A stretch of DNA of 64,000 nucleotides from assembly GCA_016176465.1 (NCBI GenBank), contig JACOXD010000006.1, forward strand, positions 71,878-135,877, written 5' to 3'. Below the pieces are notes generated by a model. The model saw nothing but the letters and a program-made list of their open reading frames with translations. It did no database searches and was not told where the DNA came from. Positions within the stretch are counted from its first letter, which is position 1, and each line of letters opens with the position of its first letter. A program made the position numbers and the translations under genes. Below, one piece after another: positions 1 to 64,000 of this stretch. The stretch comes from Candidatus Daviesbacteria bacterium. Its GTDB lineage: Bacteria > Patescibacteriota > Microgenomatia > Daviesbacterales > UBA10151.

Positions 1-215
1 CCAACTTGTGTCCAAAGATAAAGGAAATTGATGGCTTTAAAAGTGAAATTTTTTGGCCATTCCTCTGATCTAATCTTTGTACTGGGTCTAAGATATACAA
101 AATAGTCATTTTCTATATCAATTTTGGCTAAATTTTTTAATAAGTAATATGAATAGTTTTCAGTCCCTGTTCGCCAGCTGGCGAAGGACCTGGATCCATC
201 AAAACCAATACGCAT
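1..215 (-). CDS. Glycosyltransferase family 4 (GT-B) N-terminal fragment, cut by the window edge
   Basis: Minus-strand translation from the ATG at 215..213 gives MRIGFDGSRSFASWRTGTENYSYYLLKNLAKID, which matches a GT4 N-terminus (MRIGID...G..RY..NLL.AL). The frame stays open to the window start. Confidence 0.4.
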   Translation of the reverse strand, partial: MRIGFDGSRSFASWRTGTENYSYYLLKNLAKIDIENDYFVYLRPSTKIRSEEWPKNFTFKAINFLYLWTQV

Positions 216-237
216 AAAATAAGTTTAGCATAAGAAC

Positions 238-1155
238 TTAGGAGGATTTTGATTTGAAGTACTCAACAGTTTTTTTAAGACCTTCATCTAAACTTACTTT
301 AGCTTCCCAACCGGCTTTACTTTTTAATAAGGCGCTTGAGGCATAATTAGCATTAACATCCCCTGCTCTTTCTCCCAAATTCTCAATTTTTACATCATAT
401 CCAAATATATCAGACAATTTATTTACTACATCAATGACTTTTACTCCATTATTTGTTCCAACATTAAAAATACTAAAGCCTTTTAAATTTAGACAAGTTG
501 TATGGGCAGTGGCTAAATCTTCTATATAAATAAAATCTCTAATTTGCTCCCCTTCCCAATAAAGAGGAATTGGTCTTTTATCCAGTGCTGCTTTAATAAA
601 GTTAGGAATTGCGTGAGTTTCAGGCTGATGATTCTCTCCTGGTCCATAAGGATTAAAATAACGTAGTATAGTTACATCAAAATGATGCAAAATATGGTAA
701 GTCCGCAAAAAAGCTTCAACTGCCACCTTACTTGCACCATAAGGATTATCAGGTTGAAGTGGTGAAGCTTCTGTTAAAGGTAAAGTTTTAGGAGTTCCAT
801 AAACACAAGCACTGGAGGAAAAAATAATCTTTTTCACCCCTACTTCCCGCATAGCTTCAAGCAACTCAACAGTTCCTAAAACATTATTATCAGCATATAA
901 AACAGGCTTTTTTACAGATTCATTGACCTCAATTAGTGATGCTAAATGTATAACCCAATCTATGCCTAAGAGAGTTTTTTTAAGAAGCTCTCTATCTTTA
1001 ATATCCCCTTTTATAAATAAAGCTCTCTTATCAAGATTATCTTGCGAGCTTTTAGAGAGGTTATCATAAACTATAACTTGATGGCCAAGGTCTAATAAAA
1101 TTTTAGCTACGTGGCTACCAATAAACCCTGCACCACCTGTGATAAGAATTTTCAT
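238..1155 (-). CDS. galE: UDP-glucose 4-epimerase (NAD-dependent epimerase/dehydratase, SDR)
   Basis: Has the N-terminal Rossmann ITGGAGFIGSH, the catalytic YGASK (YxxxK), and GalE-like blocks NVLGTVELLEAM and NPYGPG. Confidence 0.75.
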   Translation of the reverse strand: MKILITGGAGFIGSHVAKILLDLGHQVIVYDNLSKSSQDNLDKRALFIKGDIKDRELLKKTLLGIDWVIHLASLIEVNESVKKPVLYADNNVLGTVELLEAMREVGVKKIIFSSSACVYGTPKTLPLTEASPLQPDNPYGASKVAVEAFLRTYHILHHFDVTILRYFNPYGPGENHQPETHAIPNFIKAALDKRPIPLYWEGEQIRDFIYIEDLATAHTTCLNLKGFSIFNVGTNNGVKVIDVVNKLSDIFGYDVKIENLGERAGDVNANYASSALLKSKAGWEAKVSLDEGLKKTVEYFKSKSS

Positions 1156-1234
1156 TGTATTATGGTATTAAGTATTATGTATTAAGGGAGGATTTATTTC
1201 AATTTCCATAATACACTCTACATGATACATACTA

Positions 1235-2263
1235 CTATTTTTTAGATACACTTCTTTTATATAAATCCAAATTTTCTAAAGCCATTCCTGTGCCTAAAAT
1301 AACTGACAAAAGTGGATTCTCAGAAATATGACAAGGAACCCCTGTTTCCTCAGTCATCAACTTATCAAGGTTACTCAGTAAAGATGTACCTCCTGACATT
1401 ACTATTCCTTTATCAATAATATCTGAGGCTAGCTCAGGTGGAGTTTGTTCTAAAACTCCTTTAACAGCGCCAATTATTTTTCTGACGGGATCGGAAATAG
1501 CCTCAGTTATCTCTACAGTAGATAAAACGATTGTCCTTGGCAAACCTGTTGGAGAATCTCTTCCCCTAACTTCCATCTTTTTTACCTCTAGCTCTTTAGG
1601 CAAAATAGCACTACCAATCCTGACTTTAATCTCCTCTGCTGCCCGCTCACCAATTATTAAGTTGAATTTTTTCCTAATATAGTTTTGGATTGCCTCATCA
1701 ATTTTATTTCCTCCAACTCTGACACTACTATGAACTACCACTCCGCCCAAACAAATCACTGCTGCCTCTGCTGTACCTCCACCAATGTCAACAATCATAT
1801 TTCCTGATGGGTTAGCAATGGGAATATTTGCTCCAATAGCTGCAGCCAGTGGTTCATCTATTAGATAGGCAGTTTTAGCTCCAGCAGATAAAGTTGCATC
1901 AAGCACTGCTCTTCTTTCAACAGAGGTAACGCCAGCAGGTACACAGACCATTACTTCTGGTTTTAAAAACCGCATAGAACCCAATACTCTGTCTATAAAA
2001 TACCGAAGCATCGCTTCTGTGATTACATAATCAGCAATAACCCCATCTTTCATCGGACGGGAAGCCATAATATTACCAGGAGTCCTACCTAACATTTCCT
2101 TCGCTTCATTGCCTACTGCTAAAACTTTATTATCATCAGTAGAAATTGCTACAACAGTAGGCTCATTTAGAACAATACCGCTACCTGCTAAATAAACTAA
2201 GCTATTGGCAGTACCTAAATCTATTCCTATACGCTTTGAAAGATTAAACATAATCTTTGTCAT
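1235..2263 (-). CDS. mreB: Rod shape-determining protein MreB (actin-like ATPase)
   Basis: Contains IGIDLGTANSLVY, DIGGGTAE and GGTSLL, the classic MreB phosphate and adenosine motifs. The true start is probably the second Met (MFNLSK) near 2251. The first ATG (ATGACA) is the terminal TGTCAT of an adjacent palindromic repeat. Confidence 0.9.
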   Translation of the reverse strand: MTKIMFNLSKRIGIDLGTANSLVYLAGSGIVLNEPTVVAISTDDNKVLAVGNEAKEMLGRTPGNIMASRPMKDGVIADYVITEAMLRYFIDRVLGSMRFLKPEVMVCVPAGVTSVERRAVLDATLSAGAKTAYLIDEPLAAAIGANIPIANPSGNMIVDIGGGTAEAAVICLGGVVVHSSVRVGGNKIDEAIQNYIRKKFNLIIGERAAEEIKVRIGSAILPKELEVKKMEVRGRDSPTGLPRTIVLSTVEITEAISDPVRKIIGAVKGVLEQTPPELASDIIDKGIVMSGGTSLLSNLDKLMTEETGVPCHISENPLLSVILGTGMALENLDLYKRSVSKK

Positions 2264-2340
2264 TCTGATGGTCCACTGGACCAGAAGAATCTAATGAGAT
2301 CCTTCCTCCCTAAAAGGGGCCCGTGCCCTCAGGATGACAA
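2259..2340. repeat. Palindromic mini-element copy A (TIR TGTCATTCTGA ... TCAGGATGACA with internal hairpins)
   Basis: Carries terminal inverted repeats tgtcattctga/tcaggatgaca and the inner palindrome ggtccactggacc. It shares its architecture with copies at 8008, 8499 and 9932. Confidence 0.7.
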
Positions 2341-2444
2341 CAAAACTGAAGAAAGTATATTTTTGTTGTCAACTTAACGCTATGAACTATACTCTAACTG
2401 AAGACCTACTCACAAGACATGCAAAGTGGATCAAAAAGGAACAA

Positions 2445-3656
2445 TTACTTTAGGTTTATACCATATAAATTGGGGCGTTCTGCTGTGGGAATTGGGAAAA
2501 AGGTAATTATTGCGAGTCTTGAGCCATCAGGCCATGCATAAACAGAGTTAATATCAAAGGTTCCTGCATAAATCACATGATTATTTCCCCCATCAAATTC
2601 AATTACGGAAATTTTATTCTCATCTACTAAGACCAGGTGAAGTGAATCAGGTAGCCATAAAGCTTGATAGCTCTCTGGCAGAGTAAAGGTTTCTCTTTTT
2701 TTTAAGTCAACAATCTTAAATTTTTTCTTTTGAGGTGTATTTGATTTCTCACTTTCCTCAGCTACTTTATTTTCAGTAAGCAACAAACTTTGAGGTTCTA
2801 CTTGCTCCAAACAATTTTCTTTATCCTCACAGATTAAAAACTTAGTTTCATCTGGTGCCCATTTCACCAAAGCAGATGATGATGCTATCTTTTGTAAATT
2901 AAGATCTTTTATAGATTGGATTCTAGCCAAATCCTTAGTACTTTTTTCCTCTTCCCAACTTGATAAAGTAGGCTGAAGAATTGGGGTAATATCTCTTGGT
3001 GATTCATTCAATCTATCATCTTCTAAAAGCAAAGTCCTATCAGGCAGCGTTACCATAATTTGGCTTGAATCAGGAGACCAACGAATCTTCGCTTGGCTTA
3101 AATTTATTCCTGATTGTGAAACCATAATTTGGTGTGGCTCATTAGCTCTTGCAAAAGCAATTGGCCTTTCAGACATTGTCCAGACCCAAATGCCACTCTT
3201 TTTGGGAGGAGATGAGGCAACGTCTGAATCAACTCCATCTGGGACGACAAAGACCAGCTTTTGGCCATCAGGTGATAGTATAGAATTCTCAATACCATTA
3301 TAAGTTAGGGGGAAAATACTAGGGATTGCTGGGAATAACCTCGCTTTAATTTCTGTAACTAACCCTTCCTTTACCTCAAGCTCTTTTTCCCAAGGAATAT
3401 AGCCTTCTTTAATAATCCTAACTTTATATTTTTTGGGGACCAAAGAGTTGATATTAGCATTGGTGGCTGTAGATAAATGCCCATCTAAATAAACTGATGC
3501 CTGGTCTGGAATAGAAGTAATAGACATAATTCCTGTACCGGAAAAAGTACCCTTTTCTGGAGAAAATCTATATCCCTTGGCAAAAAAAACTGCCCCTCCT
3601 GCTATTAAAGCAGTAGCTACAATAAACAAAATCGTGAAGAAAAATCTTCGATTCAC
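2445..3656 (-). CDS. Membrane-anchored PEGA-domain protein with a beta-propeller-like C-terminal region (hypothetical)
   Basis: Has an N-terminal TM helix and a PEGA-like block (SVYLDGHLSTATNANINSLVPKKYKVRIIKEGYIPWEKELEV). The remainder resembles a TolB/WD40 repeat-like extracytoplasmic domain. Confidence 0.45.
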   Translation of the reverse strand: MNRRFFFTILFIVATALIAGGAVFFAKGYRFSPEKGTFSGTGIMSITSIPDQASVYLDGHLSTATNANINSLVPKKYKVRIIKEGYIPWEKELEVKEGLVTEIKARLFPAIPSIFPLTYNGIENSILSPDGQKLVFVVPDGVDSDVASSPPKKSGIWVWTMSERPIAFARANEPHQIMVSQSGINLSQAKIRWSPDSSQIMVTLPDRTLLLEDDRLNESPRDITPILQPTLSSWEEEKSTKDLARIQSIKDLNLQKIASSSALVKWAPDETKFLICEDKENCLEQVEPQSLLLTENKVAEESEKSNTPQKKKFKIVDLKKRETFTLPESYQALWLPDSLHLVLVDENKISVIEFDGGNNHVIYAGTFDINSVYAWPDGSRLAIITFFPIPTAERPNLYGINLK

Positions 3657-3694
3657 AAATTAGATTGTACAATTTTAGATTAGCAAATACAAAG

Positions 3695-3766
3695 TCGGGG
3701 ACCAGGGAATTGAACCCTGTACCTCTACGACCCGAACGCAGCGTTCTACCGATGAACTAGTCCCCG
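3695..3766 (-). tRNA. tRNA-Pro (anticodon CGG)
   Basis: Hand-folded cloverleaf: acceptor CGGGGAC/GTCCCCG with C1-G72, D-stem GTTC/GAAC, anticodon stem CTGCG/CGTAG with loop TTCGGGT (CGG), T-arm CAGGG-TTCAATT-CCCTG, discriminator A, no encoded CCA. Confidence 0.8.
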
Positions 3767-3809
3767 CGCAATCCAAATTATATCCGATTTTGTTAAAATA
3801 CACTTACTC

Positions 3810-3882
3810 GCCCCTGTAGCTCAGTAGATAGAGCAGCTTCGTCCTAAGAAGTTGGTCGTGGGTGCAACTCCCGCCAGGGGTG
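3810..3882 (+). tRNA. tRNA-Arg (anticodon CCT)
   Basis: Hand-folded cloverleaf: acceptor GCCCCTG/CAGGGGT with a G1-U72 wobble, D-stem GCTC/GAGC, anticodon loop GTCCTAA (CCT), T-arm GTGGG-TGCAACT-CCCGC. The T-loop is atypical (G at position 55), so confidence is moderate. Confidence 0.6.
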
Positions 3883-3905
3883 CTTAACTCTGCTATACTT
3901 AATTT

Positions 3906-5018
3906 ATGAGTGATGATGGATCATCTGAAGGATCTTCCCCTCCTCAACTAAAGAAACATTTAACCAGGCGGCAATTCTTGGGTGCAACTGTTTTAGGGGG
4001 AGCGCTAGGAGCCGGCATGACAAAAGTGGGAGTACCTCAAGCTGTTGAAAACACATTTAAAGGAGCTAATTTTTTTGGAAAACTACTAGGAGCGTTTAAG
4101 AATAGGCGAAGCCTTTCTACGAATAGAGCTATAGTTGAACAGCCTAGACAACAGCAAGTACCTTCTCAAGAAGTTATTCTTTTATCAGCTAGAGAAGTAA
4201 ATGAGGCAATGAGTTTTTTTGGGCTAAATCCACAAAACAAGGACCAATTTATAAACCGTGTTGGTAAAGAGATAGTAGCTATGGCTAATAGACCATTTTT
4301 TGAGTCTGAAATAAAGCAAACCCTTGTCTGGCAGGACCAAGTAAAAACAGAGGTCCAGGTAGTTTGTGAAGATTTACCTTCAGATGAGCAAGAGCAATGG
4401 GTAAAGTTAATGCTTGGACTAATTTTCGTTGAAAGTAAAGGAGATTTGGAAGCGGCTTCTCCTTTGGGAGCACAAGGGCTTTGTCAAATTAAAGATGATA
4501 GAGCAAAAGAGATATATAGAAAACTAAAAAAAGATGACCTTTGGCCCAAAGAAGAATATAATTTGCTTAATCCACAAGATAACATCAGATTAGCTATTTA
4601 TATATTAAGAGATAACAATCCAATTAAGAGTTTGTCTTTAGCTTTTTACAACCTAGGCTCTAGAGTGATGATTAATAGTATGCAGGAGTATGCTAAAAGT
4701 CTTTACAGACAAGATCCATCTCTAGATCGAGAGTATCATGATGTAAATACAAACTTTACAACTTGGGGTCTTAGACAAGGTGAAGAAATCGCCACAACAA
4801 GGTACGCCCGGCAATTTAATATTTCCTTCTATGACTTGCTCTCCTCAAAACCGGCTAAAGATGCTTTAGTTAAAAGATATAATAACGAAGATGGCTCAAG
4901 TTTCCAGTATGGGGAAGATGACTTAACTTTTGTGGACAAGGTTATAGCTGCATCAATCATGTTGTTTTCAACCCCAACCAAAACTCAAATATCTGAGTCT
5001 GTAGGGAACCAGAGTTGA
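3906..5018 (+). CDS. Secreted lytic transglycosylase-like (SLT/lysozyme-like) protein with twin-arginine signal peptide
   Basis: Tat motif TRRQFLGATVLGGALGAG near the N-terminus. The SLT catalytic block FVESKGDLEAASPLGAQGLCQI has the E-S...GLxQ pattern. Confidence 0.5.
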   Translation: MSDDGSSEGSSPPQLKKHLTRRQFLGATVLGGALGAGMTKVGVPQAVENTFKGANFFGKLLGAFKNRRSLSTNRAIVEQPRQQQVPSQEVILLSAREVNEAMSFFGLNPQNKDQFINRVGKEIVAMANRPFFESEIKQTLVWQDQVKTEVQVVCEDLPSDEQEQWVKLMLGLIFVESKGDLEAASPLGAQGLCQIKDDRAKEIYRKLKKDDLWPKEEYNLLNPQDNIRLAIYILRDNNPIKSLSLAFYNLGSRVMINSMQEYAKSLYRQDPSLDREYHDVNTNFTTWGLRQGEEIATTRYARQFNISFYDLLSSKPAKDALVKRYNNEDGSSFQYGEDDLTFVDKVIAASIMLFSTPTKTQISESVGNQS

Positions 5019-5509
5019 ATTTCCCTATCTGCTTCCTCCAAAGTTCCTGAGGCGTGGACTAAATTATAGACTGCTCTACCCTCTGCATTGGCTTTATCAA
5101 ATGAATCCTCTCCAAAATCTCCTCTAATAGTTCCTCTTGGAGATAAAGATGGATCAGTTTTTCCAGTTATCTTCCTAGCCAATGAAACTGCACCAGGCCC
5201 TTCTAGAATCATTTTGATAATTTTGCCTGATAGAAGAAATTTTTGTAAATCTTTAACTATCTTGACACTTTTTTGGTATTTCTCCTCAATTTTCTCCTCA
5301 CTCCATCCTGTGATATCTACATGACCTAAATGAATTAGGTAATCTCTATTATCAAGTTGATAATGCTCTCTTACAGTAGGTTCATCAGCAGTCAGCATTA
5401 CCAACTTAGAAACTTTTAGACCTCTTTCTTCAAACCTTTTGATAATATCCCCAATTAAATTTCTTTTAACACCATCAGGTTTTATAAGGACTAAAGTTTG
5501 CTCATTCAT
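4985..5509 (-). CDS. ndk: Nucleoside diphosphate kinase
   Basis: N-terminal TLVLIKPDGV, the active-site His block NLVHASG (NxxHxSD-like), RGDFG, and C-terminal EIQLWF. It carries an internal insertion relative to canonical Ndk. Confidence 0.75.
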   Translation of the reverse strand: MNEQTLVLIKPDGVKRNLIGDIIKRFEERGLKVSKLVMLTADEPTVREHYQLDNRDYLIHLGHVDITGWSEEKIEEKYQKSVKIVKDLQKFLLSGKIIKMILEGPGAVSLARKITGKTDPSLSPRGTIRGDFGEDSFDKANAEGRAVYNLVHASGTLEEADREIQLWFPTDSDI

Positions 5510-5548
5510 AATCGCGATATGTGATACGAAATACGTAATATGTCAATA

Positions 5549-5576
5549 ACTTATCGCTTATCACTTATCTCTTATC
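5549..5576. repeat. Four tandem 7-bp repeats CTTATCN (GATAAG x4 on the minus strand) just upstream of the ndk start
   Basis: The sequence reads cttatcg cttatca cttatct cttatct. A TTGACA hexamer lies on the minus strand between the repeats and the ndk ATG. Confidence 0.5.
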
Positions 5577-6607
5577 TCGATATCCCGAACATTGTATCTT
5601 CCGTCCTCAAAAATATCAACCATGATAAACCTTGGCGACTGAGGGTTTCTTGTTGAGGTTACTGCACCTGATACAATCATTGGAATATTATTTTTAGGTT
5701 CAATGTAACTTGAGAAAAAGTGGGTATCTCCAGAAAAAACCGCATCTACATTATTTTCCTTAAATAACGACATCAAATGCTCTGCTTGATTTTTTAATTT
5801 TCCATCAAGTTTTCCCATCACATGATCTGAAGATGGATGATATAAAGGAATAGCAGTCATTATAAAAGTCAGCTTTGAATCTCCTTCTTTAGCCCTTATT
5901 AGCTCATCTTCTACCCATTTCATCTGTACCTCATCTACTCCTAAGTAGTTATCAGCATTATCAAGTAAAATAAACCTTACTTTATCATACGCAAAAGATG
6001 AATAATCAGATCCAAATACCTCTTTGTAATTAGTAGTGGGAGGTAATTTCTTTTCTCTGGCTTCCCAAAGATCGTGGTCACCTGGGATTACATAATAAGG
6101 TAGTCCAAAAGTATCAAACTGTAACTTAGCATCTCTAAGATCGCTAATAGATCCAACATCAGTGTAATCTCCTAAACCAATTACAAATTTTGCGCCACTT
6201 CCCTTTGCCTGTTTCAATGCCTTATCTAAATTGCCATTGTCATTGTGGGAATCAGATACTACTCCAAAGCTAAAAGTTAGCGGCGAGCCAGATGTTTTAT
6301 TAGAACTACTTTGAGCTAGATTGTCATTAGATAATATCTTCTTGGCTTTATTTATTGAATCTTGGGGATTGGCAGTCAAGATATTTTTGACCAATGTATA
6401 AGCATCTTCAGATTGTAAGATATTATTAAAAATAGATTGTGGATTGGCAGATAATGGATCAATCCCGGAGAAACTTCTTATTGCCTGATAAATACCTAAA
6501 ACCAAAACAGAAAGGATAACTAAACTCAAAAACAGCCTGAAAACACCAAACAATTTACCAAAAAGAGAAAATCCCATCCCTCTATGGGCAGTATGTCTTC
6601 TAAACAT
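5561..6607 (-). CDS. Membrane-anchored calcineurin-like metallophosphoesterase
   Basis: N-terminal TM helix, then metallophosphatase motifs GVVSDSHND, GLGDYTD and GDHDLW (the GDxHG / GDxxDRG / GNH(D/E) pattern). Confidence 0.7.
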   Translation of the reverse strand: MFRRHTAHRGMGFSLFGKLFGVFRLFLSLVILSVLVLGIYQAIRSFSGIDPLSANPQSIFNNILQSEDAYTLVKNILTANPQDSINKAKKILSNDNLAQSSSNKTSGSPLTFSFGVVSDSHNDNGNLDKALKQAKGSGAKFVIGLGDYTDVGSISDLRDAKLQFDTFGLPYYVIPGDHDLWEAREKKLPPTTNYKEVFGSDYSSFAYDKVRFILLDNADNYLGVDEVQMKWVEDELIRAKEGDSKLTFIMTAIPLYHPSSDHVMGKLDGKLKNQAEHLMSLFKENNVDAVFSGDTHFFSSYIEPKNNIPMIVSGAVTSTRNPQSPRFIMVDIFEDGRYNVRDIEIRDK

Positions 6608-6649
6608 ATTTAAATTATCTCAAATCTAAAAGGTCAAATGTCAAATTTC

Positions 6650-8410
6650 TCACATTTTTTTAGGAGCATTAATACCTAACAAATCTAAACCTGATCTAAT
6701 AGTCTCAACAACTTTAGCAGTTATTGCTAATCTTAGATTAGATTTCTCGGACTTAATTATGGGAAATTTAGTATAAAAAAGATTAAATGCCTTTGCCAAA
6801 TTTAGTAGGTACTCGCCAATTAAATTTGGTTTAAGCTCTTTGCCAGCTTGAGCTATTATTGAATCATAGTATTCAGTTAACCTTAGAATTTCCCTCTCCT
6901 CAAGCTCTAAATTTATACCTTGGGGATTTAATTCTTTATCTCCACTATATTTAGACTGTTCTAAAACTGAATTAGCGCGTGCGTGGGTATATTGCAAATA
7001 AGGTCCGCTGTCTCCTTGTAGGGAAACTGATTTTTCCAAGTCAAATATCACATTTGTTTTTGGGGAGTATTTTAAATAAGCAAACTTTATCGCACCTAAG
7101 GCTACAACTTTTGCCACTTCTTCATCTACTTTTAGCCTGTTCTCTCTCATAATATCTTTAACTCGATCAATAACCATATTTAATATATCATCAACTGTTA
7201 TAACCTCTCCGCTGCGGGATGACATTTTTCCTTCTTTAATATCTACCATTCCATAAGATAGGTGAAATTTTTTGCCTTTTAAGTGAGGAAAAAGCATTTC
7301 AACAGCCTTAAAAACTACTCGGAAGTAACCTTCTTGTTCAGCTCCAACAATATGGATGCTTTTGTCATAATTAAATGTATCAAACTCTAACTTAGCTAAT
7401 CCTGTTTCTTTGGCCTCATAGGTAGGGTTTCCTGCAGCTGTTATGAATACTCTATTGTGTAAACCATATTTTTCCCCTGGGAAGATAATAGCTCCTTTAT
7501 CCTCTTCAAAAACTTTACCTACATTAGCCAGTACCAGTTGCCTACCTTCCAACTCCACTTCGCTCTCAAAAAAACAGTGGTCGTATTTAATACCAAAAAG
7601 ATTATAAACAGGCTCAAAATAAGCTAGACTCCACTCCCTGGCCAGCTGATAAATCTCCATCAAATTTTGATCTTTAGCATAAAGCCTATTATTAAGATCA
7701 TCTATCTCTACTTTAGCTTCTTTATCCTCATCATATGCTTTATTACCTTGCGCATAAGATTGGCCTAAAAATTTAGCTTTTTCTTCATGAGATAATTCAC
7801 CTTTTGGTAAACCCAATTTTTCAATACCCCAAATAGCCTTAGCTATATGCAAACCAATATCCCCTTGGTAATTGGCCCTAAATACTTTATTCCCCAAACT
7901 CTCTAGTATTCTGGAAAGGCTTTCTCCTAAGAAAAAAGTTCTTAGATGACCTATGTGAATCTCTTTAAGGGGGTTAACATGACCATACTCAATTAGATAT
8001 TTTTTCTTGTCATCCTGAGCGCGGGCCCCCGAAGGGGAGAAGGATCTATTTTTCAGATTCTTCTCCGGCGAAGCCGGATCAAGAATGACAGACTCAAGCA
8101 AAATTTCATCCTTTATAAAAAAATTAATAAAACCTCCCCCAGCAACTTCTACTCTTTCTAAATAAGTTGGATGGCCTAACTCTTTTAAAATTTGATTAGC
8201 AACATCCATTGGAGACTCGCCTCGCTTAGCACTTGGCGAAGCGGGTTGCTCACTTTTTCCTTGCTTTTGTTTAGTAAGTTGTAAAGCCACATTCGTAAAG
8301 TAGTCTCCAAATTTGGGGTTTTCTGGAATAGATATAAATATATCAGTTGTTTTTAACCCTAATTTAGAAATTGCTTTTTGCAAATCTTTTTCTAATTGCA
8401 CTTTTATCAT
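6650..8410 (-). CDS. argS: Arginyl-tRNA synthetase
   Basis: Class I motifs HIGHLR and MSSRSG (the KMSKS equivalent) plus the ArgRS anticodon-binding C-terminus. It carries an in-frame palindromic-repeat insertion at residues ~108-135. Confidence 0.9.
   Translation of the reverse strand: MIKVQLEKDLQKAISKLGLKTTDIFISIPENPKFGDYFTNVALQLTKQKQGKSEQPASPSAKRGESPMDVANQILKELGHPTYLERVEVAGGGFINFFIKDEILLESVILDPASPEKNLKNRSFSPSGARAQDDKKKYLIEYGHVNPLKEIHIGHLRTFFLGESLSRILESLGNKVFRANYQGDIGLHIAKAIWGIEKLGLPKGELSHEEKAKFLGQSYAQGNKAYDEDKEAKVEIDDLNNRLYAKDQNLMEIYQLAREWSLAYFEPVYNLFGIKYDHCFFESEVELEGRQLVLANVGKVFEEDKGAIIFPGEKYGLHNRVFITAAGNPTYEAKETGLAKLEFDTFNYDKSIHIVGAEQEGYFRVVFKAVEMLFPHLKGKKFHLSYGMVDIKEGKMSSRSGEVITVDDILNMVIDRVKDIMRENRLKVDEEVAKVVALGAIKFAYLKYSPKTNVIFDLEKSVSLQGDSGPYLQYTHARANSVLEQSKYSGDKELNPQGINLELEEREILRLTEYYDSIIAQAGKELKPNLIGEYLLNLAKAFNLFYTKFPIIKSEKSNLRLAITAKVVETIRSGLDLLGINAPKKM
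8008..8090. repeat. Palindromic mini-element copy B, inserted in-frame inside argS
   Basis: TIRs tgtcatcctgag ... gatcaagaatgaca with inner hairpins gggcccccgaagggg and tccggcgaagccgga. The argS ORF reads through it as ILDPASPEKNLKNRSFSPSGARAQDDKKKY. Confidence 0.75.
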
Positions 8411-8498
8411 AGTTTAATGATAACATTCGTAACATAATTATCTAAGCACTAAAATTTGTTTTCTCATATATTCCACTAGTCAATTTTAAGAGTTGTCC

Positions 8499-8587
8499 AG
8501 TCATGCTGAGCGAATTTGTCATTCTGAGCCGAAGGCGAAGAATTTAGTCTAGAGATTCTTCCCAGGCTTTGCCTGATCAGAATGACA
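8499..8587. repeat. Palindromic mini-element copy C (composite, with an extra degenerate half-unit) in the argS-argG spacer
   Basis: The sequence reads agtcatgctgagcgaatt + tgtcattctgagccgaaggcgaagaattt ... agattcttcccaggctttgcctgatcagaatgaca. Confidence 0.7.
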
Positions 8588-8596
8588 TTTTCCTTT

Positions 8597-9845
8597 TTAC
8601 TTACCACCAATCTGCTTTGCTAGCCTCATTTGCAGAGAATAAATTTCTATAAACCCTGCTGAAGCATTCACATTAAATGAATAGCCTCCCAAATTAGTAA
8701 ATGAGGTATGATCTAAACCATAAGGAGACTGCATTGCCACCACATCTACTTTACCTTTATAAAGTTTAAGGGTAACTTCTCCAGTCACCTTCTCATTTAC
8801 AAAGTCATTAAAAGTATTTATTGCCTCCATAACAGGATCAAACCATAAAGCACCATAACAAAGATAGCCCCATTTAGTATCAAGTTCTTGCTTTAGCTCA
8901 TTTAAATTCCTGGTAGAAACATATTTTTCCAATGCTTTATGAGCCTCAATCAATACATGTCCTGCAGGCATTTCATAAACTCCACCATTCTTAACTCCAA
9001 CTAATCTATCCTCAAACATATGAACCACCCCTACCCCATGTTTTCCTGCTAACTTGTTGAGCTTTGCTATCAACTGAGAAAGTTTCAACTTTTGGTCATT
9101 TAAAGCCACAGGAATTCCTTTTTTAAAGGTTACTTTAATTAGTTCCTCCTTATTTGGTGCGTTTTTAGCCAAAGTATAGGTAGTTAGGAATTTTTCAATG
9201 GGAGCTATTAGTTGTGGCTCTTCAATTTCTCCACCTTCCCAGGTCATTCCCCACATGTTGTCATCAACTGAGTAGGGAAAATCTAATGATGCTGGTACAG
9301 GAATTCCATTAGCTTTGGCATATTTAATTTCTTCATTCCTATCCATTGCCCATTCCCTGACAGGTGCAATTATTTTCATTTTAGGATCAAAAGTTAAAAT
9401 ATAGCCTTCAATCCTGACTTGATCATTACCCTTACCAGTACAACCATGGGCTATAGCATCAGCTCCTACTTTTTTAGCAATCTTAACTGAATTTTTAGCT
9501 AACACCGCTCTTCCCATTGGCGTAGAAAGATAGTAATTACCTTGGTATGAACCATTAGCCTTAATTCCTTTGGCAATATAATTCTCTGCAAACTCATCTT
9601 TTAAATCTAAAACTAAAGCCTGCTTTGCTCCAAACTTTAATGCTTTTTGTTTAATGGCTTCCAAGTCATCATGTTGCTGTCCTAAATCAGCGGTTAAAGT
9701 TATTACTTCACACTTATACTCATCCTGAATCCATTTAAGCATTACTGAGGTATCCAAACCTCCTGAATAGAGCAAAAGTACTTTTTTAACTTCTCCTATT
9801 TTTCCCTCATATGAGGCTACTTTGATATATTTAGTATCATTTTTC
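8597..9845 (-). CDS. argG: Argininosuccinate synthase
   Basis: N-terminal PP-loop KKVLLLYSGGLDTSV, then GCTGKGNDQVR and the ArgG-type C-terminus. The tracked ORF runs to 9937 through repeat copy D (MTIVSPPSRLLGRSFEGRARLRRARRE...). The more likely start is GTG at 9845, preceded by GGAGGTG (MKNDTKYIKV...). Confidence 0.8.
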
Positions 9846-10937
9846 ACTATTCTCACCTCCCTTCTTGCCCTCCGAAGCCTTGCTCGGCCTTCGAAGCTCC
9901 GGCCAAGGAGGCGCGAAGGAGGGCTTACTATTGTCATCCTGATGGTCCAATGGACCAGAAGGATCTAAATACAGATTCTTCGCTCCGCTCAGAATGACAC
10001 TCGCCACTTTTTTGTATGCCTCTCTGAAAGGCATCCCCTTACTAACCAATTTCAATGCTTTTTCTGTGGCATATAGCTCTTCAGTCATAGCTTTATCTAG
10101 AATCTCTTTATTGGGAGTTAAGCCCTTAACTAACAAACTAGCCACTTTTAGCGAGCCTAAAGTTAAATCCAAACTTTCCATAAATGGCTTTTTGCTATCT
10201 TGGAAATCCCTATTATAGCCTGAAATTAAATTTGTAGATAAAGAGACAATTTGAACATAATTTCCTAAGACTAGGTGGACCTTGGCTCTTAAAACCTCTG
10301 CAACATCAATGTTTTTCTTTTGTGGCATGATACTGCTTCCAGTAGTTAGGTTCCCTGCTACAGAAAAAAAGTTAAATTCAGATGTGGTAAATAACAATAC
10401 ATCTGATGCAAACTTATTAATATCCTGCAAGATTGTAATTAGGCAAGAAAGTATTAATTCTTCAAATTTTAGCCTTGAGTGCTGGCAATAAATGGGATTT
10501 TCTTGGACTTTAGCAAAGTTAAGTAGTTTTGCACTTAATTGCCTATCTATTTTAATAGGAATTCCATAACCTGCTCCTGATCCATAACCTGCTCCTGAAC
10601 CTAAGGGAGATTGGTCAATCAATTTATAGATAGTATCCAGATATATCAAATCATCACTTAATGAATCAACAAAGCAATCAGCCCACAACTTTATTGAGCT
10701 TGGCATTGCTTTTTGCATATGGGTATAACCAGGCATAGGAATATCTTTATGTTTCTTCCCAAAACTCTTAAAGCTTGTTTTTAGGTTTTCCAATTCTTGT
10801 TTCACTAAATTTAGCTGCTCTTTTGAATAAAGCCTTAAGGCTGTTAAAACTTGATCGTTTCTTGATCTGGCTGTATGGATTTTTTTCCCTGCTTCGCCAT
10901 AATTTTTTGTTAAGTAATCCTCTATCTTTGTATGCAT
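9837..10937 (-). CDS. argH: Argininosuccinate lyase, atypical (N-terminal region missing or compressed; C-terminal tail reads into repeat D)
   Basis: Signatures TARSRNDQV, GSSIMPQKKN and SPLGSGAG identify ArgH. Upstream of the reported Met the frame continues only as ...KLWKQGKFNLELGDEDMHTK to a TGA. A separate short ATG frame gives MKKLWQKGN followed by a stop, so about 70 N-terminal residues typical of ArgH are absent. Confidence 0.7.
   Translation of the reverse strand: MHTKIEDYLTKNYGEAGKKIHTARSRNDQVLTALRLYSKEQLNLVKQELENLKTSFKSFGKKHKDIPMPGYTHMQKAMPSSIKLWADCFVDSLSDDLIYLDTIYKLIDQSPLGSGAGYGSGAGYGIPIKIDRQLSAKLLNFAKVQENPIYCQHSRLKFEELILSCLITILQDINKFASDVLLFTTSEFNFFSVAGNLTTGSSIMPQKKNIDVAEVLRAKVHLVLGNYVQIVSLSTNLISGYNRDFQDSKKPFMESLDLTLGSLKVASLLVKGLTPNKEILDKAMTEELYATEKALKLVSKGMPFREAYKKVASVILSGAKNLYLDPSGPLDHQDDNSKPSFAPPWPELRRPSKASEGKKGGENSEK
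9932..9999. repeat. Palindromic mini-element copy D at the argH 3' end / argG 5' end, with degenerate GC-rich repeat debris upstream (about 9850-9930)
   Basis: The sequence reads tgtcatcctgatggtccaatggaccagaaggatct ... agattcttcgctccgctcagaatgaca. The left half is nearly identical to the left half of copy A. Confidence 0.75.
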
Positions 10938-11045
10938 ATCCTCATCCCCTAGCTCTAAGTTAAATTTCCCTTGTTTCCAAAGCTTGAGAATTTCAATTAC
11001 CTTTTTGCCATAACTTTTTCATAATTTTTTCCTTTCTTAGCTTTT

Positions 11046-11100
11046 TTAAAACAAAAAAGCCCTTGTCTGCTCACCTAAAAATAGATGAACAAACAAGGGC
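11046..11100 (-). terminator. Rho-independent terminator-like hairpin (minus strand) followed by a U-run
   Basis: Minus-strand GCCCTTGT(T)TG...CAGACAAGGGC stem, followed by TTTTTTGTTTT. Confidence 0.45.
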
Positions 11101-11368
11101 CTTCTAAAAGGCGGTACCACCTTGTATTTAATTTCCCATTAAAAATCCACCTTGCGGTGGAGCTAACTGCCTATGAGAAATTCTCATTTATAGCGCTCCG
11201 TTGCCGACACGCTTGCTATCTTTTACAGTTTTGCCTCTGTCATGGTATTGTCTCGATAAATAATCGGACCTGACCCATGCTGCTTGTCTACTGCGGTAGA
11301 CTTAAACGCATTTAAAATATTAAATTGTCTATTTAGTATAACATAAATTTTTTACTTGTCAATAACTA

Positions 11369-11764
11369 CTATGGGTTCAATCTCAAAAAGAGTGGCCATT
11401 GCCCTTTAAGCTGCTTACTAAATCCCATTTTTTCAAACAAGCTAATCTTATCTGTAACAGCTAGCACCTCATAGATTTCTTTAGCTTTAGCTTCATTCAC
11501 ACAAGCTTGGATTAGTTTAGACCCTATCCCCATTCCTTGATATTTAGGAAGTACTACTAGTGAGCGGACCTCTGATAGTTTTTTGTTATATATTTCCAAA
11601 CTGACACATCCAGCAACTTCTTTATCTTCTACCCAAACATAGAAGGAACTAAGCACTTGCTTTATCTCTGATTTAGGCCTTTTCAAAACTTTACCCTTTT
11701 TGGCTGCATCTGAAATTAATTTATAAATTGAGTCTAAATCTTCTATTTTAGCTTTGCGCAACAT
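11369..11764 (-). CDS. GNAT family N-acetyltransferase
   Basis: GNAT motif A: VVLPKYQGMGIGSKLIQ (Q/RxxGxG/A). The protein is 131 aa. Confidence 0.7.
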   Translation of the reverse strand: MLRKAKIEDLDSIYKLISDAAKKGKVLKRPKSEIKQVLSSFYVWVEDKEVAGCVSLEIYNKKLSEVRSLVVLPKYQGMGIGSKLIQACVNEAKAKEIYEVLAVTDKISLFEKMGFSKQLKGQWPLFLRLNP

Positions 11765-12776
11765 CTTTTAGCTGCCTCCTTTTATTTTTATTGTAGATCA
11801 TTAAAAAAATACCTAATAGTAAAAAATAATACCCCATCCAAACTAAATAAGAGATTTTCCCAATATATATACTGGAAAAAGAGACCTTGGAAAAAAAATT
11901 AACAATATAAACAAAATAAGTTAAGAGGACTCCTGGAATTAGTGCCATTAACTGACCAAGAGGGAAAATAAAAAATGAGGTAATAATAGAAACTGCACCG
12001 GTAATCATTATGCCTGGTACTGTCCAAAGTATCAAACTATTAACTAATATACCAATCAAACTCACTTGGTGAAAATTAACGGCTATAATTGGCCAAGTCA
12101 TTGCTTGAGCAGCTATTGAAACTGCTAAATCCTCTCTTAAGATATCAGGCATAGATTTTAAAAGCCTTATTAATTGTGGAGCTACTATTACTACCCCAAT
12201 TGTAGCTAAAAAGGAAAGTTGAAATGAGATTGATAAGAGCCAATTGGGATTGTAAATTAGCATAATTAAGGCTGTAATACCTAAAATCCACCAATCTATT
12301 TTCTCTCTCCCCAAAATTTGAGCAACTGAAGAAAAAGAAAGCATGATAAATGCTCTAATTACGGGTACAGCAAATCCTGTTAAAAAAGTATAAAAAAGGC
12401 ATACTAAAATAGATAAAACTATTGCTTTTTTTCTGCCAATCAAAGCTGCTCCTGCTAAAATAAAACCTCCAAGTAAAGTTAAGTTTTGGCCTGAAACTAC
12501 CACTATATGAATTGTAGATGTATCTCTTAAGTTTTGTTTAAATTCCTTAGGTAAATCTTCCTTGACTCCTAAAACCATACCTGATAAAAGACTTGCTTGT
12601 GGCTCAGGAAGCAAATATTTAGGCATACCAGATAAAATCTCTCTAAGCTTAGTAAAATAATAAATTTCTTTTTCTGTTTCTAGGTTAGATTGTCTTTGAA
12701 GAGGTGCTTCAGCCTGGATTCTTAAAAGTAAAACAAGTAGAAGTGCTATTAGAATTAAAACTAAATTGCGATTCAC
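11748..12776 (-). CDS. comEC: ComEC/Rec2-like DNA internalisation channel (competence-domain only; short form)
   Basis: Competence-domain block LLSGMVLGVKEDLPKEFKQNLRDTSTIHIVVVSGQNLTLLGG (the ...G..sgl...r..G..H..aiSG.h.. pattern) in a polytopic membrane protein. It overlaps the upstream comEA-like gene in operon fashion. Confidence 0.65.
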   Translation of the reverse strand: MNRNLVLILIALLLVLLLRIQAEAPLQRQSNLETEKEIYYFTKLREILSGMPKYLLPEPQASLLSGMVLGVKEDLPKEFKQNLRDTSTIHIVVVSGQNLTLLGGFILAGAALIGRKKAIVLSILVCLFYTFLTGFAVPVIRAFIMLSFSSVAQILGREKIDWWILGITALIMLIYNPNWLLSISFQLSFLATIGVVIVAPQLIRLLKSMPDILREDLAVSIAAQAMTWPIIAVNFHQVSLIGILVNSLILWTVPGIMITGAVSIITSFFIFPLGQLMALIPGVLLTYFVYIVNFFSKVSFSSIYIGKISYLVWMGYYFLLLGIFLMIYNKNKRRQLKDVAQS

Positions 12777-13349
12777 TTAGTTTAAATCTATTAAATCTTT
12801 AATTTTTTCATAGACGCTCCTGGAAACTATTTTTTTACTGATAAGTTCACTAATATCAGCATATGGCCTACCATTCATAATTTTACTAGCGGTTGCAGGT
12901 CCAACTGCGGGTAGTTCTTCTAACTTACTTTTAGACGCTCCATTAATACCAATTAGGCTTGTATTACTTACACCAACCACCTCAGGTGTAGTAGCTGTTT
13001 TTTCTCCTTTAAAAGGAATATAGATTTTTTGACCATCAACTAATTTTGCTGAGAGATTTAAGTTTTTGGAGATATACAAAGGATCTGCATTTTCTAAGAA
13101 CCCACCAGCCATGCCTATTAGATCTTGAATTCTATCTCCAGACTTCAAACTATAAACACCAGGTTTATTAATTGCTCCGGCAACATCTACTTTAATAGTA
13201 GTTTGAACAAATGGTTTATTTTCAAGAGGTTTTTGCAATTTAGCAAGTAAACCAGAAGAAAGTATCCCGCCAAGGATCAAAACCAAACCTAAGAAACAAA
13301 GAATAAGGGCCAGTTTATAATCATTTAGAAAGTTATTAATGGATTGCAC
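12777..13349 (-). CDS. comEA: ComEA-like DNA receptor (SLBB domain + helix-hairpin-helix)
   Basis: N-terminal TM helix; SLBB block VDVAGAINKPGVYSLKSGDRIQDLIGMAGG; C-terminal tandem HhH INGASKSKLEELPAVGPATASKIMNGRP. Confidence 0.8.
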   Translation of the reverse strand: MQSINNFLNDYKLALILCFLGLVLILGGILSSGLLAKLQKPLENKPFVQTTIKVDVAGAINKPGVYSLKSGDRIQDLIGMAGGFLENADPLYISKNLNLSAKLVDGQKIYIPFKGEKTATTPEVVGVSNTSLIGINGASKSKLEELPAVGPATASKIMNGRPYADISELISKKIVSRSVYEKIKDLIDLN

Positions 13350-13433
13350 GGACTTGGTATATAGTATTTAGTATACAGTATAGAGGAATGCTTTAAATTT
13401 CTTCCCCATATACTACATACCATATACAATATA

Positions 13434-13877
13434 CTATCTAAGATTACGCTTATACTGTTTTACCCACCCAGCATAGGCAACCACAAGGTGATGCAGGCTT
13501 CTGGCTTCTAGTTCTTTCTTTATAACCCCCCCATGATGAGGATATTTATGGAGCCTTGTCTTGGGTGAAGAGAATCCATGAGCATAATGACAAAGTTCGT
13601 GCGCAATAGTATGGTCCACTATTTCCTGAGGAATTCTAGGATCCTTAAACATGCCAGTAATAGTTATGTATGAATTTTTATTGATACTATCTAGTCTAAT
13701 AGAGCCTAATCTTAACCTCGAGTGTCTGCCAAACTTTATAAAGACAGGATTTACTTGTTTAACACTTCCAAAATAGTTAGTCCATAAATGATCAAGTCTG
13801 GAGAGCAACCATTTATCATCCCTAATAGATTTATATAAACTTTCGCTTAAGCGTTTAGAAATTTTTAACTTTCTCAT
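13434..13877 (-). CDS. DUF45/YgjP-family zinc metallohydrolase (HExxH)
   Basis: HELCHYAHG lies inside ...ITITGMFKDPRIPQEIVDHTIAHELCHY..., matching the WLM/YgjP architecture. Confidence 0.55.
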   Translation of the reverse strand: MRKLKISKRLSESLYKSIRDDKWLLSRLDHLWTNYFGSVKQVNPVFIKFGRHSRLRLGSIRLDSINKNSYITITGMFKDPRIPQEIVDHTIAHELCHYAHGFSSPKTRLHKYPHHGGVIKKELEARSLHHLVVAYAGWVKQYKRNLR

Positions 13878-14115
13878 AAAAAAGATTGTAGCGTAAGATT
13901 ATTGTAAGCAAAGCTTGCAACAAGATTCTCTTATTAAGATTCTCTTATTGTAAATTTTGGGTAAGAAAATTGTCAAGCAAGTAGAGGAAGTTAATTTACT
14001 GATCTAGTTTATTATATTTATTCTATAGGATAATATTTTAAAGATTAATTATTTGGGCTTTTGTAAGAATCTTTTCAAGAAAGCATTTTCTATTAGCAGA
14101 ACTAGAAGTTAGTTG

Positions 14116-16484
14116 CTAGCTTATTAGACTAATTATTTTTCCTGGGACATAAATAACTTTTTTAGGATTTTTCCCTCCCAAAAAATTTTGTACTTTTGGA
14201 CTTTTAAAAACTAATCTTTCTATTTCTGCTTGTTTTGAAATTAAGTCATTACTTACGGTAATTACATCTCTTACTTTTCCATTAACTTGGATAATTATTT
14301 TAATATTTTCTTCTTCCAAAAATTTTTCATCTACTTTTGGCCAAGATGATAAATGGATAGATTGTTTCTCCCCCAGCATTTCCCAAAGCTCTTCAGTAAT
14401 ATGAGGTGCAAAAGGAGAAAGCATTACTAAAAAGTTCTTATACTCATCCAAAGATACTTTTTCTTTCCTGGATAAATGATTTAGCCACTCCATCAAACCT
14501 GCAACCGAGGTATTATATTTGAGCTGATCAATATCTTTTTCTAACTTTTTAATAAATTTAGCCATGATTCTTTGATCATCTTGGGATGGTTTGGTATCTT
14601 TGCTAACCTTTTCAAATAATCCCCAGACTCTTTGCAGAAAATGATAGACTCCGTTTATTCCTTCTGCTTTCCAGGGGGCGACTATATCTGATGGTCCTAT
14701 GAAGGCTAAATAGACCCTCACAGCATCTGCTCCATATTCTTTAACTTGATCATCAGGATTAACTACATTTCCCTTAGATTTGCTCATTTTTTGGCCGTCA
14801 GTACCCAATATTGTTCCATGATGAATCCTCTTTCTGGTAAACTCCTCAAAAGATATTAGACCTATGTCTTTAAAAAACTTAGTAAAATAACGGGAATAGA
14901 GAGCATGTCCTAGCGTATGTTCTTCACCACCTATGTATAAGCCAACAGGCATCCACCTCTTAATTAGCTCTTTATCAAATATAAACTTGTCATTATGTGG
15001 ATCTAAATATCTAAAAAAATACCATGAAGAATCCATAAAAGTATCCATTGTTTCTGCCTCTCGTTTGGCATCCCCACCACAATTTGGACATTTTACATTT
15101 ACCCAACCTTCTGCAGTGGCTAAAGGTGGTTTACCTTGAGGTTTATAATCAACTTTATAGGGAAGCTCCACTGGTAATTGATTTTCAGGAACAGGTACTA
15201 ATCCACAATTAGGACAGTTTATAAAAGGAATGGGAGTTCCCCAATACCTTTGTCTGGATATAGACCAATCATGAAGATGATATTGAGTCTGTTTTTGTCC
15301 AAGTTTATTTTTCTCTAAGTAATCAGTAATCTTCTCTCTAGCCTCACTGGAGGGTAGGTTAGCATATTTATCACTATTAACCAGAACTCCTTCGCCTGTA
15401 TAGGGAAGCTTGGTTTCTTTGATATCTACTTCTTCAATTACTTTAGTTATGGGTAAGTTAAACTTCTTTGCAAACTCAAAATCACGTTCATCGTGAGCAG
15501 GCACAGCCATCACTGCACCAGTTCCATAGCCTGGTAAAACATAATCAGCTATCCAGACAGGTATATCTTCACCTGAAAGAGGATTTTTAACATATGAACC
15601 GCTAAAGACTCCTGTTTTATCTTTATTTTCCTTTCGTTCAAGTTCAGTTTTCTTTTTAGCTTTTTCTAAGTAAACCTCTGTTTCTTTCTTTTGATTTCTT
15701 GTTGTATATTTTGATACTAATTGATGCTCGGGTGACAAAACTACAAAGGTTGCCCCAAAAATTGTATCTACTCTGGTTGTAAAAACCTCTATATCTTCAA
15801 ATTTGATTAAACTGCCTTCTGATTTACCAATCCATTTGTTCTGTGCTTCAATTAAAGCTTTAGGATAGCTAGCTTGAGGCGCCTTTTCATCCCAAATTAG
15901 CCTATCTGCATAAGCTGTTATTTTACCTCCTTTTGTACTATCTCTGTTCCGCACCTCCAACATTTACCTGCTTCAACATTCTCATTAGCTAATACAGTTT
16001 GACATGAAGGACACCAGTTTGATAGAGTTTTTCCTCTATAAACTAGCCCCCTTTCGTACATCTTTAAAAAGATCCACTGATTCCACTTGTAGTATTCTGG
16101 CAGACATGTAATGGTAAGTGAACTCCAGTCAAATGAGAAGCCTCCAGTTTTAAACTGTTTACTCATTTGTTCAATATTAGCTAAAGTCCAATCTTGGGGA
16201 TGAATTCCCCTCTGTATTGCTGCATTCTCTGCAGGTAAGCCAAAAGCATCATAGCCATTTGGAAAAAAAGTATTATAGCCTTGTAGTCTTTTGAATCTAG
16301 CTAAAATATCCCCATAATTGAAGGTGTACCAGTGACCAATATGTAAATCTCCAGAAGGATAGAGCAGTTCCACTAAAACATAGTAATTATTTTTTTTTGA
16401 GGCCAAATCAGTTTCGTATAATTTATCTTCTTCCCACTTTTTTTGCCATTTAGGTTCAATTTGGGACGGAATATATTTTTTCAT
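14116..16484 (-). CDS. leuS: Leucyl-tRNA synthetase, interrupted by an apparent -1 frameshift near 15935 (two ORFs: 15918..16484 and 14116..15963)
   Basis: The N-terminal ORF has HIGHWY and CWRCGTEIVQKEVK. The C-terminal ORF continues KITAYADRLIWDE, the editing domain, and KMSKSKGNVV. The junction lies in the run GAGGTAAAATAACAG; adding one A restores EVKITAYADRL. Confidence 0.85.
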
Positions 16485-16898
16485 ATAGCTATTTTATCCT
16501 AATCTTATTTTATATTCTAGTTTGTCTATCTATTAACTATGAACAATGAACTTTTAACAATTAACTTTCCACTTATCCACAGCCTATTCAAAATATATCA
16601 AAAATCAATAATTTAATCCCTGCATAGCCTCAAAAATGAAATGGTTTAAATAGCTCAAGGCTAGCATTTTTTCTTTTTTATAATCAAAAGCTATATATCT
16701 ATATCAAATTTATAAAATTTACGTATATGAAAAGGGCATGAAAATATATTAAAAGGAGCTTGTTAATCTTTTGTTTCGATTTCCGTTGAACCCTAATTAT
16801 TCACAAAGGCTTGTTGCTACTAATCCTATTACAGAAAAAGTTAAGAATTTTGATGCTATGGTTTATCAACCTGAGCTTATTTACATGAGACGTGTACA

Positions 16899-16972
16899 TG
16901 GTGGACTCACCGAGAATTGAACTCGGAACTGTACAATGCGAATGTACCGGTATGCCGTTTACCTATGAGCCC
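16899..16972 (-). tRNA. tRNA-Ala (anticodon CGC), CCA encoded
   Basis: Hand-folded cloverleaf: acceptor GGGCTCA/TGAGTCC with the G3:U70 Ala identity pair, D-stem GGTA/TACC, anticodon stem GTACA/TGTAC with loop TTCGCAT, T-arm CCGAG-TTCAATT-CTCGG, then ACCA. Confidence 0.8.
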
Positions 16973-17006
16973 AATTCTGCTATTTGTACTGAGCAAAGTC
17001 GAAGTG

Positions 17007-17080
17007 TGGACCTGATCGGGCTCGAACCGACAACCTCAGCTATGCCATAGCTGCGCTACTACCAATTGAGCTACAGGCCC
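17007..17080 (-). tRNA. tRNA-Ala (anticodon GGC), no encoded CCA
   Basis: Hand-folded cloverleaf: acceptor GGGCCTG/CAGGTCC with G3:U70, D-arm GCTC-AATTGGTAG-TAGC, anticodon loop ATGGCAT (GGC), T-arm GTCGG-TTCGAGC-CCGAT. Confidence 0.85.
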
Positions 17081-17264
17081 TTACTTAGTAAAAACTCAAG
17101 TTATTTTATCAAAGTTTTATCCTTTTCTCTATAGATTTTAATGTTTATGTTTTTTGAGGCTAAAATACTTATTAGCAGTTAAAAATAACTATTTGCTAAT
17201 TTGAAATTGAAGAAGTTTTAGATATCTTTTGATAGCCTAATAATATAATAAAGAAGTAATTTGA

Positions 17265-18380
17265 TTATTTAAGAATTCCTAGAGGATTGACAGCAATACC
17301 TTTGAACCTAATTTCTAAATGAAGATGTATCCCTGTTGATCTGCCCGTTGAGCCCATTTGTCCTATTACCTGGCCACGGCTGATCTTTTCTCCAACTGAT
17401 ACATAGATATTTGATAAATGACCATATAAGGAAGAATAACCATTTCCATGATCAATAACTACCCTATTACCATAGCCATAACCATCGGGCCAGCCAGCCA
17501 CGACTACAGTTCCCCCATCTGATGAAACTATTCCAGGTGCGCTTCTATTAGCAATATCTATACCAGGGTGATACCAAGCAAAATATTGAGAGACTTCTCC
17601 TCCTGCTGGCCAGACAAAATTACCTCCTCCTGGAGCTGAGAAGGCTGGAGATGATGGTCCCTTAGCCAAATATTGAGGTTGAGGTCTTTTTGGTGCTTTA
17701 ACCTCTGGAGGATAACCATCAGGAATAATAATAACTTGACCTACTTTTAGCTTTAAGTCATCAGGTACATTATTAAATGGAAAATCCAAAACAGCCTGGG
17801 AAGAAGCAGAATACTTCTTAGCAACTCCTTCTAACGTTTCTCCTTCCTTAACAGTGTGGGCCACCCCAGTTAATGGTAAAATTTTTAGTTTATCTCCTGG
17901 TTTGACTGAATTTACATTATCTAAATTATTGGCCCATTTAACAGTATCTGAGCTAATTTGATACTTTTCAGCTATTTGTGATACCGTTTCTCCGCTTTTT
18001 ACTTCATATTCAATTATTTCTGAGCGGGGTTTATCAGAAACAATAGTATTCATATCTATTAAAGTATTTAAACTTATACCTGAAGCATTTGGATCAAATG
18101 TTTCAATTAAGCGAGGATCTTGATCAATCATTCCCGGGAAAGTAGTAGCAACAATATCATTGCCTCCAAAAATTCCAGAACTGACTAGCCCTATTGAAGC
18201 TAAACCCACCATAGAAGCATGCCAGACATGGCGTTGAAATTTACCACGTCTATGCATTAAAAGATTAACTGAGTGGTTTTTAAAACTTTCAAAGCGGACT
18301 GCGGCTTTTTTAGTCTTACGTCCCTGGTAAATTACCAGGAATTTAAGCAAATCTGTAAGATCATCTTTTGCAGAATTCAT
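17265..18380 (-). CDS. Peptidoglycan hydrolase: two LysM domains + M23 (LytM-type) metallopeptidase
   Basis: LysM blocks YEVKSGETVSQIAEKYQISSDTV and HTVKEGETLEGVAKKY. M23 motifs HPGIDIA, SLYGHL and GSTGRSTGIHLHLEI (HxxxD ... HxH). Confidence 0.8.
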   Translation of the reverse strand: MNSAKDDLTDLLKFLVIYQGRKTKKAAVRFESFKNHSVNLLMHRRGKFQRHVWHASMVGLASIGLVSSGIFGGNDIVATTFPGMIDQDPRLIETFDPNASGISLNTLIDMNTIVSDKPRSEIIEYEVKSGETVSQIAEKYQISSDTVKWANNLDNVNSVKPGDKLKILPLTGVAHTVKEGETLEGVAKKYSASSQAVLDFPFNNVPDDLKLKVGQVIIIPDGYPPEVKAPKRPQPQYLAKGPSSPAFSAPGGGNFVWPAGGEVSQYFAWYHPGIDIANRSAPGIVSSDGGTVVVAGWPDGYGYGNRVVIDHGNGYSSLYGHLSNIYVSVGEKISRGQVIGQMGSTGRSTGIHLHLEIRFKGIAVNPLGILK

Positions 18381-18479
18381 CAGTTAATAGAAACAAGCAA
18401 TTAACAATTAGCTATTATCTATCAGCAATTAAATCTTAGCAAGTTGACAGGATGTGGTATTACAATTTTGAATTTTGAT

Positions 18480-19751
18480 TTATTTAATATCCTTTAGTGA
18501 GGCAAGAAATTCCACATTAGACTCTGTTTTAGCTAATCTTTGTAAAAAAACTTCTGTTCTTTCATTCTCATTCAATATTCCAAGCATTCTTCTCATAATT
18601 ACTATTTGTCTATATGTAGGTTCATCAAATAATAGTTGTTCCTGTCTGGTACTTGAGGCTTCAATGTTAATTGCAGGATAAGTTCTTCGCTCAGCAAGCT
18701 GCCTATCAAGGTGCAGCTCCATATTGCCTGTGCCTTTAAATTCCTCATAAATTAGATCATCCATCCTGGACCCTGTATCAACTAATGCTGTTCCAATAAT
18801 GGTTAGCGATCCTCCCTCTTCACAGTTTCTTGCAGCTCCAAAGAAGTGTTTTGGAGGATAAAGTGCAACAGGATCAAATCCTCCTGATAAAGTTCTACCT
18901 GATGGGGGGACAGAAAGATTATATGCTCTTCCTAGTCTAGTTATGGAATCAAGCAAAATAATTATATCTTTTCCTTCTTCAACCAATCGCTTTGCTCTCT
19001 CTAGCGCAACTTCTGCAGCCCTTGTTTGCGCCTCTGCTGGTTCATCAAAGTTAGAAGCAATTACATCTCCTTTTATAGAACGTGAGATATCGGTTACCTC
19101 CTCAGGTCTCTCCCCAACCAAAACAGCCATTAAGATAACATCAGGGTGATTTTTAGCTATACCTGAGGCAATATCTTTAAGAATGGTTGTTTTACCGGCT
19201 TTAGGTGGCGAGACAATTAAACCTCGCTGACCAAAACCAATCGGAGCTATCAGATCAATTACCCGCGCAGATAAGGGTTGTTTGCCTGTTTCTAATTTAA
19301 GATGTTTATTGGGATATATAGCAGTTAAATCCTCAAATTTAACTCGTTTTACTCTAGATCCATCAGCTGATTGGCCGACTAATTTTTCTGGATCTTTCCC
19401 GTTAACTTTATTAACCTGAAGTAATCCAAAATATCTTTCATTCTCTTTTGGTGGTCTTGCACCTCCTTCAATTAAGTCTCCGGGGCGCAAATTAAATCTT
19501 CTAATTTGTGAAGCAGAGATGTAGACATCTCTGTCTGATGGGATATACTTAGGTCTTAAAAAGCCGTGTCCTTCGGGCATTATATCTAAAACCCCACTTA
19601 CTTCCTCAGTTGGAACATCTTTTGTTTCGTACAAAGGCCTAGATCTTCGATCCATATCCGGACTTTCACTGGGAGCACCTACCACTTGATCAATATCAAG
19701 TTTTTGGGACAGTTCAGTCAATTTTGGTTTAAATGAACGTGTGTTTGGCAT
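18480..19751 (-). CDS. rho: Transcription termination factor Rho
   Basis: N-terminal OB/RNA-binding region, Walker A GQRGLIVSPPKAGKTT, Rho-specific Q and R loops, and C-terminal EEFKGTGNMELHLDR. Confidence 0.9.
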   Translation of the reverse strand: MPNTRSFKPKLTELSQKLDIDQVVGAPSESPDMDRRSRPLYETKDVPTEEVSGVLDIMPEGHGFLRPKYIPSDRDVYISASQIRRFNLRPGDLIEGGARPPKENERYFGLLQVNKVNGKDPEKLVGQSADGSRVKRVKFEDLTAIYPNKHLKLETGKQPLSARVIDLIAPIGFGQRGLIVSPPKAGKTTILKDIASGIAKNHPDVILMAVLVGERPEEVTDISRSIKGDVIASNFDEPAEAQTRAAEVALERAKRLVEEGKDIIILLDSITRLGRAYNLSVPPSGRTLSGGFDPVALYPPKHFFGAARNCEEGGSLTIIGTALVDTGSRMDDLIYEEFKGTGNMELHLDRQLAERRTYPAINIEASSTRQEQLLFDEPTYRQIVIMRRMLGILNENERTEVFLQRLAKTESNVEFLASLKDIK

Positions 19752-19951
19752 TTTAGATTTTTAAAACATGTTAAAGGGAGGGCTTGAGGGTTTAAATCAG
19801 TTTAAGTTTGACACATTTTATGTTTTACTGTCAATAGTTGGAATTTAATGACCTATATCGGGGACTTATCCCTGCCCAAGATAAATCCCCGGTACAAGTC
19901 ACAAAATTTCCCCTCTTGACAAAGTTATCCTTTTATGAAATCTTAAATAGT

Positions 19952-19986
19952 GAAAATATAATTTCGCTGCTCTGAAATTATATTTT
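19952..19986. promoter_or_regulatory. Perfect 14-bp inverted repeat (GAAAATATAATTTC-N7-GAAATTATATTTTC) in the rho 5' leader/promoter region
   Basis: Exact palindrome read directly from the sequence; a possible operator or leader hairpin. Confidence 0.4.
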
Positions 19987-20003
19987 CGAACTTAATAAAA
20001 AGG

Positions 20004-20048
20004 GCATTGCTATTCGAGTCCGTCTGCGGTAGTAATGCTCTTTTTTTG
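20004..20048. terminator. Hairpin flanked by an A-run upstream and a T-run downstream on both strands (bidirectional intrinsic terminator or attenuator in the rho leader)
   Basis: GCATTGCTA-ttcgagtccgtctgcgg-TAGTAATGC followed by TCTTTTTTTGT, and preceded by AAAAAGGG, i.e. a T-run on the other strand. Confidence 0.45.
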
Positions 20049-20061
20049 TCCTACCAAAATT

Positions 20062-20098
20062 AAAGACTACTGAATCCGTCTGCTATTCAGTAGTCTTT
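20062..20098. promoter_or_regulatory. Second leader hairpin, with the same loop motif tccgtctgc
   Basis: AAAGACTACTGAAT-ccgtctgct-ATTCAGTAGTCTTT is a 14-bp perfect stem. Its loop sequence is shared with the hairpin at 20004. Confidence 0.4.
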
Positions 20099-20419
20099 AA
20101 TTTCTTACCATTAATATTAATGTTTGATCCCCACTTGATAGAACCTTCCTAACTTGTGAAGTTAGAGGGTTTTCTATCTTTTTACTTAATCTTTTTGAAT
20201 TTTCTTTGCCTTTTTGAATCCTAAAGTTAAACATAACTAGAAGATAACAGAAAAAATACTATTTGTCAAGGTTTTTAAAACCCATAGCAAAATTTATTGT
20301 CAAATCTCTATATCCTAGAGTTTATTTAAAGGGGTACACAGCACAGTTTAGACTGATCTAATAAGCCAAATTGAAATAGCTTTTTTTATTATTAACAATT
20401 AATATGTCTTGTGGATAAC

Positions 20420-20782
20420 TTATTTAGGTTGTGGATTTTTACAAAGAAAGCAGACCCCCTTATTGTAGGAAGGTGAAAATACAGATAAAGTTGCACTCAA
20501 AAGCGAGTTAACTGTTAAACCAACTGAGATTAAAATAACGACCAGACCCAAGATGATATTCAAAGGTGGGGCCAAAGAGAAAAAAAGAGCTAAGCCTATT
20601 ATCGTTAGTATTATCCAAAATATAGATGCTAGAATCCCTTTTAGTAGATAAAAGATTAAGACCACTAGATAGTGCCAAGGTTGATGAATATTTTTGTTAC
20701 TTGATTTTTTCACAGTGAGTTTATTAATATTTTTAAGATGTAAACACAATGAAATCTCCCCTACTTTCAGTAATTGTACCAA
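20420..20782 (-). CDS. Small multi-pass membrane protein (hypothetical; GtrA-like size, possible polyprenyl-sugar flippase)
   Basis: 120 aa with 2-3 predicted TM helices, divergent from a GtrB/DPM1-like GT2. No diagnostic motif was seen. Confidence 0.35.
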   Translation of the reverse strand: MVQLLKVGEISLCLHLKNINKLTVKKSSNKNIHQPWHYLVVLIFYLLKGILASIFWIILTIIGLALFFSLAPPLNIILGLVVILISVGLTVNSLLSATLSVFSPSYNKGVCFLCKNPQPK

Positions 20783-21555
20783 TATATAGGCAAGAAAAAA
20801 GAGTTGTTAAAGATTTAAGAAAAATCAAGGCTGTTTTAGATAAAATACGTTACCGATCTGAGCTAATTTGTGTGGTAGATGGAATGGTTGATGATACTTA
20901 TAAAAACGCTAAAGCTTTTGCTAAAAAAAGCAGCAATGTTAAACTCAGCGGATATGAAAACAATAGAGGTAAGGGTTACGCTGTTAGATATGGAATGGCC
21001 CAAAGCAAAGGAGATCTGATTGCCTTTATTGATTCTGGAATGGATTTAAATCCTAATGGTTTATCCATGCTCCTCGAGCATTTTGAATGGTACGATGCTG
21101 ACATTGTTGTAGGCTCCAAACGCCATCCTGTATCAAAGGTTGATTATCCAAAGATAAGAAGACTCTTTTCCTGGCTTTACCAGCTATTAACAAAGATTCT
21201 TTTTGGTTTAAAAATAAGAGATACCCAAGTTGGAATGAAGTTGTTTAAAAGAGAGGTTTTAGAGAAAGTACTACCTAGATTATTAGTTAAACAATATGCG
21301 TTTGATATAGAAATACTGGCAGTCGCTAACTATCTCGGGTTTAAGCGTATATATGAGGCACCAGTTGATTTGAAGTATGATTTTGGGAATAGCTCTATTT
21401 TACCCAGTAAACACTTTGTCAAAACAGTTAGCTTGATGTTAAAAGATACCTTAGCCATTTTTTATCGCTTAAGGATTCTTAATTACTATTCGGATGTTAA
21501 TCAAAGAAAATGGAAATTTGATCCCGAACTAAATTTCAGAGTTAATATTGGCTAA
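20749..21555 (+). CDS. GT2 glycosyltransferase, polyprenyl-phosphate sugar synthase-like (GtrB/DPM1-like)
   Basis: LSVIVPIYRQEKRV...VVDGMVDDT (GT2 N-terminal fold with a DxD-like motif), ~270 aa with a C-terminal amphipathic region as in DPM1/GtrB. Confidence 0.7.
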   Translation: MKSPLLSVIVPIYRQEKRVVKDLRKIKAVLDKIRYRSELICVVDGMVDDTYKNAKAFAKKSSNVKLSGYENNRGKGYAVRYGMAQSKGDLIAFIDSGMDLNPNGLSMLLEHFEWYDADIVVGSKRHPVSKVDYPKIRRLFSWLYQLLTKILFGLKIRDTQVGMKLFKREVLEKVLPRLLVKQYAFDIEILAVANYLGFKRIYEAPVDLKYDFGNSSILPSKHFVKTVSLMLKDTLAIFYRLRILNYYSDVNQRKWKFDPELNFRVNIG

Positions 21556-21567
21556 TCAAACCCTCTT

Positions 21568-22695
21568 ATGAGAATTCTCATCTTCTCCTGGAGAGATCCT
21601 AAACATCCTCTATCAGGAGGAGCAGAAAGAATGATTCACGAACATACAAAAGGCTGGATTAAAGCCGGACATGAGGTCACACTTTTTGCATCAGCGCTAA
21701 AGGGTTTACCTAAAGAGGAAGTTTTAGATAAGGTTAAAATTATTAGGCGAGGCTATCAGTATCTTGGAGTGCAAATATCAGCTTTTCTTTATTATCTTAA
21801 AAATTCAGGTAAATTTGATTTCCTGGTTGATCAATTCCATGGCATTCCTTTTTTTACACCGATTTATTCCAATAAACCAAAATTGGCAATAATTCATGAA
21901 ACAGCTAAAGAAGTTTGGTTTTTGAATTCACTTCCTAAACCTATAAATTGGTTTGTAAGTCTACTCGGATTTATAACCGAACCTTTAATCTTTAAGTTGT
22001 ATAAAAAAGTTCCTTTTATTACTGTCTCTAAGTCAACTAAATTAGATATTGCTAGGTTTGGGATTCCAGAGCAAAATATTAATGTTATTCAAAATGGAAT
22101 TTTTAAGCCAAAAAAAATTATTTTGCCAGCTAAAACTCAAATTCCAACTATTACATTCTTAGGGACTCTATCTAAAGACAAAGGGATAGAGGATGCAATC
22201 AAATGTTTTGCCATTCTAAATAAACAAGGCAAATTTAACTTTTGGGTAATAGGCAGAAAGGAAGGAGAAGTTTACTTTCAAAAATTATTAAGGTTTGCTA
22301 AATCCTTAGGCCTAAAAAAGAATTTAGAGTTTTGGGGATATGTATCTGAAGAGCAAAAATTTAAGCTTTTATCAAAGAGCCACCTTTTATTAAATCCATC
22401 AATTAGAGAGGGTTGGGGCTTGGTTAACATAGAGAGTAACTTGGTTAAAACTCCTGTTGTTGCCTACCCTTCACCTGGACTCATTGATTCTGTAAAAAAC
22501 AATATTAGCGGTATTATTTCTAAAGAAAAAACTCCTCAAAATTTAGCAAAAATAGTCTATGATTTATGTAAAGACAAGGAAAAATATGCTAAATTACAAA
22601 ACTCCTCTTATCTTTTTAGCCAAAAATTTGACTGGAAAAAATCTACCCAAATGAGTCTCAAATTAATAAATAATTTATATCAAAATAGCTCATAA
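21568..22695 (+). CDS. GT4 (GT-B fold) glycosyltransferase
   Basis: N-terminal MRILIFSWRDPKHPLSGGAERMIHE and C-terminal EGWGLVNIESNLVKTPVVAY (the E-x7-E region of GT4). Confidence 0.75.
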   Translation: MRILIFSWRDPKHPLSGGAERMIHEHTKGWIKAGHEVTLFASALKGLPKEEVLDKVKIIRRGYQYLGVQISAFLYYLKNSGKFDFLVDQFHGIPFFTPIYSNKPKLAIIHETAKEVWFLNSLPKPINWFVSLLGFITEPLIFKLYKKVPFITVSKSTKLDIARFGIPEQNINVIQNGIFKPKKIILPAKTQIPTITFLGTLSKDKGIEDAIKCFAILNKQGKFNFWVIGRKEGEVYFQKLLRFAKSLGLKKNLEFWGYVSEEQKFKLLSKSHLLLNPSIREGWGLVNIESNLVKTPVVAYPSPGLIDSVKNNISGIISKEKTPQNLAKIVYDLCKDKEKYAKLQNSSYLFSQKFDWKKSTQMSLKLINNLYQNSS

Positions 22696-22706
22696 TATAA
22701 ACTTGT

Positions 22707-23510
22707 ATGTCTAAACTCTCTATAATTATTCCTACCAAAAACGAAGAAAAAAATATTGTCCGTTTACTTAAATCTATTGATCCAAAATTAGCTGAGGTTA
22801 TTTTGGTTGATAACTTTTCAACCGATAAAACAGTTAAGCTGGCGACCCCCTATTTAAATAAACTATTTTTGGCAGGGCCTGAAAGATCAGCCCAGCGCAA
22901 TTTTGGAGCAAAAAAAGCTAGTGGAGATTATCTACTTTTTCTAGATGCAGATATGGCACTTTCTAAAAATTTGATTGAAAAATGTTTAAATGCTACATCA
23001 GAAAAAAAGACAATATGGGCAATTAAGGAAAAATCTATCGGCAGATCTTTTTGGGGGAAAGCTTTGGCGCTGGAGAGAAACTGTTATATCGACCAAGATT
23101 ATATAATAGCTGCGAGGTTTTTTTCTAAAAAAGATTTCCTAAAGATTGGAGGCTACGACCCTAACTTGCCTGCAGGGGAAGACTGGGATTTAACCCAAAG
23201 ATTTATTAATAAAGGCTACCGTATCCAAATTATTAATACTCCCATTATTCATCATGAATCTACTGATTCAATTCTTAATTTATTAAAAAAAGAATACTAC
23301 TATATCAAAAATATTCAAAAGTATGCTAAAAAGCATCCCAACGCCTTTAAGAATCAAAGTAGTATTATTTACAGGATAAAAATTTGGTTAAAATGTTGGG
23401 AAGAGTTGATTAAATATCCCCTTCTTACTTTAGTATTCCTTTTTTATAAGTTTTTAGTCTGGCTGATGTTTTTATCTCATTCCTATCTTTTTTCCAAAAC
23501 TAAACGATAA
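22707..23510 (+). CDS. GT2 glycosyltransferase
   Basis: LSIIIPTKNEEKNI...ILVDNFSTDKT...LFLDADM (DxD). Confidence 0.7.
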   Translation: MSKLSIIIPTKNEEKNIVRLLKSIDPKLAEVILVDNFSTDKTVKLATPYLNKLFLAGPERSAQRNFGAKKASGDYLLFLDADMALSKNLIEKCLNATSEKKTIWAIKEKSIGRSFWGKALALERNCYIDQDYIIAARFFSKKDFLKIGGYDPNLPAGEDWDLTQRFINKGYRIQIINTPIIHHESTDSILNLLKKEYYYIKNIQKYAKKHPNAFKNQSSIIYRIKIWLKCWEELIKYPLLTLVFLFYKFLVWLMFLSHSYLFSKTKR

Positions 23511-24607
23511 ATTTGCAATAACTTCTGATTAGTTTTTTTTACTGAATATAACTTTTGAAACTTAACTTTAGCAGCAGTCCCCATCTTTATTAATAACTTC
23601 TTATTCTTGATAAGTTTTTCCAGAGAGCTTACCAACTGATCTAAGTTTCCAGGTTCAATTACCAACCCTGTTTTATTATTATCTACAATCTCAGGAAGAG
23701 CATAGATTTTAGTAACTATACTGGGAACTGCAAAAGACGCAGCTTCTATTACTACCAAACCATATCCTTCAGCTTTAGATGGAACTAAAACCAACAGGTC
23801 TGCTTTAGGATAAATCGATCTTATTAAATCCTTTCTGGATATGTATCTTTTTTGACCAACATCCTTAGGTAACCTAAGTGATTTATCAACCTCACCTATA
23901 ATTGTCAATTTTAACTGAGGATACTTTTTTTTGAGAATAAAGTAAGCTTCCACTAATAATTCTCCCCCTTTTCTTCTAAACCATGTTCCTATAAATAAAA
24001 TGTGTATGCTCTTTCCAGAAACTTTTTTTTTAAATAAGGGAGTCTTTACTCCTGGAGGTATTACAAATATTGTTTTGGGATCGATCCCTAAGCTTTGATG
24101 TATTTTTTTAGCAAAGTTTGACCAAACTATTAAAAAATTCTCTCTTAGGTTTAAATTTTGATCATATATTTTGAAAAATGAAACTAAAGCTTTTTTTATT
24201 TGGTAGCCAAACTTTATTCTCCACCTACTCCATCCTAAATAATCTCTCAAAAAAAGATAATTACTAGAGCTGTCGGAGAGAACTACAGGCGTAGAATCAT
24301 TAGCAAGGTGCAGGTTATATCCATGGCAATGGATTAAATCAAATTTTTGGTTTAATTTTATAGTTTTTATTCCAGCATCAGGCGGTAAAATTTTAAACTT
24401 CATCAGTTTTGAAAAGATCTTTTCCAGGAAAGTAGTTTGTATCAATTTTTTATCTAGTGCTTCTTGGTAATAAGTATATTCAACATCCCTGGGAGGATAT
24501 TTAAGAAGAGTTTGAGTATAAGTGTTCTCTCCTCCCATTAAAAATTTTAAATTTCCTGGTTTTTTAGGATCAGCAGGACTAATTAGTAAAACCTTTATCT
24601 TCTTCAT
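23483..24607 (-). CDS. GT4 (GT-B) glycosyltransferase
   Basis: C-terminal PSKAEGYGLVVIEAASFAVPSIVT is the GT4 EX7E-like block. Confidence 0.7.
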   Translation of the reverse strand: MKKIKVLLISPADPKKPGNLKFLMGGENTYTQTLLKYPPRDVEYTYYQEALDKKLIQTTFLEKIFSKLMKFKILPPDAGIKTIKLNQKFDLIHCHGYNLHLANDSTPVVLSDSSSNYLFLRDYLGWSRWRIKFGYQIKKALVSFFKIYDQNLNLRENFLIVWSNFAKKIHQSLGIDPKTIFVIPPGVKTPLFKKKVSGKSIHILFIGTWFRRKGGELLVEAYFILKKKYPQLKLTIIGEVDKSLRLPKDVGQKRYISRKDLIRSIYPKADLLVLVPSKAEGYGLVVIEAASFAVPSIVTKIYALPEIVDNNKTGLVIEPGNLDQLVSSLEKLIKNKKLLIKMGTAAKVKFQKLYSVKKTNQKLLQIYRLVLEKR

Positions 24608-24652
24608 TCAAGCAATTCTAACATGATAATTTTTTAATGGTAAAATTCTGCT

Positions 24653-25705
24653 ATGACTTTAAGACAAACAATAGCTAATAAGAAAGCAGAGGTCCAATTC
24701 AGAGAAAAACTAGTCAAACAACATAAAGGAGAACAAAGTTATTTCCCCGGACAACCGGATAATCTAAGAATCTTAATTGAGTTAAAAAAAAGGCTGTCTG
24801 ATACAAAAAAGGATATATTGAACCTAAAAAAAGAAGGTTTGCTTAAAAGTCCATATTTGGAAATCGGTGCTGAAAAGTGTCAGAGAAGCATGTTATGCGA
24901 AAATCAATTCAAGATTAAAGGTATTGCAGCTGATATCTCCTTTCATAGCCTAGATTCTGCAAATTTTTTTGCTAAAAAACTCGGGTTTAAAAAAATGCCA
25001 TTAAGAATCTGCTTGGATGCTTATAATCTCCCTTTCCTAGATAACTGCATTCCCTTTATCTTTTTTTATCAAACACTTCATCATTTTCCAGATCCTTCTC
25101 CTATACTTAGAGAATCAGCCAGAGTTTTGCGCTCTGATGGAGTAGTGTTTATAAACGAGGAGCCTATAAAGCAACTTTTTAATTTAAATCTATTTAGGCG
25201 TGATTTTAATTTAAATAATCTTCAGAAGCTACTCAAACGCTTACTTATACTTCCTTTTATTTCAACCATTGGTAAATCAGAGATGGAGAGTGGAATTATA
25301 GAAACCTCTTTTTGGTTGGATAAATGGGAAAGTATCCTCAAAGATTTCGAGCGGGTTAAAGTTACCGCTACTCCCCTTTTTGGGAAAGGGCAGCTTTTAG
25401 AAAAAAATGCTCATCAAGGTTGGTTAAATCCCAATTTGTTAACCAAGGCTTTGATTGCAATTTTGGGTGGTGGAATCAAGGTAATAGCTACTAAGAATAA
25501 AAAACCTAGACTTGATTTTCTTTCAAATGATATCTTCGATATTTTAGCCTGCCCAGATTGCAAAGTGAGAGTGTCGCTTAAAAAAAGCGGCTCAAATTTA
25601 TTCTATTGTCAAAAGTGCGGCAGTGAGTTTCCAATCAAAAAGGATATCCTGATTTTTTTACCCAGGAGACAAAGACCTTTATTAAAAAAAATTTATGTAT
25701 CCTAA
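24653..25705 (+). CDS. SAM-dependent methyltransferase with a C-terminal Trm112-like zinc-ribbon
   Basis: Class I MTase core (LEIGAEKCQRS..., motif I-like) and a C-terminal DILACPDCKVRVSLKKSGSNLFYCQKCGSEFPIKKDILIFL (CxxC...CxxC, Trm112p/DUF343-like). Confidence 0.55.
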   Translation: MTLRQTIANKKAEVQFREKLVKQHKGEQSYFPGQPDNLRILIELKKRLSDTKKDILNLKKEGLLKSPYLEIGAEKCQRSMLCENQFKIKGIAADISFHSLDSANFFAKKLGFKKMPLRICLDAYNLPFLDNCIPFIFFYQTLHHFPDPSPILRESARVLRSDGVVFINEEPIKQLFNLNLFRRDFNLNNLQKLLKRLLILPFISTIGKSEMESGIIETSFWLDKWESILKDFERVKVTATPLFGKGQLLEKNAHQGWLNPNLLTKALIAILGGGIKVIATKNKKPRLDFLSNDIFDILACPDCKVRVSLKKSGSNLFYCQKCGSEFPIKKDILIFLPRRQRPLLKKIYVS

Positions 25706-26231
25706 AGTATCAATTATTTTTGTTAACTATAATGGAGGAAAACAGCCTATTGAGTGTTTAAAATCTATCTTTAGGCTTAATTATCCCCAAAGAAAAATAG
25801 AAATTATTGTAATTGATAACGGATCAACTGATGGTTCATTAAAGAAAATAAAAAGATTCCACAAGGTAAAACTAATAGAAAATAAAAGTAATCTTGGTTT
25901 TGCTGGATCTATTAATCAAGGAGTTTTAATTTCGAAGGGGGAATATATTTTTATGGGAAATGATGATATTGTCTTCGAAAAGGACAGCCTGCTTGAGATG
26001 GTTCAGTTTGCTAAGAGCCGTCCCGAGATAGGAGTAATTGGAGGAAAAATACTAGATAAAGTAAATCCAAAAAGAGTAATTTCTTTGGGATATTTTATGA
26101 ATAAAATAACTGGCAATGTTTATCCCAATAAGAGTGAGGATTTAAGTAAATCAATTGATTGGCTTCAAGGTTGTGCTTTGTTAATTTCCAGAAAGACTTT
26201 AAAAAAAGTAGGCCTTTTTGATCCGGTATAG
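25695..26231 (+). pseudogene. Truncated GT2 glycosyltransferase (N-terminal 178 aa only)
   Basis: VSIIFVNYNGGKQPIECLKS...IVIDNGSTDGS...MGNDDIV...ALLISRKTLKKVGLFDPV, then a stop where GT2 proteins continue (DEDYF...). The following 68-aa ORF (26218..26424) in another frame is not GT2-like. Confidence 0.5.
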
Positions 26232-26496
26232 AAATAAGATTCGATTTATGCTAAAAAACCTACCCTTAATTAATATTCTATCAATACTTTTTTTTCAATC
26301 TTTTCTAGTTATCCCCTACAGATTCTTGATCTTAAGAGACCGAAGATCTTTGCCCTATTTAAAAGGACTCTGGTGGAATATTTCAAATATTAAACAAACT
26401 TTTAAAGTAAGAGGAAAATTATGAAAAGCATTTAGCTTTTATTTTTCCTTTTGGAGTTATCTATTACACACTTGTGATTGATAAGGGCAGAAAACG

Positions 26497-27204
26497 ATGA
26501 AATTTGTTTTAATTTATTTAACTTCTCTTTGGCACAAAAGTGCTTGGTCAAATAATCAAACCCTTTCTTTTCTTATCAAGTCTGAAAAGAAGGCTAAAAT
26601 ATTAGACCTAGGAACTTATCGGCCGGAATTGATAATTGAAAGGGTTAAACAAATTAAAAATCCGGAAATTTATGTGGTAGATATAGACAAAGAAACGATT
26701 AAACTTTGTAAGAAGGCAGGACTTCACAGTTTACAAAGAAACCTAGAGAAACCCTTGCCCTTCAAAGATAATTTTTTTGATTTAATAACAGCAAACCAAA
26801 TAATAGAACACCTGGTCAATGTTGATTTATTTATTGAGGAAATTTACAGGGTCTTAAAACCCAACGGATATTTATTGATATCTACCGAAAATCTATCCAG
26901 CTGGCATAATATTTTTGCATTACTTATGGGTTGGCAAGCATTCTCACAACATATATCAAAAAAACAAGGGATTGGAAACCCTATCAGATTACAAAAAGAT
27001 AGTCATACCGAAAATTCCATTCACATCCATATTTTTACACTTAAAGGATTGTTGGAGCTTTTAGAGTTAAATAATTTTAAGATCATAAATACATTTGGCA
27101 GCGGATATTACCCTTTACCAACTTTTTTTGCAAAGTTTTTTACTAAGCTGGATATTTGCCATTCTGCATTTATTGGCGTAAAGGCGCAAAAAATAAAGCA
27201 ATAA
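26497..27204 (+). CDS. Class I SAM-dependent methyltransferase (Methyltransf_11-like)
   Basis: ILDLGTYRPE (motif I), FDLITANQIIEHL, and LKPNGYLLIST (motif post II). Confidence 0.7.
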   Translation: MKFVLIYLTSLWHKSAWSNNQTLSFLIKSEKKAKILDLGTYRPELIIERVKQIKNPEIYVVDIDKETIKLCKKAGLHSLQRNLEKPLPFKDNFFDLITANQIIEHLVNVDLFIEEIYRVLKPNGYLLISTENLSSWHNIFALLMGWQAFSQHISKKQGIGNPIRLQKDSHTENSIHIHIFTLKGLLELLELNNFKIINTFGSGYYPLPTFFAKFFTKLDICHSAFIGVKAQKIKQ

Positions 27205-27206
27205 AT

Positions 27207-27971
27207 ATGAAATACTCATATGTACGATCTCTGGCTTGCCCAAGCTGTCTTCAGAGTTTGTCTAAAGGTGTTCATAAAATAAGTTGTCCCCAAACTCATG
27301 CAAAATTTCAGAAAAAGTCTGGGATTTGGGACTTTTTATCTTTTAGAAGAGCTTCTCCCTCCCAAATTGAAAATGAAAGTCAGCACGCAAAAGGACCCTG
27401 GGGCAGAATAAGTGATGGATCTTATGAGATTTTAGCTGCTTTTGCCAGGGGGAATAAAACCCTAGATATTGCTTGTGGTGAAGGCTGGATCGAAGCTTTA
27501 GCACCTGAAACTGTTGGTTTAGATTTTTCTTTATCAGCACTGAAAAAAGCCAAGAAAAATGGAGCTAAAAATTTAGTATGGGGCAATGCCGAACATTTAC
27601 CCTTCTTAGACAATACCTTTGACTTAACGATTAACTCGGGAAGTTTAGAAAATATCGAAAACCCAAAAAAAGCGATCATGGAGATGGCTCGAGTATCCAA
27701 AATGCAAATTATGGTGGTTCATCGAGAATTCAATTTACCTTTTTTTAGATCAGTTCGAAATCTCTTCTCTTTTATTTTAAAAATCAAACATCAACCGGTA
27801 GAGAAACCTCTTCTATTTAGAGAGCTAACTAAAATGCTGGTACAGGCTAACTTAAAAGTAGTTTACAAGGGACATTGGACTCTTCCTTTAAATTACGGTC
27901 GAGCCATTAATTTTCTGCCTGAATTTAGCAAAGTTAATAGCTGTTTTTTTGTAATAACGATAAGGCAGTGA
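27207..27971 (+). CDS. SAM-dependent methyltransferase with an N-terminal Cys4 zinc-ribbon (Trm112-like)
   Basis: N-terminal LACPSCLQSL...ISCPQTHAKF; MTase motifs TLDIACGEGW and FDLTINSGSLENI. The likely start is ATG at 27207 (MKYSYV) rather than 27156. Confidence 0.6.
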   Translation: MKYSYVRSLACPSCLQSLSKGVHKISCPQTHAKFQKKSGIWDFLSFRRASPSQIENESQHAKGPWGRISDGSYEILAAFARGNKTLDIACGEGWIEALAPETVGLDFSLSALKKAKKNGAKNLVWGNAEHLPFLDNTFDLTINSGSLENIENPKKAIMEMARVSKMQIMVVHREFNLPFFRSVRNLFSFILKIKHQPVEKPLLFRELTKMLVQANLKVVYKGHWTLPLNYGRAINFLPEFSKVNSCFFVITIRQ

Positions 27972-28014
27972 ATGAAAATATCAGATTTACTTGGTAAGAT
28001 AAATCTTAAAGCAA

Positions 28015-30681
28015 ATGAAAAAAAGAATAATCAACACCACTATTACTTTTTCCCACTTAATTATCTTCTCTCTACTTTCTGCTTTAGTATCTTTTATTTA
28101 TTGGATCTGGGCTGGCAAAGATTATATTTTTGCTAAAACTCCAATAGGTGGAGATTATTTTAATGCCCTTACTTACGCTCAGTTTTTTAAAGATCACTTA
28201 AATCTACCACCCCAAGGTTGGGTACCTTTTTGGAATGAGGGTTCACCAATAATTAGTGGTTATCCTTGGGCTTTTTTTTATCTGCTTTATCCTCTAACTA
28301 AATATTTTGATCTTCCAACAGCCATGGATTATCTTTCCATAGCTTTCTTATTGCTATTTTTTATCTTCTCGCTCACCTTTTTTTATCAAGCTGCAAAAAA
28401 CTGGCTGGTTGCATCCGCTTTTGTGTTAATTCTTCTAATCACCCGTGCTAGTTATTATCCGTTAATGACTGGTGGATTTATCTCATCAGCTTCAGCCATG
28501 TGGTATTTACCAGCTATCTTATTTTTAATTCTAAAGTTTGCAGACTCAAAAAAACAATTTTTTTTAATTCTCGCTTCAATTTTAGAAGGTTTATCATTAA
28601 TTCACCATGCTCCGACCTCTTTACTTATGGTTATCGCTCCAACTACATTAGTATTAGCCTTACTCCCCAACCAAGGAAATATTAAAAAAAGATTTTTTAC
28701 TACCGTTAAATTTCTGATCATCTCTTTTTTAATTGGAGCAATGAGTTTATATACTGTAATCTTACAAGCCTATCTAGGATCAGGTTCCGGAGCCTGCGCA
28801 AGTCCCCAATGTTGGGGAATTTACCCGAAACATTTAATAACTTGGTTAAATCCCCTAACTTTAGGAATCATAGGGGGAGGTGTAATGCTAATCTTAATAA
28901 CCCGAATCATAAAAAGAGATTCTAAATCAGTAGAGTTATTGTTACCTTTACTCCTTGGATTTGCTTTTTTTGTCTTCTACGCAATGCTGGCAAAACTAGA
29001 ACTGATAAACGGCTTCGCCAACGTTATCTTTCCTACTAGAACTTTTTGGGCCGCAAATTTATTTGCATTGGGTATAGGGGCAATATCTTTTAGAATTTTT
29101 AATCTCAAATTTAGGAAAATTGGCCATATTTTAGCCTTAATTATCCTTATTGGCATAGCTATTCCGACTTATCTTTATTCTGTTCCTCCTGACATCCACC
29201 ATGACTTTACAGCTACAGATCCTTTGGATGTAGCCATCTATACAATCCCTAAATACCAAACAAAACAAGTCTCTGAATTAGTAGCGGACTTTGTACCACT
29301 TAATGAAGCAAACTGGAGGCTTGATTCATTTAACCCAGGACTCATACATTGGTGGAACTATGTGGCAACTACTCCCTCAGTGAGGGGGTATTCAAACCAC
29401 CCTGTTGGGAAACTTCGCGATTGGCAATATTTTTTACAAACATCAACCAGAGATCCTCAGGATGAAAACCAAGAATTAATTAAAAACAGAGCTCATTTTT
29501 TGATTGATGCTTTTGGGATAGGATTTAGAGATAATTCTGTAGCAAGTTACCCAATTTCCATCCTTTCTGATCAAAGCCTAATTACTAAATCTTCCCCCCA
29601 AATGCGCAGTTTCTCCTGGATGCAGCTTTCACAGGATAAATTTAGCCCTATTATTTATCCTACTAACTCCCCTGCTGTTTTGTTTATTGGAGACGAAGGA
29701 GGTTATGAGAATTTTTTAAGGGCAATTGCATTAGTTAATTTAAACTCAAAAGTTTTAACTCCGGTCAGAGGTCCAAACGACATAGGAAAAATATCACTAG
29801 ATGAATTAAACCAGTTTGATTTAGTGGTAGCTTATGGCTATAAAGGCAATAACTTCGACAAGATCGCTAGATATGTTAAAAATGGTAAAGCTTTATTTAT
29901 TGACACTGCCTCGGGAAGTGACCAGACACTTAAGAATACTGCTGATATTTTTCCACTTACTAAACTTTCTAAAAGAGAAGTTAAGGAAAGCTGGAAGTCT
30001 GTAATTGTAGGGCGGGAATTTGCTTTGAATGTTGATTCTAAGCTATTTAGCCCCTTCTCTTTTCAAGGAGGTAATTGGAAGTTAAACCTAGCTTCAGAAT
30101 CTAACCTAAGATCTTGGGGTAAAACCATTGTTAAACATAATCAAAATGTATTGATAGCAGGGGGGCAATTAGAAAAAGGTAAAGTTATCTGGAGTGGAGC
30201 CAATCTTTTCTATCATTTGGTTACTAATAATAACTTCGAGGAGGCTAAATTAATTAAAAACATTTTTGATTTTCTTTTACCAGAAGTGCAAGTTAAACCT
30301 GAATATAGCGTTAATCGAATTTCCCCGGAGAAAGCTATTATCGAGGCTAAAAATATCAGGGGTATTTACTTTAAAGAGAATTTTGACTTGGGATGGAGGG
30401 CAAAAATGAATGATCAATCTTTGAAAATTTATCCGGCTGGTATGGGTTTTATGTATGTACCTCTTAAGAAAGAAGTTAAAGAAGCTACCATCTCTTTAGA
30501 TTATGGGGGAAGTTTACTAGCCTGGTTGCTCTTTTTGATAAGTATCATCTCTTTTGTTTTTACCCTAATCTATTTACTACTTCCAAAACCTTTTATACTT
30601 ATATCCAGCGCCATCCAAAAACCAATTATAGAAAGATTTAATAAAAAAGTTAAGGAGTTACTTAAAGAAGAAGATGAGTAA
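28015..30681 (+). CDS. Large polytopic membrane protein, YfhO-like (GT-C-type glycopolymer glycosyltransferase candidate), paralog 1
   Basis: About 13 predicted TM helices in the first ~400 aa, then a ~430 aa extracytoplasmic domain, a C-terminal TM (LLAWLLFLISIISFVFTLIYLL) and an acidic tail KELLKEEDE. It is paralogous to 37972..40845 and 40818..43706. Confidence 0.5.
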   Translation: MKKRIINTTITFSHLIIFSLLSALVSFIYWIWAGKDYIFAKTPIGGDYFNALTYAQFFKDHLNLPPQGWVPFWNEGSPIISGYPWAFFYLLYPLTKYFDLPTAMDYLSIAFLLLFFIFSLTFFYQAAKNWLVASAFVLILLITRASYYPLMTGGFISSASAMWYLPAILFLILKFADSKKQFFLILASILEGLSLIHHAPTSLLMVIAPTTLVLALLPNQGNIKKRFFTTVKFLIISFLIGAMSLYTVILQAYLGSGSGACASPQCWGIYPKHLITWLNPLTLGIIGGGVMLILITRIIKRDSKSVELLLPLLLGFAFFVFYAMLAKLELINGFANVIFPTRTFWAANLFALGIGAISFRIFNLKFRKIGHILALIILIGIAIPTYLYSVPPDIHHDFTATDPLDVAIYTIPKYQTKQVSELVADFVPLNEANWRLDSFNPGLIHWWNYVATTPSVRGYSNHPVGKLRDWQYFLQTSTRDPQDENQELIKNRAHFLIDAFGIGFRDNSVASYPISILSDQSLITKSSPQMRSFSWMQLSQDKFSPIIYPTNSPAVLFIGDEGGYENFLRAIALVNLNSKVLTPVRGPNDIGKISLDELNQFDLVVAYGYKGNNFDKIARYVKNGKALFIDTASGSDQTLKNTADIFPLTKLSKREVKESWKSVIVGREFALNVDSKLFSPFSFQGGNWKLNLASESNLRSWGKTIVKHNQNVLIAGGQLEKGKVIWSGANLFYHLVTNNNFEEAKLIKNIFDFLLPEVQVKPEYSVNRISPEKAIIEAKNIRGIYFKENFDLGWRAKMNDQSLKIYPAGMGFMYVPLKKEVKEATISLDYGGSLLAWLLFLISIISFVFTLIYLLLPKPFILISSAIQKPIIERFNKKVKELLKEEDE

Positions 30682-32068
30682 AGAAGAAAAAATCCTAACC
30701 TTTTTAATCTTCTGCCTAGCCATAGTAATTCGAGTTTTCCTTATCTTTAACAAAGATCTTTGGTTTGATGAGGCAATCGCTTACTTTATTGCCATAGAAT
30801 CAATCCCTAATTTAATCCAAGCAGCTTTAGCTGATAACCAACTCCCCTTTTTTTATTTAATTTTGCATTTTTTTATTAAACTGTTGGGAGATAATGAATT
30901 TATTTTAAGATTGCCTTCCCTTTTAGCCAATTTAGCCTCATTGGTACTCATTTATTTATGGGGTAAGCAGTTATTTAAAGATAAAGGTTCTTTTTATTTA
31001 TTAGCATTAGCCAGTTTTTCCCCTTTAATGGTTTATTTTTCTGTTGAAGCCAGACCTTACTCTCTTTTAACCTTGCTTACTCTTTTATCCAGTTTTTTGC
31101 TTGTTAAGTTTATTAAAAAGAGTTCATTTAAGATTGGCTTCGGATTTTTTTTATGTTTATCTCTCTCTTTATATACCCACTATTTTGCTTATCTTTTATT
31201 TATTCCTTATTTTCTGATAGCCTGGATATATGCCAAGAAGGCTTTATTTTACCTGGCAATCTCTTTTCTTATTAGCCTCCCAATCATTAGCAGCTATTTA
31301 TATTTTCCTCATCCAGCAATTTTTTCTATAAACCCACTACTTGGTTTAGTGGCCACTTTTGCTTCATTTTTAATTGGGGGAGTTGGATCAATCAGCTTAA
31401 GAAGCTATCTAATTGACTCTCACATTCTGACTAGATTACTTAACTTCATAACCTTAGCTTTGGGACTATTTTTAGCCTTTAGAGGCACAAAGTTAGCTTT
31501 TAACTCAAACCATCTAAGATCCATCATATTAATCCTTTTTTTGCCTATATTTGCTTGCTTGCTTATCTCTTTTTTTATCCCCCTTTATTCAGCTCGTGCC
31601 TTTTCTTTCCTTGCTCCATATTTTTTTGTCCTATTAATATTTGATCTTAATAAATCCAAAAAAATATTAATTCTACCTTTGCTGGCATTTTTGGTGACCA
31701 TAAACATTTTGCCATTTATTGACCCCAAACTTTCTTATCCTCAAATTAAACACGCGACAAAGGCAATTGGCGATCAAAATACTATTTTGCACACCAGTGT
31801 ATTAACTTATTATCCATTTAAGTTTTACTCACCAAAACAGTCATTACTTATTGCTCAGAATCCTCTCTCTAGTAAAACTATAGAGATTATTGGTGGAAAG
31901 ATTAGTCAAATTCCTCTAAAAAAAGAGATTTATTTAGTTAATATAGACTATGGAAACAATCCAAGAGAAGTACTTAGAGTAAATAAAATTATAGAAAAAG
32001 AATACAGACTGATTGGCCAAAAGAGGTTAGGCTCTATAACCTTGTACCATTACAATCAGCATCAATAG
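30674..32068 (+). CDS. GT-C family membrane glycosyltransferase (PMT_2/ArnT-like)
   Basis: Polytopic; first extracytoplasmic loop DLWFDEAIAYFIA (the DE motif of ArnT/PMT-type GT-C). It overlaps the upstream paralog-1 gene by 8 bp. Confidence 0.5.
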   Translation: MSKEEKILTFLIFCLAIVIRVFLIFNKDLWFDEAIAYFIAIESIPNLIQAALADNQLPFFYLILHFFIKLLGDNEFILRLPSLLANLASLVLIYLWGKQLFKDKGSFYLLALASFSPLMVYFSVEARPYSLLTLLTLLSSFLLVKFIKKSSFKIGFGFFLCLSLSLYTHYFAYLLFIPYFLIAWIYAKKALFYLAISFLISLPIISSYLYFPHPAIFSINPLLGLVATFASFLIGGVGSISLRSYLIDSHILTRLLNFITLALGLFLAFRGTKLAFNSNHLRSIILILFLPIFACLLISFFIPLYSARAFSFLAPYFFVLLIFDLNKSKKILILPLLAFLVTINILPFIDPKLSYPQIKHATKAIGDQNTILHTSVLTYYPFKFYSPKQSLLIAQNPLSSKTIEIIGGKISQIPLKKEIYLVNIDYGNNPREVLRVNKIIEKEYRLIGQKRLGSITLYHYNQHQ

Positions 32069-32091
32069 TATAATCCCTCTGCCCTTAAACC

Positions 32092-33219
32092 ATGAATATA
32101 AAAATCGCGGTTATAACTGAATCTATTAACAATCATTCAGGCGCCAGGGCTCCGCTTGAGCTGGCAAAAAATTTATCCTTGCTTGGAAATGAGATAAGAG
32201 TTTATTCCTATAATAACAACTTAGATAAAACCGCCCTAAAGGAGCTTAAGGCAAGTAAAGTTACAGCTTCTTTATTATCCAAGATTAGGACTCCTTTTCT
32301 TAGTAGGAGTCTTCCCGATTTAAGATTAACTAAAAAAATTTGGCAAGATAAACCCCAAGTAATTATCTTTTGCGGCTCTTTTCCCTCATTTTGGGGGTCT
32401 AGATTAACCTTTATACCTTTAATCCGTATCTATATGGGAACACAATTCGGAGCTTTTAAAGAAAATTTTTTGCCAAACACTAAACTCTCACCTATTCAGC
32501 TAGCAATTAACCTTTTGACTGATTGCTTTATCTTTTTAACAGAACTACTTATGGTTTATTCTGCCAGTTACGTTATTGCAATTTCTAACTACGCGGCAGT
32601 TGAGCTAAAAAGGCTTTACAACAAAAAAGCTAATAAAGTAATTTATTTAGGGGGTAACCACTTAAGACATACAAAACCCTCTAAGTTTAGAAAAATAAGT
32701 AATTTAATCTCAGTCTCTCGAATAACTCCTTATAAGGGCCTCCATCTATTAATCGATTCATTAAGGGATTATTTAATAAAAAATAATCTGACTTTTACAA
32801 TTGTAGGCACCAAAGTTAAGGCAAACTATTTTAAATACCTTAAAAAGATTGCTGGAAGAGGAATTAAATTTGTAATTAACCCCTCGGACAAAGAGTTAGC
32901 AAAGCTCTACGAACAATCAGATCTATATATTAGTGCTGATAAATACCTATTTTTTGGCTTACCCATATCTGAGGTGGCTTTTTTTGCTAAACCGGCAATT
33001 TCCCTTGATTTTGGAGCAGCTAAGGAGTTAATCAATAATAATCAAACTGGGTTTATTGCTAAAAACACAAATGAGTTAGTTCCGCTTATAGACAAACTTT
33101 TAAAGAAGCCGAGTTTAAGAGTTAAAATGGGGCAAAATGCAAAAAAAAGAGCAAGTCAACTTTTTAACTGGAGAGAGATAAGTCTAATATACTTAAGATT
33201 CATTAAGTCTATTTTATGA
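32092..33219 (+). CDS. GT4 (GT-B) glycosyltransferase
   Basis: C-terminal region FGLPISEVAFFAKPAISLDFGAAKELINNNQTGF is GT4-like. Confidence 0.65.
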   Translation: MNIKIAVITESINNHSGARAPLELAKNLSLLGNEIRVYSYNNNLDKTALKELKASKVTASLLSKIRTPFLSRSLPDLRLTKKIWQDKPQVIIFCGSFPSFWGSRLTFIPLIRIYMGTQFGAFKENFLPNTKLSPIQLAINLLTDCFIFLTELLMVYSASYVIAISNYAAVELKRLYNKKANKVIYLGGNHLRHTKPSKFRKISNLISVSRITPYKGLHLLIDSLRDYLIKNNLTFTIVGTKVKANYFKYLKKIAGRGIKFVINPSDKELAKLYEQSDLYISADKYLFFGLPISEVAFFAKPAISLDFGAAKELINNNQTGFIAKNTNELVPLIDKLLKKPSLRVKMGQNAKKRASQLFNWREISLIYLRFIKSIL

Positions 33220-34970
33220 AGAAACCCATTTATATTTTAGGGATCAGTGAAAGTCACTGCGCCAGCGCAGCTTTACTTAAGGATGGTGAGCTGATCGCTT
33301 GTGTGTCAGAGGAAAGATTCACTAGAAAAAAATTACAATCAGGCATTCCTAAAAATGCAATTAAATATTGTTTTAATTTTGCCAAGATAACTGCATCTGA
33401 TTTATCTTTAGTCGCTTTAGCTGATTTTGAATCACCATTTTTGACTGCTAGGGAGTCTACTTACGACAAATTCAAAATTCTATCCATACTGGGGAAGCCG
33501 GTCTTATGGCTAGAAGAAAAAATAGAGAGAAAAGTTCCCAATTCCCAGGAACTTTTTTATCGAATTTATAGATTCTTTGCTAAATCGAACCAAACGCAGA
33601 GGCAAAAAAGGAGAATTAAAAAGCTAAAGGCTACAGTTTCTTTACCCTCAGATAAATTTAAGTTTGTCCAGCACCATCTTTGTCATGCCTCTGCGGCATT
33701 GTTTTCCTCTCCTTTACCCTCAAAGGAAAAAGAAGCACTCATTTTTACTTGCGATGGTGTAGGCGATTTTGAATCAGCTACTCTTTCAAAATACAGTGAT
33801 GATCGGATTAAAAAAATAGTCAGTATAAACTCTCAACAATCACTAGGTTTTTTTTATCAACATATCACCCAATTTTTAGGGCTTAAACCAATTGAGGATG
33901 AATATAAAGTCATGGGCCTAGCCCCCTACGCAGATCCGAAAAAAGCATTTCATACATATAAACTACTCTCTCCCTACTTCAAATTTAGCCTTAAGCAAAA
34001 CAAGTGGCAAATATTGGTAAGTGAACATCACCTTCAGGGAAAATTTCCCAAACTACTCCTTAATAAAAGATTTGACCATATCGCCTACTCTGCACAAAGA
34101 ATCATTGAAGAGTTACTAATAAGATGGGTAAAGAAAGCGCTAGAGGAATTTAAAATTAATAACCTAGTATTTGGTGGAGGAGTTTTCGCTAATGTTAAAG
34201 TAAATCAAAAAATTGCCAGCCTGGATAGAGTTAATAGCTCCTTTTTCATGCCCTCACCTGGTGATGAATCAAACGCCATAGGTGGTGCATTTTACTCTTA
34301 CTTTCAATTAACAGGGCAAAAACCCAAGCCTATCTCACATCTTTATCTTGGCCCACAGTTTTCGGAAAAAGAGATAAAACGATCTTTAAAAGGAAAATCA
34401 AAGTATAAGGTAGAAAAAATAAGTGACATCAATAGTACTCTTGCTAGGTTATTAGCTAAAGGAGAGGTAGTAGCTCGTTTTGCTGGTAGAATGGAATATG
34501 GAGCAAGAGCTTTAGGTAATCGTTCAATTTTAGCTAATCCTAAAAATCCATCCATAGTAGAATTCATCAATTCTGCTATTAAAAACAGAGATTTTTGGAT
34601 GCCTTTTGCCCCAACGATTTTAAGAAGCAATGCCAAGAAGTATTTAAAAATTCACTCAAGTGATTCTTTATTTATGAATGTTTCATTTGAAACAACAAAA
34701 AAAGCCTGGGAAGATTTAGCCGCGGCTTTGCATCCTTTTGATAAGACAACCAGACCTCAAATTCTGGATCAAGAGATAAATCCTAGCTACTATGATTTAA
34801 TTAAAAAATTTGAAAAACTTACTGGAGTGGGAGCAATACTTAATACTTCTTTTAATCTTCACGGTGAGCCGTTAGTTGCTAGCCCAGAAGATGCACTTCG
34901 GGTTTTTGACTCATCTAAGCTAAAATATCTTGCTCTGGAAAATATTTTAATAGAAAAAAAAGATGGGTAA
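33216..34970 (+). CDS. Carbamoyltransferase (NodU/CmcH/NovN family O-carbamoyltransferase)
   Basis: N-terminal ILGISESHCASAALLKDGELIACVSEERFTRKK (the YqgF/Kae1-like Carbam_trans_N signature) and HHLCHAASA. A 584 aa length is typical of the family. Confidence 0.8.
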   Translation: MKKPIYILGISESHCASAALLKDGELIACVSEERFTRKKLQSGIPKNAIKYCFNFAKITASDLSLVALADFESPFLTARESTYDKFKILSILGKPVLWLEEKIERKVPNSQELFYRIYRFFAKSNQTQRQKRRIKKLKATVSLPSDKFKFVQHHLCHASAALFSSPLPSKEKEALIFTCDGVGDFESATLSKYSDDRIKKIVSINSQQSLGFFYQHITQFLGLKPIEDEYKVMGLAPYADPKKAFHTYKLLSPYFKFSLKQNKWQILVSEHHLQGKFPKLLLNKRFDHIAYSAQRIIEELLIRWVKKALEEFKINNLVFGGGVFANVKVNQKIASLDRVNSSFFMPSPGDESNAIGGAFYSYFQLTGQKPKPISHLYLGPQFSEKEIKRSLKGKSKYKVEKISDINSTLARLLAKGEVVARFAGRMEYGARALGNRSILANPKNPSIVEFINSAIKNRDFWMPFAPTILRSNAKKYLKIHSSDSLFMNVSFETTKKAWEDLAAALHPFDKTTRPQILDQEINPSYYDLIKKFEKLTGVGAILNTSFNLHGEPLVASPEDALRVFDSSKLKYLALENILIEKKDG

Positions 34971-35661
34971 ATTTTACGACAACCAATACTTTAAAGATCG
35001 TGACTTTTTAGCTACTCATTTAGCTGAAGCTGTGGTGATTTTACTTAAATCACATAAGTTAAGAAAAATTTTGGATGTAGGATGTGGTACGGGCCGTTTG
35101 GTTAAATATTTAAATGATGTCGGGTTTGTGGCTAAAGGCGTTGACTTATCACCTATAGCTGTTAAAAAAGCTAAGGCTTTGGTTAAGAAAAAAAATACTA
35201 TTTTTAAAACTTCAGCCACCAAGCTACCATTTAAAAATAAATCTTTTGATTTAGTGATCGCCATTTCAGTTATTGAGCATATTAGCAATCTAGCGGTAGA
35301 AAAATTTCTTAAAGAAACTCATCGGATTTTAAAGCCAAAGGGGTTTATATTTTTAATTACTCCAAATCTTTCTACCCCAATCAGGCTTGTGCAAGGGAAA
35401 AATTGGTTTGCTTATAAAGATCCTACTCACATTAATTTTTATACTCCTTTAGGAATCGCTAGACAGTTAAAAGAAAATAACTTTCAAAGAATTAAGTTTT
35501 GGGCGAAGACTAAATACAATCAAAGCTTTGACTATGAATTTCCCACAGTTTACGCTAAATTACCTAGATTTCTGAAGATGTTTTTTATTTATTTATTCTT
35601 TTCTACTCCTATTGCCTTGATTAGAAACGCTGTTTGGATAATTGCTCAAAAAAATGACTAA
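34963..35661 (+). CDS. Class I SAM-dependent methyltransferase
   Basis: ILDVGCGTGRLVKYL (motif I), FDLVIAISVIEHI, and LKPKGFIFLITPN. Confidence 0.7.
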   Translation: MGKFYDNQYFKDRDFLATHLAEAVVILLKSHKLRKILDVGCGTGRLVKYLNDVGFVAKGVDLSPIAVKKAKALVKKKNTIFKTSATKLPFKNKSFDLVIAISVIEHISNLAVEKFLKETHRILKPKGFIFLITPNLSTPIRLVQGKNWFAYKDPTHINFYTPLGIARQLKENNFQRIKFWAKTKYNQSFDYEFPTVYAKLPRFLKMFFIYLFFSTPIALIRNAVWIIAQKND

Positions 35662-37975
35662 AATAGCCATAATTATAGATAAACTCCAACCTGGGGGAGT
35701 TCAAATAAGTGCGATTGAATACGTTCGCAACTTAAATAAGCTGAATCACCAAGCTAAACTTTTTATCCTAATGAGGGAAGAGATCGATCAAAGCCCCCCT
35801 TTGCTAACATCAGATGTACCCTTTAGTTATCTTTCTGATTCCTATCCCAAACCGTTTAGAAAAAGTATTAAATTTCCTTTTTTTAATTTTTTCTCTACCA
35901 ATCATCTTTGGTCAATACTTTTTGCTCCAAGACAATTTAGTAAAGATAAATTCGACATTATCATCGGAATGGGAGCTTCCACCTGTCTTACTGTAGCCTC
36001 AATCAGTAAATTAAAAAAGATTCCCTATATTGCCATAATTCATGACCCCATAACTTTTATTCTTAAAAAGTGCTACTATGATACTCCCCTAAGGTTTGCA
36101 TTTCCCATACTTTTGCCACTGGGAGAATTTTTGGAAAAAATAATAGTTAAATCAGCCACAAAGACTATTTTAATTTCCAAGGTTCATTTCAATTACTTTG
36201 TATCGAATTTTAAAATCCATCCTTTAATCTTACCCTTAAGCACAGATTTTCCTAAAAGATTATCCTCTAGAAAAAAAGAGCGAATTCTTTCCTTTGGCCG
36301 TTGGGATAATCAAAAAAAACCGGAGTTCTTGATAGAGCTAGCAAAGTCTTTGCCCAAAATTCCCATAACTATTGCTGGCAGCTGGACAAATCCTAAAGAA
36401 TTAGCTGATTTTAAACTAAAGATAGTTCAATCAAAACTTACAGATCAAATTCAAGTTACCCAAAGCTATACTAAAACTAAATTAGCTAGACTATGTCGTC
36501 AAGCCCTTGTCTGGGTTTATCCTAGCTTTGAATCATTTAGTCTTTCAGCATTGGAAGCAACATCTTTCGGATTACCTATTATTATCCCCGCCAAATCAGG
36601 TATAACTGAGTATTTTGAACATGGAATTCACGGTTTTTTTCCTAAAGGCTTGGATTTAAATGAATATAAAAAATACATTTTGAAACTACTTAGAGATAGA
36701 AGTCTTGCTGAGAGAATGGGTAACCTAGCCTACAAAACTGCCAAAAGTAAGTTTTCATCTCTAGCTAATACTAAAGATTTGCTAACTTCAGTTAATACAA
36801 TCTTAAATAAAGATAATCCAAGGATATTTGTCTTGGAAACTGCACACACTAAAGAAGCAACTCCAGCTGGCGGAGACTTACTTATGCGACCGATGGCTGA
36901 AAAGTTAAAAGAAAAGTTTAAATTTACAATTATTGTACCCAAAATTGCTAATAAATATTGGCAAGAAAGTCCAATCCATAAAGAAATTATCTCCCTCCCT
37001 CGGACTTCTCTTGATAATTCTGTTAATCCTTTTTCTATTTTTATCAATTATGTAATAAGAATAGTAAAATCAACGAAGATTTTACTTAATAACTCAAAAA
37101 AAGATACTATTTACTCATCAACTGATATTTTGACAGACACTTTCCCGGCTTTTATAACTAAGCTTATTCATAAAGATAGTAGGTGGATTGCAAGAGTACA
37201 CCACCTTATACCTCCCCCTCTTAACAGAGAAGGCAATTTTCTGGTTAATTTAATCTCTTTTTTACTACAGAGGATTTCAATTAATTTAATTAAACTTCAG
37301 GCTGATTCAATTTTAGCTTTAAATGATAATTTAAGAATAAACTTAGATAAATTGGGGTTACCCAAAGCTAAATTAAGGGTGTTGGGTGCTGGAATAAATT
37401 ATCATGATATATCCTCTCAAAAGGTCCTTACTAATACTAAATCATATGATGGTGTCTTCTTGGGTAGGTTACACCGTACTAAGGGGGTCTTTGATTTGAT
37501 CCCGATTTGGAAAGAGGTCGTTAAGAAATATCCAAAAGCTAGACTGGGAATTATTGGCAAAAGCTATGATAGTACACCTTTAAAACTAAAGAGACAGATT
37601 CAAAAATCAAATCTTCAAAAAAATATCTTCCTACTAGGTTACTTAAAAGAGAAAGAAAAAATTTCTATCTTAAAAAAAGCTAAGGTATTTTTATTTACTG
37701 ATCATGAAGCTGGTTTTGGGATAGCGGTTGCTGAAGCTATGGCAGCAGGACTACCTGTTGTCGGTTGGGACATTGGAATATTAGGGAATGTATATAAAGC
37801 AGGTTATCTTTGTAGCAAAAAAGGAGATTATCAAGATTTTGGGTTAAATATAACTAAATTGCTAGAGAATGGTCAAACTTACAAGAAAGTTTCTAGCTCT
37901 GCTCGCAGGGTAGCCTCGGGATTAGATTGGAGTAAAACATCTAATCAGTTTTTGAAAATTGCAGAACAAATTTAG
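35654..37975 (+). CDS. Tandem double GT4-domain glycosyltransferase (777 aa)
   Basis: Two GT4 C-terminal signatures, ESFSLSALEATSFGLPIIIPAKSGITEYF (~residue 300) and EAGFGIAVAEAMAAGLPVVGWDIGILGNV (~residue 700). The likely start is ATG at 35654 (MTKIAII). Confidence 0.6.
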   Translation: MTKIAIIIDKLQPGGVQISAIEYVRNLNKLNHQAKLFILMREEIDQSPPLLTSDVPFSYLSDSYPKPFRKSIKFPFFNFFSTNHLWSILFAPRQFSKDKFDIIIGMGASTCLTVASISKLKKIPYIAIIHDPITFILKKCYYDTPLRFAFPILLPLGEFLEKIIVKSATKTILISKVHFNYFVSNFKIHPLILPLSTDFPKRLSSRKKERILSFGRWDNQKKPEFLIELAKSLPKIPITIAGSWTNPKELADFKLKIVQSKLTDQIQVTQSYTKTKLARLCRQALVWVYPSFESFSLSALEATSFGLPIIIPAKSGITEYFEHGIHGFFPKGLDLNEYKKYILKLLRDRSLAERMGNLAYKTAKSKFSSLANTKDLLTSVNTILNKDNPRIFVLETAHTKEATPAGGDLLMRPMAEKLKEKFKFTIIVPKIANKYWQESPIHKEIISLPRTSLDNSVNPFSIFINYVIRIVKSTKILLNNSKKDTIYSSTDILTDTFPAFITKLIHKDSRWIARVHHLIPPPLNREGNFLVNLISFLLQRISINLIKLQADSILALNDNLRINLDKLGLPKAKLRVLGAGINYHDISSQKVLTNTKSYDGVFLGRLHRTKGVFDLIPIWKEVVKKYPKARLGIIGKSYDSTPLKLKRQIQKSNLQKNIFLLGYLKEKEKISILKKAKVFLFTDHEAGFGIAVAEAMAAGLPVVGWDIGILGNVYKAGYLCSKKGDYQDFGLNITKLLENGQTYKKVSSSARRVASGLDWSKTSNQFLKIAEQI

Positions 37976-40845
37976 TCCTCCTCCTCTTTCTCCCACCACT
38001 TTTGTGTCCTCTTTTGCAATTTATTCCAGGTATAGTTTTTAACTTTGCCGGAAATTATTCCTCTTAGAAGTATTAGCTCTAACAGAAGTAGTATGAGAAG
38101 GCCTGATAAAGTAATGATAACTTTGTGCTCAAGCGAGCCACTAAAGGAAAATTTAACCTCCATTTTATCCTTGCTCGGTAAAAAAACATACATATAGCCT
38201 GGAAAGGTGGGTCCAGCTTTAAAGATTTTCAGCTCTCCCCGCTTTCCGCTTGGAGTTTCATACCAGGCTCGCCAACCATCATAGGCTTGCTCTTTAAAAA
38301 GTACCCCCTTAGCATTTTCACCCTCGATTAACCTTAAATTTGGGTTTTTAAAATTAACCTGAAAAGGAATTGGTGGTTTTTTACTTAAATCAAGCATGCC
38401 GGAAAATATATTTTTAGCAAATTTTGCCTCTTCTTGATTGTGGTTTCGGGTAACATGGTAAGCAAAGTTTAATCCTGACCAAATAACTTTTCCACTCCCT
38501 ACAGCATAAGTTGCCATGACTACCTGATTTTTATTTTTAAGTATTATTTGAGCACCACTTCTTAGTTCTTTTTCTTCACCATAAGACAACTTCCACTCTG
38601 ATTCATCAAATATTGGCGCTGAGAATTTTTGAAAGTCAATTTCTTGATTAAACGGGTGGTTGCTAGCATCCAACTTCCATTCCTTACCCATTCCCCTTCT
38701 TTGAACCTTTTTAATTGGGAAAAAGTCCGGCAGTTCCCCTGATGATTGTTTCACTTCTACTCCGGTATCAATAAAGACTTTTTTTCCATCAGTTACATAT
38801 TGCTTTAGTCTTCTAAATACCGCTTCCCCATCTCCTACTTCATAATCATAGAGATAGAGAGCATCAAAATTTTGCAGAGTAGTTAAATCTATTTTATCTA
38901 AGGACCTACCAAGCTTAATTGGTATTAAAACTTGGGAATTAAGATTGTCTTTTTCAGCAATAAGTCTAATCACTGTTTCATATCCTTGATCTGATGCAAA
39001 TACCCCCATGGTGGGCACATTGGTCGCAGCCATTACCGGTGAAGTTACCTCAGGTTTAAATTCATAGTAATTTAAAGTTACCGGTCTATTAGTATATTTC
39101 TCATCATTGAAATCAAGTGTTTCTGTTTTATTAACTAGCAACTCTTGAAGATATTTAGGAACAGGTGTATAAACATTGCCGATATGACCACCCTCAAAAT
39201 AACGAATAGCGTTCCAGTCAACCAGGAATAATGCATTGGATATGGTTGTCTCCAGGGGGTATTTAAAGGATTTAACCAATTGTGGTTCACCTTCAGACTC
39301 AGAGAGTGCTGAATCAAGCCAAAATATATAACCACGCTGGCTGGCGTTTATCGGCGGGTCAATATATCCCCTGGCTAAAGGCATTTTAAACATACTGGGC
39401 CACCAGATATTTACAGTCTGATCTCCCTCATAAAATCTAAAATTGCTACTCTCACCATCAAGCCAAGCAGGAACTAACCTCTCTTTAAGTTTTTCTCGAT
39501 CAACCTCTGAAATCCTTAGATTCAAAATATCAGGATGGGCGGATGTAACTTGACCTCTATATATTAGATTACTAAGGGTTAAATTTATAGGGTAAGAGAC
39601 TAAATGGATAGCACCTACATAAATTACCACCAGGTTCAAAACTAAAATTGTTGCCAAGCGCAAAGTTTTTGTTTTGAAAAAAGTATTTAAATTATCGACA
39701 CTCGCTCTCCAAAAAACTGCAGCTAGCATACCTATCCAAATAGGAACTGACCAAAATAGTCTATACCAGCCTCCATGATAAATTGATATCCCTTCCCCAA
39801 AAAGCCAGACATAAAGAAAAAAATAGGCAGTAATCAGAACATATGGCAGTACTGTCAACATACTTTTTAAGTTTCTACTAATAATCAGGCTAAGTACAAA
39901 AACTAAACCTAACGTAGCGGCCATTATAAAAGGTAAAAGATGGTTATCAGTAACCACCCGTTGAACTTGGGCTCTGCTGAAGGTTTGTTGTATCTGTTGA
40001 TACTCTTTATCTGCGGCAGTAGTGGTCGAAAGACTTATCCTTTCGGTATCAGTCTGAATAGCCGCTTGAAGAGAGCCTTCAAAAGTAGAATAAAATAGCG
40101 GTAAACCAATAAGCAGCGAGACTAGCAAAAAAAACAACCATTGCTTTATCTTGGAAAAAATTCGCCATCCCCCACTCAAGTTGGCGAATATCAAAATAGA
40201 AACTGCTGGTAGAATATAAACCACAAAAATCAAAGGATGTCCCAAAATTGAGATTCCAGCAATTAAGACACTGGATAATAAATAATAAGGTTTAAAACTT
40301 TTAAGGTATAAAACCAAAAACATTAAGCTCCAGGGAAGGGCTGCTTGAGTACCGTAGCTTGGTAAGCTTCCCGCCCAAGTTAATGTTTGATAGACCCCCC
40401 CGGAAAATCCCACTGCAATACTTAAAAAGATAGACAAAAGAAAATTGCGGCTAATGGCGAAAAATAAAAAGTATGCTCCTATGATAAAAAGGGCGGCAGA
40501 TACCATCATCCAAATTTGAATTGAATAAACTAAATCAAAAAAGTTAGAAAAAAAATAAGCTATATACCCATGTAGCGGAGGATAAATGAAGGCCGGCCAC
40601 CCACCAAAGCCAGAATAATTCCATAGGGCAAAAGGTGCAACAAAGTTTTGCTTTAAAAGTTGTGTGATAGTTACGAGTAAATGAAAATCTACACCAAATA
40701 AGGGTCGGAAGTTTATATACCAATCTGCAATAGGTTTCCAGATATAGATAATCAAACTAATTGACAATAAGTGGAGCAAAATCAAAACAGGAAGTGTCAA
40801 CTTACCAATAATTTTCATCAAGCTTCCTCCTCTTTCTCCCACCAA
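37972..40845 (-). CDS. Large polytopic membrane protein, YfhO-like, paralog 2
   Basis: Same architecture as 28015..30681. Shared blocks include NIWWPSMFKMPLARGYIDPP, GSGKVIWSGLNFAYH, AGPTFPGYMYV, a C-terminal TM and the tail WWEKEEED. Confidence 0.5.
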   Translation of the reverse strand: MVGERGGSLMKIIGKLTLPVLILLHLLSISLIIYIWKPIADWYINFRPLFGVDFHLLVTITQLLKQNFVAPFALWNYSGFGGWPAFIYPPLHGYIAYFFSNFFDLVYSIQIWMMVSAALFIIGAYFLFFAISRNFLLSIFLSIAVGFSGGVYQTLTWAGSLPSYGTQAALPWSLMFLVLYLKSFKPYYLLSSVLIAGISILGHPLIFVVYILPAVSILIFANLSGGWRIFSKIKQWLFFLLVSLLIGLPLFYSTFEGSLQAAIQTDTERISLSTTTAADKEYQQIQQTFSRAQVQRVVTDNHLLPFIMAATLGLVFVLSLIISRNLKSMLTVLPYVLITAYFFLYVWLFGEGISIYHGGWYRLFWSVPIWIGMLAAVFWRASVDNLNTFFKTKTLRLATILVLNLVVIYVGAIHLVSYPINLTLSNLIYRGQVTSAHPDILNLRISEVDREKLKERLVPAWLDGESSNFRFYEGDQTVNIWWPSMFKMPLARGYIDPPINASQRGYIFWLDSALSESEGEPQLVKSFKYPLETTISNALFLVDWNAIRYFEGGHIGNVYTPVPKYLQELLVNKTETLDFNDEKYTNRPVTLNYYEFKPEVTSPVMAATNVPTMGVFASDQGYETVIRLIAEKDNLNSQVLIPIKLGRSLDKIDLTTLQNFDALYLYDYEVGDGEAVFRRLKQYVTDGKKVFIDTGVEVKQSSGELPDFFPIKKVQRRGMGKEWKLDASNHPFNQEIDFQKFSAPIFDESEWKLSYGEEKELRSGAQIILKNKNQVVMATYAVGSGKVIWSGLNFAYHVTRNHNQEEAKFAKNIFSGMLDLSKKPPIPFQVNFKNPNLRLIEGENAKGVLFKEQAYDGWRAWYETPSGKRGELKIFKAGPTFPGYMYVFLPSKDKMEVKFSFSGSLEHKVIITLSGLLILLLLELILLRGIISGKVKNYTWNKLQKRTQKWWEKEEED

Positions 40846-43706
40846 GAAAATACCTTCCGTCTTACCCTTTTTGTTAATCTAAAAATACGTCTACCCAACA
40901 CTTTTGAGTCAAGCAAAATATATTCCAGAATAAATAAAACAATAACTACATTGGTGATGGCAACTATCCAATAGGTTAACGTACCATTATATTGAAATTT
41001 AACATGAAGAGGCCAATCTTTCTGGTTGATTGGAACATACATAAATCCAGGAAAAGTTGGCCCAACTTTATAAATTGGCAGGGTTTTTCCATCCAAGGTT
41101 GCTCTCCAGCCTGGCCAAAGTTGTTCCTTAAATAAAATACCCTTAGCTTTTTGATCAGTCTTAATTTCAACATCCTCTGGTCGAAACCACTTTGTTTGGG
41201 CGGATAATGGAGCTTTCTCATCTATATTAGTAAAACTTTTTAATATATTGATAAACATATCTGCTTCTTCCTGAATCTTATATTGGTTATAGTGGTAAGG
41301 AAGATTTAATCCCGACCAAACAACCTTACCTGATCCCAGACTTCTCTCCACCAAAACAGGTTTCCCTTGATGTCTTAAGATTACCTTTGCCCCACTTCGT
41401 AGATCGCGATCATTTTCTAGAAAGGAAAGTTTCCATTCATCCTCATTAAAAATAAGTGGTCCAAACTTTTTTAAATCCAAAGAGGCAAGATATTCTCCCT
41501 CACCCTGTATCTCCCAACTTTTTCCTAAACCTTTTCTTTGCAATGAATTCATGGGGAAAATTTGGGGAAGGGAACTATAAGCAGACTCCTTTACTTCTGC
41601 TCCTGTATCAATAAAAACTTTTCCTCCTTCTTTAACATAGCGCTCAAGGATGCTAAATGCTTTATTTTTATTATGGTATCTATATTCATGAATGATTACC
41701 GCATCAAAAGCTTTAAGATCACTTAGGCTGTATTTATCAATATACTCTCCTCCCAAAACTGGAATTATTTTTTTTGAGTTTAAATTCCGTGAAGCGATAA
41801 TTCTTAAAATATCTTCATATCCTGGATCTGAAGTAAAAATTATTACAGCTGATGCATTGGTAGGGTACAGAATGGGGGAAGTTTGGCTATCTGCTACCTT
41901 ATAGAATCTTAAACTTTGGGGAATATCCAGATTAAGTTCTGGTTTCCCTGAAGCCGTTTGATATTTTATAAGCGCACCATGAGTAATTACCTCCTCTTCT
42001 TTATCAAACACTTTATTTTTTAGAAGATACGATGAGGGCGGAGCACTTGGCCCTTTGCTGCTTAATCTTCCTCCCTCAAAGTACCCTATTCCATACCAAT
42101 CAATTAAAAAGAGGCTATTTTGTAAAGCTACCGCTTCTTCAATTTTGAAATCTCGCACTAAAGTATCATTAGCTATACCAATATCCAACCAAAAAAAGCC
42201 ACCTTTTGAACGGGTTCCTACCGGTGGATCAATATAACCTCTTGCTAAAGGAACATCAAAAAAGCTATTCCACCAGATATTGACAGTTTGATCAGCTACA
42301 TACAACCTTTTATTTTTATCATCTGGTCTAATAAAGGAAGGTAGCACTTGAGCCTTAATTTTATCTAAATTTTCTTTTTTAAGGTTAAGGCTTAGGACCT
42401 CTGGGAAAGCTGATGAAAGTTCTGATTTACTATCAGCGACTTCAATTAGTTTATTTATATCAGAGAGATATATAACATATGTAGCTCCTAAAGCAGCGAG
42501 GCTAACAATTACAGCTGTCAATAAATTAACGCCCTTAAAAAAAATATTAATGTGTAATCTCTCTTTTACTGCAGATAAAGTAAATCCCCATAGAAATGCA
42601 GTTAGTAAAGCTAAAGTCACCGGGAACTGCCAAAAAGCCCGGTAGGGATCATGTCTAAGTAAGTTTAAATATCCCCCCAAATTAACAAATGGATGAAACA
42701 TGCTATAGCCAACAATTAATAGAAATGGCATCACTAAAAAAAGTTGCCCCTTTTTTCTAGCTAGAAAAAAGCCAAAAGGAAAAAGTACTAAGCCCAAAAT
42801 TAAAGCAATAAATAGCCATGAATTAGTTTGGGTAAATAAAAGATTAATTTGATCTCTATAAAAATTAGCAATTGCATCTGCTGCCGGACTAGAGGTGGTT
42901 GTGCGCGCAGTTTTACTAACAACACCTGATGGAAGGAGAACTTTTTGAGTCAACATATCTAGTAAGTATTTATAAGTAAAAACAAAGGCAGAAAATAACC
43001 AAGCTAGATTAAAAAGAAATAGATGTTTGATTACTTTTTTAGGGGAATAGCTTCTACTAAATGAGCCAAAAACGAGCATAATCAACAGGGAAGGTATTAA
43101 GAAAGCCAGCACTCCTAGAGGGTGAATAAGAAAACCCAAAGCAGTAACTAAACTCATCCATAGTAAGTTTTTAGTACTGGGATTATTTAGATAGTTATAA
43201 CCCATCAATAAACCCAAGGGTAGGAAAAGCTGAGAAGCAAAGTAAGGGATTGATCCCGCCCAAGTCAGTGAACCATAAATATTAACTGATAAAAGAACAC
43301 ATACTGCTAAGAAAATAGCTACTCCAAAATTTTTGGAGACTCTGAAAAAAAGTAAAAAGCAACAAAAGATAAACAGAAATAAAGAAGATAAGGCAAAAAT
43401 TTGAACTCCACTTGGAGCCCCATATTTGGAAGCAAATGGGACCATTGCATAATAGGTAAATTGGGGAAAATCAAGCATCAGTGGATAACCTCCAAACCAA
43501 ATATCTTTAAAACCATTAAATGGCATCGATAGGTGTTTTAAATGTATAGTGGCATGAGTAGCGCTGTTAAATAAATCAACCCCTAATGCGGGTACTTTAT
43601 TTAGATACCAGTTAAAAAAAGGTTCAAGAGCTTTATAAATTAAGGGGGCAGCCAGGATGGCGAGGAAAACATACGTAAAAGCTTTTAGGTAGGAGTTAAG
43701 CCGCAC
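40818..43706 (-). CDS. Large polytopic membrane protein, YfhO-like, paralog 3
   Basis: Shared blocks VNIWWNSFFDVPLARGYIDPP, GSGKVVWSGLNLPYH, VGPTFPGFMYV, a C-terminal TM and the tail WWEKEEEA. It overlaps the downstream paralog 2 by 28 bp, in operon fashion. Confidence 0.5.
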   Translation of the reverse strand: MRLNSYLKAFTYVFLAILAAPLIYKALEPFFNWYLNKVPALGVDLFNSATHATIHLKHLSMPFNGFKDIWFGGYPLMLDFPQFTYYAMVPFASKYGAPSGVQIFALSSLFLFIFCCFLLFFRVSKNFGVAIFLAVCVLLSVNIYGSLTWAGSIPYFASQLFLPLGLLMGYNYLNNPSTKNLLWMSLVTALGFLIHPLGVLAFLIPSLLIMLVFGSFSRSYSPKKVIKHLFLFNLAWLFSAFVFTYKYLLDMLTQKVLLPSGVVSKTARTTTSSPAADAIANFYRDQINLLFTQTNSWLFIALILGLVLFPFGFFLARKKGQLFLVMPFLLIVGYSMFHPFVNLGGYLNLLRHDPYRAFWQFPVTLALLTAFLWGFTLSAVKERLHINIFFKGVNLLTAVIVSLAALGATYVIYLSDINKLIEVADSKSELSSAFPEVLSLNLKKENLDKIKAQVLPSFIRPDDKNKRLYVADQTVNIWWNSFFDVPLARGYIDPPVGTRSKGGFFWLDIGIANDTLVRDFKIEEAVALQNSLFLIDWYGIGYFEGGRLSSKGPSAPPSSYLLKNKVFDKEEEVITHGALIKYQTASGKPELNLDIPQSLRFYKVADSQTSPILYPTNASAVIIFTSDPGYEDILRIIASRNLNSKKIIPVLGGEYIDKYSLSDLKAFDAVIIHEYRYHNKNKAFSILERYVKEGGKVFIDTGAEVKESAYSSLPQIFPMNSLQRKGLGKSWEIQGEGEYLASLDLKKFGPLIFNEDEWKLSFLENDRDLRSGAKVILRHQGKPVLVERSLGSGKVVWSGLNLPYHYNQYKIQEEADMFINILKSFTNIDEKAPLSAQTKWFRPEDVEIKTDQKAKGILFKEQLWPGWRATLDGKTLPIYKVGPTFPGFMYVPINQKDWPLHVKFQYNGTLTYWIVAITNVVIVLFILEYILLDSKVLGRRIFRLTKRVRRKVFSWWEKEEEA

Positions 43707-43745
43707 TATCCCAAAATACCAGACTAAGCTTTAGAAAATCAAGAC

Positions 43746-44933
43746 TTAAAAGAAGGCAATTAGGAGAAAAACTTGAGATATAAATGCTATATAGCTTGTT
43801 TGAATGATCCTGGAAAATAAAAGCAGCACACAAAGGTTAATTATAAAAAGTAGACTAAGCATTTCTATCTTTAAGTTTCTTTGAAATATCTTTCTTGCCC
43901 AAAGCAAAAAGATGACCTCGATAATAAGCTGGAAGATGTAAAATGGAAAACTCGAGCTGGGACTAATAACCTGCAAAGAAGATAACAGTTGTGGCAAACC
44001 TAAAAACCCAGCTATAACATGGGACTCTACTCCTCCTTTTAAATGAAAAAAGATTACATCCCCAACTAATCCAGGAAAATCCCAAACAGCAAAGGGTAGA
44101 TAAATTAACATGGTTAAGATCAGAAAAACTAAAATATTTTTTATAAATAAAGAAAGATTGCGATAACCTTTTATGTAGTAGAACAAAAAAATAAAGTAAA
44201 GCGGCACAAGGGGTAATATCAAAATTTTAGTTCCCAGTCCAAGTACCAACATGCTTGTAGAGAGTAGTGTCCGCTTATATTTCAAAAAAAACAAAACCAA
44301 GAAAATAAAAAACAACAAAATTGCTTCATTCGCTCCATAAAATGAAAGAGGAAGAAATAAGGGATTTAAGAAAAAAAAGCTGGCAAAAAGTATCTTTTCT
44401 TTTACAAGGCTACTTCCTACCAAACCTGCTAAAATTAAAAAAAATAACACTGTTACTTTAAAATCTGCAACCTTAAAAGCCTGCATTGAAAAAAACTGTA
44501 TCGGAGCATTAATAATAAACATTAGCGGTGAATACATATAATGTTCATAAACTTCTTTTAAGGGCGCTACATTAGTATTCTCAAAAAGTTTTTTGTAGTT
44601 GAAGGAGTAGGGATTTTTTCCATCTAAAAATGCTTGCGTAGCGAACTCCGTTAAAATTGCCCCATCATGTTTTTGCCACCTCTCCTCCCCTTTTAGAGAA
44701 AAAATCTTCAGGAATAAAAATATATACAAAGTAAGGATCAGTAATAAAAAAGCAAAAAAGCGAATGGAGTTGTTAGATTTTTTACCAAATAAGGTTAAGA
44801 TTGAGAAAATGAAAAAAAGTGTTAAAAGAAATGCTAGAATAATTAGCACCAACTGATTTGTCAAGTTTAGCACCCTTAAAATATTTACCAGCAATACTAA
44901 AAGAATTGTTGCTTCCAAAATATCTTTTTTCAT
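43746..44933 (-). CDS. Polytopic integral membrane protein (hypothetical; possibly a GT-C/DUF2029-like glycosyltransferase)
   Basis: 395 aa with at least 10 predicted TM helices and no soluble domain. It sits directly upstream of (co-directional with) paralog 3. Confidence 0.35.
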   Translation of the reverse strand: MKKDILEATILLVLLVNILRVLNLTNQLVLIILAFLLTLFFIFSILTLFGKKSNNSIRFFAFLLLILTLYIFLFLKIFSLKGEERWQKHDGAILTEFATQAFLDGKNPYSFNYKKLFENTNVAPLKEVYEHYMYSPLMFIINAPIQFFSMQAFKVADFKVTVLFFLILAGLVGSSLVKEKILFASFFFLNPLFLPLSFYGANEAILLFFIFLVLFFLKYKRTLLSTSMLVLGLGTKILILPLVPLYFIFLFYYIKGYRNLSLFIKNILVFLILTMLIYLPFAVWDFPGLVGDVIFFHLKGGVESHVIAGFLGLPQLLSSLQVISPSSSFPFYIFQLIIEVIFLLWARKIFQRNLKIEMLSLLFIINLCVLLLFSRIIQTSYIAFISQVFLLIAFF

Positions 44934-44954
44934 ATACTTGATGAAATCTCAACC

Positions 44955-45830
44955 ATGAAACATACCTTAGATCTTTCTATATCGTTAATTAGCTTTAATA
45001 ATAAAGATCTTTTAGTGCAATGTTTAAACTCCATTTACAAAAATAATAATGAATTATCTTTTGAGATTTTGCTGGTAGATAATGGCTCATTGGATGGGTC
45101 TCCTGAAATAGTAAGACAGAAATTTCCCAAAGTAAAGCTAATTGCAAATAAAAGAAATCTCTATTTTATAAAAGCACACAATCAAAATTTAAAAAAAGTT
45201 ACAGGCCGTTACTTCCTAATTTTAAATGAAGATACCCGAATCCCTCCAGGGGTTTTAAAAAAAATGGTTAAGTTTATGGATCAAAATCCAAAAATTGGTG
45301 CTGCTAGCCTAAGACAAAAAGATGAAGCAGGAAGGGTAGATTTGACTTGTTCCCGCTTCCCCACCCCCTGGGTTGAGCTTTTAGAAACAAGTTTTCCCTG
45401 CAAACTCTTAAATAAATATGTTTTATACCCGTTTACTAACTCTATATTATCTAAGTATCGTTATAAAGGCTGGAAAAGAGATACTATCAAAGAGGTAGAT
45501 GTCATTCCTGGTTCCTTTTTTTTAGGAAGAAGTGGGCTTCTTAAAACAGTTGGGTTATTGGATGAAAAATTGATCTTTTTTTATGTAGAACCGGATTATT
45601 GCCAAAGGGTTAAAAAGATGGGTTATTTGGTGGTGCATAATGGCAAATTAACGATCATTCATCTAAAATCAAAAGGGATTTCTAATCTTACACCCCTAAA
45701 AAGGTATTGGCTCATGGAGCAAGGTATTTTGAATTATTATAAAAAATACTTTGGGACTTTTTGGTGGTATATAATTTGGCTATTTTTGAGACCTAATTGG
45801 CTTTACTGGCATTTGCAATTTAAAAAATAA
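44955..45830 (+). CDS. GT2 glycosyltransferase
   Basis: LSISLISFNNKDLLVQCLNSI...LLVDNGSLDGS...ILNEDT. Confidence 0.7.
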   Translation: MKHTLDLSISLISFNNKDLLVQCLNSIYKNNNELSFEILLVDNGSLDGSPEIVRQKFPKVKLIANKRNLYFIKAHNQNLKKVTGRYFLILNEDTRIPPGVLKKMVKFMDQNPKIGAASLRQKDEAGRVDLTCSRFPTPWVELLETSFPCKLLNKYVLYPFTNSILSKYRYKGWKRDTIKEVDVIPGSFFLGRSGLLKTVGLLDEKLIFFYVEPDYCQRVKKMGYLVVHNGKLTIIHLKSKGISNLTPLKRYWLMEQGILNYYKKYFGTFWWYIIWLFLRPNWLYWHLQFKK

Positions 45831-45831
45831 T

Positions 45832-46929
45832 ATGGATTTTTTTCACTCCCATATATCTTCATACTCTATTAAACTTGTTAAAGATACTCTAAAGTCTGGA
45901 TTCATCTCTGAAGGTAAATTAGTAAAAAGGTTTGAGGAAGAACTGGAAAAAAAGCTAGGCTTAATAAACCCTATCGCTTTAAATGGCGCAACTTCTGCAC
46001 TGCATTTAAGTTTAGTTTTAGCCGGTGTTTCGCAGGGCGATGAGGTAATTATTCCTGCCCAGACATTCGTAGCTACGGGCCTGGCGGTTTTAATGCAGCG
46101 GGCTAAACCTATTTTTGCGGATATTTTAATAGATAGCGGAAATATTGATCCCCTATCAATTAAAAAAAAGATAACTAAGAAGACTAAAGCAATTATTGCT
46201 GTTCACTGGGGCGGATATCCTTGTGACTTAAAAGAAATTAATGAGATAGCCAAAAAAAATAACCTAGTAGTTATTGAAGACGGCGCTCATGCTTTGGGAG
46301 CAATGTATAGGGGTAAACCAATCGGATCTATTTCAAGATTCACTATTTTCTCTTTTCAGGCTATTAAACATTTAACCACCGGAGACGGTGGAGCACTCTG
46401 CTGTTTTAATAAAAAAGATGGAGATAATGCAAAAGTACTACGCTGGTTTGGAATAGATCGGGCGAACTCAAAACCTTCTATCCTAGGTGAGAGAAAGTAT
46501 AATATTAACCAACTTGGCTTTAAGTATCATATGAATGATTTAGCTGCCTCACTGGGACTTGGAAACTTAGAAGACTTATCTAAAACTATTAAACGTAGAC
46601 AAGAAATCGCTTTGAGGTATCGATCTTCTCTTAATAGAGTTCCTGGAGTTAAACTTCTAGATTATAAAGATGATCGCCAAAGTTCATTTTGGCTTTTTAC
46701 TATATTAGTTAAAAAGCGCAACAAGTTTATAAAAAAACTACTATCAAAAAATATCCCAAGTTCAGTAGTTCATTTAAGAATCGACCATAATAAAATTTTT
46801 GGCGGATTAACTCCTAATCTTTTTAACCAGGAAAGGTTTAACCAAGAACAAATTTCTATTCCTATCCATGATGCGCTGACAGATCAAGATGTTGAACTAA
46901 TTATTAAAACTATAAAAAGCGGTTGGTAA
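45832..46929 (+). CDS. DegT/DnrJ/EryC1/StrS-family PLP-dependent sugar aminotransferase
   Basis: Has GFISEGKLVKRFEEELEK, the PLP-lysine block FSFQAIKHLTTGDGGAL and WFGIDR. Confidence 0.85.
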   Translation: MDFFHSHISSYSIKLVKDTLKSGFISEGKLVKRFEEELEKKLGLINPIALNGATSALHLSLVLAGVSQGDEVIIPAQTFVATGLAVLMQRAKPIFADILIDSGNIDPLSIKKKITKKTKAIIAVHWGGYPCDLKEINEIAKKNNLVVIEDGAHALGAMYRGKPIGSISRFTIFSFQAIKHLTTGDGGALCCFNKKDGDNAKVLRWFGIDRANSKPSILGERKYNINQLGFKYHMNDLAASLGLGNLEDLSKTIKRRQEIALRYRSSLNRVPGVKLLDYKDDRQSSFWLFTILVKKRNKFIKKLLSKNIPSSVVHLRIDHNKIFGGLTPNLFNQERFNQEQISIPIHDALTDQDVELIIKTIKSGW

Positions 46930-46943
46930 ATTTAAGTAAACAG

Positions 46944-47834
46944 ATGTCTAAAATTAGAGTCAGAAAAGCCGTTAAATCCGATGTTCCCAACTTAGTAAAA
47001 TTAATGAACGCTCAATATACTCGTAAGAAGAGTAAGAAATATTTTAAGTGGCAATATTTTAATAATGTTCAAAAAACATATTTAAGCGTAGTTGAGGTAG
47101 ATATGACTATTATAGGAATGTTCGGTTTGCAAATAAGGAGATTGACCAATGGGGCTACAGTAGGTCAGGCAATAGACATGTTGATTGCGCCAAATTACAG
47201 AGGTCAGGGTCTTTTTAAATTCCTTGCGGAAACAACTATCGCCTATTCCAAGACTATCGACCTTGTATGTGTTTTAGCGAATTTAGTTGGCAAAAATGCT
47301 TGTGAGAAAAACCTAGGTTGGCTAACATTACACAAAATCGATTCACTAAATTTTAATTTAGACAAACAAGTCTTTGAGCAAAAAAATAAATTGCCAATTG
47401 ATGGAGATATAAGTTTGGTTAGGTTTAAGCATACCAACAAGTACCACCATTGGCGTTTTGAGATAAATCCTGAGTATCGCTATAAAAAGATTGTGACTAA
47501 ATCCTCGGAATATATTTTTGCTAAGGTATTTAAAGATCGTAAAACTGACGTACAGTATGGCGATGTTGTAGATATCGAATTAAAAAGTATAGAATATGAT
47601 AGGATCTCTCAATTAATAAAAATAGCAATAAGGGATTTTAGGTCTCACAGAATACAAGCTGTAACAACTTGGGCACTTCCTCATACCTTACTCTATAAAG
47701 TTTTAATCAACATGGGCTTCCTTAAAGTCGAGCAAGAAAGGTATTTTTGTATCAAAATTTTAAATCACCGATTCGATTATCTTAAAAGTATTAACAATTG
47801 GTACTTAGTTCAAGCAGATGCAGAAATTTACTAA
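46944..47834 (+). CDS. GNAT-fold N-acyltransferase (probable amino-sugar N-acetyltransferase)
   Basis: GNAT motif A-like GQAIDMLIAPNYRGQGLFKFL. Its position between an aminotransferase and a formyltransferase suggests the role. ATG at 46944 (MSKIRV) is more likely than the TTG at 46923. Confidence 0.5.
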   Translation: MSKIRVRKAVKSDVPNLVKLMNAQYTRKKSKKYFKWQYFNNVQKTYLSVVEVDMTIIGMFGLQIRRLTNGATVGQAIDMLIAPNYRGQGLFKFLAETTIAYSKTIDLVCVLANLVGKNACEKNLGWLTLHKIDSLNFNLDKQVFEQKNKLPIDGDISLVRFKHTNKYHHWRFEINPEYRYKKIVTKSSEYIFAKVFKDRKTDVQYGDVVDIELKSIEYDRISQLIKIAIRDFRSHRIQAVTTWALPHTLLYKVLINMGFLKVEQERYFCIKILNHRFDYLKSINNWYLVQADAEIY

Positions 47835-47844
47835 TATAAAATAA

Positions 47845-48606
47845 ATGTCTAAACTGAAGGTGGCTTATTTAGGTGGTAGGATCTTGGGTTTACAAGGATT
47901 AAAAATCCTCTCGGCTTATAAAAATAAGGTAGATGTTTGTTTTGTAATTGCTAATAAAGAAGATGGCGTTAAAGGTTCAGACTGGGATCCTCCTATTTTG
48001 CCCTATGCTAAATCGCTTGGTTTTAAAACAGCTAAATTAAAATCCCTAAATTCTAAAGCTGCAGTAAAGTTATTTAAGAGTAACGCAGTTGATGTTATTT
48101 TTAATCTTTTTTGCAATAGATTGATCCCGCAAGAAATTCTTGATATCCCTAAATTAGGTGCTATTAACTTTCATTATGGCAAGTTACCACAATACAGGGG
48201 CAGATTCATTGTCAGTCATATTGTTTTAAATAACGAGAAAAAAAGTTTTGCCACTGCTCATTACATGAGTGCAAAAGTAGATACCGGAGATATAATCTAT
48301 GAAAGATCAGTTCCAGTACTGGAAGATGACAGTGCTAAAACACTCTATTTCAGATTTACTAACGCAACACTTGAATTATTTAAAAAGATTTTAAATGACC
48401 TAATTGATGGAAAAGTACTTCCTCGCAGAAAACAAAAAGGGTCGGGCCACTATTATCCGTTTAAAGAAATAAACGGATGTGAGATTAATTTAAACTGGAA
48501 GAAAGATAAAGTAGAGCGATTTATCCGTGCGGTAACATTTGAGCCGATCTCCCGACCTTGGATTCGTATTGGTAATCTTAAATTTGATATTATAGCGCAA
48601 GTATGA
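47845..48606 (+). CDS. Formyltransferase-family protein (sugar N-formyltransferase, Fmt/ArnA-N-like)
   Basis: Formyl_trans_N signature INFHYGKLPQYRGRFIVSHIV (N...H...LP.YRG) and a downstream Asp. Confidence 0.7.
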   Translation: MSKLKVAYLGGRILGLQGLKILSAYKNKVDVCFVIANKEDGVKGSDWDPPILPYAKSLGFKTAKLKSLNSKAAVKLFKSNAVDVIFNLFCNRLIPQEILDIPKLGAINFHYGKLPQYRGRFIVSHIVLNNEKKSFATAHYMSAKVDTGDIIYERSVPVLEDDSAKTLYFRFTNATLELFKKILNDLIDGKVLPRRKQKGSGHYYPFKEINGCEINLNWKKDKVERFIRAVTFEPISRPWIRIGNLKFDIIAQV

Positions 48607-49523
48607 AAATTGCAATTTTGGATAGTGATAGCTTTTTTGGCAAGAACATGCTAAAAATCTTACCCAAAAATTCTTATCAGATTTATCCTCTCTCTAAAGA
48701 AGATAATATTGATTTTTTAAGTTTTAACTCATTAAAAATGGTCTTTAAAAAAATAGCTCCAGATGTAATATTTAATTTTGCCTCTCATCTTGGTGGAATT
48801 CACTACGTCAGCAAATATCAAGCTGATGTAGTTAATGACAATATGCAAATGGTTTTAAGCTTTTATAAGGCAGTCCTAGCCAGTTGCCCAAAAGCAAAAG
48901 TAATCAACCCGATGTCAAACTGCTCTTATCCAGGTGATGCTAATATTCACCAAGAAAGCGACTGGTGGATGGGTGAGGTTCATGAATCTGTTTATGCTTA
49001 TGGGAATGCAAAAAGGATGCAGTATGTAGTTTCTTGCTGTTATAAAAAGCAATATGGAATAAAAAGTCTCAATTTTTTGGTACCTAATTATTTTGGTCCA
49101 GGTGATGAGACTGATCCAACTAAGGTACATGCCCTTCCTGGGATGATTATTAGGATGATAAAAGCACACAGGGAAAAAGCTTCTACATTTGAAATATGGG
49201 GCACTGGCAAACCAATTAGGGAATGGGGTTATATTGATGATTTAATCAATATTTTAATAAAAGGTATTACACTTAAAGAAGATCTAACTTACCCTGTTAA
49301 TATTGCTCAGAATAAAGGATATTCTATTAGAGAATCTGCAAAATTAATTGCAAAAGCGATAGGCTATAAAGGTAAGCTAACTTTCAACACCAATTATCCT
49401 GATGGAGCAGCCATAAAAGTTCTGGATAATCGAAAATTTAAAAGCCTATTTCCTAATTTTAAATTCACCGATCATAAAAAAGCTATTCAAGAAACCGTTA
49501 AGTATTATCTTTCAATTTTGTAA
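48603..49523 (+). CDS. NAD(P)-dependent epimerase/reductase (GDP-fucose-synthase-like SDR)
   Basis: Catalytic YAYGNAKRM (YxxxK) and NYFGPGDE blocks. The N-terminal nucleotide-binding motif is degenerate (ILDSDSFFGKNM). Confidence 0.55.
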   Translation: MKIAILDSDSFFGKNMLKILPKNSYQIYPLSKEDNIDFLSFNSLKMVFKKIAPDVIFNFASHLGGIHYVSKYQADVVNDNMQMVLSFYKAVLASCPKAKVINPMSNCSYPGDANIHQESDWWMGEVHESVYAYGNAKRMQYVVSCCYKKQYGIKSLNFLVPNYFGPGDETDPTKVHALPGMIIRMIKAHREKASTFEIWGTGKPIREWGYIDDLINILIKGITLKEDLTYPVNIAQNKGYSIRESAKLIAKAIGYKGKLTFNTNYPDGAAIKVLDNRKFKSLFPNFKFTDHKKAIQETVKYYLSIL

Positions 49524-50359
49524 TGATGAAAAGGATTTCCTTTTTATTGGCTACCAAAAATAGAGCCAAATTTCTGGAAAAAGCGCTTAAAAATCATCAA
49601 AAACTCCTTAAGGAAAATGATGAATTGATACTAATTGATGGCGGATCATCAGATGACACAATCAAAGTGGCTAAAAAGTTTTCAAAAATAATTAGTGTTT
49701 TTATTTCAGAAGCGGATATTAGTGAGGGACACGCCTTTAATAAAGGTATTCTACTATCCAGTGGGAAATATATCAAAATCCTCTCTGATGATGATATATT
49801 CTTCTCTCAAGCAATAGAAAATGCCTACACCATAATGGAAAAAAATCCAGATATTGATGTTTTACTTTGCGGAGGAGTCAAATTAAGAGGGAAAGATTTA
49901 TCTTTTGCTTACGCCCCTCCCGGAGTGGACTATGGAAAAAAGGTTTCAGATGTTTTTAAGTATGGGGGGTGTGGGTTAGGGCTTTTAATTAGAAAAAAAT
50001 CTTTTGCGCTAACAGGTTTATTTAATCCGTACTCTTTTTCTTTAGATAACGATTATATTACTCAGGCTATTAATAGCGGTGCTAATGTAAAATTCTGTCG
50101 AATCAAGATGTTCCATCACTTCCTGGAAGACCATAGCGGTTCTATTAAACAGGGTGAAAGATTAAGGAAAGATATCGCTAGGATTAAGAATCGCTACAAC
50201 TATTCAGATGAAAACTTTTTTTTGAATTTAAGAGTGAGTTTCTCTCAAATTCTCTTTCCTTTACTTCCTAAAAATATCCAAACTGCCTATAAAAAAATAT
50301 TTAAACTAACAAAAAGCAAACCAAAAATCAAACCCATTTGGGATGGAGGTTTTAGCTAA
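49523..50359 (+). CDS. GT2 glycosyltransferase
   Basis: ISFLLATKNRAKFLEKAL...ILIDGGSSDDT...ILSDDDIF. Confidence 0.65.
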   Translation: MMKRISFLLATKNRAKFLEKALKNHQKLLKENDELILIDGGSSDDTIKVAKKFSKIISVFISEADISEGHAFNKGILLSSGKYIKILSDDDIFFSQAIENAYTIMEKNPDIDVLLCGGVKLRGKDLSFAYAPPGVDYGKKVSDVFKYGGCGLGLLIRKKSFALTGLFNPYSFSLDNDYITQAINSGANVKFCRIKMFHHFLEDHSGSIKQGERLRKDIARIKNRYNYSDENFFLNLRVSFSQILFPLLPKNIQTAYKKIFKLTKSKPKIKPIWDGGFS

Positions 50360-50366
50360 TCTTATT

Positions 50367-51344
50367 ATGTCAAAGAAAGTTCTAATCACTGGGGCAGGAG
50401 GATTTATTGGTTCACACCTGGTAGAAAGGTGTGTACAATTAGGATTCAAAGTTAAAGCTTTTGTTCATTATAACTCTGCTAATCGATGGGGCTGGTTAGA
50501 TAATTCTATACATAAAAAAGAGGTTGAAGTTGTTTCTGGGGATATTCGAGATTTTGACTCAATATATAACTGCCTAAAAAATTGCGACACGGTATTTCAC
50601 CTAGCAGCTCTAACAGGGATTCCCTATTCCTATATCTCACCTCTAGCTTATATCAAAACTAATGTTGAAGGAACTTATAATATTTTAGAGGCTTCCAGAT
50701 TAAGAGATGTTAAAAATATAGTGATAACTTCCACAAGCGAGGTTTATGGGAGCGCGGTGTATACTCCAATTGATGAAAACCATCGACTTTTTGGTCAATC
50801 TCCCTATTCTGCTTCCAAAATTGCTGCTGATCAATTAGCTTTAAGTTATTATTTATCTTTTGGCTTACCAGTAAAAATTGCTAGACCTTTTAACAGTTAT
50901 GGACCAAGGCAGTCGGCCCGCTCAATCATTCCAGCAGTCCTAACTCAAATTCTTTCTGGTGCAAAAAAAATAAGGGTTGGAAATCTTAATACCGCTAGGG
51001 ATTTTACTTATGTTAGTGATACCGTAGAAGGTATAGTGGAAATTAGCAAGTCAAGTCAGTTATTTGGTGAGGTCACTAATATAGGTTCTAATAGTAGCCT
51101 CAAGATGGTTGATTTGGTGAAACTGTTAAGTGATTTAATCGGGATCAAAGTTAAAACAGTAGCAGATCCATCTCGTATCAGACCAGATAAAAGCGAAGTT
51201 GAGAATCTGCTTTGTAATAATTCTAAACTAATCAGACATACCAGCTGGAAGCCAAAGCTTAACTTAGAAGAAGGACTCACAGAAACAATTAAATGGTTTA
51301 AGGAAAATCATCATTTATACAAAGATGAAATTTACAATATTTAG
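50367..51344 (+). CDS. NAD-dependent nucleotide-sugar 4,6-dehydratase/epimerase (extended SDR)
   Basis: VLITGAGGFIGSHLVERC (GxxGxxG), TSTSEVYG, and YSASKIAADQL (YxxxK). Confidence 0.75.
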   Translation: MSKKVLITGAGGFIGSHLVERCVQLGFKVKAFVHYNSANRWGWLDNSIHKKEVEVVSGDIRDFDSIYNCLKNCDTVFHLAALTGIPYSYISPLAYIKTNVEGTYNILEASRLRDVKNIVITSTSEVYGSAVYTPIDENHRLFGQSPYSASKIAADQLALSYYLSFGLPVKIARPFNSYGPRQSARSIIPAVLTQILSGAKKIRVGNLNTARDFTYVSDTVEGIVEISKSSQLFGEVTNIGSNSSLKMVDLVKLLSDLIGIKVKTVADPSRIRPDKSEVENLLCNNSKLIRHTSWKPKLNLEEGLTETIKWFKENHHLYKDEIYNI

Positions 51345-52058
51345 ATGAAAGCTGTTATTTTAGCTGGAGGGTTAGGTTCAAGACTTGCTCCTTTTACTCA
51401 AATAATTCCCAAACCCCTACTTCCTATTGGAGAAAGTTCGGTGTTAGAAATTCAAATCTTAAGTTTAAAAAAACACGGCTTTGATGAAGTCTTTATAGCT
51501 ACTAATTATTTAGCTAAATATGTAAAAGCATTCTTGGGCAAAGGAAAAAAATATGGAATCAAAATTAGCTTTAGTCAAGAGAAAAAACCTCTAGGAACTT
51601 GTGGTCCCATAACACTTTTAAAAAGTAAGCTAACTGAACCTTTTTTTCTATTAAACGGAGATATCCTGACTACTTTAAATTTTAGGAAAGCCTATGATTT
51701 TGCTTTAAAAAATGAAGCAAATTTAGTTGTTGTTACAAAAGAGATTCCTGCCCCATTTGATTTTGGAAACGTAAAATCAAGAGGAGATTATTTAATTGAT
51801 GTTGAAGAAAAACCAAATTTTAAGTTAGAAATACTGGCTGGGATGTATATTATGAAACCAGCTATTTTTGACCTTATTCCTAAAAATACCTACTACGGCA
51901 TTGATATGCTCATTAAAAAGATGGTCTCTAAAAAAATGAAAGTGGGAAGATATTTAATGAAAGAATATTGGCTTGATATAGGTAAAGCTTCCGATTATAC
52001 AATCGCTCAAGAGCAGTACCATAAGAGGTTTAGTAAATTAAAAGATGGCAAAAAATGA
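51345..52058 (+). CDS. Sugar-1-phosphate nucleotidyltransferase (NTP_transferase family)
   Basis: MKAVILAGGLGSRLAPFTQIIPKPLLPIGE is the canonical G-x-G-T-R-L signature region. Confidence 0.8.
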   Translation: MKAVILAGGLGSRLAPFTQIIPKPLLPIGESSVLEIQILSLKKHGFDEVFIATNYLAKYVKAFLGKGKKYGIKISFSQEKKPLGTCGPITLLKSKLTEPFFLLNGDILTTLNFRKAYDFALKNEANLVVVTKEIPAPFDFGNVKSRGDYLIDVEEKPNFKLEILAGMYIMKPAIFDLIPKNTYYGIDMLIKKMVSKKMKVGRYLMKEYWLDIGKASDYTIAQEQYHKRFSKLKDGKK

Positions 52059-52956
52059 TAGGGTTTTAATACTTGGTGGAGCAGGATTTATTGGATCTAA
52101 TATCGCTAAAAAGTTTGTTTCTCAAAATTACAAAGTAACTATAATAGATGGATTCTTACCTCAGACAGGAGCGAATCTAAAAAATCTTCGAAGTATTCTA
52201 AATAAAGTTAAGCTTATTAGGAAAAAGGTTGAGAAGATAGATAATCTAGAAAAGCAAGTGGCAGACAATAATTTGATCATTGACTCTATGGGATGGACAC
52301 GACATATATCCGGCATGGAAAATCCACTTTATGATTTAGAGCTTAACTTACTCTCCCATATAAGCTTAATTAACGCTCTTAGAAAACTGCCAGGAGTAAA
52401 GGTTATATATCTAGGCTCTGAGGGCCAGTATGAACCTTTTGATGTGCAAGGAATTAATAAGCAAGCTGCAGAGACCTATTTTAAAAGTTTCTCAAAGATA
52501 TATGGATTTAGTACTCTTTCACTTCGTATCTCCCATTGTTTTGGGCAAAATCAACCAACTAAGGATACTGATATAGGTTTAGTGGGTTTATTTATTAGAA
52601 ATCTACTCACACATAGATTAATCAGGGTATTTGATAAAGGAAGGAAACGTAACTTTATTTATGTTGAAGACCTTACGGAAATAATCTTTTTACTGTCAAA
52701 GAGAGAATTTAGTGGCTTTTCTTCTCTAGATGTAAACGCTTATAGTATAGTCCTGGAGGAGTTGGCGCAAAAATTGATTAGGATTGTGGGCTTTGGCGAG
52801 TATAAGAAAGAAGTATTACCTAAAAACCTCGTAGTTAATGATAATTATCATAGCTTAGATACAGTAGAGTTAAAAAAAATGATTGGTCAATTTCCTAAAC
52901 ACCAATTTGACAAGGCTCTTATTGCAACTGTTAATTACTTTAAGGAAAACCTATGA
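52045..52956 (+). CDS. NAD-dependent epimerase/dehydratase (SDR)
   Basis: VLILGGAGFIGSNIAKKF Rossmann motif, about 300 aa. Confidence 0.6.
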   Translation: MAKNDRVLILGGAGFIGSNIAKKFVSQNYKVTIIDGFLPQTGANLKNLRSILNKVKLIRKKVEKIDNLEKQVADNNLIIDSMGWTRHISGMENPLYDLELNLLSHISLINALRKLPGVKVIYLGSEGQYEPFDVQGINKQAAETYFKSFSKIYGFSTLSLRISHCFGQNQPTKDTDIGLVGLFIRNLLTHRLIRVFDKGRKRNFIYVEDLTEIIFLLSKREFSGFSSLDVNAYSIVLEELAQKLIRIVGFGEYKKEVLPKNLVVNDNYHSLDTVELKKMIGQFPKHQFDKALIATVNYFKENL

Positions 52957-54047
52957 TTTTACGCGCAGACATTCTGGCTCAATATAAAACTCACAAAAAA
53001 GAAATAAATTCCGCTATACAAAAGGTTTTAAATTCTGGGTATTATATCCTGGGTAAAGAGGTGGAAGGATTTGAAAAGGAATTTGCAAGATATTTAAAAG
53101 TAAAATTTGGGGTTGGAGTAGCATCAGGCACGGATGGATTAATTCTTTCCCTTAAAACTTTAGGTATAGGCGTGGGAGATGAAGTAATCACTAGTGTTTA
53201 TAATACTTTTGCCACTTCATCAGCTATTATTGCTGCTGGAGCAATCCCAAAATTTGTTGATATAGATTACCAAACATTTTTGCTTGATATAAAAAAGATC
53301 CCTTTAGCAATTACAAAAAAAACTAAGGCAATTATTCCTATTCACCTATTTGGAAATGTGGTTGATATCCCTGCTTTAATAAAAATTCTTTCTAAACAAA
53401 TTCCAATTATAGAAGATGCTTGTCAGGCTCATGGAAGCAAAATCAGTGATCAATTTGCCGGATCGATTGCTCAAATTGGGGTTTTTAGTTTTTACCCTAC
53501 CAAAAACTTAGGAGGCTATGGGGATGGAGGCATGGTAGTTACTGATAATAAAAAAATTGAAAAAAGATTAAAACTACTTAGAAACTATGGCATGATAGAT
53601 AAAGATCATATAATCCAACCTGGAGTAAATAGCCTGTTGGATGAGCTACAAGCAGCAATTTTGCAAATAAAGCTTAAATATTTAGAATATGGTAATCAAA
53701 AAAGGCAGGAGATTGTAAAACAATATAAAGCTAAATTAAGATCTGATCTATTTGAATTTCAATTAATTCCTAAAAATGTTTACTGCAACTTTCATATTTT
53801 TGCTGCCAGGTTTAAGAAAAATAGAGCCAAGTTTATTAGTTATCTAACTGAGAAAAAAATTCAAACAAATATTTATTATCCCCTGCCTCTTCATTTACAG
53901 AAAGCATTTCAGTTTTTAGGGTATAAAAAAGACGATTTTCCAATCGCTGAAAGGTTAGCAAAAGAAGCTATTGCTTTACCAATTTACCCGCAGCTTCTAA
54001 AGGAAAATCTTGACTATATAATTTCAACTATTAACTTCTTTAAATGA
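52953..54047 (+). CDS. DegT/DnrJ/EryC1/StrS-family PLP-dependent sugar aminotransferase (ArnB/Per-like)
   Basis: Has GYYILGKEVEGFEKEFARYL, DACQAHGS and the PLP-lysine block FSFYPTKNLGGYGDGGMVVT. Confidence 0.85.
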   Translation: MILRADILAQYKTHKKEINSAIQKVLNSGYYILGKEVEGFEKEFARYLKVKFGVGVASGTDGLILSLKTLGIGVGDEVITSVYNTFATSSAIIAAGAIPKFVDIDYQTFLLDIKKIPLAITKKTKAIIPIHLFGNVVDIPALIKILSKQIPIIEDACQAHGSKISDQFAGSIAQIGVFSFYPTKNLGGYGDGGMVVTDNKKIEKRLKLLRNYGMIDKDHIIQPGVNSLLDELQAAILQIKLKYLEYGNQKRQEIVKQYKAKLRSDLFEFQLIPKNVYCNFHIFAARFKKNRAKFISYLTEKKIQTNIYYPLPLHLQKAFQFLGYKKDDFPIAERLAKEAIALPIYPQLLKENLDYIISTINFFK

Positions 54048-54964
54048 GAATAATCTTAGCTGGTAAACATGAGCTATCTTGCACTCTGTTTGAAATCCTA
54101 AAGAAATCTTTTTCAAAAAACACCCTGGGGTTTATAACCTCTAAATCTGAGGATCAAAAGAGACGTAAATCCCTAAAGCGGTTATTATCTAAACATAAGA
54201 TTTTAGCCTTAAATAAAGATTTTTCGGATCAAGAGCTCAAAAAAGTTATCTTGATATTTAAACCTGATCTAGTTATCTCTGCTGGGTTTGACAAGATTTT
54301 AAAGAGGGATTTAATAAAAAAAATTCCTCTTGCTATTAATATCCACTTCGGGCTATTACCAAAATATAGAGGTTCTTTCTCTATCCCTTGGGCAATCATT
54401 AATGAGGAAAAATATATTGGTATCACAATTCATAAAATTGTTCCCGGAATTGATAGTGGTGAAATAATCTTACAGTCTAAAATTAAAAACGATCCAAATC
54501 TTTCATGTAAACAGATCTATTTTGATGCTGTTAAATATGCTTCATTGCTTACCAAAAAAGTCTTGGACTCAGTTCAAAGAGGCAAGAAATTAATCACTAC
54601 AAGACAAGATACAAAGAAGGCTACTTTTTTCCCCTTTAAAAAGCCTTATGATTTTCAAATAGATTGGAGCAGTCGTGCAAAGTTTGTCTTTAATTTAATA
54701 AGGGCAGCTTTTTTCCCTCCTTATGATCCAGCCTATTCAATCTTACAGGGCAGAAAAATATTTTTTTACTTTCCCATAAATTTAAAAAAAGTTAAACTTA
54801 AATTTTCTCCTGGGGAAATTATTTATTATCAAAAAAATTACTACATAGCTTGTCAAGATGGATTAATTAAGCCACAAAAAGTTAGGGTAGCGGCCAGAGT
54901 TTATAACTTTAATCAATATGTTAAGCTAGAGAAATTAGAATGTCACCCAGCTCAATCTCTGTAG
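54044..54964 (+). CDS. Formyltransferase-family protein with C-terminal domain (sugar N-formyltransferase, ArnA-N/Fmt-like)
   Basis: INIHFGLLPKYRGSFSIPWAIINEEKYIGITIHKIVPGIDSGEII, i.e. the N..H..LP.YRG formyl-transfer signature plus the ligand-binding Asp. Confidence 0.75.
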   Translation: MRIILAGKHELSCTLFEILKKSFSKNTLGFITSKSEDQKRRKSLKRLLSKHKILALNKDFSDQELKKVILIFKPDLVISAGFDKILKRDLIKKIPLAINIHFGLLPKYRGSFSIPWAIINEEKYIGITIHKIVPGIDSGEIILQSKIKNDPNLSCKQIYFDAVKYASLLTKKVLDSVQRGKKLITTRQDTKKATFFPFKKPYDFQIDWSSRAKFVFNLIRAAFFPPYDPAYSILQGRKIFFYFPINLKKVKLKFSPGEIIYYQKNYYIACQDGLIKPQKVRVAARVYNFNQYVKLEKLECHPAQSL

Positions 54965-55629
54965 TTATCCCTATTTATAACGAAGCCAAATTAATAAACA
55001 AATCAATCCCTCTAATAAACTTTTTCTTGAAAAAAAACTTTAAAGACTATGAAATTATTATTATTGAAAGTGGTAGCACTGATAACTCCTACCAACTATC
55101 TGAGAAACTCACAAAAAAGTATCCAAAGATTAAACTTATTTCTCAAAAACGCCGTGAGGGCTTTGGGTCTGCTCTTAGATTAGGTTTTCAAAAGGTAAAT
55201 AAAAAGTTAGTCTGGCCTTTAGTAATTGATCTTCCTTACCCTTTAGAGTCGATACTTAAGGCTCTTCCCTATTTTGATAGCTACGATTGTATTTTAAGCT
55301 ATAGATCATCTGATAACCGAAGCTTTTCTAGAAAGCTGAAATCTACTATTTATAACTTTTTAGCTAAAATAATCCTAAATTTGCCAATGAAGCATATTAA
55401 TTCTGCTTTTAAGGTTTATAAAAAATCAGCTTTGGATAAGATGAAACTAACTTCTAGCGGATGGTTAATTGATTCCGAGATACTTTATCAGATAAAAAAA
55501 CAAAAGATATCTTATATTGAAATACCAATAGGGTTAAAGAAAAGAACAATGGGTAAATCCTCTATTAATCTAGCTACTCCAATTCAGTTAATATTTGATT
55601 TAATTTCTTTCCGCTTAAAACAAAAATGA
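54940..55629 (+). CDS. GT2 glycosyltransferase, polyprenyl-phosphate sugar transferase-like (ArnC/DPM1-like)
   Basis: ISVVIPIYNEAKLI...EIIIIESGSTDNS; small (229 aa); adjacent to the aminotransferase/formyltransferase genes as arnC is in arn operons. Confidence 0.65.
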   Translation: MSPSSISVVIPIYNEAKLINKSIPLINFFLKKNFKDYEIIIIESGSTDNSYQLSEKLTKKYPKIKLISQKRREGFGSALRLGFQKVNKKLVWPLVIDLPYPLESILKALPYFDSYDCILSYRSSDNRSFSRKLKSTIYNFLAKIILNLPMKHINSAFKVYKKSALDKMKLTSSGWLIDSEILYQIKKQKISYIEIPIGLKKRTMGKSSINLATPIQLIFDLISFRLKQK

Positions 55630-57248
55630 ATCTAAAAATATTTTTACTAATCCTAAGCTTGGGAATATTGATTCACTTTCTTCCAAATTTAAATATCCCC
55701 TTACATAGTGATGTTACCTGGTATTTCAGGTTGCAAGCTACCAATAATCCTAAATTAATAGAATCTATTCCCGAGGGCTTTAAAGAATTTGGAGCCTATC
55801 CAATGCCTATATTTGAATCCATAGTCAATTGGTACCAACTAACAGGCAGGATTAATGTTTTGGACTATTTATCTTTAAGACTCTTTGCTTTTTTAGCAGG
55901 TGCTGATGCGAATTTATGGAGGTTTTTTTATATACTGATTCTTTCATCAAGCATCACTCTTTTTTATCTGATTTTAAAAAAACTAAATATTCCAGCTAAA
56001 ATTGCCTTGTTTTTTTCTATAGGATTTTTCTTTATTCCTATTGATATTTGGACTGACTATAAAAGCGCAGAACCAAAAGCACTCCTTTTTTTAATGTTAA
56101 GTCTTTATTTTGGATTAACCTCCAAAGATAGGTTACATTCTTTACTAAGCTGCACTTCCTTGCTGGTGGCACTTTTATTTAAAGAAACCTTTATCCTATC
56201 CTTACCTGCTATCTTGGGACTTATTCTTTGGAAGGAAAAAGTTATAGACCAGATAAAAAGACCTGTAGTTGTGACTGTACTTCCTTATTTAGTCGTAGTC
56301 CTTATTATAGCTTTATTTAGCCTATCTTTTAGATTTTTAATTCCAATGAAAACATCTGGTTATGTAATTGCGCCCTTTTCTCAGTTAGATTTTTTATCTT
56401 ATCTTTTAAAATTCACTCCATCTTTGATTCCCGGGCTTTTATTAGGAATAGGACCATGGCTAATTACTTTATCTTTGATCTTAATTTTTATTAGTTTTAA
56501 ATACCTTAAAATGGAAAAGGTTAAGAAATTTTACCTAAATGCTTCATTCTTAACTCTTATCCTTATTCTTCTTTGCACAATTTTACTTAATATCTTGCTT
56601 TATTATTTAACAAATAGAGATTTTAGAGATAGATACTTACTGCCTAGCAATTTTTTTACTGCTTTAACTCTAGCGCTACTTACTATACCACTAACTACTC
56701 AACTTTACTCTAAGTTAAAAAAAAATAAAGCCAAACTATCTATTATTTATCTATCTATTTTGATGATTTTATTTTGTTTTCAATTTATTAAGGTGATTGA
56801 TGTTTCATTCCAAAATAGAATTGACCAAAACGCTTGGCAAAGTTTAATAAATCAAGTAAAAATTAAGGTTCCAAAAAATGGACATATTTTAATCTCAATA
56901 AATGATCCTTTCCTTATTGAAACAGCCCAAAGTCTTGAAGCTAATACACTGTTTTTAGGTAGATATGACCTAACTTATCATCTAGTAGCAGCCAGGGAAT
57001 TAAAAGAATACCAGAAAGGAAAAGATTACTTAGCTTTTTTAATTTCCTCGTTTAATAAAGATAGAAAGTCGCTACCTCTTAAGAAAGAAGGTAAAATTCT
57101 AACTATTCATCTTGAAAGACCCAAAACAACTATCCCTTATTTCCCATTTAGTCTAAAAAGCTTAATTGTTAACCCAAAATCTTACCTATACCAGCGATTT
57201 ATAAAAAGTAAACAACCCTATTTAAAATACTCAATCCTTATTTCATAA
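55626..57248 (+). CDS. Polytopic membrane protein, putative GT-C glycosyltransferase (ArnT/PMT-like), low confidence
   Basis: 540 aa with at least 11 predicted TM helices. Its position directly after the ArnC-like GT2 suggests the role; no unambiguous DE motif was seen. Confidence 0.35.
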   Translation: MNLKIFLLILSLGILIHFLPNLNIPLHSDVTWYFRLQATNNPKLIESIPEGFKEFGAYPMPIFESIVNWYQLTGRINVLDYLSLRLFAFLAGADANLWRFFYILILSSSITLFYLILKKLNIPAKIALFFSIGFFFIPIDIWTDYKSAEPKALLFLMLSLYFGLTSKDRLHSLLSCTSLLVALLFKETFILSLPAILGLILWKEKVIDQIKRPVVVTVLPYLVVVLIIALFSLSFRFLIPMKTSGYVIAPFSQLDFLSYLLKFTPSLIPGLLLGIGPWLITLSLILIFISFKYLKMEKVKKFYLNASFLTLILILLCTILLNILLYYLTNRDFRDRYLLPSNFFTALTLALLTIPLTTQLYSKLKKNKAKLSIIYLSILMILFCFQFIKVIDVSFQNRIDQNAWQSLINQVKIKVPKNGHILISINDPFLIETAQSLEANTLFLGRYDLTYHLVAARELKEYQKGKDYLAFLISSFNKDRKSLPLKKEGKILTIHLERPKTTIPYFPFSLKSLIVNPKSYLYQRFIKSKQPYLKYSILIS

Positions 57249-57354
57249 AAAGTTATTTTTTAAATATTTTGACTTTTACTTGAAGCTAAAGCTTGTAAAA
57301 AAATACCTTATTGCATTTTTTTTTGAAATAACATATTCTAAAAAAGCCACTCAC

Positions 57355-58464
57355 ATGCCCAAAAAGAGAGAATTAAAAATAGGTAATAAAATTATAGATG
57401 ACTCTTCTGACTGCTTTGTTGTAGCTGAGATTGGACAAAATCACCAAGGAGATGTTGAGGTTTGCAAAAGACTTTTTGAGGCTGCCAAGTTCTGTGGTGC
57501 TGATGCGGTAAAATTGCAAAAAAGAAATAATCGAACTTTATATACTAGAAAATTCTTTGACTCCCCGTATAACTTTGAAAATGCTTTTGGCCCAACCTAT
57601 GGCAAGCATAGACAAGCTCTGGAATTTAATAAAAAGGAGTATAGAAAGCTTAAAAAATATGCTGAAAAGTTAGGTTTAATTTTTTTTGCAACTGCCTGGG
57701 ATGAAAGCAGCGGCGACTTTTTGGAAGATTTAGATGTTCCAGCTTTCAAAATTGCTTCAGCAGATCTTATCAACACTCCCCTTTTAAAATATATCGCCAA
57801 ATTTAAAAAACCAATGATTGTAAGTACAGGAGCAGCCACCATAGACGATGTCAAAAGGGCTTATCAAGAAGTAATGCCAATAAACAACCAGCTTTCTTTA
57901 CTCCACTGCACTGCTGTTTATCCTGCCTCAGCAGAGTATCTAAACTTAAAAGTCATTGAAACTTACCGCCAAGAGTTTCCGGAGATTGTCATTGGATTTT
58001 CCAACCATTTTAACGGCATTTCTGTTGACCCAGTGGCTTACTGTTTAGGAGCCCGAATTATTGAAAAACATTTTACTTTAAATCGGGCAATGCAAGGCTC
58101 AGATCATTCTTTTTCGCTAGAGTTTGAAGGAATGAGGAAGCTGGTTAGGGATCTAAGAAGAGTCCGCCTGGCACTGGGAGATGGCTTAAAAAAGTTTTAT
58201 CCTGAGGAAGAACCAGCTAAGTATAGAATGGGAAAGTGCATTGTCACTACAAAATCACTGCCTGCAGGGCATATCTTGACAAAAAAAGATCTGGCTCTAA
58301 AATCACCCTGTGAAGGTCTACCCCCTTATTTATTAGATGAGTTAATTGGCAAAAAAACTATTGTTGCCTTAAAAACAGACCAGCCTCTTTCTCTAAAGCA
58401 TTTAGAATCTTTTAAAAAGCCTGCCAGAAAGACAAATGGTCATCAATCCATCTTCCCTACTTAA
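57355..58464 (+). CDS. NeuB-family sialic-acid-type (ulosonic acid) synthase with C-terminal SAF domain
   Basis: CFVVAEIGQNHQGDVEVCKRLFEAAKFCGADAVKLQKR (the AEIGxNHNG...A.K.Q NeuB signature) and a C-terminal SAF/antifreeze-like block GKCIVTTKSLPAGHILTKKDL. The likely start is ATG at 57355 (MPKKREL). Confidence 0.85.
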   Translation: MPKKRELKIGNKIIDDSSDCFVVAEIGQNHQGDVEVCKRLFEAAKFCGADAVKLQKRNNRTLYTRKFFDSPYNFENAFGPTYGKHRQALEFNKKEYRKLKKYAEKLGLIFFATAWDESSGDFLEDLDVPAFKIASADLINTPLLKYIAKFKKPMIVSTGAATIDDVKRAYQEVMPINNQLSLLHCTAVYPASAEYLNLKVIETYRQEFPEIVIGFSNHFNGISVDPVAYCLGARIIEKHFTLNRAMQGSDHSFSLEFEGMRKLVRDLRRVRLALGDGLKKFYPEEEPAKYRMGKCIVTTKSLPAGHILTKKDLALKSPCEGLPPYLLDELIGKKTIVALKTDQPLSLKHLESFKKPARKTNGHQSIFPT

Positions 58465-59362
58465 AGACTTAAATAAAAATAACCTTAAGTCCAAAGTCAT
58501 TCAGTCTGATAAGTTTGGTAGAGCATTTTTGGCTTTAAATCGAATTACCCAAACAGGCAAGGTTGAACAACACGATCAAGCATCTGATATTACTTTTATT
58601 CTCCAAGGAGAAGCCAAATTGGAAAAAGATGGAGAAATTGAGGATAAAACCTTAAGATCTTTACATGAATGGCAGGGAACAAAAATTAAAAATGGAAGAT
58701 ACTTAGCTGTTAAAAAAGGAGACTTATTAATTATTGAGCCTGGAAGTCCTCATCGGTTTATTATTACAAGATCATCCCAGTTAGTCTATTTAACTTTTAA
58801 GAAATATCTTTCTGATTATATAGAAATAGAAAAATTAGATCCTAATCTAATTGAAAAAATAAAAAAGATTGAAGGAATAATAATGGATGTTGACGGGACA
58901 ATGACTGATGGAAAGGTTTTGGTAAATGATCAGGGAGAGGAGTTTGCCTCTTTTTCTCGGATTGACTCTTTAGCGCTTTTACCCTGGCAAGGAATGGGTA
59001 AAAAAGTAGGCGTTATCTCTAGAGAAGAGATCTCTATTGCCAGTGCTAGAGCCAAAAAGTTAAAGATTAATTGTGTCCAAAATATTAAGGATAAACTTCA
59101 AGCTGCAGAAAAAATGATTAAAGCTTGGAAGCTAAGCTGGGATCAAGTTTGTTTTATAGGAGATGATGTTAATGATATTTCCCTTTTGCAAAAGGTTGGC
59201 TTTTCTACTTGTCCAAAAGATGCCCAGCCTCAAGTTTTAGAAGTTGTTGATTTAGTACTTCCTAAAAAAAGAGGAGACAGTGTTATAAGAGAACTGCTAG
59301 ATTTAATATTTTTAGTACAACTTGGCAAATATCCAGAAGTTTACGAGAGAGAAAAATCTTAA
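58436..59362 (+). CDS. Cupin domain fused to a KdsC-like HAD phosphatase (ulosonate-phosphate phosphatase)
   Basis: The C-terminal half IMDVDGTMTDGKVLVNDQGEEFASFSRIDSLALLP...CFIGDDVNDISLL matches KdsC/YrbI-type HAD (DxDG...GDD.ND). The N-terminal ~140 aa has a cupin-like beta-barrel block (ITFILQGEAKLEKDGE...LLIIEPGSPHRF). Confidence 0.65.
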   Translation: MVINPSSLLKDLNKNNLKSKVIQSDKFGRAFLALNRITQTGKVEQHDQASDITFILQGEAKLEKDGEIEDKTLRSLHEWQGTKIKNGRYLAVKKGDLLIIEPGSPHRFIITRSSQLVYLTFKKYLSDYIEIEKLDPNLIEKIKKIEGIIMDVDGTMTDGKVLVNDQGEEFASFSRIDSLALLPWQGMGKKVGVISREEISIASARAKKLKINCVQNIKDKLQAAEKMIKAWKLSWDQVCFIGDDVNDISLLQKVGFSTCPKDAQPQVLEVVDLVLPKKRGDSVIRELLDLIFLVQLGKYPEVYEREKS

Positions 59363-60189
59363 TGGAAAGATTTAGATTAGATGGAAAAATAGCGGTTGTA
59401 ACAGGAGCGCTTGGGTTACTTGGACCTACTTTTTGTGAAGGTTTGTTGGAGGCTGGTGCAACAGTTATAGGAATTGACTTAACAACCCAAGTCCCAGAAA
59501 GATTTAGGGTTTTACAAGAAAGGTTTGGTGATGATAAAGCAGGAGTGGTAAGAGCAGATATTACTTATAAATCTGAAGTTGATGAGGCTCTGGCTGCATG
59601 TATTAGAAGGTTTGGTGTTCCAGCTATTCTAGTAAATGCTGCTGGGATAGATAAGCCTCCCTTGGCAAGTGCCAGATCCTACCCGCTTGAAGAGATTCCC
59701 CTGGAGGTAAATAGAAGATTTCTGGAGGTTAATGTGCTTGGAACATTTAGGATGATGCAGGTTTTTGGGGGTGCGATGAGAAAGCATGAAATCAGGGGAA
59801 GTATTATTAATATTGGTTCACAATATGCTGATGTTGTACCTGACCCTCATTTTTATGATCATTTAAAAGGATTTTTAAAACTCCCTATATATGGGGCATC
59901 CAAAGCTGCTTTGATTGAACTAACAAGAGAGTTCGCAGTTCACTTTGGAAGATACGGAATTAGAGTTAACGCACTTTCTCCTGGAGGTATTTATAATGAA
60001 CAAAAACCACAAGATCCAGAGTTTTTAAGAAAGTTTTCTGAAAGAGTTCCGTTAGTTAGAATGGAATATCCTCATAGAATGGGCTTTGCTCATGAGTTAA
60101 TTGGGCCACTTTTATTTTTAGCTTCTGAGGCTTCATCTTATATGACTGGAGAAAATTTAAGAGTTAATGGAGGATTTACTGCTCTCTAA
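59362..60189 (+). CDS. Short-chain dehydrogenase/reductase (classical SDR)
   Basis: Has GKIAVVTGALGLLG (TGxxxGxG), NAAG and YGASKAALIELTRE (YxxxK). Local GC is about 50%, much higher than the window average. Confidence 0.8.
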   Translation: MERFRLDGKIAVVTGALGLLGPTFCEGLLEAGATVIGIDLTTQVPERFRVLQERFGDDKAGVVRADITYKSEVDEALAACIRRFGVPAILVNAAGIDKPPLASARSYPLEEIPLEVNRRFLEVNVLGTFRMMQVFGGAMRKHEIRGSIINIGSQYADVVPDPHFYDHLKGFLKLPIYGASKAALIELTREFAVHFGRYGIRVNALSPGGIYNEQKPQDPEFLRKFSERVPLVRMEYPHRMGFAHELIGPLLFLASEASSYMTGENLRVNGGFTAL

Positions 60190-60194
60190 ATTTA

Positions 60195-60941
60195 ATGGTT
60201 AGAATTAAAAAAAATAAAAACAACTCTATACCCAAAGTACTAGGGGTGGTGGGAGCCAGATCTGGCTCAAAATCTATTCCTTATAAAAATATTTATCCCC
60301 TAGCTGGAAAACCCTTAATGGCCTGGATTATTGAGGCTGCTAAAAATGCCAAATTTATCACCAGACTGATACTTTCAACAGACTCTGAAGAGTTTGCTAA
60401 AATAGGCAGGATCTACGGCGCAGAAACGCCTTTTTTAAGGCCTTTAGAACTGGCAACAGATGAGGCAGATGATATATCCTATCTGACCCATGCTGTTTCC
60501 TACCTTGAAAAAAATGAAAACTGGAAACCAGATATTATCTTAAGGCTTCCTGCAACCTCTCCTTTTTGTAGTAGTGAAAGTATAGATGCTTGCATCCAAA
60601 TTTTATTAGATGATCCTAAAGCTTCCTCTGCTAGAACTATAAAAAAAACTCCTAAGCACCCTTTTAAACAATGGAAGATAGAGGGAGATGAGCTAAAACC
60701 TTTTTTGCCAAAGGAAATTACAGGCTTAAAAGAACCGTCTCAAGCCTCAAGGCACTCTTTTCCCCCAGCTTATGCCCATGTCGATGTAATAGCTGTCCGC
60801 TATAATACTTTAATGAAAGAAGGGCTACTGACTGGAAAAAGAACCCGTTTTGTCTTGTTAAATAGTGAGGCGGCTATTGATATAGATGATTTAAATGATT
60901 TTTTACTTGCAGAAATAATTATTAAAAGAAAACTTAGCTAG
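60195..60941 (+). CDS. CMP-ulosonic acid synthetase (acylneuraminate/Kdo cytidylyltransferase, CTP_transf_3 family)
   Basis: VLGVVGARSGSKSIPYKNIYPLAGKPLMAWII...LSTDSEEFAKIGRIYGAE is the canonical NeuA/KdsB N-terminal signature. Confidence 0.8.
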   Translation: MVRIKKNKNNSIPKVLGVVGARSGSKSIPYKNIYPLAGKPLMAWIIEAAKNAKFITRLILSTDSEEFAKIGRIYGAETPFLRPLELATDEADDISYLTHAVSYLEKNENWKPDIILRLPATSPFCSSESIDACIQILLDDPKASSARTIKKTPKHPFKQWKIEGDELKPFLPKEITGLKEPSQASRHSFPPAYAHVDVIAVRYNTLMKEGLLTGKRTRFVLLNSEAAIDIDDLNDFLLAEIIIKRKLS

Positions 60942-60948
60942 ATTAGAT

Positions 60949-62835
60949 ATGGAGACAGAAGGAAAATTGCAATTTATCCCTATTTCTGAAATTGAAAGAG
61001 TTTGGGATGGTAAAATCTTAGCAGATATTTTAAGAATTAATAGCCTGTCTATGATTATGGAGGCAGGTTCTGGACATCCTGGGACTTGTTTAAGTAGCGC
61101 CGAGATTATTGCCACCTTATTTTCTTCTGAGTTAGTTAACCCTAATGATTTTGCTAAAGATCCTTCAGATATTTTCTTTTCTTCAAAGGGGCATGATGCT
61201 CCTTTAATTTATGCTGCCTTAATAGCTACAGGTAGATTGCCGGAGGACAATTTACATAAATTAAGAAGATTAAATGGTCTACCAGGGCATCCTGATATTC
61301 ATACTCCAGGCATTACTACAAATACTGGTTCTTTAGGTATGGGATTATCTAAAGCTGCTGGAATGATTGAAGCAAATCGTTTACAAGGTAAAAAAGGCAG
61401 AGTATTTGTTTTACTGGGGGATGGTGAGCTACAAGAAGGACAAAATTATGAAGCGTTAAGATATGCTACTCAACACAAAATGGGTGAGCTGATAGCTATA
61501 GTAGACCATAATAAAATACAATCTGACACTTGGGTTTGGCAAGTTGGAGACTTAGGAGATCTCGTTGGAAAGTTTAAAAGTTTTGGTTGGGAAGTTGCTA
61601 GGTGTGATGGAAATAATGTTGATGAGCTTCTAGAAGCTTTTGACCACTTTAGAGACTTTACAGATAAACCAAAAATTCTAATTGCTGATACTCTAAAAGG
61701 GGCCGGAGTTACATTTATGGAGTCCTCAAACTTTGGTGAGGAGCTGCAATTTTATCCTTTCCACTCAGGAGCCCCAAGTCTAGAACACTACCAGAAAGCA
61801 ATTACTGAATTAAGAGAAAGAATAGATTCAAAATTAGTCTTATTAGATAGAGATCCAATCCAGTTAGTTTTAAAAGAGATTCCCCATCGAGCTAGCTTAG
61901 TTAATCCTGAGCGTTTAATTTTAAGTTATGGAAATCATTTGGCTACACTGGCTAATACTCATCCAGATATTATTGTTTTAGATGCAGATTTACTAAAGGA
62001 CCATAATTTACAACCCTTTCAAGAAGTTGCACCCGATAGATTTATAGAGTGCGGTATTTCTGAACAACATATGACTTCAGTTGCCGGAGGATTAGCCAGA
62101 AAAGGAAATCTACCTATAACCCATACCTTTGCTGCTTTTCAGTTGAGAGCTTTAGAGCAAATGTATAACAATGCTACAGAAGAAGGGAAGATTATATATG
62201 TAGGATCACTAGCTGGACTTTTGCCAGGAGGTCCGGGACACTCTCATCAAGCTGTAATGGATATTGCCTCCTTTAGAGCAATTCCAAACCTTACTATGAT
62301 TGAACCAAGTTGCGAGCAAGAAGTAAGAATGGCTTTAGACTGGGCAGTGAAAGAAAATCCTCAAAGTAGCTATCTTCGCTTAGTGAGCATTCCTGTTGAG
62401 ACTCCATATATCCTTCCACAGGAATATAAATTAACACTTGGCAGAGGGATAGAACTAATATCTGGAGATGATGCTGTTTTATTTGCTTATGGCCCAGTAA
62501 TGCTTTCTGAGGCAACAAGAGCTTCCATATTTTTAAGAAATCTAGGGATATCTTTATCTGTCATTAACCTTCCCTGGTTAAACAGAGTTGATTTAAGATG
62601 GTTAAAAAACACTTTATTACCTTACCAAATAGTGTTCACTTTAGATGATCACTACATCAGCGGGGGTCAAGGGGAATTAATTGCTGTAAATGTCGCCAGA
62701 ATGTCTGGGAAAAAACCTAAAGTAATTTCTTTTGGGGTGGAGGAGATTCCTGTTTGTGGATTAAATACTGAGGTCCTAAAATACCATGGTCTTGATGCAG
62801 AAAGTTTAGCAGAGAAGGCAAGAAAGATCCTTTAA
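60949..62835 (+). CDS. Transketolase (fused N-terminal TPP-binding and C-terminal pyrimidine/transketolase-C domains, 628 aa)
   Basis: Has GSGHPGTCLSSAEIIATLF (the TPP-binding GHPG motif), GDGELQEGQNYEA, and a C-terminal Pyr/TK-C region. Confidence 0.7.
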   Translation: METEGKLQFIPISEIERVWDGKILADILRINSLSMIMEAGSGHPGTCLSSAEIIATLFSSELVNPNDFAKDPSDIFFSSKGHDAPLIYAALIATGRLPEDNLHKLRRLNGLPGHPDIHTPGITTNTGSLGMGLSKAAGMIEANRLQGKKGRVFVLLGDGELQEGQNYEALRYATQHKMGELIAIVDHNKIQSDTWVWQVGDLGDLVGKFKSFGWEVARCDGNNVDELLEAFDHFRDFTDKPKILIADTLKGAGVTFMESSNFGEELQFYPFHSGAPSLEHYQKAITELRERIDSKLVLLDRDPIQLVLKEIPHRASLVNPERLILSYGNHLATLANTHPDIIVLDADLLKDHNLQPFQEVAPDRFIECGISEQHMTSVAGGLARKGNLPITHTFAAFQLRALEQMYNNATEEGKIIYVGSLAGLLPGGPGHSHQAVMDIASFRAIPNLTMIEPSCEQEVRMALDWAVKENPQSSYLRLVSIPVETPYILPQEYKLTLGRGIELISGDDAVLFAYGPVMLSEATRASIFLRNLGISLSVINLPWLNRVDLRWLKNTLLPYQIVFTLDDHYISGGQGELIAVNVARMSGKKPKVISFGVEEIPVCGLNTEVLKYHGLDAESLAEKARKIL

Positions 62836-64000
62836 ACTGAAACTATTTCTAAAATTTTATTAGCAAATCTCTCTGTTGATCTGCCATCATTCATCTGCTT
62901 CCAAACCCTAGATGCTGCCCACATTCTTTCTCTAGTGGCTCGATCATTTATAATTGAATTGAGTATTCGAGGGAAATCTCTCCAGCCTCTAACTACCGCA
63001 CTTGATCCATCTAAAACCACACTTGGATCTGGAGGAAGCTCGTTTGTCCACTCAGGTCTTAGTCTCATATTAGCAGGAATCATGGCGTGAACTACTAGTC
63101 TTGGTCCTTTTCCTCCTCTCATCCCCTTATCAAAAATAGCCTCTCTTCCCGTTGTTGAGGTATCTGTTACTACAATATCTGCAGCCTGCCTAATCTCATC
63201 CATTGAGTAGCGCAATCTTCCATCTTTATTTCTGATCATAGTATCAACCCCATGATTTCCTAAACTTTCTAAAACTCCAGCATATCTGGCAGCAATTAAA
63301 GGATCATTATACTCATTTGGATGAACTCTGAAAGTAAATTTATATCTTTGGGTATCTAGTTCTTTTATTGCATGTTGAACTAAGTCATTTCCGGTATGGA
63401 AGGTAGCTTCTGTTTTAGTTGCAGCATAAACTATAAACCACTCATCATCTTCAACTCCCAACTCTTTTCTAACTCTTTCATAATTCTCTTCCGTATCTTC
63501 ATAAAAAAACCTATCATCAGCCGGATTACCGACCACAACTCCTCTTCCTTGGTAAGCGCTTACATATTTTATACTTTGCTCTAAAGATCTCTCACTGGCA
63601 AAAAATGCAAAATCAGGCACTACCAACAATCCTTGTCTAGCTAAAACCCGATCATAATATGCCATAAAGGGAGAATTATCTTCATACTTAATAGTTCTTT
63701 CTCCCCTACTTATTCCCTGTGCTATTAAGACTTGTTCTAGATGTTTAGTTGGATCTGAACCACTGACTACTAAATCACCTGTTAACCGCATTAAGTCCTT
63801 AGAAGGTGAAAATCTAGTTGCTCTTAATCCTAGCGAATCAATCTTTCCCTGAAGCGATCTGCTTGCTGCCCCTCCGGCCACTACAAAAACGTCTACGGCA
63901 TCTGCCAGAAGTAATTCTATAACGGGTATTCCAGCTTTATAAGCTCCCTCATCATATACCCCCCAAATAATTCTTTGTCTATCATGATATTCTCTAGGAA
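62832..64000 (-). CDS. Putative KpsC/KpsS-like (Capsule_synth) ulosonic-acid transferase, 5' end beyond the window
   Basis: The frame stays open from the reported GTG (63881) to the window edge. It contains LVQHAIKELD (QxxxKE) followed 13 aa later by FRVHPNEY (HP), the two motifs associated with KpsC/KpsS beta-Kdo transferases. GC is about 45%. Confidence 0.4.
   Translation of the reverse strand, partial: PREYHDRQRIIWGVYDEGAYKAGIPVIELLLADAVDVFVVAGGAASRSLQGKIDSLGLRATRFSPSKDLMRLTGDLVVSGSDPTKHLEQVLIAQGISRGERTIKYEDNSPFMAYYDRVLARQGLLVVPDFAFFASERSLEQSIKYVSAYQGRGVVVGNPADDRFFYEDTEENYERVRKELGVEDDEWFIVYAATKTEATFHTGNDLVQHAIKELDTQRYKFTFRVHPNEYNDPLIAARYAGVLESLGNHGVDTMIRNKDGRLRYSMDEIRQAADIVVTDTSTTGREAIFDKGMRGGKGPRLVVHAMIPANMRLRPEWTNELPPDPSVVLDGSSAVVRGWRDFPRILNSIINDRATRERMWAASRVWKQMNDGRSTERFANKILEIVSV

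Follow-up and report, generated by a model that had tools for sequence, protein, structure and literature searches.

The window analysed here is a 64,000-nt stretch of Candidatus Daviesbacteria (CPR) DNA (assembly GCA_016176465.1, contig JACOXD010000006.1, positions 71,878–135,877 of the forward strand), and all coordinates below are those of the window. Eight half-units occur in it as four inverted pairs at 2258–2339 (element A), 8008–8090 (B), 8517–8587 (C) and 9932–9999 (D), all within 7.8 kb of each other, at or in genes for MreB, arginine-tRNA ligase (argS), ArgG and argininosuccinate lyase (argH). A sequence-only reading had listed four copies at 2259–2340, 8008–8090, 8499–8587 and 9932–9999, and these are present to within 1 nt. 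The elements are 68–83 bp long, with inverted-repeat ends and without coding capacity. The features are:

2258–2292, plus strand: element A, left unit; TGTC tag, ATTCT/AGAAT stem, GA/GA loop, inner hairpin TGGTCCA-C-TGGACCA, CT tail
2297–2339, minus strand: element A, right unit; ATCCT/AGGAT stem, longer GC-rich inner segment
6650–8410, minus strand: argS (arginine-tRNA ligase, 586 aa), host of element B; ORF intact, HIGH and MSSR motifs kept
8008–8047, plus strand: element B, left unit, within the argS coding sequence
8055–8090, minus strand: element B, right unit; inner hairpin TCCGGC-TTCG-CCGGA
8499–8516, plus strand: third unit head, truncated and degenerate (AGTCATGCTGAGCGAATT), abutting element C
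8517–8545, plus strand: element C, left unit; inner GCC-GAA-GGC, in the argG–argS intergenic region
8553–8587, minus strand: element C, right unit; outer end 9 nt downstream of the argG stop codon (8597–8599)
9837–10937, minus strand: argH remnant ORF; last ~54 codons read from element D and the following GC-rich stretch
9932–9966, plus strand: element D, left unit; almost the same sequence as A-left, a T:A pair being replaced by C:G in a compensatory change
9973–9999, minus strand: element D, right unit; minimal form, inner GC-GGA-GC

RESULTS

The units are confined to four pairs

A regular expression for the whole half-unit gave eight matches, all inside the four pairs and none in the other 54 kb of the window. 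Exact matches to TGTCATYCTGA numbered 7 (1.4 expected), and 8 when up to one mismatch was allowed, a number reached in none of 100 shuffles. GAAGRATCT was matched 10 times (2.0 expected), with seven of these matches inside elements. The left halves of A and D are nearly identical, as the sequence-only reading had it, and differ at 3 of 35 positions. One difference lies in the loop; the other two, T7 to C and A31 to G, are a compensatory pair because both positions pair in the outer stem.

Elements at gene boundaries

Elements A, C and D lie at a gene boundary or 6–9 nt from one, whereas B lies inside the argS ORF, so the earlier description of all copies as sitting exactly at the ends of housekeeping genes holds for three of them only. 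The ATGACA terminus of A-right falls within the PEGA–mreB intergenic region, and the mreB ORF begins at an ATGACA terminus (2263); the start supported by orthologues (MFNLSK) is at 2251. Similarly, the argG ORF begins at an ATGACA (9937) supplied by the terminus of D-left, and the true argG start is probably a GTG at 9847 with the ribosome binding site GGAGGTG. Thus, the suspicion that ATGACA termini supply an artefactual ATG that extends both ORFs is confirmed. It had also been proposed that the C-terminus of ArgH is translated from the element. The ORF indeed continues through D, but argH is a remnant, cut short on both sides, that retains only residues ~85–395 of a ~460-aa lyase, and D-right is placed exactly where the similarity of the ORF to argininosuccinate lyases ends.

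Unit anatomy and covariation

The order of parts in a unit is a TGTC tag, a 5-bp stem ATYCT/AGRAT, a conserved tandem G·A loop, a variable inner hairpin and a CTN tail. In all eight window units the tag directly adjoins the stem, and the ATYCT/AGRAT stem, also present in all eight, starts with an A-T and a T-A pair. The inner segment of 7–23 nt is usually self-complementary, and the tail is CTN in seven units and TTA in C-left. The fold of each unit shows the same order of parts, a 2x2 GA loop separating the 5-bp stem from the inner hairpin; in A-left, this hairpin has 6 bp and the fold reaches −14.0 kcal/mol. In every one of the eight, the tag strand folds more stably than its complement. All four window copies are heterodimers in the HH (tag-outside) arrangement.

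Units in other genomes were used to ask where the pairing is conserved. The variable Y and R of the stem pair with each other within a unit in 171 of 176 cases (C-G 89, T-A 82, mismatched 5), although the search pattern permitted all four base combinations. Between the two partners of a dimer, the same Y occurs in 28 of 63 dimers, which is the chance level. Since Y:R covaries within units and not between partners, the conserved structure is two adjacent hairpins. Hence, the long imperfect palindrome with TGTCAT...ATGACA termini, which the sequence-only reading took as the architecture, does not stand as a conserved structure. A long hairpin or cloverleaf spanning the whole dimer is the minimum-free-energy prediction, and we dropped it as a conserved structure on the same count.

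An inverted partner lies beyond the tail in 116 of the 176 units. Of the partner units that the pattern had not selected, 45% close with five Watson-Crick pairs, compared with 7% after shuffling. They use nine different stem sequences, all starting with AT, and carry the tag TGTC in 30 cases and CGTC in 9; their tails are CTC (20), CTT (5), CTG (4), CTA (4) and CCA (1). Inner segments fold at −4.6 kcal/mol against −2.2 kcal/mol for shuffled segments, with 39% at p ≤ 0.05.

Readings of the fold as a known RNA were also considered. A hammerhead or k-turn interpretation of CTGA...GAAG was rejected: most units have no CUGANGA core, and there is no 3-nt bulge beside the G·A pairs. An intrinsic terminator was likewise set aside, as there is no T-run and none of the elements was flagged. 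An Rfam covariance-model search of the elements, which included hammerhead and other ribozymes, gave no match at the gathering threshold or at E ≤ 10.

Element B and other insertions in argS

B-left and B-right are translated in frame as SVILDPASPEKNLKNRSFSPSGARAQDD in ArgRS. The insert, 28 residues long, sits in the linker before HIGH, and its flanks align to orthologues and to PDB ArgRS structures. None of 17 Daviesbacteria ArgRS orthologues has element B; other in-frame inserts occur in them at other sites. Four such inserts (in L123, L124, L125 and L126) were checked as DNA and all contain TGTC-type units, one of them with the head GGTC. The unit in L125 occupies the same linker as B. Those in L123 and L126 have 8–9-bp stems with 4-nt loops, and the loop in L126 carries a further mini-palindrome.

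Occurrence beyond the window

The unit type was found in about 20 bacterial phylum-level groups, in one archaeal MAG and in many phage contigs, so the further copies that the sequence-only reading called for do exist. The signature common to these groups is 20 nt of near-identical motifs, TGTC-ATYCTGA...GAAGRAT-CT. The exact-pattern scan covered 596 Gb, for which ~100 chance matches are estimated; we take the matches as real because of their covariation, pairing and multiplicity, and not because of their number. The A-left/D-left unit recurs at four further metagenome loci, at three of them with a partner that is different each time and at one as a singleton. Single units without a partner are seen in L125 and L127. 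Copies are present or absent between related genomes, and some lie within phage structural genes. In the related genome L121, no copy was found in 21.7 kb of syntenic DNA. Activity may thus be old or local, since the four window copies cluster in 7.8 kb and L121 has none.

Target sites and linked genes

The sequence-only reading had suggested a MITE and a search for target-site duplications. Flanking direct repeats were found at none of the four window copies, and in 63 dimers from other genomes flanking repeats of 1–8 nt were at or below chance. Given the lack of duplications, a classical MITE, which combines terminal inverted repeats with a duplicated target, is unlikely. The claim that no transposase lies nearby was borne out, as Pfam searches of all window ORFs of 90 aa or longer, 54 in number, gave no transposase, recombinase or HUH/Y1 domain. 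All-against-all clustering of ORFs from 120 genome and 120 viral loci gave no gene family travelling with the repeats and no transposase; the only recurrent neighbours in these 240 loci were ABC transporters, response regulators and phage head, portal and terminase genes.

Comparison with known families

A superfamily of CGTC/TGTC-tagged REPs has been described by Di Nocera, De Gregorio and Rocco (2013, BMC Genomics 14:522; PMC3733652), with families CGTC-1 to CGTC-4 that, according to its text, include Rickettsia RPE-4 and RPE-6 (CGTC-4 and CGTC-1, respectively) and Neisseria dRS3 (CGTC-1). As that text describes them, these REPs have in common with the window units an unpaired YGTC tag beside the stem, an A-T/T-A stem start, a short unpaired tail, HH dimers of which many are heterodimers, and in-frame intragenic copies. 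The survey associates no transposase with these REPs, and none was seen in the 64-kb window or in the 240 loci. The stem differs: the published families have a continuous stem of 8–9 bp with a 4–5-nt loop, and the window units 5 bp, a G·A loop and a 7–23-nt insert. The published consensus tail is CCA instead of CTN. Because of the different stem and loop, the window units extend the superfamily as described there and do not fit it exactly.

The L123 unit TGTCATTCCTGCGAAAGCAGGAATCT would encode SFLRKQES, a peptide that the survey lists for R. conorii CGTC-1 copies, and the Sulfurovum CGTC-2 peptide RHSELVSGS, given in the same source and back-translated to CGTCATTCTGAA...TTCAGGATCT, has the head and tail of the window units. 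VILS/LRMT-type peptides are not listed in the supplement of the survey, and the comparison of the subtype with the families uses their text descriptions.

The dRS3 repeat (ATTCCC-N8-GGGAAT) has the same tag and the same AT-initiated stem as the window units, and a unit of the ATTCCCGC...GCGGGAAT type lies in frame in the argS orthologue of L123. Filamentous prophages integrate at dRS3 in Neisseria, and dRS3 also borders other repeats; neither kind of association was seen in the window.

RPEs are palindromic repeats that lie in frame in housekeeping genes and add 20–30 residues without breaking the protein, in small, AT-rich genomes of host-dependent bacteria, and these traits are common to both systems. 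The host lineage is different, and classic RPE-1 is longer (100–150 bp). Nothing else in the set resembles an RPE as closely as element B, inserted in frame with its host gene intact. The parallel with RPEs is well chosen, given that RPE-4 and RPE-6 are assigned to the same superfamily by Di Nocera et al.; the link is an indirect one, made through that equation in the text of PMC3733652. On this footing, the earlier view of an RPE/REP-like family of non-autonomous palindromic mini-elements is upheld.

DISCUSSION

We consider it probable that the four loci are HH heterodimers of REP-type units belonging to the CGTC/TGTC-tagged REP superfamily, that is, non-autonomous selfish repeats in which the hairpin unit is the mobile module. 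The superfamily itself is already described, and the window units would belong to a subtype of it with an AT-initiated outer stem (ATYCT/AGRAT), then an internal loop of conserved tandem G·A pairs, and then an inner hairpin that varies. The propagating module would be the hairpin unit and not the dimer, with units re-pairing with different partners. Folding of such a unit may take place while the DNA is single-stranded, and on the tag strand, whose version with G·A pairs is the more stable. A trans-acting enzyme would then cut and join beside the TGTC tag, leaving no target-site duplication. A HUH/Y1-type transposase is the best analogy for this putative enzyme; as no mobilising enzyme was found, the single-stranded DNA and HUH step stands as an analogy only.

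Copies would survive where harm is small: A lies shortly before mreB and C shortly after argG, D marks the point at which the decaying argH is broken off, and B is read in frame within a surface linker of ArgRS that would be permissive. Their side effects are added peptide segments, spurious start codons and stable hairpins in the mRNA, and the hairpins may act at the RNA level.

REPINs and BIMEs share with the window elements two inverted REP hairpins, a short spacer, the lack of target-site duplications and a proposed recognition of single-stranded DNA hairpins. The elements might therefore be true REPINs, REP doublets moved, just as has been proposed for GTAG REPs, by a RAYT whose gene lies in another part of the Daviesbacteria genome. 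The equal architecture, with 4-nt unpaired outer tags, fits this proposal, and so do the strand asymmetry of the hairpin and the missing duplications, which are expected of HUH/Y1 enzymes. However, the tag is TGTC in all eight window units (or CGTC elsewhere) and not GTAG, partners are usually unlike, and no RAYT was found here: the 54 window ORFs lack a Y1/HUH domain, and in the 240 loci none recurs beside the copies. Moreover, according to the text of Di Nocera et al. (PMC3733652), CGTC repeats never flank the tyrosine transposase genes of CGTC-positive species. We therefore regard this explanation as unlikely. The classical MITE alternative, internally deleted DDE-type insertion sequences with the 11-bp terminal repeats TGTCATYCTGA, would account for elements of 68–83 bp with inverted-repeat ends and no coding capacity. 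It is already largely refuted and seems to us highly improbable, not only because the four window copies and the 63 dimers lack target-site duplications, but also because single units exist alone (L125, L127), units swap partners, covariation runs within each half and not between termini, and no insertion sequence with such ends was seen among the window ORFs or the 240 loci.

A host function at the RNA level could instead be primary and mobility secondary, with the elements punctuating operons as mRNA 3′-end stabilisers, as RNase processing sites or as sites for a conserved RNA-binding protein that recognises the G·A loop. The boundary positions of A, C and D, the fact that outer stem and G·A loop are kept in different phyla through compensatory changes, and the better fold of the tag strand are all in its favour; REPs are also mostly downstream of ORFs and probably transcribed, according to the text of the superfamily survey (PMC3733652). 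Near-identical motifs in ~20 phyla fit poorly with vertical descent of a selfish element and could reflect such a conserved function. On the other hand, B lies within coding sequence, orthologues carry units at several different intragenic sites, copies present in one genome can be absent from a related one and also occur inside phage structural genes, and neither an Rfam match nor a terminator signature was obtained. HH dimers show the same structure on both strands and therefore have no orientation with respect to transcription. A primary RNA role is thus unlikely, and selfish REP-type units remain our preferred reading.

Movement of the units might also need no element-specific enzyme and depend on an activity, widely shared or carried by phages, that acts on DNA hairpins with tandem G·A pairs, the loops accepting mini-palindromes as in L126. 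This may apply because the signature spans ~20 phylum-level groups, an archaeal MAG and phages, and no cognate transposase was seen; we put it forward as a speculative proposal with a low probability.

Searching the literature for sequence strings yielded nothing but unrelated primers and vectors, and we found no paper linking REPs with Patescibacteria; the survey of Di Nocera et al., by its text, covers five phyla, with no CPR genomes and no phages (PMC3733652). Our results extend a described but mechanistically unsolved repeat class, which includes some Rickettsia RPEs, to CPR and phage genomes. Within one lineage, an essential enzyme, ArgRS, has been remodelled by these repeats at several independent sites. 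For annotation, spurious start codons arise from the ATGACA termini, and proteins in CPR genomes are lengthened by in-frame copies. The wide distribution, together with the lack of a linked transposase, sharpens the question of what mobilises CGTC/TGTC REPs. If a shared or phage-borne activity does move the units, CPR genomes and phages would be the place to find the long-missing mobiliser of CGTC-type REPs.

RESULTS

Position and number of the units

Four inverted unit pairs, elements A to D, were found where the sequence-only reading had placed them, each with a left unit on the plus strand and a right unit on the minus strand:

A, 2258-2339: between the PEGA gene and mreB, with 6 nt from its outer end to the downstream mreB start that orthologues support (MFNLSK, 2251)
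B, 8008-8090: inside argS; its in-frame translation, SVILDPASPEKNLKNRSFSPSGARAQDD, lies in the linker from the N-terminal domain to the HIGH motif
C, 8517-8587: 9 nt past the argG stop, about 90-100 nt upstream of argS
D, 9932-9999: between argH and argG

That reading had put all four at the ends of housekeeping genes, which is not so for B. In the window, TGTCATYCTGA had 7 exact matches against 1.4 expected and GAAGRATCT had 10 against 2.0, 7 of the 10 within elements. A regular expression for the whole half-unit returned exactly eight units in 64 kb, namely the four pairs, and none outside them; a ninth, truncated head (8499-8516) abuts element C.

Minus-strand genes of the first 20 kb are leuS, comEA, comEC, a GNAT acetyltransferase gene, argH, argG, argS, a metallophosphoesterase gene, ndk, a PEGA-domain protein gene, mreB and galE. 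GC content in the window is 32-38%, and the argS product has 100% identity to an NCBI Daviesbacteria protein, its close homologues all being from Daviesbacteria or Patescibacteria. Between 20 and 64 kb extends a large island for glycosylation and sugar modification, lower in GC; no TGTC unit lies in it (20000-64000), and its long ORFs 28015-30681, 37972-40845 and 55626-57248 gave no Pfam match. Just downstream of galE, a GC-rich island contains a perfect 16-nt palindrome, TTCGCCAGCTGGCGAA, at 170-185. The leuS gene (14116-16484, minus) is divided between ORFs 15918-16484 and 14116-15963, which overlap. At their junction (about 15915-15930) the residues expected between KEVK and KITAYADRL are absent and the frame shifts, through a genuine frameshift or else a misassembly; the orthologue in L121, a related Daviesbacteria locus, is one 841-aa ORF.

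Structure of the units

Every window unit has the order TGTC, ATYCT, GA, variable segment, GA, AGRAT, CT(N). Folded alone, each unit leaves its 4-nt tag unpaired and closes a 5-bp outer stem, which opens into a 2x2 tandem G·A internal loop topped by an inner hairpin; a short tail follows. Stability favours the tag strand over its complement in 8 of 8 units. The left units of A and D differ at three positions, two of which are paired bases (T7:A31 to C7:G31).

Whole dimers also fold well (z = -2.5 to -4.5), with a minimum-energy structure that joins head with head and tail with tail. However, in other genomes the variable stem position was complementary within the unit in 171 of 176 units, under a search pattern that permitted all four base combinations there, whereas only 28 of 63 dimers had the same variable stem base in both partners. 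Thus the whole-dimer fold was rejected as the maintained structure, and comparative sequence data show that two separate hairpins per element are what is conserved, rather than the long imperfect palindrome proposed from the sequence alone.

Elements A, C and D and their genes

As the sequence-only reading held, ATGACA termini give artefactual ATG codons to two ORFs: the first ATG of the mreB ORF (2263) is the terminus of A, and the argG ORF begins at that of D (9937), an alternative GTG at 9847 being preceded by GGAGGTG. L121, which has no element A, carries AATGACA about 9 nt upstream of the mreB start (15905-15935), the same relative position as the A terminus (window 2252-2263); it may be a remnant, a preferred target or a coincidence.

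The argH ORF aligns to no more than positions 81-391 of the 455-position TIGR00838 model and residues of about 85-395 of solved lyases, lacking about 84 N-terminal and 60 C-terminal residues. Its similarity ends exactly at element D, and a fragment of the true N-terminus, MKKLWQKGN*, lies near 11020 in another frame. Judged on these alignments, argH is a remnant and looks like a pseudogene (9837-11100, minus). It also has an in-frame tandem duplication, GSGAGY-GSGAGY, in a conserved loop (about 10565-10605).

The GNAT-argH-argG block (8597-11764) sits between comEC and argS and is absent at L121 9927-10001, a comparison that marks it as an insertion relative to L121. Elements D and C flank argG on both sides. 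In two other Daviesbacteria loci (L125 and L126), an arginase gene occupies this slot upstream of argS.

Other features of the block are a 71-nt imperfect palindrome of about 68% GC (9859-9929) that separates element D from the ribosome-binding site of argG, folded no better than shuffles (z = -1.2) and had no copy in any of the loci compared; a strong terminator-like hairpin (11056-11103, minus; about 20 pairs, then a T-run) in the gap from the GNAT gene to the argH remnant; and a promoter-like near-consensus site at 11362-11335.

Element B and other inserts in argS

Element B is absent from 17 Daviesbacteria ArgRS orthologues. At its site, just ahead of the HIGH motif, the alignment to a solved ArgRS has gaps and is weak. 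The orthologue alignment shows further in-frame inserts at other sites, and DNA of all four inserts retrieved contains a TGTC-type unit:

L123: head-to-head dimer, ATTCCCGC/GCGGGAAT
L124: head-to-head dimer, ATTCTGG/CCAGAAT
L125: single unit, in the linker shared with element B
L126: dimer, its left unit (head GGTC) with an extra 30-nt mini-palindrome in the loop

A second, unrelated in-frame argS insert in the window (8213-8247, minus) is a GC-rich mini-palindrome of about 30 nt, CCCGCTTCGCC-AAGTGCTA-AGCGAGGCGAG, encoding QPASPSAKRGES. Only 2 of the 17 orthologues (P0004, from L121, and P0009) have it at this site, and it is also nested in the TGTC-type unit loop of L126 argS (2824-2853).

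Distribution and signs of turnover

No window-type unit was found in the 21.7-kb syntenic stretch of L121, from a related 1-Mb genome. A glycosyltransferase gene there (17602-17631) contains tandem heptamers, CGTCATT CGTCATT CGTCATT CG, repeating the tag-plus-stem-start motif. Four metagenome loci (37-40% GC) carry the left unit of A and D again, three of them with a partner, a different unit each time, and one as a singleton.

When one genome per species (596 Gb) was scanned for the exact pattern, at least 120 loci matched. By our estimate about 100 matches could arise by chance, hence the count by itself is no proof. Three features of those listed show the matches to be real: within-unit covariation reaches 97%, GCGNAGC, an unusually stable DNA mini-hairpin, dominates as inner segment, and packing is dense (176 matches in 120 short loci, 116 with an inverted partner). 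Moreover, of partner units, which were not bound to the pattern, 45% close with five Watson-Crick pairs against 7% when shuffled, in nine different stems. The listed matches come from one Nanoarchaeota MAG and from about 20 phylum-level groups, cultured Bacteroidota among them.

The same scan of IMG/VR gave at least 120 viral loci, the listed contigs encoding terminase, portal and capsid proteins. Hence the further copies expected by the sequence-only reading exist in cells and on phage contigs. Among the viral loci L198, L171, L185 and L165, some contigs are dense in units, L198 having 6 within 6 kb and L171 having 6 within 10.6 kb, and units lie within a phage ORF family of about 900 aa, with no Pfam or PHROG match, in several contigs.

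DISCUSSION

Neither the four window copies nor 63 dimers elsewhere have target-site duplications, and there is only a weak pyrimidine preference at -1, which argues against a DDE-type MITE and so against the MITE part of the earlier MITE/REP-like label. Insertion without target-site duplication is what HUH/Y1 enzymes leave when they act on single-stranded DNA hairpins, and owing to the G·A loop one of the two strands forms the better hairpin; an enzyme of this type, acting on such hairpins, may move the units. The window encodes no HUH, transposase or recombinase domain, the lack of a transposase having been noted earlier, and across 240 loci no gene family accompanies the repeats, so the enzyme step is one that we infer. 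For elements A, C and D, a role in RNA as stabiliser or processing site is possible. Such a role cannot account for element B, for the intragenic copies of orthologues or for those in phage structural genes. No element resembles a terminator, and none matched Rfam.

Di Nocera et al. (2013, PMC3733652) describe a CGTC-tagged REP superfamily in which the tag is often TGTC, stems start with A-T, T-A, the tail is short, and no associated transposase is known. Its members are mostly head-to-head dimers, frequently heterodimers, with in-frame intragenic copies. The window units share the tag, stem start, tail, head-to-head heterodimers and in-frame intragenic copies. Rickettsia RPE-4/-6 and Neisseria dRS3 are equated there with CGTC families, thus the label RPE-like was apt. 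In the literature searched, no report of the class for this lineage was found. As far as that description goes, CGTC-tagged REPs have 8-9-bp stems and 4-5-nt loops, whereas a tandem G·A loop and a variable insert characterise the window units. The feature is therefore real, RPE/REP-like and a member of a known repeat class, and its units are possibly a new subtype of CGTC-tagged REPs.

Follow-up and report, generated by a model that had tools for sequence, protein, structure and literature searches.

A probable REP dimer, a palindromic repeat lying in frame in argS of a Candidatus Daviesbacteria bacterium

The arginyl-tRNA synthetase gene (argS) of a Candidatus Daviesbacteria bacterium carries an 81-nt palindromic element in frame, within a 64,000-nt stretch of contig JACOXD010000006.1 (the whole stretch analysed, hereafter the window). 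We put the probability at about 80% that this element, copy B of a repeat family, is a non-autonomous REP dimer of the CGTC/TGTC-tagged type, namely selfish DNA that landed in argS and is tolerated as a translated passenger without a function of its own. The original prediction of a palindromic element lying in frame in an uninterrupted argS holds: the open reading frame (ORF) is 586 aa long, the element supplies 27 codons (V108-D134) and its family has four copies in the window. The gene and the parts of the element are as follows.

6650..8410, reverse strand: argS, arginyl-tRNA synthetase (ArgRS), 586 aa, host of both inserts described here (ORF list, Pfam, NCBI, AF2, Foldseek)
7946..7957, reverse strand: HIGH signature, CAC ATA GGT CAT, H152-H155 (codon view and invariant columns)
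8009..8089, reverse strand: core of element B (GTCAT...ATGAC), 81 nt or 27 codons, V108-D134 (sequence, codon view, pattern match, alignment with copies A, C and D)
8008-8090, reverse strand: element B with its flanking T and A, the extent originally predicted
8055..8089, reverse strand: first arm of B in coding sense, GTCATTCT(T)GA - TCCGGCTTCGCCGGA - GAAGAATCT, with one extra T relative to the canonical CTGA
8048..8054, reverse strand: inter-arm spacer of B, GAAAAAT in coding sense
8009..8047, reverse strand: second arm of B in coding sense, AGATCCTTC - TCCCCTTCGGGGGCCCGCGC - TCAGGATGAC, near the right arm of copy A (alignment)

The argS product is 100% identical to NCBI MBI2011673.1, annotated as arginine--tRNA ligase of Candidatus Daviesbacteria bacterium, and all three ArgRS domains (Arg_tRNA_synt_N, tRNA-synt_1d and DALR_1) were matched in Pfam. 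This product has no entry in the contig index, and the insert sequence comes from one assembly (1 contig). A frameshifted or inactive argS would speak against a translated element; the ORF list gives an uninterrupted, unshifted frame, and when 120 Daviesbacteria-type ArgRS (the product plus 119 orthologues, 55-65% identical) are aligned, the product retains all invariant residues. The HIGH and MSSR (KMSKS-type) motifs are present, with H152, G154, H155 and K395-R399 invariant in the 120-way alignment. The AF2 model has a pLDDT of 88.3 and a pTM of 0.89, and in Foldseek it matches the solved ArgRS structures 2zue, 1f7u and 5yym with a TM score of about 0.8. Values of pLDDT below 50 are confined to residues 51-63 and 113-132, i.e. 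to both insert regions, and the sequences of solved ArgRS show gaps opposite both inserts. Translation of the insert is probable given the integrity of the ORF and the essentiality of the gene, and the expected product would be an active ArgRS with a hydrophilic, disordered surface loop of 27 residues in place of about 13 native linker residues.

Comparison with the orthologues indicates that the element is peculiar to this gene. The B peptide was found in 0 of the 119 orthologues, and the alignment of the 120 ArgRS shows the DNA repeat at the B site in none of them; a homologous peptide in repeat-free orthologues, which would have marked an ordinary lineage-specific insertion, is thus absent. 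The HIGH signature, which lies 17 residues after D134, was predicted to lie at residue ~152 as against ~125-130 in canonical ArgRS because of the element. The position stands (residue 152 here versus a median of 127 among the 119 orthologues), but the cause is shared, as the shift of +25 is the sum of +10 from a 30-nt hairpin at 8216-8245 (insert 2, below) and +15 net contributed by element B. The F97..E141 linker is 43 residues long, compared with 28 in 96/119 orthologues (the mode; range 24-42), so that ~13 native linker codons are missing. Judged from these aligned linkers, the event is not a clean insertion but one accompanied by the loss of about 13 native codons. Clean transposition would delete no target DNA, and this counts against our preferred explanation. 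A closer relative with an empty site was sought among 5.8 billion proteins and none was found (best about 60% in BLASTP, or 65% over conserved columns); because the closest orthologue is only ~65% identical, there is no near-isogenic empty site. Independent inserts occur at the same linker in the argS genes P0003 and P0022, and other GTCAT-type elements lie in frame in the Daviesbacteria argS genes P0038, P0064, P0003 and P0017.

The element at 8008-8090 reads exactly TGTCATCCTGA...TCAAGAATGACA. In coding sense it runs GTC ATT CTT GAT ... CAG GAT GAC, i.e. V108..D134, in the protein context ...ESVILDPASPEKNLKNRSFSPSGARAQDDKKKY.... Three of the four conserved family blocks are exact and the fourth has one extra base; the canonical CTGA in the first arm would put TGA into the argS frame (codon view). 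Element B aligns with copy A over its whole length, and its predicted fold is the weakest of the four copies (z of -2.2 and -2.7 for the two strands versus -3.8 to -5.7 for A, C and D). Given the weak fold and the extra base, copy B may be an old insertion or one whose sequence was later reshaped.

All four window copies lie within the first 10 kb and read TGTC. The pattern GTCATYCTGA-N5-30-GAAGRATYT-N3-10-AGATYCTTC gives six matches at four loci in the window, compared with 0.00 in 100 shuffles of it. The remaining copies, and an additional arm, are listed below.

2259..2338, forward strand: copy A, intergenic, upstream of mreB; its end, ATGACA, is the mechanical ORF start of mreB
8500-8514: truncated extra arm, GTCATGCTGAGCGAA, abutting copy C
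8518..8586, forward strand: copy C, in the argG-argS intergenic region
9933..9998, forward strand: copy D (66 nt), which belongs to the 3' tail of argH as an ORF and is read in the same frame (VILSGAKNLYLDPSGPLDHQDD)

Copy A has one arm in common with D (92% identity) and the other with B, and this sharing points to proliferation within the genome. Three copies are clustered in the arg gene string. The adjacent argH appears N-terminally truncated.

The family extends well beyond this contig, and its architecture was quantified on 86 full copies from many phyla. The element is an inverted pair of tagged hairpins with the form (T/C)GTC-ATYCT-GA-(hairpin)-GA-AGRAT-CT. The Y-R pairs are Watson-Crick within an arm in 86/86 and 84/86 copies, but between arms in only 24-26/86, and a four-way junction or cloverleaf RNA, as suggested by minimum-free-energy folds, was rejected on these counts. 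Nested hairpins closing with at least 2 bp are found in 80% of copies versus 12% of shuffles; the inner hairpin is most often GCGAAGC, which has a 3-nt loop, and in many cases it is expanded to 9-31 nt. Among 268 arms, 195 have T and 54 have C before GTC; the tail reads CTN (CTC, CTT or CTA). All 86 full copies are inverted dimers, 60 of them heterotypic (one C/G and one T/A arm), and singleton arms occur in P0003, in P0017 and at 8500-8514 of the window. The sole flank signal in 85 copies is a T at -1 and an A at +1; a target-site duplication, scored as a direct repeat of at least 2 nt at the flanks, is absent in 78/85. No transposase family recurs among 2135 ORFs within ~4 kb on each side of 120 loci, where only housekeeping genes recur. 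Phase 0 is stop-free in 92/172 strand readings and phase 1 in none, and most of the copies that lie in genes elsewhere have a length divisible by three and occupy phase 0. The family spans many phyla and also lies in other essential genes of CPR bacteria. Genes that carry it, mostly in the same frame, are a P-type ATPase in Levyibacteriota, TsaD and a class-I aminoacyl-tRNA synthetase (aaRS) in Saccharibacteria, and an IleRS-like gene in a Rickettsiales MAG. A plasmid collection gave one partial match, unannotated, from Calothrix. Hammerhead-like or other ribozymes, riboswitches and sRNAs were rejected as there were no Rfam matches at the gathering threshold or at E up to 10, and inspection of the CUGA...GAAG core revealed neither G8 nor A9 of a hammerhead. 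The translated element has no match in Pfam or NCBIfam, and literature searches with the DNA string GTCATYCTGAGCG and the peptides VILSEAK and FAQNDK returned nothing relevant.

By description, the family fits the superfamily of CGTC/TGTC-tagged REPs (families CGTC-1 to CGTC-4; Di Nocera, De Gregorio and Rocco, 2013, BMC Genomics 14:522, PMC3733652), apparently as a variant of the consensus types described there. As characterized in that paper, a unit has an unpaired (C/T)GTC tag at one end, an 8-9-bp stem starting A-T, T-A, a 4-5-nt loop and a short unpaired tail, mostly CCA; units occur mostly as inverted dimers, commonly heterodimers, and no dedicated transposase is known. Intragenic dimers encode 20-30 aa, for example in GlyRS-beta and IleRS of E. 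litoralis. The elements analysed here share the YGTC tag, the A-T, T-A stem start, a short tail, the inverted dimers and the intragenic copies. They differ in having, instead of a plain 8-9-bp stem, a 5-bp stem followed by tandem G.A and a nested GC-rich hairpin stem of variable length (ATYCT, G.A, hairpin, AGRAT), a 3-nt or expanded loop rather than 4-5 nt, and the tail CTN rather than CCA. Their peptide signatures, VILS... and ...QDD, are missing from the table of intragenic REPs in PMC3733652, and the REPs reported there come from five phyla, mostly from alpha-proteobacteria and none from CPR. CGTC-1-like arms (TGTCATTCCCGTGAAAACGGGAATCCA) co-occur with the GA-type family in the fetched loci.

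The original prediction likened the element to Rickettsia palindromic elements (RPEs), and the relation turns out closer than analogy, because the tag, the stem start and the dimer form are those of a superfamily that includes RPE-4 and RPE-6 of R. conorii and is found in frame in genes, aaRS genes included (PMC3733652). RPEs are described as in-frame palindromic repeats in essential genes, translated into an additional segment that the protein fold accommodates (Ogata et al., 2000, Science 290:347; 2002, Genome Res 12:808; via PMC10969869 and PMC3733652); the classic RPE-1 is about 100-150 bp long and restricted to Rickettsia. Here, too, repeated palindromic DNA lies in frame in protein-coding genes, but the elements measure 55-90 bp, the host is a CPR bacterium instead of Rickettsia and the family is spread over many phyla; the link runs through the CGTC tag of RPE-4 and RPE-6 as described, rather than through direct sequence comparison. 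REPINs mobilised by RAYT are likewise two inverted REP hairpins with a short spacer that act as one non-autonomous unit without target-site duplication (Bertels and Rainey, 2011, PMC3116915; PMC3337134). These features are shared by our family; however, REPINs have a GTAG tag, are extragenic and largely lineage-specific and have a cognate single-copy RAYT (PMC3116915; PMC3337134), whereas here the tag is YGTC and not GTAG, a number of copies lie within genes and the ~4 kb around the 120 loci show no recurrent transposase family. Bacterial MITEs (Correia, ERIC, BOX, Nezha, QMITE; PMC10969869; PMC5896051) are similar in being small and non-autonomous, with inverted-repeat ends and occasional in-frame ORF fusion, yet they typically have a target-site duplication (often TA) and a related autonomous IS. 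A classical MITE was rejected on the flanks of 78/85 copies and the lack of a recurrent transposase near the 120 loci, and QMITE1 and QMITE2 of Coxiella were judged different.

Several other explanations can be weighed against a tolerated selfish dimer. An ordinary lineage-specific indel that resembles the repeats by chance would agree with the variable sequence and slightly variable length of the orthologue linker (24-42 residues), but the block matches, with 0 expected by shuffling, and the end-to-end alignment with copy A effectively refute it. An assembly chimera, or a decaying argS pseudogene backed up by another copy, is very unlikely. It is true that the sequence is a single MAG contig and that the apparent truncation of argH indicates some local gene decay; however, the ORF is intact, the residues invariant in the 120-way alignment are present, AF2 models the protein with confidence, the sequence on either side is collinear with the orthologues and the order argS-metallophosphatase-ndk is kept in other Daviesbacteria contigs. 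CPR bacteria are known for intervening sequences in their rRNA genes, and the strong hairpins on the mRNA strand could be taken to mean that the element is cut out of the mRNA, or skipped during translation by the ribosome, and thus absent from the protein. This has even less to recommend it, since removal would require neither the precise frame nor the stop-free reading of the copy. The Rfam searches gave no ribozyme or intron match at either threshold, 27 aa is far below intein size, and the in-gene copies elsewhere also tend to be in phase 0 and multiples of three.

A rival that deserves somewhat more weight, though still improbable, is that the insert has been exapted; the loop or the mRNA hairpins might tune tRNA D-loop recognition by Add1, provide a hinge or control the translation or mRNA stability of argS. 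Its placement where the N-terminal domain, which binds tRNA, adjoins the catalytic core would suit such a role, as would the replacement of ~13 native residues instead of a simple addition of length, the independent inserts in the same linker of P0003 and P0022 and the clustering of three copies in the arg gene string. Against this, the insert is found in only one of 120 orthologues and is predicted to be disordered (AF2), and the family enters unrelated proteins in unrelated phyla; Di Nocera et al. (PMC3733652) likewise concluded against a specific function.

We therefore prefer a selfish REP dimer, which would have multiplied within the genome and then inserted into argS, in a poorly conserved linker that leads from the N-terminal tRNA-binding (Add1) domain to the first Rossmann-fold strand. 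Copy B would have survived because it is read in the only phase (GTC ATY CTx ... CAG GAT GAC) that leaves the conserved blocks of the family free of stop codons, its 81 nt are a multiple of three and the site tolerates changes of length. The loop is probably neutral, and the element presumably moves within the genome; no dedicated transposase is known for the superfamily.

The original prediction also placed a second, shorter palindromic insertion at 8212-8265 and regarded it as a relic half-element. The actual insert is smaller:

8216..8245, reverse strand: insert 2, a 30-nt GC-rich hairpin module, CCC GCT TCG CCA AGT GCT AAG CGA GGC GAG, P56-E65 (PASPSAKRGE)

Folding gives it an 8-bp stem, CGCTTCGC/GCGAGGCG. 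A decayed half of the B family was rejected since none of the conserved blocks is present, and by its sequence insert 2 is a separate 30-nt hairpin module; the proposed likeness of its inner hairpin to the repeats finds partial support, as the module recurs as the inner hairpin of a GTCAT-type arm in P0017, a fifth lineage, at a different argS site. Insert 2 is present in only 4/120 orthologues, all at the identical site. Its bearers are four scattered lineages, and the nearest relatives of three of them (83-88% identical) have an empty site. An abundant dispersed repeat was rejected, as an exact-pattern scan of metagenome contigs matched only the contig of P0004 itself. Daviesbacteria argS genes contain further GC-rich hairpin inserts of this size (21-30 nt), encoding ARLPDGQ and DPDxIGA. 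In size and nesting they resemble the small dispersed repeats (SDR) of Nostoc, which are reportedly mobile hairpins, 21-27 nt in length, and may lie nested in other repeats; the host phylum and the sequences differ. A broader reading, possible but on balance doubtful, is that GA-type TGTC-tagged hairpin dimers and the 21-30-nt modules form an active class of hairpin-mobile DNA in many phyla, entering and perhaps precisely leaving the same permissive codon boundaries of CPR essential genes, with movement via a host-universal or still unknown enzyme. It derives mainly from insert 2, i.e. the identical site in four lineages, the empty sites in relatives and the REP loop of P0017.

In-frame palindromes of this kind were already known in Rickettsia and other bacteria, and the new aspect is their occurrence in a CPR lineage. 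Proteins of CPR MAGs that bear such inserts are easily mistaken for novel biology, annotation errors or cases of lineage-specific domains. False start codons arise from the ATGACA at the element ends, and read-through gives false C-terminal tails, as at mreB, argG and argH here. For ArgRS, two loops tolerate large insertions, one within Add1 and one in the linker between Add1 and the Rossmann fold. If the reading of hairpin-mobile DNA is true, the modules would contribute significantly to variation in protein length in minimal genomes. No mobilising enzyme is known for CGTC-type REPs, and very small CPR genomes with multiplying copies offer a narrow gene set in which to seek one by phylogenetic profiling.

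The argS gene of the window is a single 586-codon ORF whose product is 100% identical to NCBI MBI2011673.1 (arginine--tRNA ligase, Candidatus Daviesbacteria bacterium) and carries all three ArgRS Pfam domains, Arg_tRNA_synt_N (residues 5-99), tRNA-synt_1d (131-457) and DALR_1 (472-586). This identity places the window in a CPR/Patescibacteria MAG. The palindromic element that the original prediction placed within this intact frame, copy B, is bounded exactly by TGTCATCCTGA...TCAAGAATGACA at 8008-8090, and its 81-nt core is read unbroken as V108-D134 (GTC ATT CTT GAT CCG ... GCT CAG GAT GAC, in ...LLESVILDPASPEKNLKNRSFSPSGARAQDDKKKYLIEYGHVNPLKEIHIGH). Copy B is best explained, with a probability of about 0.8, as a selfish REP dimer that landed in a permissive linker and is tolerated there.

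Features of argS and the repeat copies in the window (G+C ~34%)
6650-8410, minus strand: argS, 586 codons
7946-7957, minus strand: HIGH signature, H152-H155
8009-8089, minus strand: copy B, within argS; core GTCAT...ATGAC runs from 8089 down to 8009 in coding sense
8216-8245, minus strand: insert 2, PASPSAKRGE, 10 residues; hairpin with 8-bp stem CGCTTCGC/GCGAGGCG
2259-2338: copy A, intergenic, upstream of mreB
8518-8586: copy C, argG-argS intergenic
9933-9998: copy D, 3' end of the argH ORF

Of 4602 ArgRS relatives found among 5.8 billion proteins, the best 120 were aligned; the best non-self matches are ~60% identical (65% across conserved columns). Among these 120, the segment SVILDPASPEK...SGAR is restricted to the window's own ArgRS (P0001). 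The F97-E141 linker has 28 residues in 96/119 orthologues (range 24-42) and 43 in P0001; the 27-codon element, for which a contribution of ~28 residues had been predicted, therefore nets just 15 residues, and the linker has lost ~13 of its native residues. The event is either insertion with replacement or insertion followed by deletion. HIGH does begin at residue 152, against an orthologue median of 127 (~125-130 had been given as canonical), but copy B accounts for only 15 of the 25 additional residues and insert 2 for the other 10. The same linker has been independently hit in two further orthologues, by one GTCAT-type arm in P0003 (CAT GAT TCT GGA CGT ACA AAG TTT GCC AGA ATG ACA) and by a short insert in P0022.

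The copy B peptide is predicted to be present in ArgRS by translation of the insert. An AlphaFold2 model built with the 120-sequence alignment (pLDDT 88.3, pTM 0.89) matches solved ArgRS structures (2zue, 6ao8, 5yym, 1f7u) at TM ~0.8. Its pLDDT falls below 50 in exactly two segments, 51-63, which overlaps insert 2 (P56-E65), and 113-132, within V108-D134; both inserts lie opposite gaps when the sequence is aligned with those of 2zue and 1iq0. All invariant columns of the 120 sequences are retained, including H152, G154, H155, R157 and K395-R399. The model supports a functional enzyme with two additional loops of predicted disorder, which, from that disorder and their loop position, would be surface-exposed.

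The pattern GTCATYCTGA-N(5-30)-GAAGRATYT-N(3-10)-AGATYCTTC gave 6 matches at four loci in the 64-kb window, against 0.00 matches in 100 dinucleotide-preserving shuffles. One arm is common to copies A and D (92% identity; repeat family D8) and the other to A and B, the latter in coding sense (AGATCCTTC-(C)TCCC...GGGGCCCG.GC-TCAGGATGACAA); the copies are thus paralogues that arose by multiplication within this genome. The first 10 kb of the window hold all four, and three fall within 2 kb around argG/argS, suggesting that the repeat hops locally or that the region is a hot spot. A truncated arm, GTCATGCTGAGCGAA (8500-8514, plus strand), directly abuts copy C, suggesting that the repeat was partly duplicated or that one insertion is nested in another.

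The architecture was tested on 86 full copies among the matches listed (at least 120 loci; one genome per GTDB species). Single-sequence folding had proposed a four-way junction, but the between-arm pairs are Watson-Crick in only 24-26/86 copies. Within arms, the variable Y/R positions of GTCATYCTGA/GAAGRATCT are Watson-Crick in 86/86 and those of AGATYCTTC/TCAGRATGAC in 84/86 of the listed copies. Each arm is therefore a separate stem-loop, and the element pairs two tagged hairpins instead of forming a cloverleaf. Arms follow the plan (T/C)GTC - ATYCT - GA - [nested hairpin] - GA - AGRAT - CTN; of 268 arms at the listed loci, 195 have T and 54 have C before GTC. The commonest nested hairpin is GCGAAGC, and expanded forms (GGCGAAGCC, GGGCGAAGCCC, GTCCCGCCTTTGGCGGGAC and others) remain self-complementary. 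Among the matches listed, this hairpin is closed by at least 2 bp in 80% of arms versus 12% of shuffles, 124 arms close it with G-C and 28 with A-T, and 60/86 copies are heterotypic dimers of one C/G and one T/A arm. The listed copies show no conserved flank sequence beyond the tag, target-site duplication is absent in 78/85 of them, and their lengths modulo 3 are evenly spread overall (31/28/26). The element matched no Rfam family and its translation no Pfam or NCBIfam model, and no recurrent protein family other than housekeeping genes occurs within ~4 kb of the 120 loci listed.

REPs have been divided into GTAG-tagged and CGTC-tagged superfamilies, and CGTC REPs are described as having an unpaired (C/T)GTC tag, a stem that opens with A-T and T-A and a short unpaired tail, as being mostly dimers with numerous heterodimers, and as being without a dedicated transposase (Di Nocera, De Gregorio and Rocco, 2013; PMC3733652). 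The window family has this tag, begins its stems with A-T/T-A and is organized in dimers, and is therefore filed as a CGTC/TGTC-tagged REP dimer; unlike CGTC REPs, it has the tandem G.A with nested hairpin and the CTN tail, hence a variant 'GA-type' family. It may coincide with one of the four CGTC families of that paper or stand apart from them. The same loci also hold canonical arms like those of CGTC-1 (TGTCATTCCCGTGAAAACGGGAATCCA) and a single plain hairpin arm, TGTCATCCTGAACTTGTTTCAGGATCTA; the latter resembles CGTC-2 as back-translated from the Sulfurovum peptide RHSELVSGS (PMC3733652). According to the same paper, more than half of intragenic CGTC REPs are dimers or grouped repeats coding 20-30 amino acids, and a supplementary table places CGTC-1 dimers within GlyRS-beta (VVPAKAGTS...IPASAGMT) and IleRS of Erythrobacter litoralis; the peptide signatures of the window family are not in its intragenic-REP table. 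The proposed likeness to in-frame Rickettsia palindromic elements (RPEs) is supported. CGTC-1 and CGTC-4 of R. conorii are RPE-6 and RPE-4, respectively (PMC3733652).

The only stop codons in the conserved blocks are the TGA of CTGA and that of TCAGRATGAC. Phase 0 (GTC ATY CTG) is open through the entire element in 92/172 strand readings of the listed copies and phase 1 in 0/172; copies B and D use phase 0 and read VIL...QDD. The first arm of copy B has one additional T (CTTGA vs canonical CTGA), where by codon reading the canonical form would bring the frame to TGA; so either an in-frame variant was inserted or the event was imprecise. Copy B also has the weakest fold of the four (z -2.2/-2.7 on the two strands; the other three range from -3.8 to -5.7).

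About 7/86 full copies among the matches listed lie within long open frames, and Pfam domains span the insert in 4 of 5 host ORFs examined: a P-type ATPase of a Levyibacteriota MAG (...IVPST-VILSGAKNLEKKDPSPALRDQDD-ILGIL...), a class-I aaRS and TsaD of one Saccharibacteria MAG, and an IleRS-like gene of a Rickettsiales MAG (GA-type dimer at aa 879). In the fifth, a surface-repeat protein of an Oscillospiraceae MAG, the sole Pfam match stops short of the insert. The IleRS-like ORF also holds element-like ...SPSTDPALSLRSPQDD... and ...SPLGRGRGEGEES..., which from sequence suggests several REP-type inserts in one aaRS gene. At two more loci, L057 and L106, the open frame looks spurious, the DNA being GC-rich. 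Full GTCAT-type dimers are also in-frame in the catalytic/anticodon-binding linker of two other Daviesbacteria argS genes, P0038 (VIPAKAGIH...GSGMT) and P0064 (VILGSEE...LARMT). The family is no artefact of MAGs, since it also occurs in the cultured isolates Flavobacterium sp. ST-75, Pedobacter sp. Bi126 and Lutispora saccharofermentans.

Insert 2 had been read as a possible relic half-element at 8212-8265. It spans only 8216-8245 without any GTCAT-family block, so it is not a decayed half-element. Its 10 residues are extra relative to 116/120 orthologues. The 30-nt module recurs at the same codon boundary in P0004 and P0009 (26-27/30 identical), and P0041 has a decayed version there. These three and P0001 form no clade among the best 120 of 4602; the nearest relatives (83-88% identity) of P0004, P0009 and P0041 have an empty site, and that of P0001 is no closer than 65%. 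The suggested resemblance to the inner hairpin of the repeats has some support from P0017, where the near-identical CCCGCTTCGCCAGAGCTTCAGCGAGGCGAG forms the inner hairpin within a GTCATTCCCGA...TCGGGAATC arm elsewhere in argS. When JGI metagenome contigs were scanned for the exact insert 2 pattern, P0004's contig alone matched. Small GC-rich hairpin inserts of 21-30 nt occupy identical codon boundaries in scattered Daviesbacteria argS (L001, L003, L125-L130). Among the best 120 of 4602, PASxSAKRGE (insert 2 type) is found in 4/120, ARLPDGQ in 11/120, DPDxIGA in 6/120 and DSPREA in 6/120; the patchy 7-aa inserts are GC-rich perfect hairpins in host argS of 35-42% GC. Either repeated site-specific gain or repeated precise loss would explain this patchiness. 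In addition, P0025 and P0095 have a tandem KQSLRSDDL repeat. Other short GC-rich perfect palindromes in the window (e.g. TTCGCCAGCTGGCGAA, TCCCCAATGTTGGGGA; 160-201, 28803-28818, 33257-33270, 46376-46391, 60253-60268), several within long ORFs, could be further mini-hairpin inserts.

Upstream of the minus-strand string argH-argG-argS-metallophosphatase-ndk, a full-length but sub-threshold match to the T-box leader RF00230 (11092-11315, minus; model 1-219; 25.9 bits vs gathering 93, E 7e-4) contains ggtggtaccgcc and is possibly a divergent CPR T-box that regulates an operon related to arginine. The argH ORF (9837-11030, minus) has just 366 aa, begins ...HTARSRNDQV and, by eye, seems to lack the N-terminal part of full-length ArgH; a tiny upstream ORF, MKKLWQKGN*, looks like the original start, and argH may be truncated or a pseudogene. 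Its final ~54 residues (SVILSGAKNLYLDPSGPLDHQDDNSKPSFAPPWPELRRPSKASEGKKGGENSEK, 9837-9998, minus) are read-through of element D and a second, GC-rich palindromic block (9855-9925). Elsewhere, two adjacent ~960-aa ORFs (37972-40845 and 40818-43706, minus) look like tandem paralogous genes, their segments 38185-39438 and 41034-42308 being 73-77% identical at a constant offset of ~2.85 kb.

Element ends reading ATGACA give mechanical ATG starts to argG (9937) and mreB (2263) (9855-9937 and 2257-2263, minus). The true starts are probably further downstream, a candidate for argG being the GTG in GTGAAAAATGAT near 9835, after GGAGGTGA (part of the GC-rich block), and N-termini are likely to be mis-annotated because of such ends. 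Overall, the original observation is confirmed. Insertions of this kind are already known from intragenic CGTC REPs and RPEs, aaRS genes included; the host lineage and the host gene are new for such elements, and the GA-type arm variant is probably new as well.

Follow-up and report, generated by a model that had tools for sequence, protein, structure and literature searches.

The question raised by this locus is what kind of glycan could be produced by a gene cluster of at least 43 kb in an ultra-small groundwater bacterium of the CPR (Microgenomates), and whether the cluster is native to Candidatus Daviesbacteria or an imported island. It lies in the 64,000-nucleotide stretch of DNA analysed here (hereafter the window), and its genes are on the plus strand unless stated otherwise. 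Pfam and NCBIfam scans, complemented by AlphaFold/Foldseek comparisons and by a test in which the relatives of a protein were matched to Pfam, placed all 35 credible genes from 20,749 to 64,000 in glycan-related families, and the two scans did not reassign most of the ORFs to non-glycan functions. The description of the region in the initial annotation as a large surface-glycan locus, in which essentially all genes from about 20.4 kb are glycan-related, is thus borne out. Rho and the genes flanking it match MAGs of Candidatus Daviesbacteria, and proteins of the window share 100% identity with entries under HYS91_ locus tags. The genes include six GT2 (one disrupted) and four GT4 glycosyltransferases, six GT-C-type membrane proteins, four methyltransferases, one carbamoyltransferase, nine amino-sugar nucleotide enzymes, a five-gene ulosonic-acid module and one TagF-like gene. 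GT-C-like membrane proteins had been expected, as had O-methylation, carbamoylation, N-formylation and ulosonic-acid functions, and the latter are likewise predicted from the family matches. The proposed limits, however, require correction. The start at 20,420 is that of a questionable 120-aa TTG ORF that matches no family, the first real gene being at 20,749, and the end had been set at the window end, where the minus-strand TagF-like gene is still open (no stop codon upstream as far as base 64,000); therefore, the cluster extends past the window.

The genes are tightly packed, with a coding density of 98.8% in 20,749-63,881 versus 87.6% in the housekeeping block. The earlier proposal that long co-directional runs represent operons holds with respect to the runs, as 18 co-directional genes, spaced by -29 to +31 bp, occupy 44,955-62,835; the operons themselves are predicted from this spacing, and a promoter and terminator scan gave sites not in excess of chance expectation.

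The left block comprises glycosyltransferases and decoration genes. The first cluster gene encodes a 268-aa GT2 without a TM helix (20,749-21,555; PF00535, 81 bits), which matches PgfS, PpgS and ArnC of NCBIfam at 55, 39 and 37 bits, all far under the cut-offs; since the named proteins most closely related to it are polyprenyl-phosphate glycosyltransferases (PgfS, PpgS, ArnC, AglJ), it is a candidate lipid-phosphate-sugar synthase. It is followed by a 375-aa GT4 of the GT-B fold (21,568-22,695; PF00534, 105 bits; PF13439), a 267-aa GT2 (22,707-23,510; PF00535, 79 bits), of which a homologue with 52% identity adjoins rho in L001 (tblastn), and a 374-aa GT4 (23,483-24,607; PF00534, 94 bits), the sole minus-strand gene of the block. 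The two remaining GT4 genes encode a 375-aa protein (32,092-33,219; PF00534, 82.5 bits) and a 777-aa fusion of two GT4 modules (35,642-37,975; PF00534, 186 bits in two stretches). A further GT2 gene (25,695-26,412) is disrupted and matches PF00535 positions 1-121 of 168 only; its N-terminal half is the ORF 25,695-26,231, its C-terminal part is encoded in a different frame (about 26,227-26,412), about 50 residues are absent, and its 314-aa L090 orthologue splits over the two frames in tblastn. Either the gene has become a pseudogene or the assembly is wrong here. The SAM methyltransferases comprise a 350-aa protein (24,653-25,705; PF08241) with a C-terminal Trm112/zinc-ribbon-like tail (Trm112_arch, 26 bits) and 42% identity to its L001 counterpart, a pair of proteins of 235 aa (26,497-27,204) and 271 aa (27,156-27,971), with PF08241, PF13489 and PF13847 as the matches of the pair, and a 232-aa protein (34,963-35,661; PF13489, 93.5 bits; PF08241). 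The 584-aa carbamoyltransferase of the NodU/CmcH family (33,216-34,970; PF02543, 139 bits; PF16861, 202 bits; NodU, 107 bits) would be responsible for sugar O-carbamoylation.

Three of the GT-C-type membrane proteins are, as judged from their alignments, full-length paralogs: an 888-aa protein (28,015-30,681), with 26% identity to the 962-aa protein over its full length (E=3e-73), and minus-strand proteins of 957 aa (37,972-40,845; 33% identity to the 962-aa protein, E=3e-163; hydropathy) and 962 aa (HYS91_02940; 40,818-43,706). The last matches PF10131 (29 bits), a member of the GT-C clan (PMC7801869). In its AlphaFold model (pLDDT 89, pTM 0.85), a 13-helix membrane module is followed by an outside domain including a GH42-C-terminal/GATase1-like fold and by a C-terminal TM helix, and the top Foldseek matches are AglB, AftD, STT3, PglB, AftA and DPY19 (E=1e-6 to 1e-4). 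For the 888-aa paralog, hydropathy predicts about 11 TM helices at the N-terminus, then a large domain on the outside, and a TM anchor at the C-terminus. The residue D44, just past TM1, is invariant in the family of the 962-aa protein, and the 888-aa paralog has the invariant G42/D44 columns (alignment A1). The 540-aa protein (HYS91_03010; 55,626-57,248) belongs to a rare family with 10 homologues besides itself, none of the 10 with a Pfam match; D29 is invariant past TM1 in this family, and the model (pLDDT 75, pTM 0.78) has PglB, STT3, AftA, ArnT (5f15) and ALG9 as top Foldseek matches. The GT-C fold is thus shown by the models of the 962- and 540-aa proteins, with low TM-scores of 0.27-0.41 versus solved GT-C enzymes. 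The remaining two are a 464-aa PMT_2/ArnT-like protein with about 12 TM helices by hydropathy (30,674-32,068; PF13231, 52 bits) and a 395-aa polytopic protein on the minus strand (43,746-44,933), which has no direct Pfam match and was classified through its relatives; 25 of 38 sampled from 443 match PF09594 (GT87), suggesting that it is a distant GT87 relative within the GT-C clan.

The 18-gene run opens with a 291-aa GT2 (44,955-45,830; PF00535, 84 bits), followed by genes for amino-sugar nucleotides. A 365-aa DegT-family sugar aminotransferase (45,832-46,929; PF01041, 315 bits) is PseC/LegC-like, with both matches (PseC 276 bits, LegC-family 227 bits) under cut-off, and a second one has 364 aa (52,953-54,047; PF01041, 338 bits). 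The 303-aa GNAT-type acyltransferase (46,923-47,834; PF00583, 29 bits) has 31% identity to an L084 GNAT that adjoins ACP and PPTase genes, and is predicted to function in sugar N-acylation. Among the solved structures, the best relatives of the 253-aa formyltransferase (47,845-48,606; PF00551, 75 bits) are GDP-perosamine formyltransferase 5vyt, ArnA and WlaRD, and its context suggests a sugar N-formyltransferase; those of the 306-aa ArnA-N-terminal-like formyltransferase with an added C-terminal domain (54,044-54,964; PF00551, PF02911) are the ArnA formyltransferase domains 6pih/1yrw (81 bits). Both are nearest to ArnA, WbkC and WlaRD. A 333-aa NDP-hexose/HexNAc 4,6-dehydratase (50,343-51,344) is LegB-like (TIGR04180, 431 bits, cut-off 475; PF16363, 229 bits), and a 237-aa sugar-1-phosphate nucleotidyltransferase (51,345-52,058; PF00483, 128 bits) has MurU, archaeal GlmU and Man-1-P guanylyltransferase as its best NCBIfam matches, all under cut-off. 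Two extended SDRs are present, a 306-aa GDP-fucose-synthase-like epimerase/reductase (48,603-49,523; PF01370, 92 bits; Fcl, 135 bits, under cut-off) and a 303-aa protein (52,045-52,956; PF01370, 83 bits), together with two further GT2 proteins, of 278 aa (49,523-50,359; PF00535, 57.5 bits) and of 229 aa without a TM helix (54,940-55,629; PF00535, 77 bits). The best named match of the latter is ArnC, the undecaprenyl-phosphate 4-formamido-arabinose transferase, at 66.5 bits, far under the 529-bit cut-off.

The ulosonic-acid module begins with a 394-aa NeuB-family synthase carrying a SAF domain (57,280-58,464; PF03102, 259 bits), which scores 287 bits with NeuB_NnaB (cut-off 400) and 236 bits with PseI (cut-off 340) and has SpsE 1vli as its best solved relative. 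It is followed by a 308-aa protein (58,436-59,362), of which just 10 other full-length examples were found, in which an N-terminal cupin (about residues 1-135; Cupin_2, E=1e-6) is fused to a HAD domain of the KdsC/Kdn-9-P-phosphatase type. This domain exceeds the 107-bit cut-off of TIGR01670 KdsC with 120.5 bits and misses the Kdn-9-P phosphatase equivalog (116 bits versus 180); its best solved relative is 3e81, which is BT1713, the Bacteroides Kdn-9-P phosphatase. A 275-aa classical SDR oxidoreductase (59,362-60,189; PF13561, 131 bits), a 248-aa cytidylyltransferase of the CMP-ulosonic-acid synthetase type (60,195-60,941; PF02348, 71 bits; PseF, 114 bits, under cut-off) and a 628-aa single-chain transketolase-family ThDP enzyme (60,949-62,835; PF00456, PF02779, PF02780), with human-type transketolases as best solved relatives (256 bits), complete the module. 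The adjoining minus-strand gene (62,832-64,000, cut by the window end) encodes a TagF-like (Glyphos_transf) GT-B enzyme (PF04464, 38 bits) with homologues of 431-438 aa.

A transketolase could be an incidental housekeeping neighbour. The five enzymes of the module, however, occur together in four loci; L085, L086 and L087 keep the six-gene arrangement (39-74% identity), with the TagF-like gene next to the transketolase gene also in L085 and L087, and 16 metagenome contigs (28-71% GC) carry the SDR-transketolase pair, the SDR being directly upstream in most related contigs. By this co-location the transketolase is a member of the module and the SDR its conserved partner; a description of the pair was not found in the literature. 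In L091 the pair adjoins two genes for NeuC-like epimerases as well as a NeuB gene, which weakens a simple scheme where the transketolase supplies the sugar phosphate. Of the nonulosonic-acid module named in the initial annotation, a NeuB-family route to a 3-deoxy-ulosonic acid via a phosphorylated intermediate stands, and the identity 'nonulosonic' is not established. Since NeuB and the CMP-transferase reach none of the equivalog cut-offs and the HAD domain falls short of the Kdn-9-P phosphatase equivalog, the sugar can be guessed at, a Kdn-like acidic sugar being the best guess. Bacteroides and Prymnesium have an established phospho-route from Man-6-P and PEP through Kdn-9-P and Kdn to CMP-Kdn (PMC6200933), and Kdn polymers are present in the walls of monoderm Streptomyces (PMC11481543, PMC7831098).

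Taken as a whole, the best explanation, which we hold to be probable, is a polyprenyl-phosphate-dependent extracytoplasmic glycosylation combined with such a Kdn-like sugar. In the cytoplasm, the nucleotidyltransferase and the LegB-like dehydratase would feed the two aminotransferases, the two formyltransferases, the GNAT and the two extended SDRs, enzymes assigned from sequence at the family level, to yield N-formylated or N-acylated amino-6-deoxy sugars; the NeuB-type synthase, cupin-KdsC phosphatase, SDR, CMP-transferase and transketolase would provide a CMP-activated 3-deoxy-ulosonic acid via a phosphorylated intermediate. Cytoplasmic assembly and decoration would involve the GT2 and GT4 enzymes, the methyltransferases and the carbamoyltransferase, whose predicted roles likewise follow from family-level assignments. 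The short soluble ArnC/PpgS/DPM1-like GT2s (20,749; 54,940) may load single sugars onto polyprenyl phosphate, and the six GT-C enzymes (888, 957 and 962 aa, PMT_2-type, GT87-like and 540-aa), for which the modelled fold makes transfer activity plausible, would use these lipid donors outside the membrane. The TagF-like enzyme probably builds the acidic sugar into a polymer. From the aminotransferase through the formyltransferase and the ArnC-like GT2 to the GT-C, the gene order in 52,953-57,248 resembles the Arn lipid-A aminoarabinose pathway, but the locus differs in having no deformylase, and therefore the formamido sugar may be passed on unchanged. Family scans of the window found no initiating phosphoglycosyltransferase, exporter of the Wzx or ABC type, Wzy, LCP ligase or GtrA-type flippase. 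The scheme for assembly and export thus has gaps, and the genes that would fill them may sit past base 64,000.

Horizontal exchange had been proposed from a GC content of 25-32% against 38-40% in the housekeeping genes. This contrast is not borne out. The measured values are 34.0% versus 35.6% overall and, gene by gene, 33.7% versus 36.1% (p=0.001); third-position GC (GC3) is the same (27.1% versus 26.3%, p=0.40), and just 1% of the 500-bp windows in the locus fall below 28% GC. Neither a tRNA nor an integrase/mobility gene was found at the border. The predicted variability is partly upheld at the rho-adjacent site: in L010, with the most similar Rho (86%), the genes upstream of rho are unrelated and include no glycan genes, L001 shares three genes of the locus there (tblastn) and L008 partly matches two. 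L090 holds orthologues of all three large paralogs in the same pairings, the 957-type gene (42%) in tandem with the 962-type gene and the 888-type gene (48%) adjoining the PMT_2 gene (34%). In L088, a 963-aa homologue directly precedes an uncharacterised gene of 394 aa, and methyltransferase and GT4 genes are numerous; the 962-aa protein has named homologues in Daviesbacteria, Curtissbacteria, Chisholmbacteria and Microgenomates. Microgenomates-type genomes have the core GT-C genes in common, and vary in the sugar-nucleotide modules and at the rho-adjacent site. The locus is not clearly imported DNA. As the large GT-C paralogs keep their pairings in the locus of another genome, it is, as part of the same probable explanation, a supercluster for envelope-glycan biosynthesis that is native to Candidatus Daviesbacteria, familiar in kind and with swappable sugar modules.

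Pfam and NCBIfam scans of all ORFs of at least 100 amino acids between 20.4 kb and 64 kb (37 ORFs) gave a direct match to a glycan-related family for 31 of them; the six without such a match are the 888-, 957-, 540- and 395-aa proteins and two doubtful ORFs. Since the four proteins were resolved by homology or structural modelling and the two ORFs were discounted, all 35 credible genes are glycan-related. The surface-glycan content proposed in the initial annotation was thus confirmed rather than reassigned to other functions by the searches, and could be extended to six GT-C-type enzymes. The genes identified encode six GT2 glycosyltransferases (one frameshifted), four GT4 glycosyltransferases (one a double module), six GT-C-type enzymes, one TagF-like enzyme, four SAM methyltransferases, one NodU/CmcH carbamoyltransferase, nine sugar-nucleotide enzymes and the five members of an ulosonic-acid module. 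The ORF at 20,420-20,782, which has a TTG start and no family match, and that at 36,730-37,047, which lies antisense within the double-GT4 gene, were not retained as genes.

The tightly packed co-directional run noted earlier was also recovered, with 18 plus-strand genes between 44,955 and 62,835 separated by -29 to +31 bp, and the coding fraction of the glycan region as a whole is 98.8%. The operons that such runs had been taken to imply are neither supported nor opposed by a scan of 19.7-39 kb, in which 52 promoter-like sites were found against 67.7 in shuffled sequence and terminator-like sites were of average number. The start codons of the divergent genes at 43,746-44,933 (minus) and 44,955-45,830 (plus) are only 21 bp apart, which is too short for two ordinary promoters, so that the promoters may be intragenic or one of the starts mis-assigned. 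Two convergent pairs overlap by 4 bp at their stop codons (37,972-37,975 and 62,832-62,835), leaving no room for a terminator between the opposing transcription units. The TagF-like gene extends beyond the end of the window, and in two loci that share the ulosonic module (L085 and L087) the next genes after it are one for a protein of about 450 aa that matches no family and two for further glycosyltransferases; the glycan cluster almost certainly runs on beyond base 64,000. Among the Pfam-scanned ORFs within the window, no initiating phosphoglycosyltransferase, Wzx or ABC exporter, Wzy, LCP ligase or GtrA-type flippase was detected, and the portion of the cluster within the window does not show the components of a Wzx/Wzy- or ABC-transporter-dependent locus. 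Exporter genes are present in related clusters, Wzm/Wzt in L084 (a relative's cluster with a homologue of the 540-aa protein) and a Wzx-type gene in both L090 (a locus with homologues of the large GT-C proteins) and the metagenome contig L102.

The six GT-C-type genes comprise three large paralogs of 888 aa (28,015-30,681, plus), 957 aa (37,972-40,845, minus) and 962 aa (40,818-43,706, minus), a 540-aa protein (55,626-57,248, plus), a PMT_2-family protein (30,674-32,068) and a GT87-like protein of 395 aa (43,746-44,933, minus). Over their full length, the 888- and 957-aa proteins are paralogous to the 962-aa protein (26% and 33% identity, respectively). The 395-aa protein has no direct PF09594 hit, and 25 of its 38 sampled relatives match the PF09594 GT87 family (best E=2e-14). 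Hydropathy analysis gave 11-14 transmembrane (TM) segments for the 888-, 957-, 962- and 540-aa proteins. The AlphaFold model of the 962-aa protein (pLDDT 89.2, pTM 0.85) is predicted to contain a 13-helix membrane module (residues 2-427), an outside region of alpha/beta and beta-sandwich folds, a C-terminal TM helix and a cytoplasmic helix. Its top Foldseek matches in the PDB were AglB (E=1e-6), AftD, STT3, PglB, AftA and DPY19, and its outside domain matched GH42 C-terminal and GATase1-like domains; for the 540-aa protein (pLDDT 75) the matches were PglB, STT3, AftA, ArnT and ALG9. Nearly all the top matches for the two models are GT-C proteins at a probability of 1.00, with TM-scores of 0.27-0.41 which, being low (about 0.3 for the 962-aa protein), serve as evidence of fold class only. 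The GT-C fold is thus indicated by the models for the 962- and 540-aa proteins and by full-length homology for the 957- and 888-aa proteins.

GT-C enzymes carry a catalytic acidic residue just after the first TM helix (TM1). Residues G42 and D44, just after TM1, are invariant in 31 sequences including all three large paralogs, and D29, likewise after TM1, is conserved in all 11 sequences compared from the 540-aa family; with helix boundaries taken from the AlphaFold models, D44 and D29 are placed in the first outside loop. D44 of the 962-aa protein is accordingly put forward, on a modelled position, as a candidate catalytic Asp. As donors for the GT-C enzymes, we infer polyprenyl-(di)phosphate sugars, which would be supplied by the ArnC/PpgS-like short GT2 genes at 20,749 and 54,940.

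More than 100 full-length homologues of the 962-aa protein were found, those with names coming from Daviesbacteria, Curtissbacteria, Chisholmbacteria and Microgenomates; for the 540-aa protein, only 10 homologues were found in 5.8 billion sequences. In L090, an 894-kb contig, genes of the 962 and 957 types lie in tandem (44% and 42% identity), and an 888-type gene (48%) is followed by a PMT_2 gene (34%) and then by the GT2 that is frameshifted in the window. In another such locus, L088, an uncharacterised 394-aa gene comes after that of a 963-aa homologue, amid five methyltransferases and several GT4 genes. The frameshifted GT2 gene (25,695-26,412) consists of an N-terminal half and a C-terminal fragment in different frames, about 50 residues short of the intact 314-aa orthologue in L090, and is either a pseudogene or an assembly error.

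Several characterised or classified systems resemble this set of enzymes in part. To our knowledge, no member of PF10131 (PTPS_related, clan CL0111) has a demonstrated activity. The family has been placed in the GT-C clan with its function unknown (PMC7801869), and the 962-aa protein and many of its homologues match its C-terminal part; however, the match of the 962-aa protein covers only profile positions 479-621 at 29 bits, and the 957- and 888-aa paralogs have none. The mycobacterial and corynebacterial GT-C systems (AftA-D, EmbA-C, PimE/GT87, PpgS with Rv3779) likewise combine multiple GT-C paralogs bearing large outside domains with a GT87-related protein and short GT2 polyprenyl-phosphate sugar synthases (predicted in the present locus), and the best structural matches include AftD and AftA. 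The locus differs from them in having no detectable sequence similarity to the Emb/Aft families, in an outside domain with a GH42 C-terminal/GATase1-like fold followed by a C-terminal TM anchor, and in its host, a CPR bacterium with a genome of roughly 1 Mb. The three-component glycosylation of teichoic acids in Gram-positive bacteria (CsbB/GtrB GT2, flippase, YfhO/GtrC GT-C) shares the pairing of a short GT2 with an outside-acting GT-C enzyme, as predicted here, but neither a GtrA/GtcA flippase nor a YfhO (PF09586) match was detected in the window.

The low GC content by which the initial annotation had set the region apart was not observed. The GC contents of the island and the housekeeping block are 34.0% and 35.6%, respectively, only 1% of the 500-bp windows of the island fall below 28% GC, and GC at third codon positions (GC3) is 27.1% against 26.3% (p=0.40). 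Mean GC per gene is slightly lower in the island (33.7% against 36.1% in the housekeeping block, p=0.001), a small shift which, with GC3 being equal, reflects protein composition (for example, of membrane proteins) and not foreign codon usage. The composition and codon usage of the region are therefore not those of a genomic island. Nor was a tRNA, integrase or transposase found at the left border, the right border lying outside the window; no mobility domain was detected in any window ORF with Pfam, and Rfam identified only four tRNAs in the window, the nearest to the border at 16.9-17.1 kb.

The bases 1-19,751 carry the housekeeping genes for MreB, ArgRS, argininosuccinate synthase and lyase, ComEC, LeuRS, an M23/LysM peptidase, NDK and Rho, and Rho (18,480-19,751, minus) and its neighbours are 72-86% identical to those of Candidatus Daviesbacteria metagenome-assembled genomes. 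The 962- and 540-aa island proteins have 100% identity with the NCBI entries HYS91_02940 and HYS91_03010, respectively, from a Candidatus Daviesbacteria MAG contig of 169,313 bp, and the organism accordingly falls within the Microgenomates of the CPR/Patescibacteria. The presence of the island at the rho site among these relatives is patchy. Five Daviesbacteria loci (L003, L005, L006, L007 and L010) have no island homologues upstream of rho; in L010, which has the closest Rho (86%), this position encodes a Laminin_G/SH3 protein, a PIN-TRAM protein and unknowns. Together with the slightly lower GC per gene and the differing sugar-nucleotide modules of related clusters, this would be expected of a low-GC surface-polysaccharide island acquired recently by horizontal exchange and inserted beside rho. 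Such an origin is nevertheless improbable, given the same GC3, the clean left border, the sharing of the GT-C genes and of their pairings in L090 with other Microgenomates-type genomes, and the presence at the same site of homologues of three left-end island genes in L001 (42-52% identity) and of partial matches to two island genes in L008. The comparison of synteny suggested in the initial annotation thus shows a rho-side site that varies among relatives, whereas the core membrane enzymes are retained, with their pairings in L090. It is concluded that the region, proposed earlier to be horizontally exchanged, is an envelope-glycan locus native to this genome, variable in part and with sugar modules that can be exchanged, and not a foreign island of recent origin.

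Some further features of the left part of the window were recorded. Rho is separated from the first glycosyltransferase by about 1 kb (19,752-20,748) that contains no credible gene, in a genome that is otherwise 88-99% coding, and carries short hairpins sharing the motif TCCGTCTGC around 20,013-20,097; Rfam gave no credible match in this gap, where the sole hit, psRNA14, scored 28.6 bits with a gathering score of 60, and the gap may represent a long rho leader. LeuRS (14,116-16,484, minus) is encoded by two ORFs overlapping by 46 bp, one of 188 aa with the N-terminal catalytic part and one of 615 aa with the editing, catalytic and anticodon-binding parts. A two-piece LeuRS also occurs in two other Daviesbacteria loci (L001, 8,783-11,266; L008, 16,686-19,067), with the pieces 12 nt apart, which suggests a natural split and not an assembly error. 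For the argininosuccinate lyase ORF (9,837-10,937), the match to the Lyase_1 profile is limited to positions 97-312. This ORF shares 101 bp with the argininosuccinate synthase gene, a gap of 431 bp (10,938-11,368) precedes it, and a truncation or frameshift may have affected its 5' end. The TAA-GTG junction at 12,776/12,777 was considered as a recoding event and rejected, being an ordinary stop-start junction.

Within the island, an amino-sugar module (45,832-55,629) encodes a nucleotidyltransferase, a 4,6-dehydratase (431 bits with the LegB model, cut-off 475), two DegT aminotransferases, two formyltransferases, a GNAT and two extended SDRs. The best solved relatives of the formyltransferases are ArnA, GDP-perosamine formyltransferase and WlaRD. 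The gene order aminotransferase, formyltransferase, short ArnC-like GT2 and 540-aa GT-C at 52,953-57,248 is nearly that of the Arn system (PmrHFIJKLM), which it further resembles in the ArnA-like formyltransferase and in a GT-C protein matching ArnT (5f15). By an Arn-type logic, a formamido sugar would be made, loaded on polyprenyl phosphate and transferred outside the membrane. The locus differs from Arn in that the ArnD deformylase and the ArnE/F flippase are absent from the window, no UDP-GlcA decarboxylase is in evidence and the host has no known lipid A; the upstream enzyme being a 4,6-dehydratase, the sugar is probably a 6-deoxyhexose and not the pentose of Arn. Scores with the Arn equivalog models are far below the cut-offs (ArnB, 184-220 bits against 631; ArnA, 91-115 against 777; ArnC, the best named match of the short GT2, 66.5 against 529). 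The stretch 52,953-57,248 would work like Arn by analogy but is not a member of the Arn family, only the logic and the gene order being common to the two. In the relatives' cluster L084 (5,446-13,280), an aminotransferase, an acyl carrier protein (ACP), a GNAT, a phosphopantetheinyl transferase and an AMP-ligase are encoded beside Wzm/Wzt, which suggests ACP-dependent N-acylation of an amino sugar in these relatives; the window retains the GNAT but has a formyltransferase instead.

The ulosonic-acid module (57,280-64,000) begins with a synthase of the NeuB family (57,280; PF03102, 259 bits), as used in the phospho-route, which scores below the equivalog cut-offs for NeuB (287 against 400 bits) and PseI (236 against 340). 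It is followed by a KdsC-type HAD phosphatase fused to a cupin domain (58,436), which exceeds the 107-bit cut-off of TIGR01670 with 120.5 bits and reaches 116 bits, below the cut-off of 180, with the Kdn-9-P phosphatase equivalog. Its best solved relative is 3e81, the Bacteroides Kdn-9-P phosphatase, and it is assigned as a dedicated ulosonate-phosphate phosphatase of the KdsC/Kdn-9-P type. The remaining members are a classical SDR (59,362), a PF02348 cytidylyltransferase (60,195), a full-length transketolase (60,949) and the convergent TagF-like gene (62,832). A phosphatase of the KdsC type points to a phosphorylated intermediate, as in the Kdn route, which leads from Man-6-P and PEP through Kdn-9-P and Kdn to CMP-Kdn (PMC6200933). 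The module resembles the Kdn pathways of Bacteroides thetaiotaomicron and Prymnesium parvum in this phospho-route logic (PMC6200933) and in having the synthase, the phosphatase and the cytidylyltransferase side by side. Precedent for a wall polymer of acidic sugar in a monoderm is provided by the Kdn teichulosonic acid of Streptomyces (PMC11481543, PMC7831098). In contrast to the Kdn pathway, the phosphatase here is fused to a cupin domain, an SDR and a transketolase are conserved in the module, to which some relatives add an aldehyde dehydrogenase, a TagF-like enzyme is the neighbouring transferase, and the NeuB and Kdn-9-P phosphatase equivalog cut-offs are missed. As judged from sequence, the product is predicted to be a NeuB-type ulosonic acid made through a phosphorylated intermediate and is possibly Kdn-like. 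Of the nonulosonic-acid module proposed earlier, the NeuB-type ulosonic pathway was therefore retained; the nonulosonic identity was not, as the equivalog cut-offs were missed.

Alternatively, the right half of the locus might constitute a single pathway, in which LegB-like, PseC/LegC-like, GNAT and formyltransferase steps feed the NeuB module to give an N-formylated 5,7-diamino nonulosonic acid of the legionaminic or pseudaminic (Leg/Pse) type. The 4,6-dehydratase is indeed close to the LegB cut-off, PseC and LegC are the best models for the two aminotransferases, a PseH-like GNAT and a PseF-like cytidylyltransferase are present, and the genes all belong to one co-directional run. This pathway is nonetheless quite improbable. 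No hydrolysing 2-epimerase (LegG/NeuC, PF02350) or PseG was found with Pfam and NCBIfam in the window ORFs, so that the nucleotide-releasing step is missing within the window, past which the cluster extends, and a Leg/Pse-type product becomes less likely. Moreover, NeuB is always accompanied by the KdsC-type sugar-phosphate phosphatase, for which the Leg/Pse routes have no use, the NeuB module occurs in L085, L086 and L087 with no LegB/LegC neighbours, and the ArnC-like GT2 and the GT-C gene between the two blocks suggest that the formamido sugar is used alone. The transketolase, SDR, cytidylyltransferase and TagF-like genes were also considered as a CDP-alditol teichoic-acid module, which was judged less likely because the cytidylyltransferase belongs to the CMP-ulosonate family PF02348 and not to IspD/TarI/TagD, and because NeuB and the KdsC-type phosphatase are fixed partners of the module.

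The six module genes remain together in L085, L086 and L087 at 39-74% identity, accompanied by an aldehyde dehydrogenase, a KDPG-aldolase-like gene, APH-type kinases, or an enolase-superfamily dehydratase and a reductase; the cupin fusion was seen only in the window and in these three closest loci. A metagenome scan with the transketolase identified 16 contigs whose proteins are 45-52% identical and whose GC contents range from 28% to 71%. The SDR lies directly upstream of the transketolase in 13 of the 16, and CMP-transferase, NeuB or HAD genes occur nearby wherever the flank is long enough. In L102 the order is SAM synthetase, SAH hydrolase, NeuB, HAD, SDR, aldehyde dehydrogenase, CMP-transferase, transketolase, GDP-mannose dehydratase, Wzx-like and GT4. 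Transketolases of about 40% identity are split into two genes, and no module genes were detected beside them in the scan.

CPR bacteria depend on the non-oxidative pentose-phosphate pathway, and the transketolase is full-length and canonical, with human-type transketolases as its best solved relatives. That it is the ordinary pentose-phosphate enzyme of the genome, lying beside glycan genes by chance, is nevertheless very unlikely, as it stays with the NeuB, HAD, SDR, CMP-transferase and TagF-like genes in three other, rearranged loci, the association recurs in the 16 independent metagenome contigs, and the distant split forms show no such neighbours. The conserved co-location and the metagenome contigs thus identify the transketolase as a dedicated part of a widespread module, and ulosonic-acid clusters in many unrelated bacteria (L091-L106) seem to include the SDR-transketolase pair as a general accessory not described before. 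The two enzymes may supply or isomerise a sugar phosphate. In the contig L091, the pair adjoins NeuB and two UDP-GlcNAc-2-epimerase-like (NeuC-like) genes, a pairing which hints that they may remodel the product instead. No description of a transketolase-containing module was found in the literature covered, which was incomplete, and searches on nonulosonic acids in CPR, on transketolase with NeuB, nonulosonic acid or Kdn, and on Patescibacteria glycosylation returned nothing relevant.

As regards the acceptor, the locus might serve mainly for protein glycosylation (S-layer or pilin, O- or N-linked) and not for a wall polymer or glycolipid. This is a possible, though doubtful, role: the oligosaccharyltransferases AglB, STT3 and PglB head the structural matches of the large GT-C proteins, a PMT_2-family protein is present and no LCP ligase was found with Pfam in the window, but the polymer-building enzymes AftD, AftA and EmbB score equally well, the TagF-like enzyme and the six GT-C genes suggest polymer elaboration, and the cluster has no evident gene for an acceptor protein. 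A further proposal, which as a whole appears rather unlikely, comprises an uncharacterised but widespread ulosonic pathway employing transketolase and SDR, and an extracytoplasmic assembly line formed by a Microgenomates-specific trio of ancient GT-C paralogs. Here, the transketolase and the SDR (with the cupin in CPR and the aldehyde dehydrogenase elsewhere) would build or remodel a sugar other than Kdn, Kdo, Neu, Leg or Pse, such as a chain-extended or ulosaric acid; the TagF-like enzyme would polymerise the ulosonic product into a teichulosonic-acid-like wall polymer, and the GT-C trio would act by analogy with mycobacterial arabinan and mannan synthesis, in an ultra-small bacterium.

Overall, the locus belongs to a familiar class, the polysaccharide/glycosylation gene clusters, and its most notable parts are the GT-C paralog trio of Microgenomates and the transketolase-containing ulosonic module. 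The large GT-C family, found here only in Microgenomates-type genomes, now has a high-confidence model and a candidate catalytic Asp, and the Arn-like route may deliver a formamido sugar outside the membrane. The module of NeuB, phosphatase, SDR, CMP-transferase and transketolase occurs in unrelated bacteria from 28% to 71% GC with a chemistry that is apparently undescribed and that, once solved, would constitute a new branch of ulosonic-acid biosynthesis. CPR bacteria have tiny genomes, a host-attached life and an envelope of unknown chemistry. At least 43 kb is given here to one glycan system, the contigs of related genomes being about 0.9-1.1 Mb, and an outlay of this size suggests that the surface glycan is central to the biology of the organism, perhaps in attachment, phage defence or envelope integrity.
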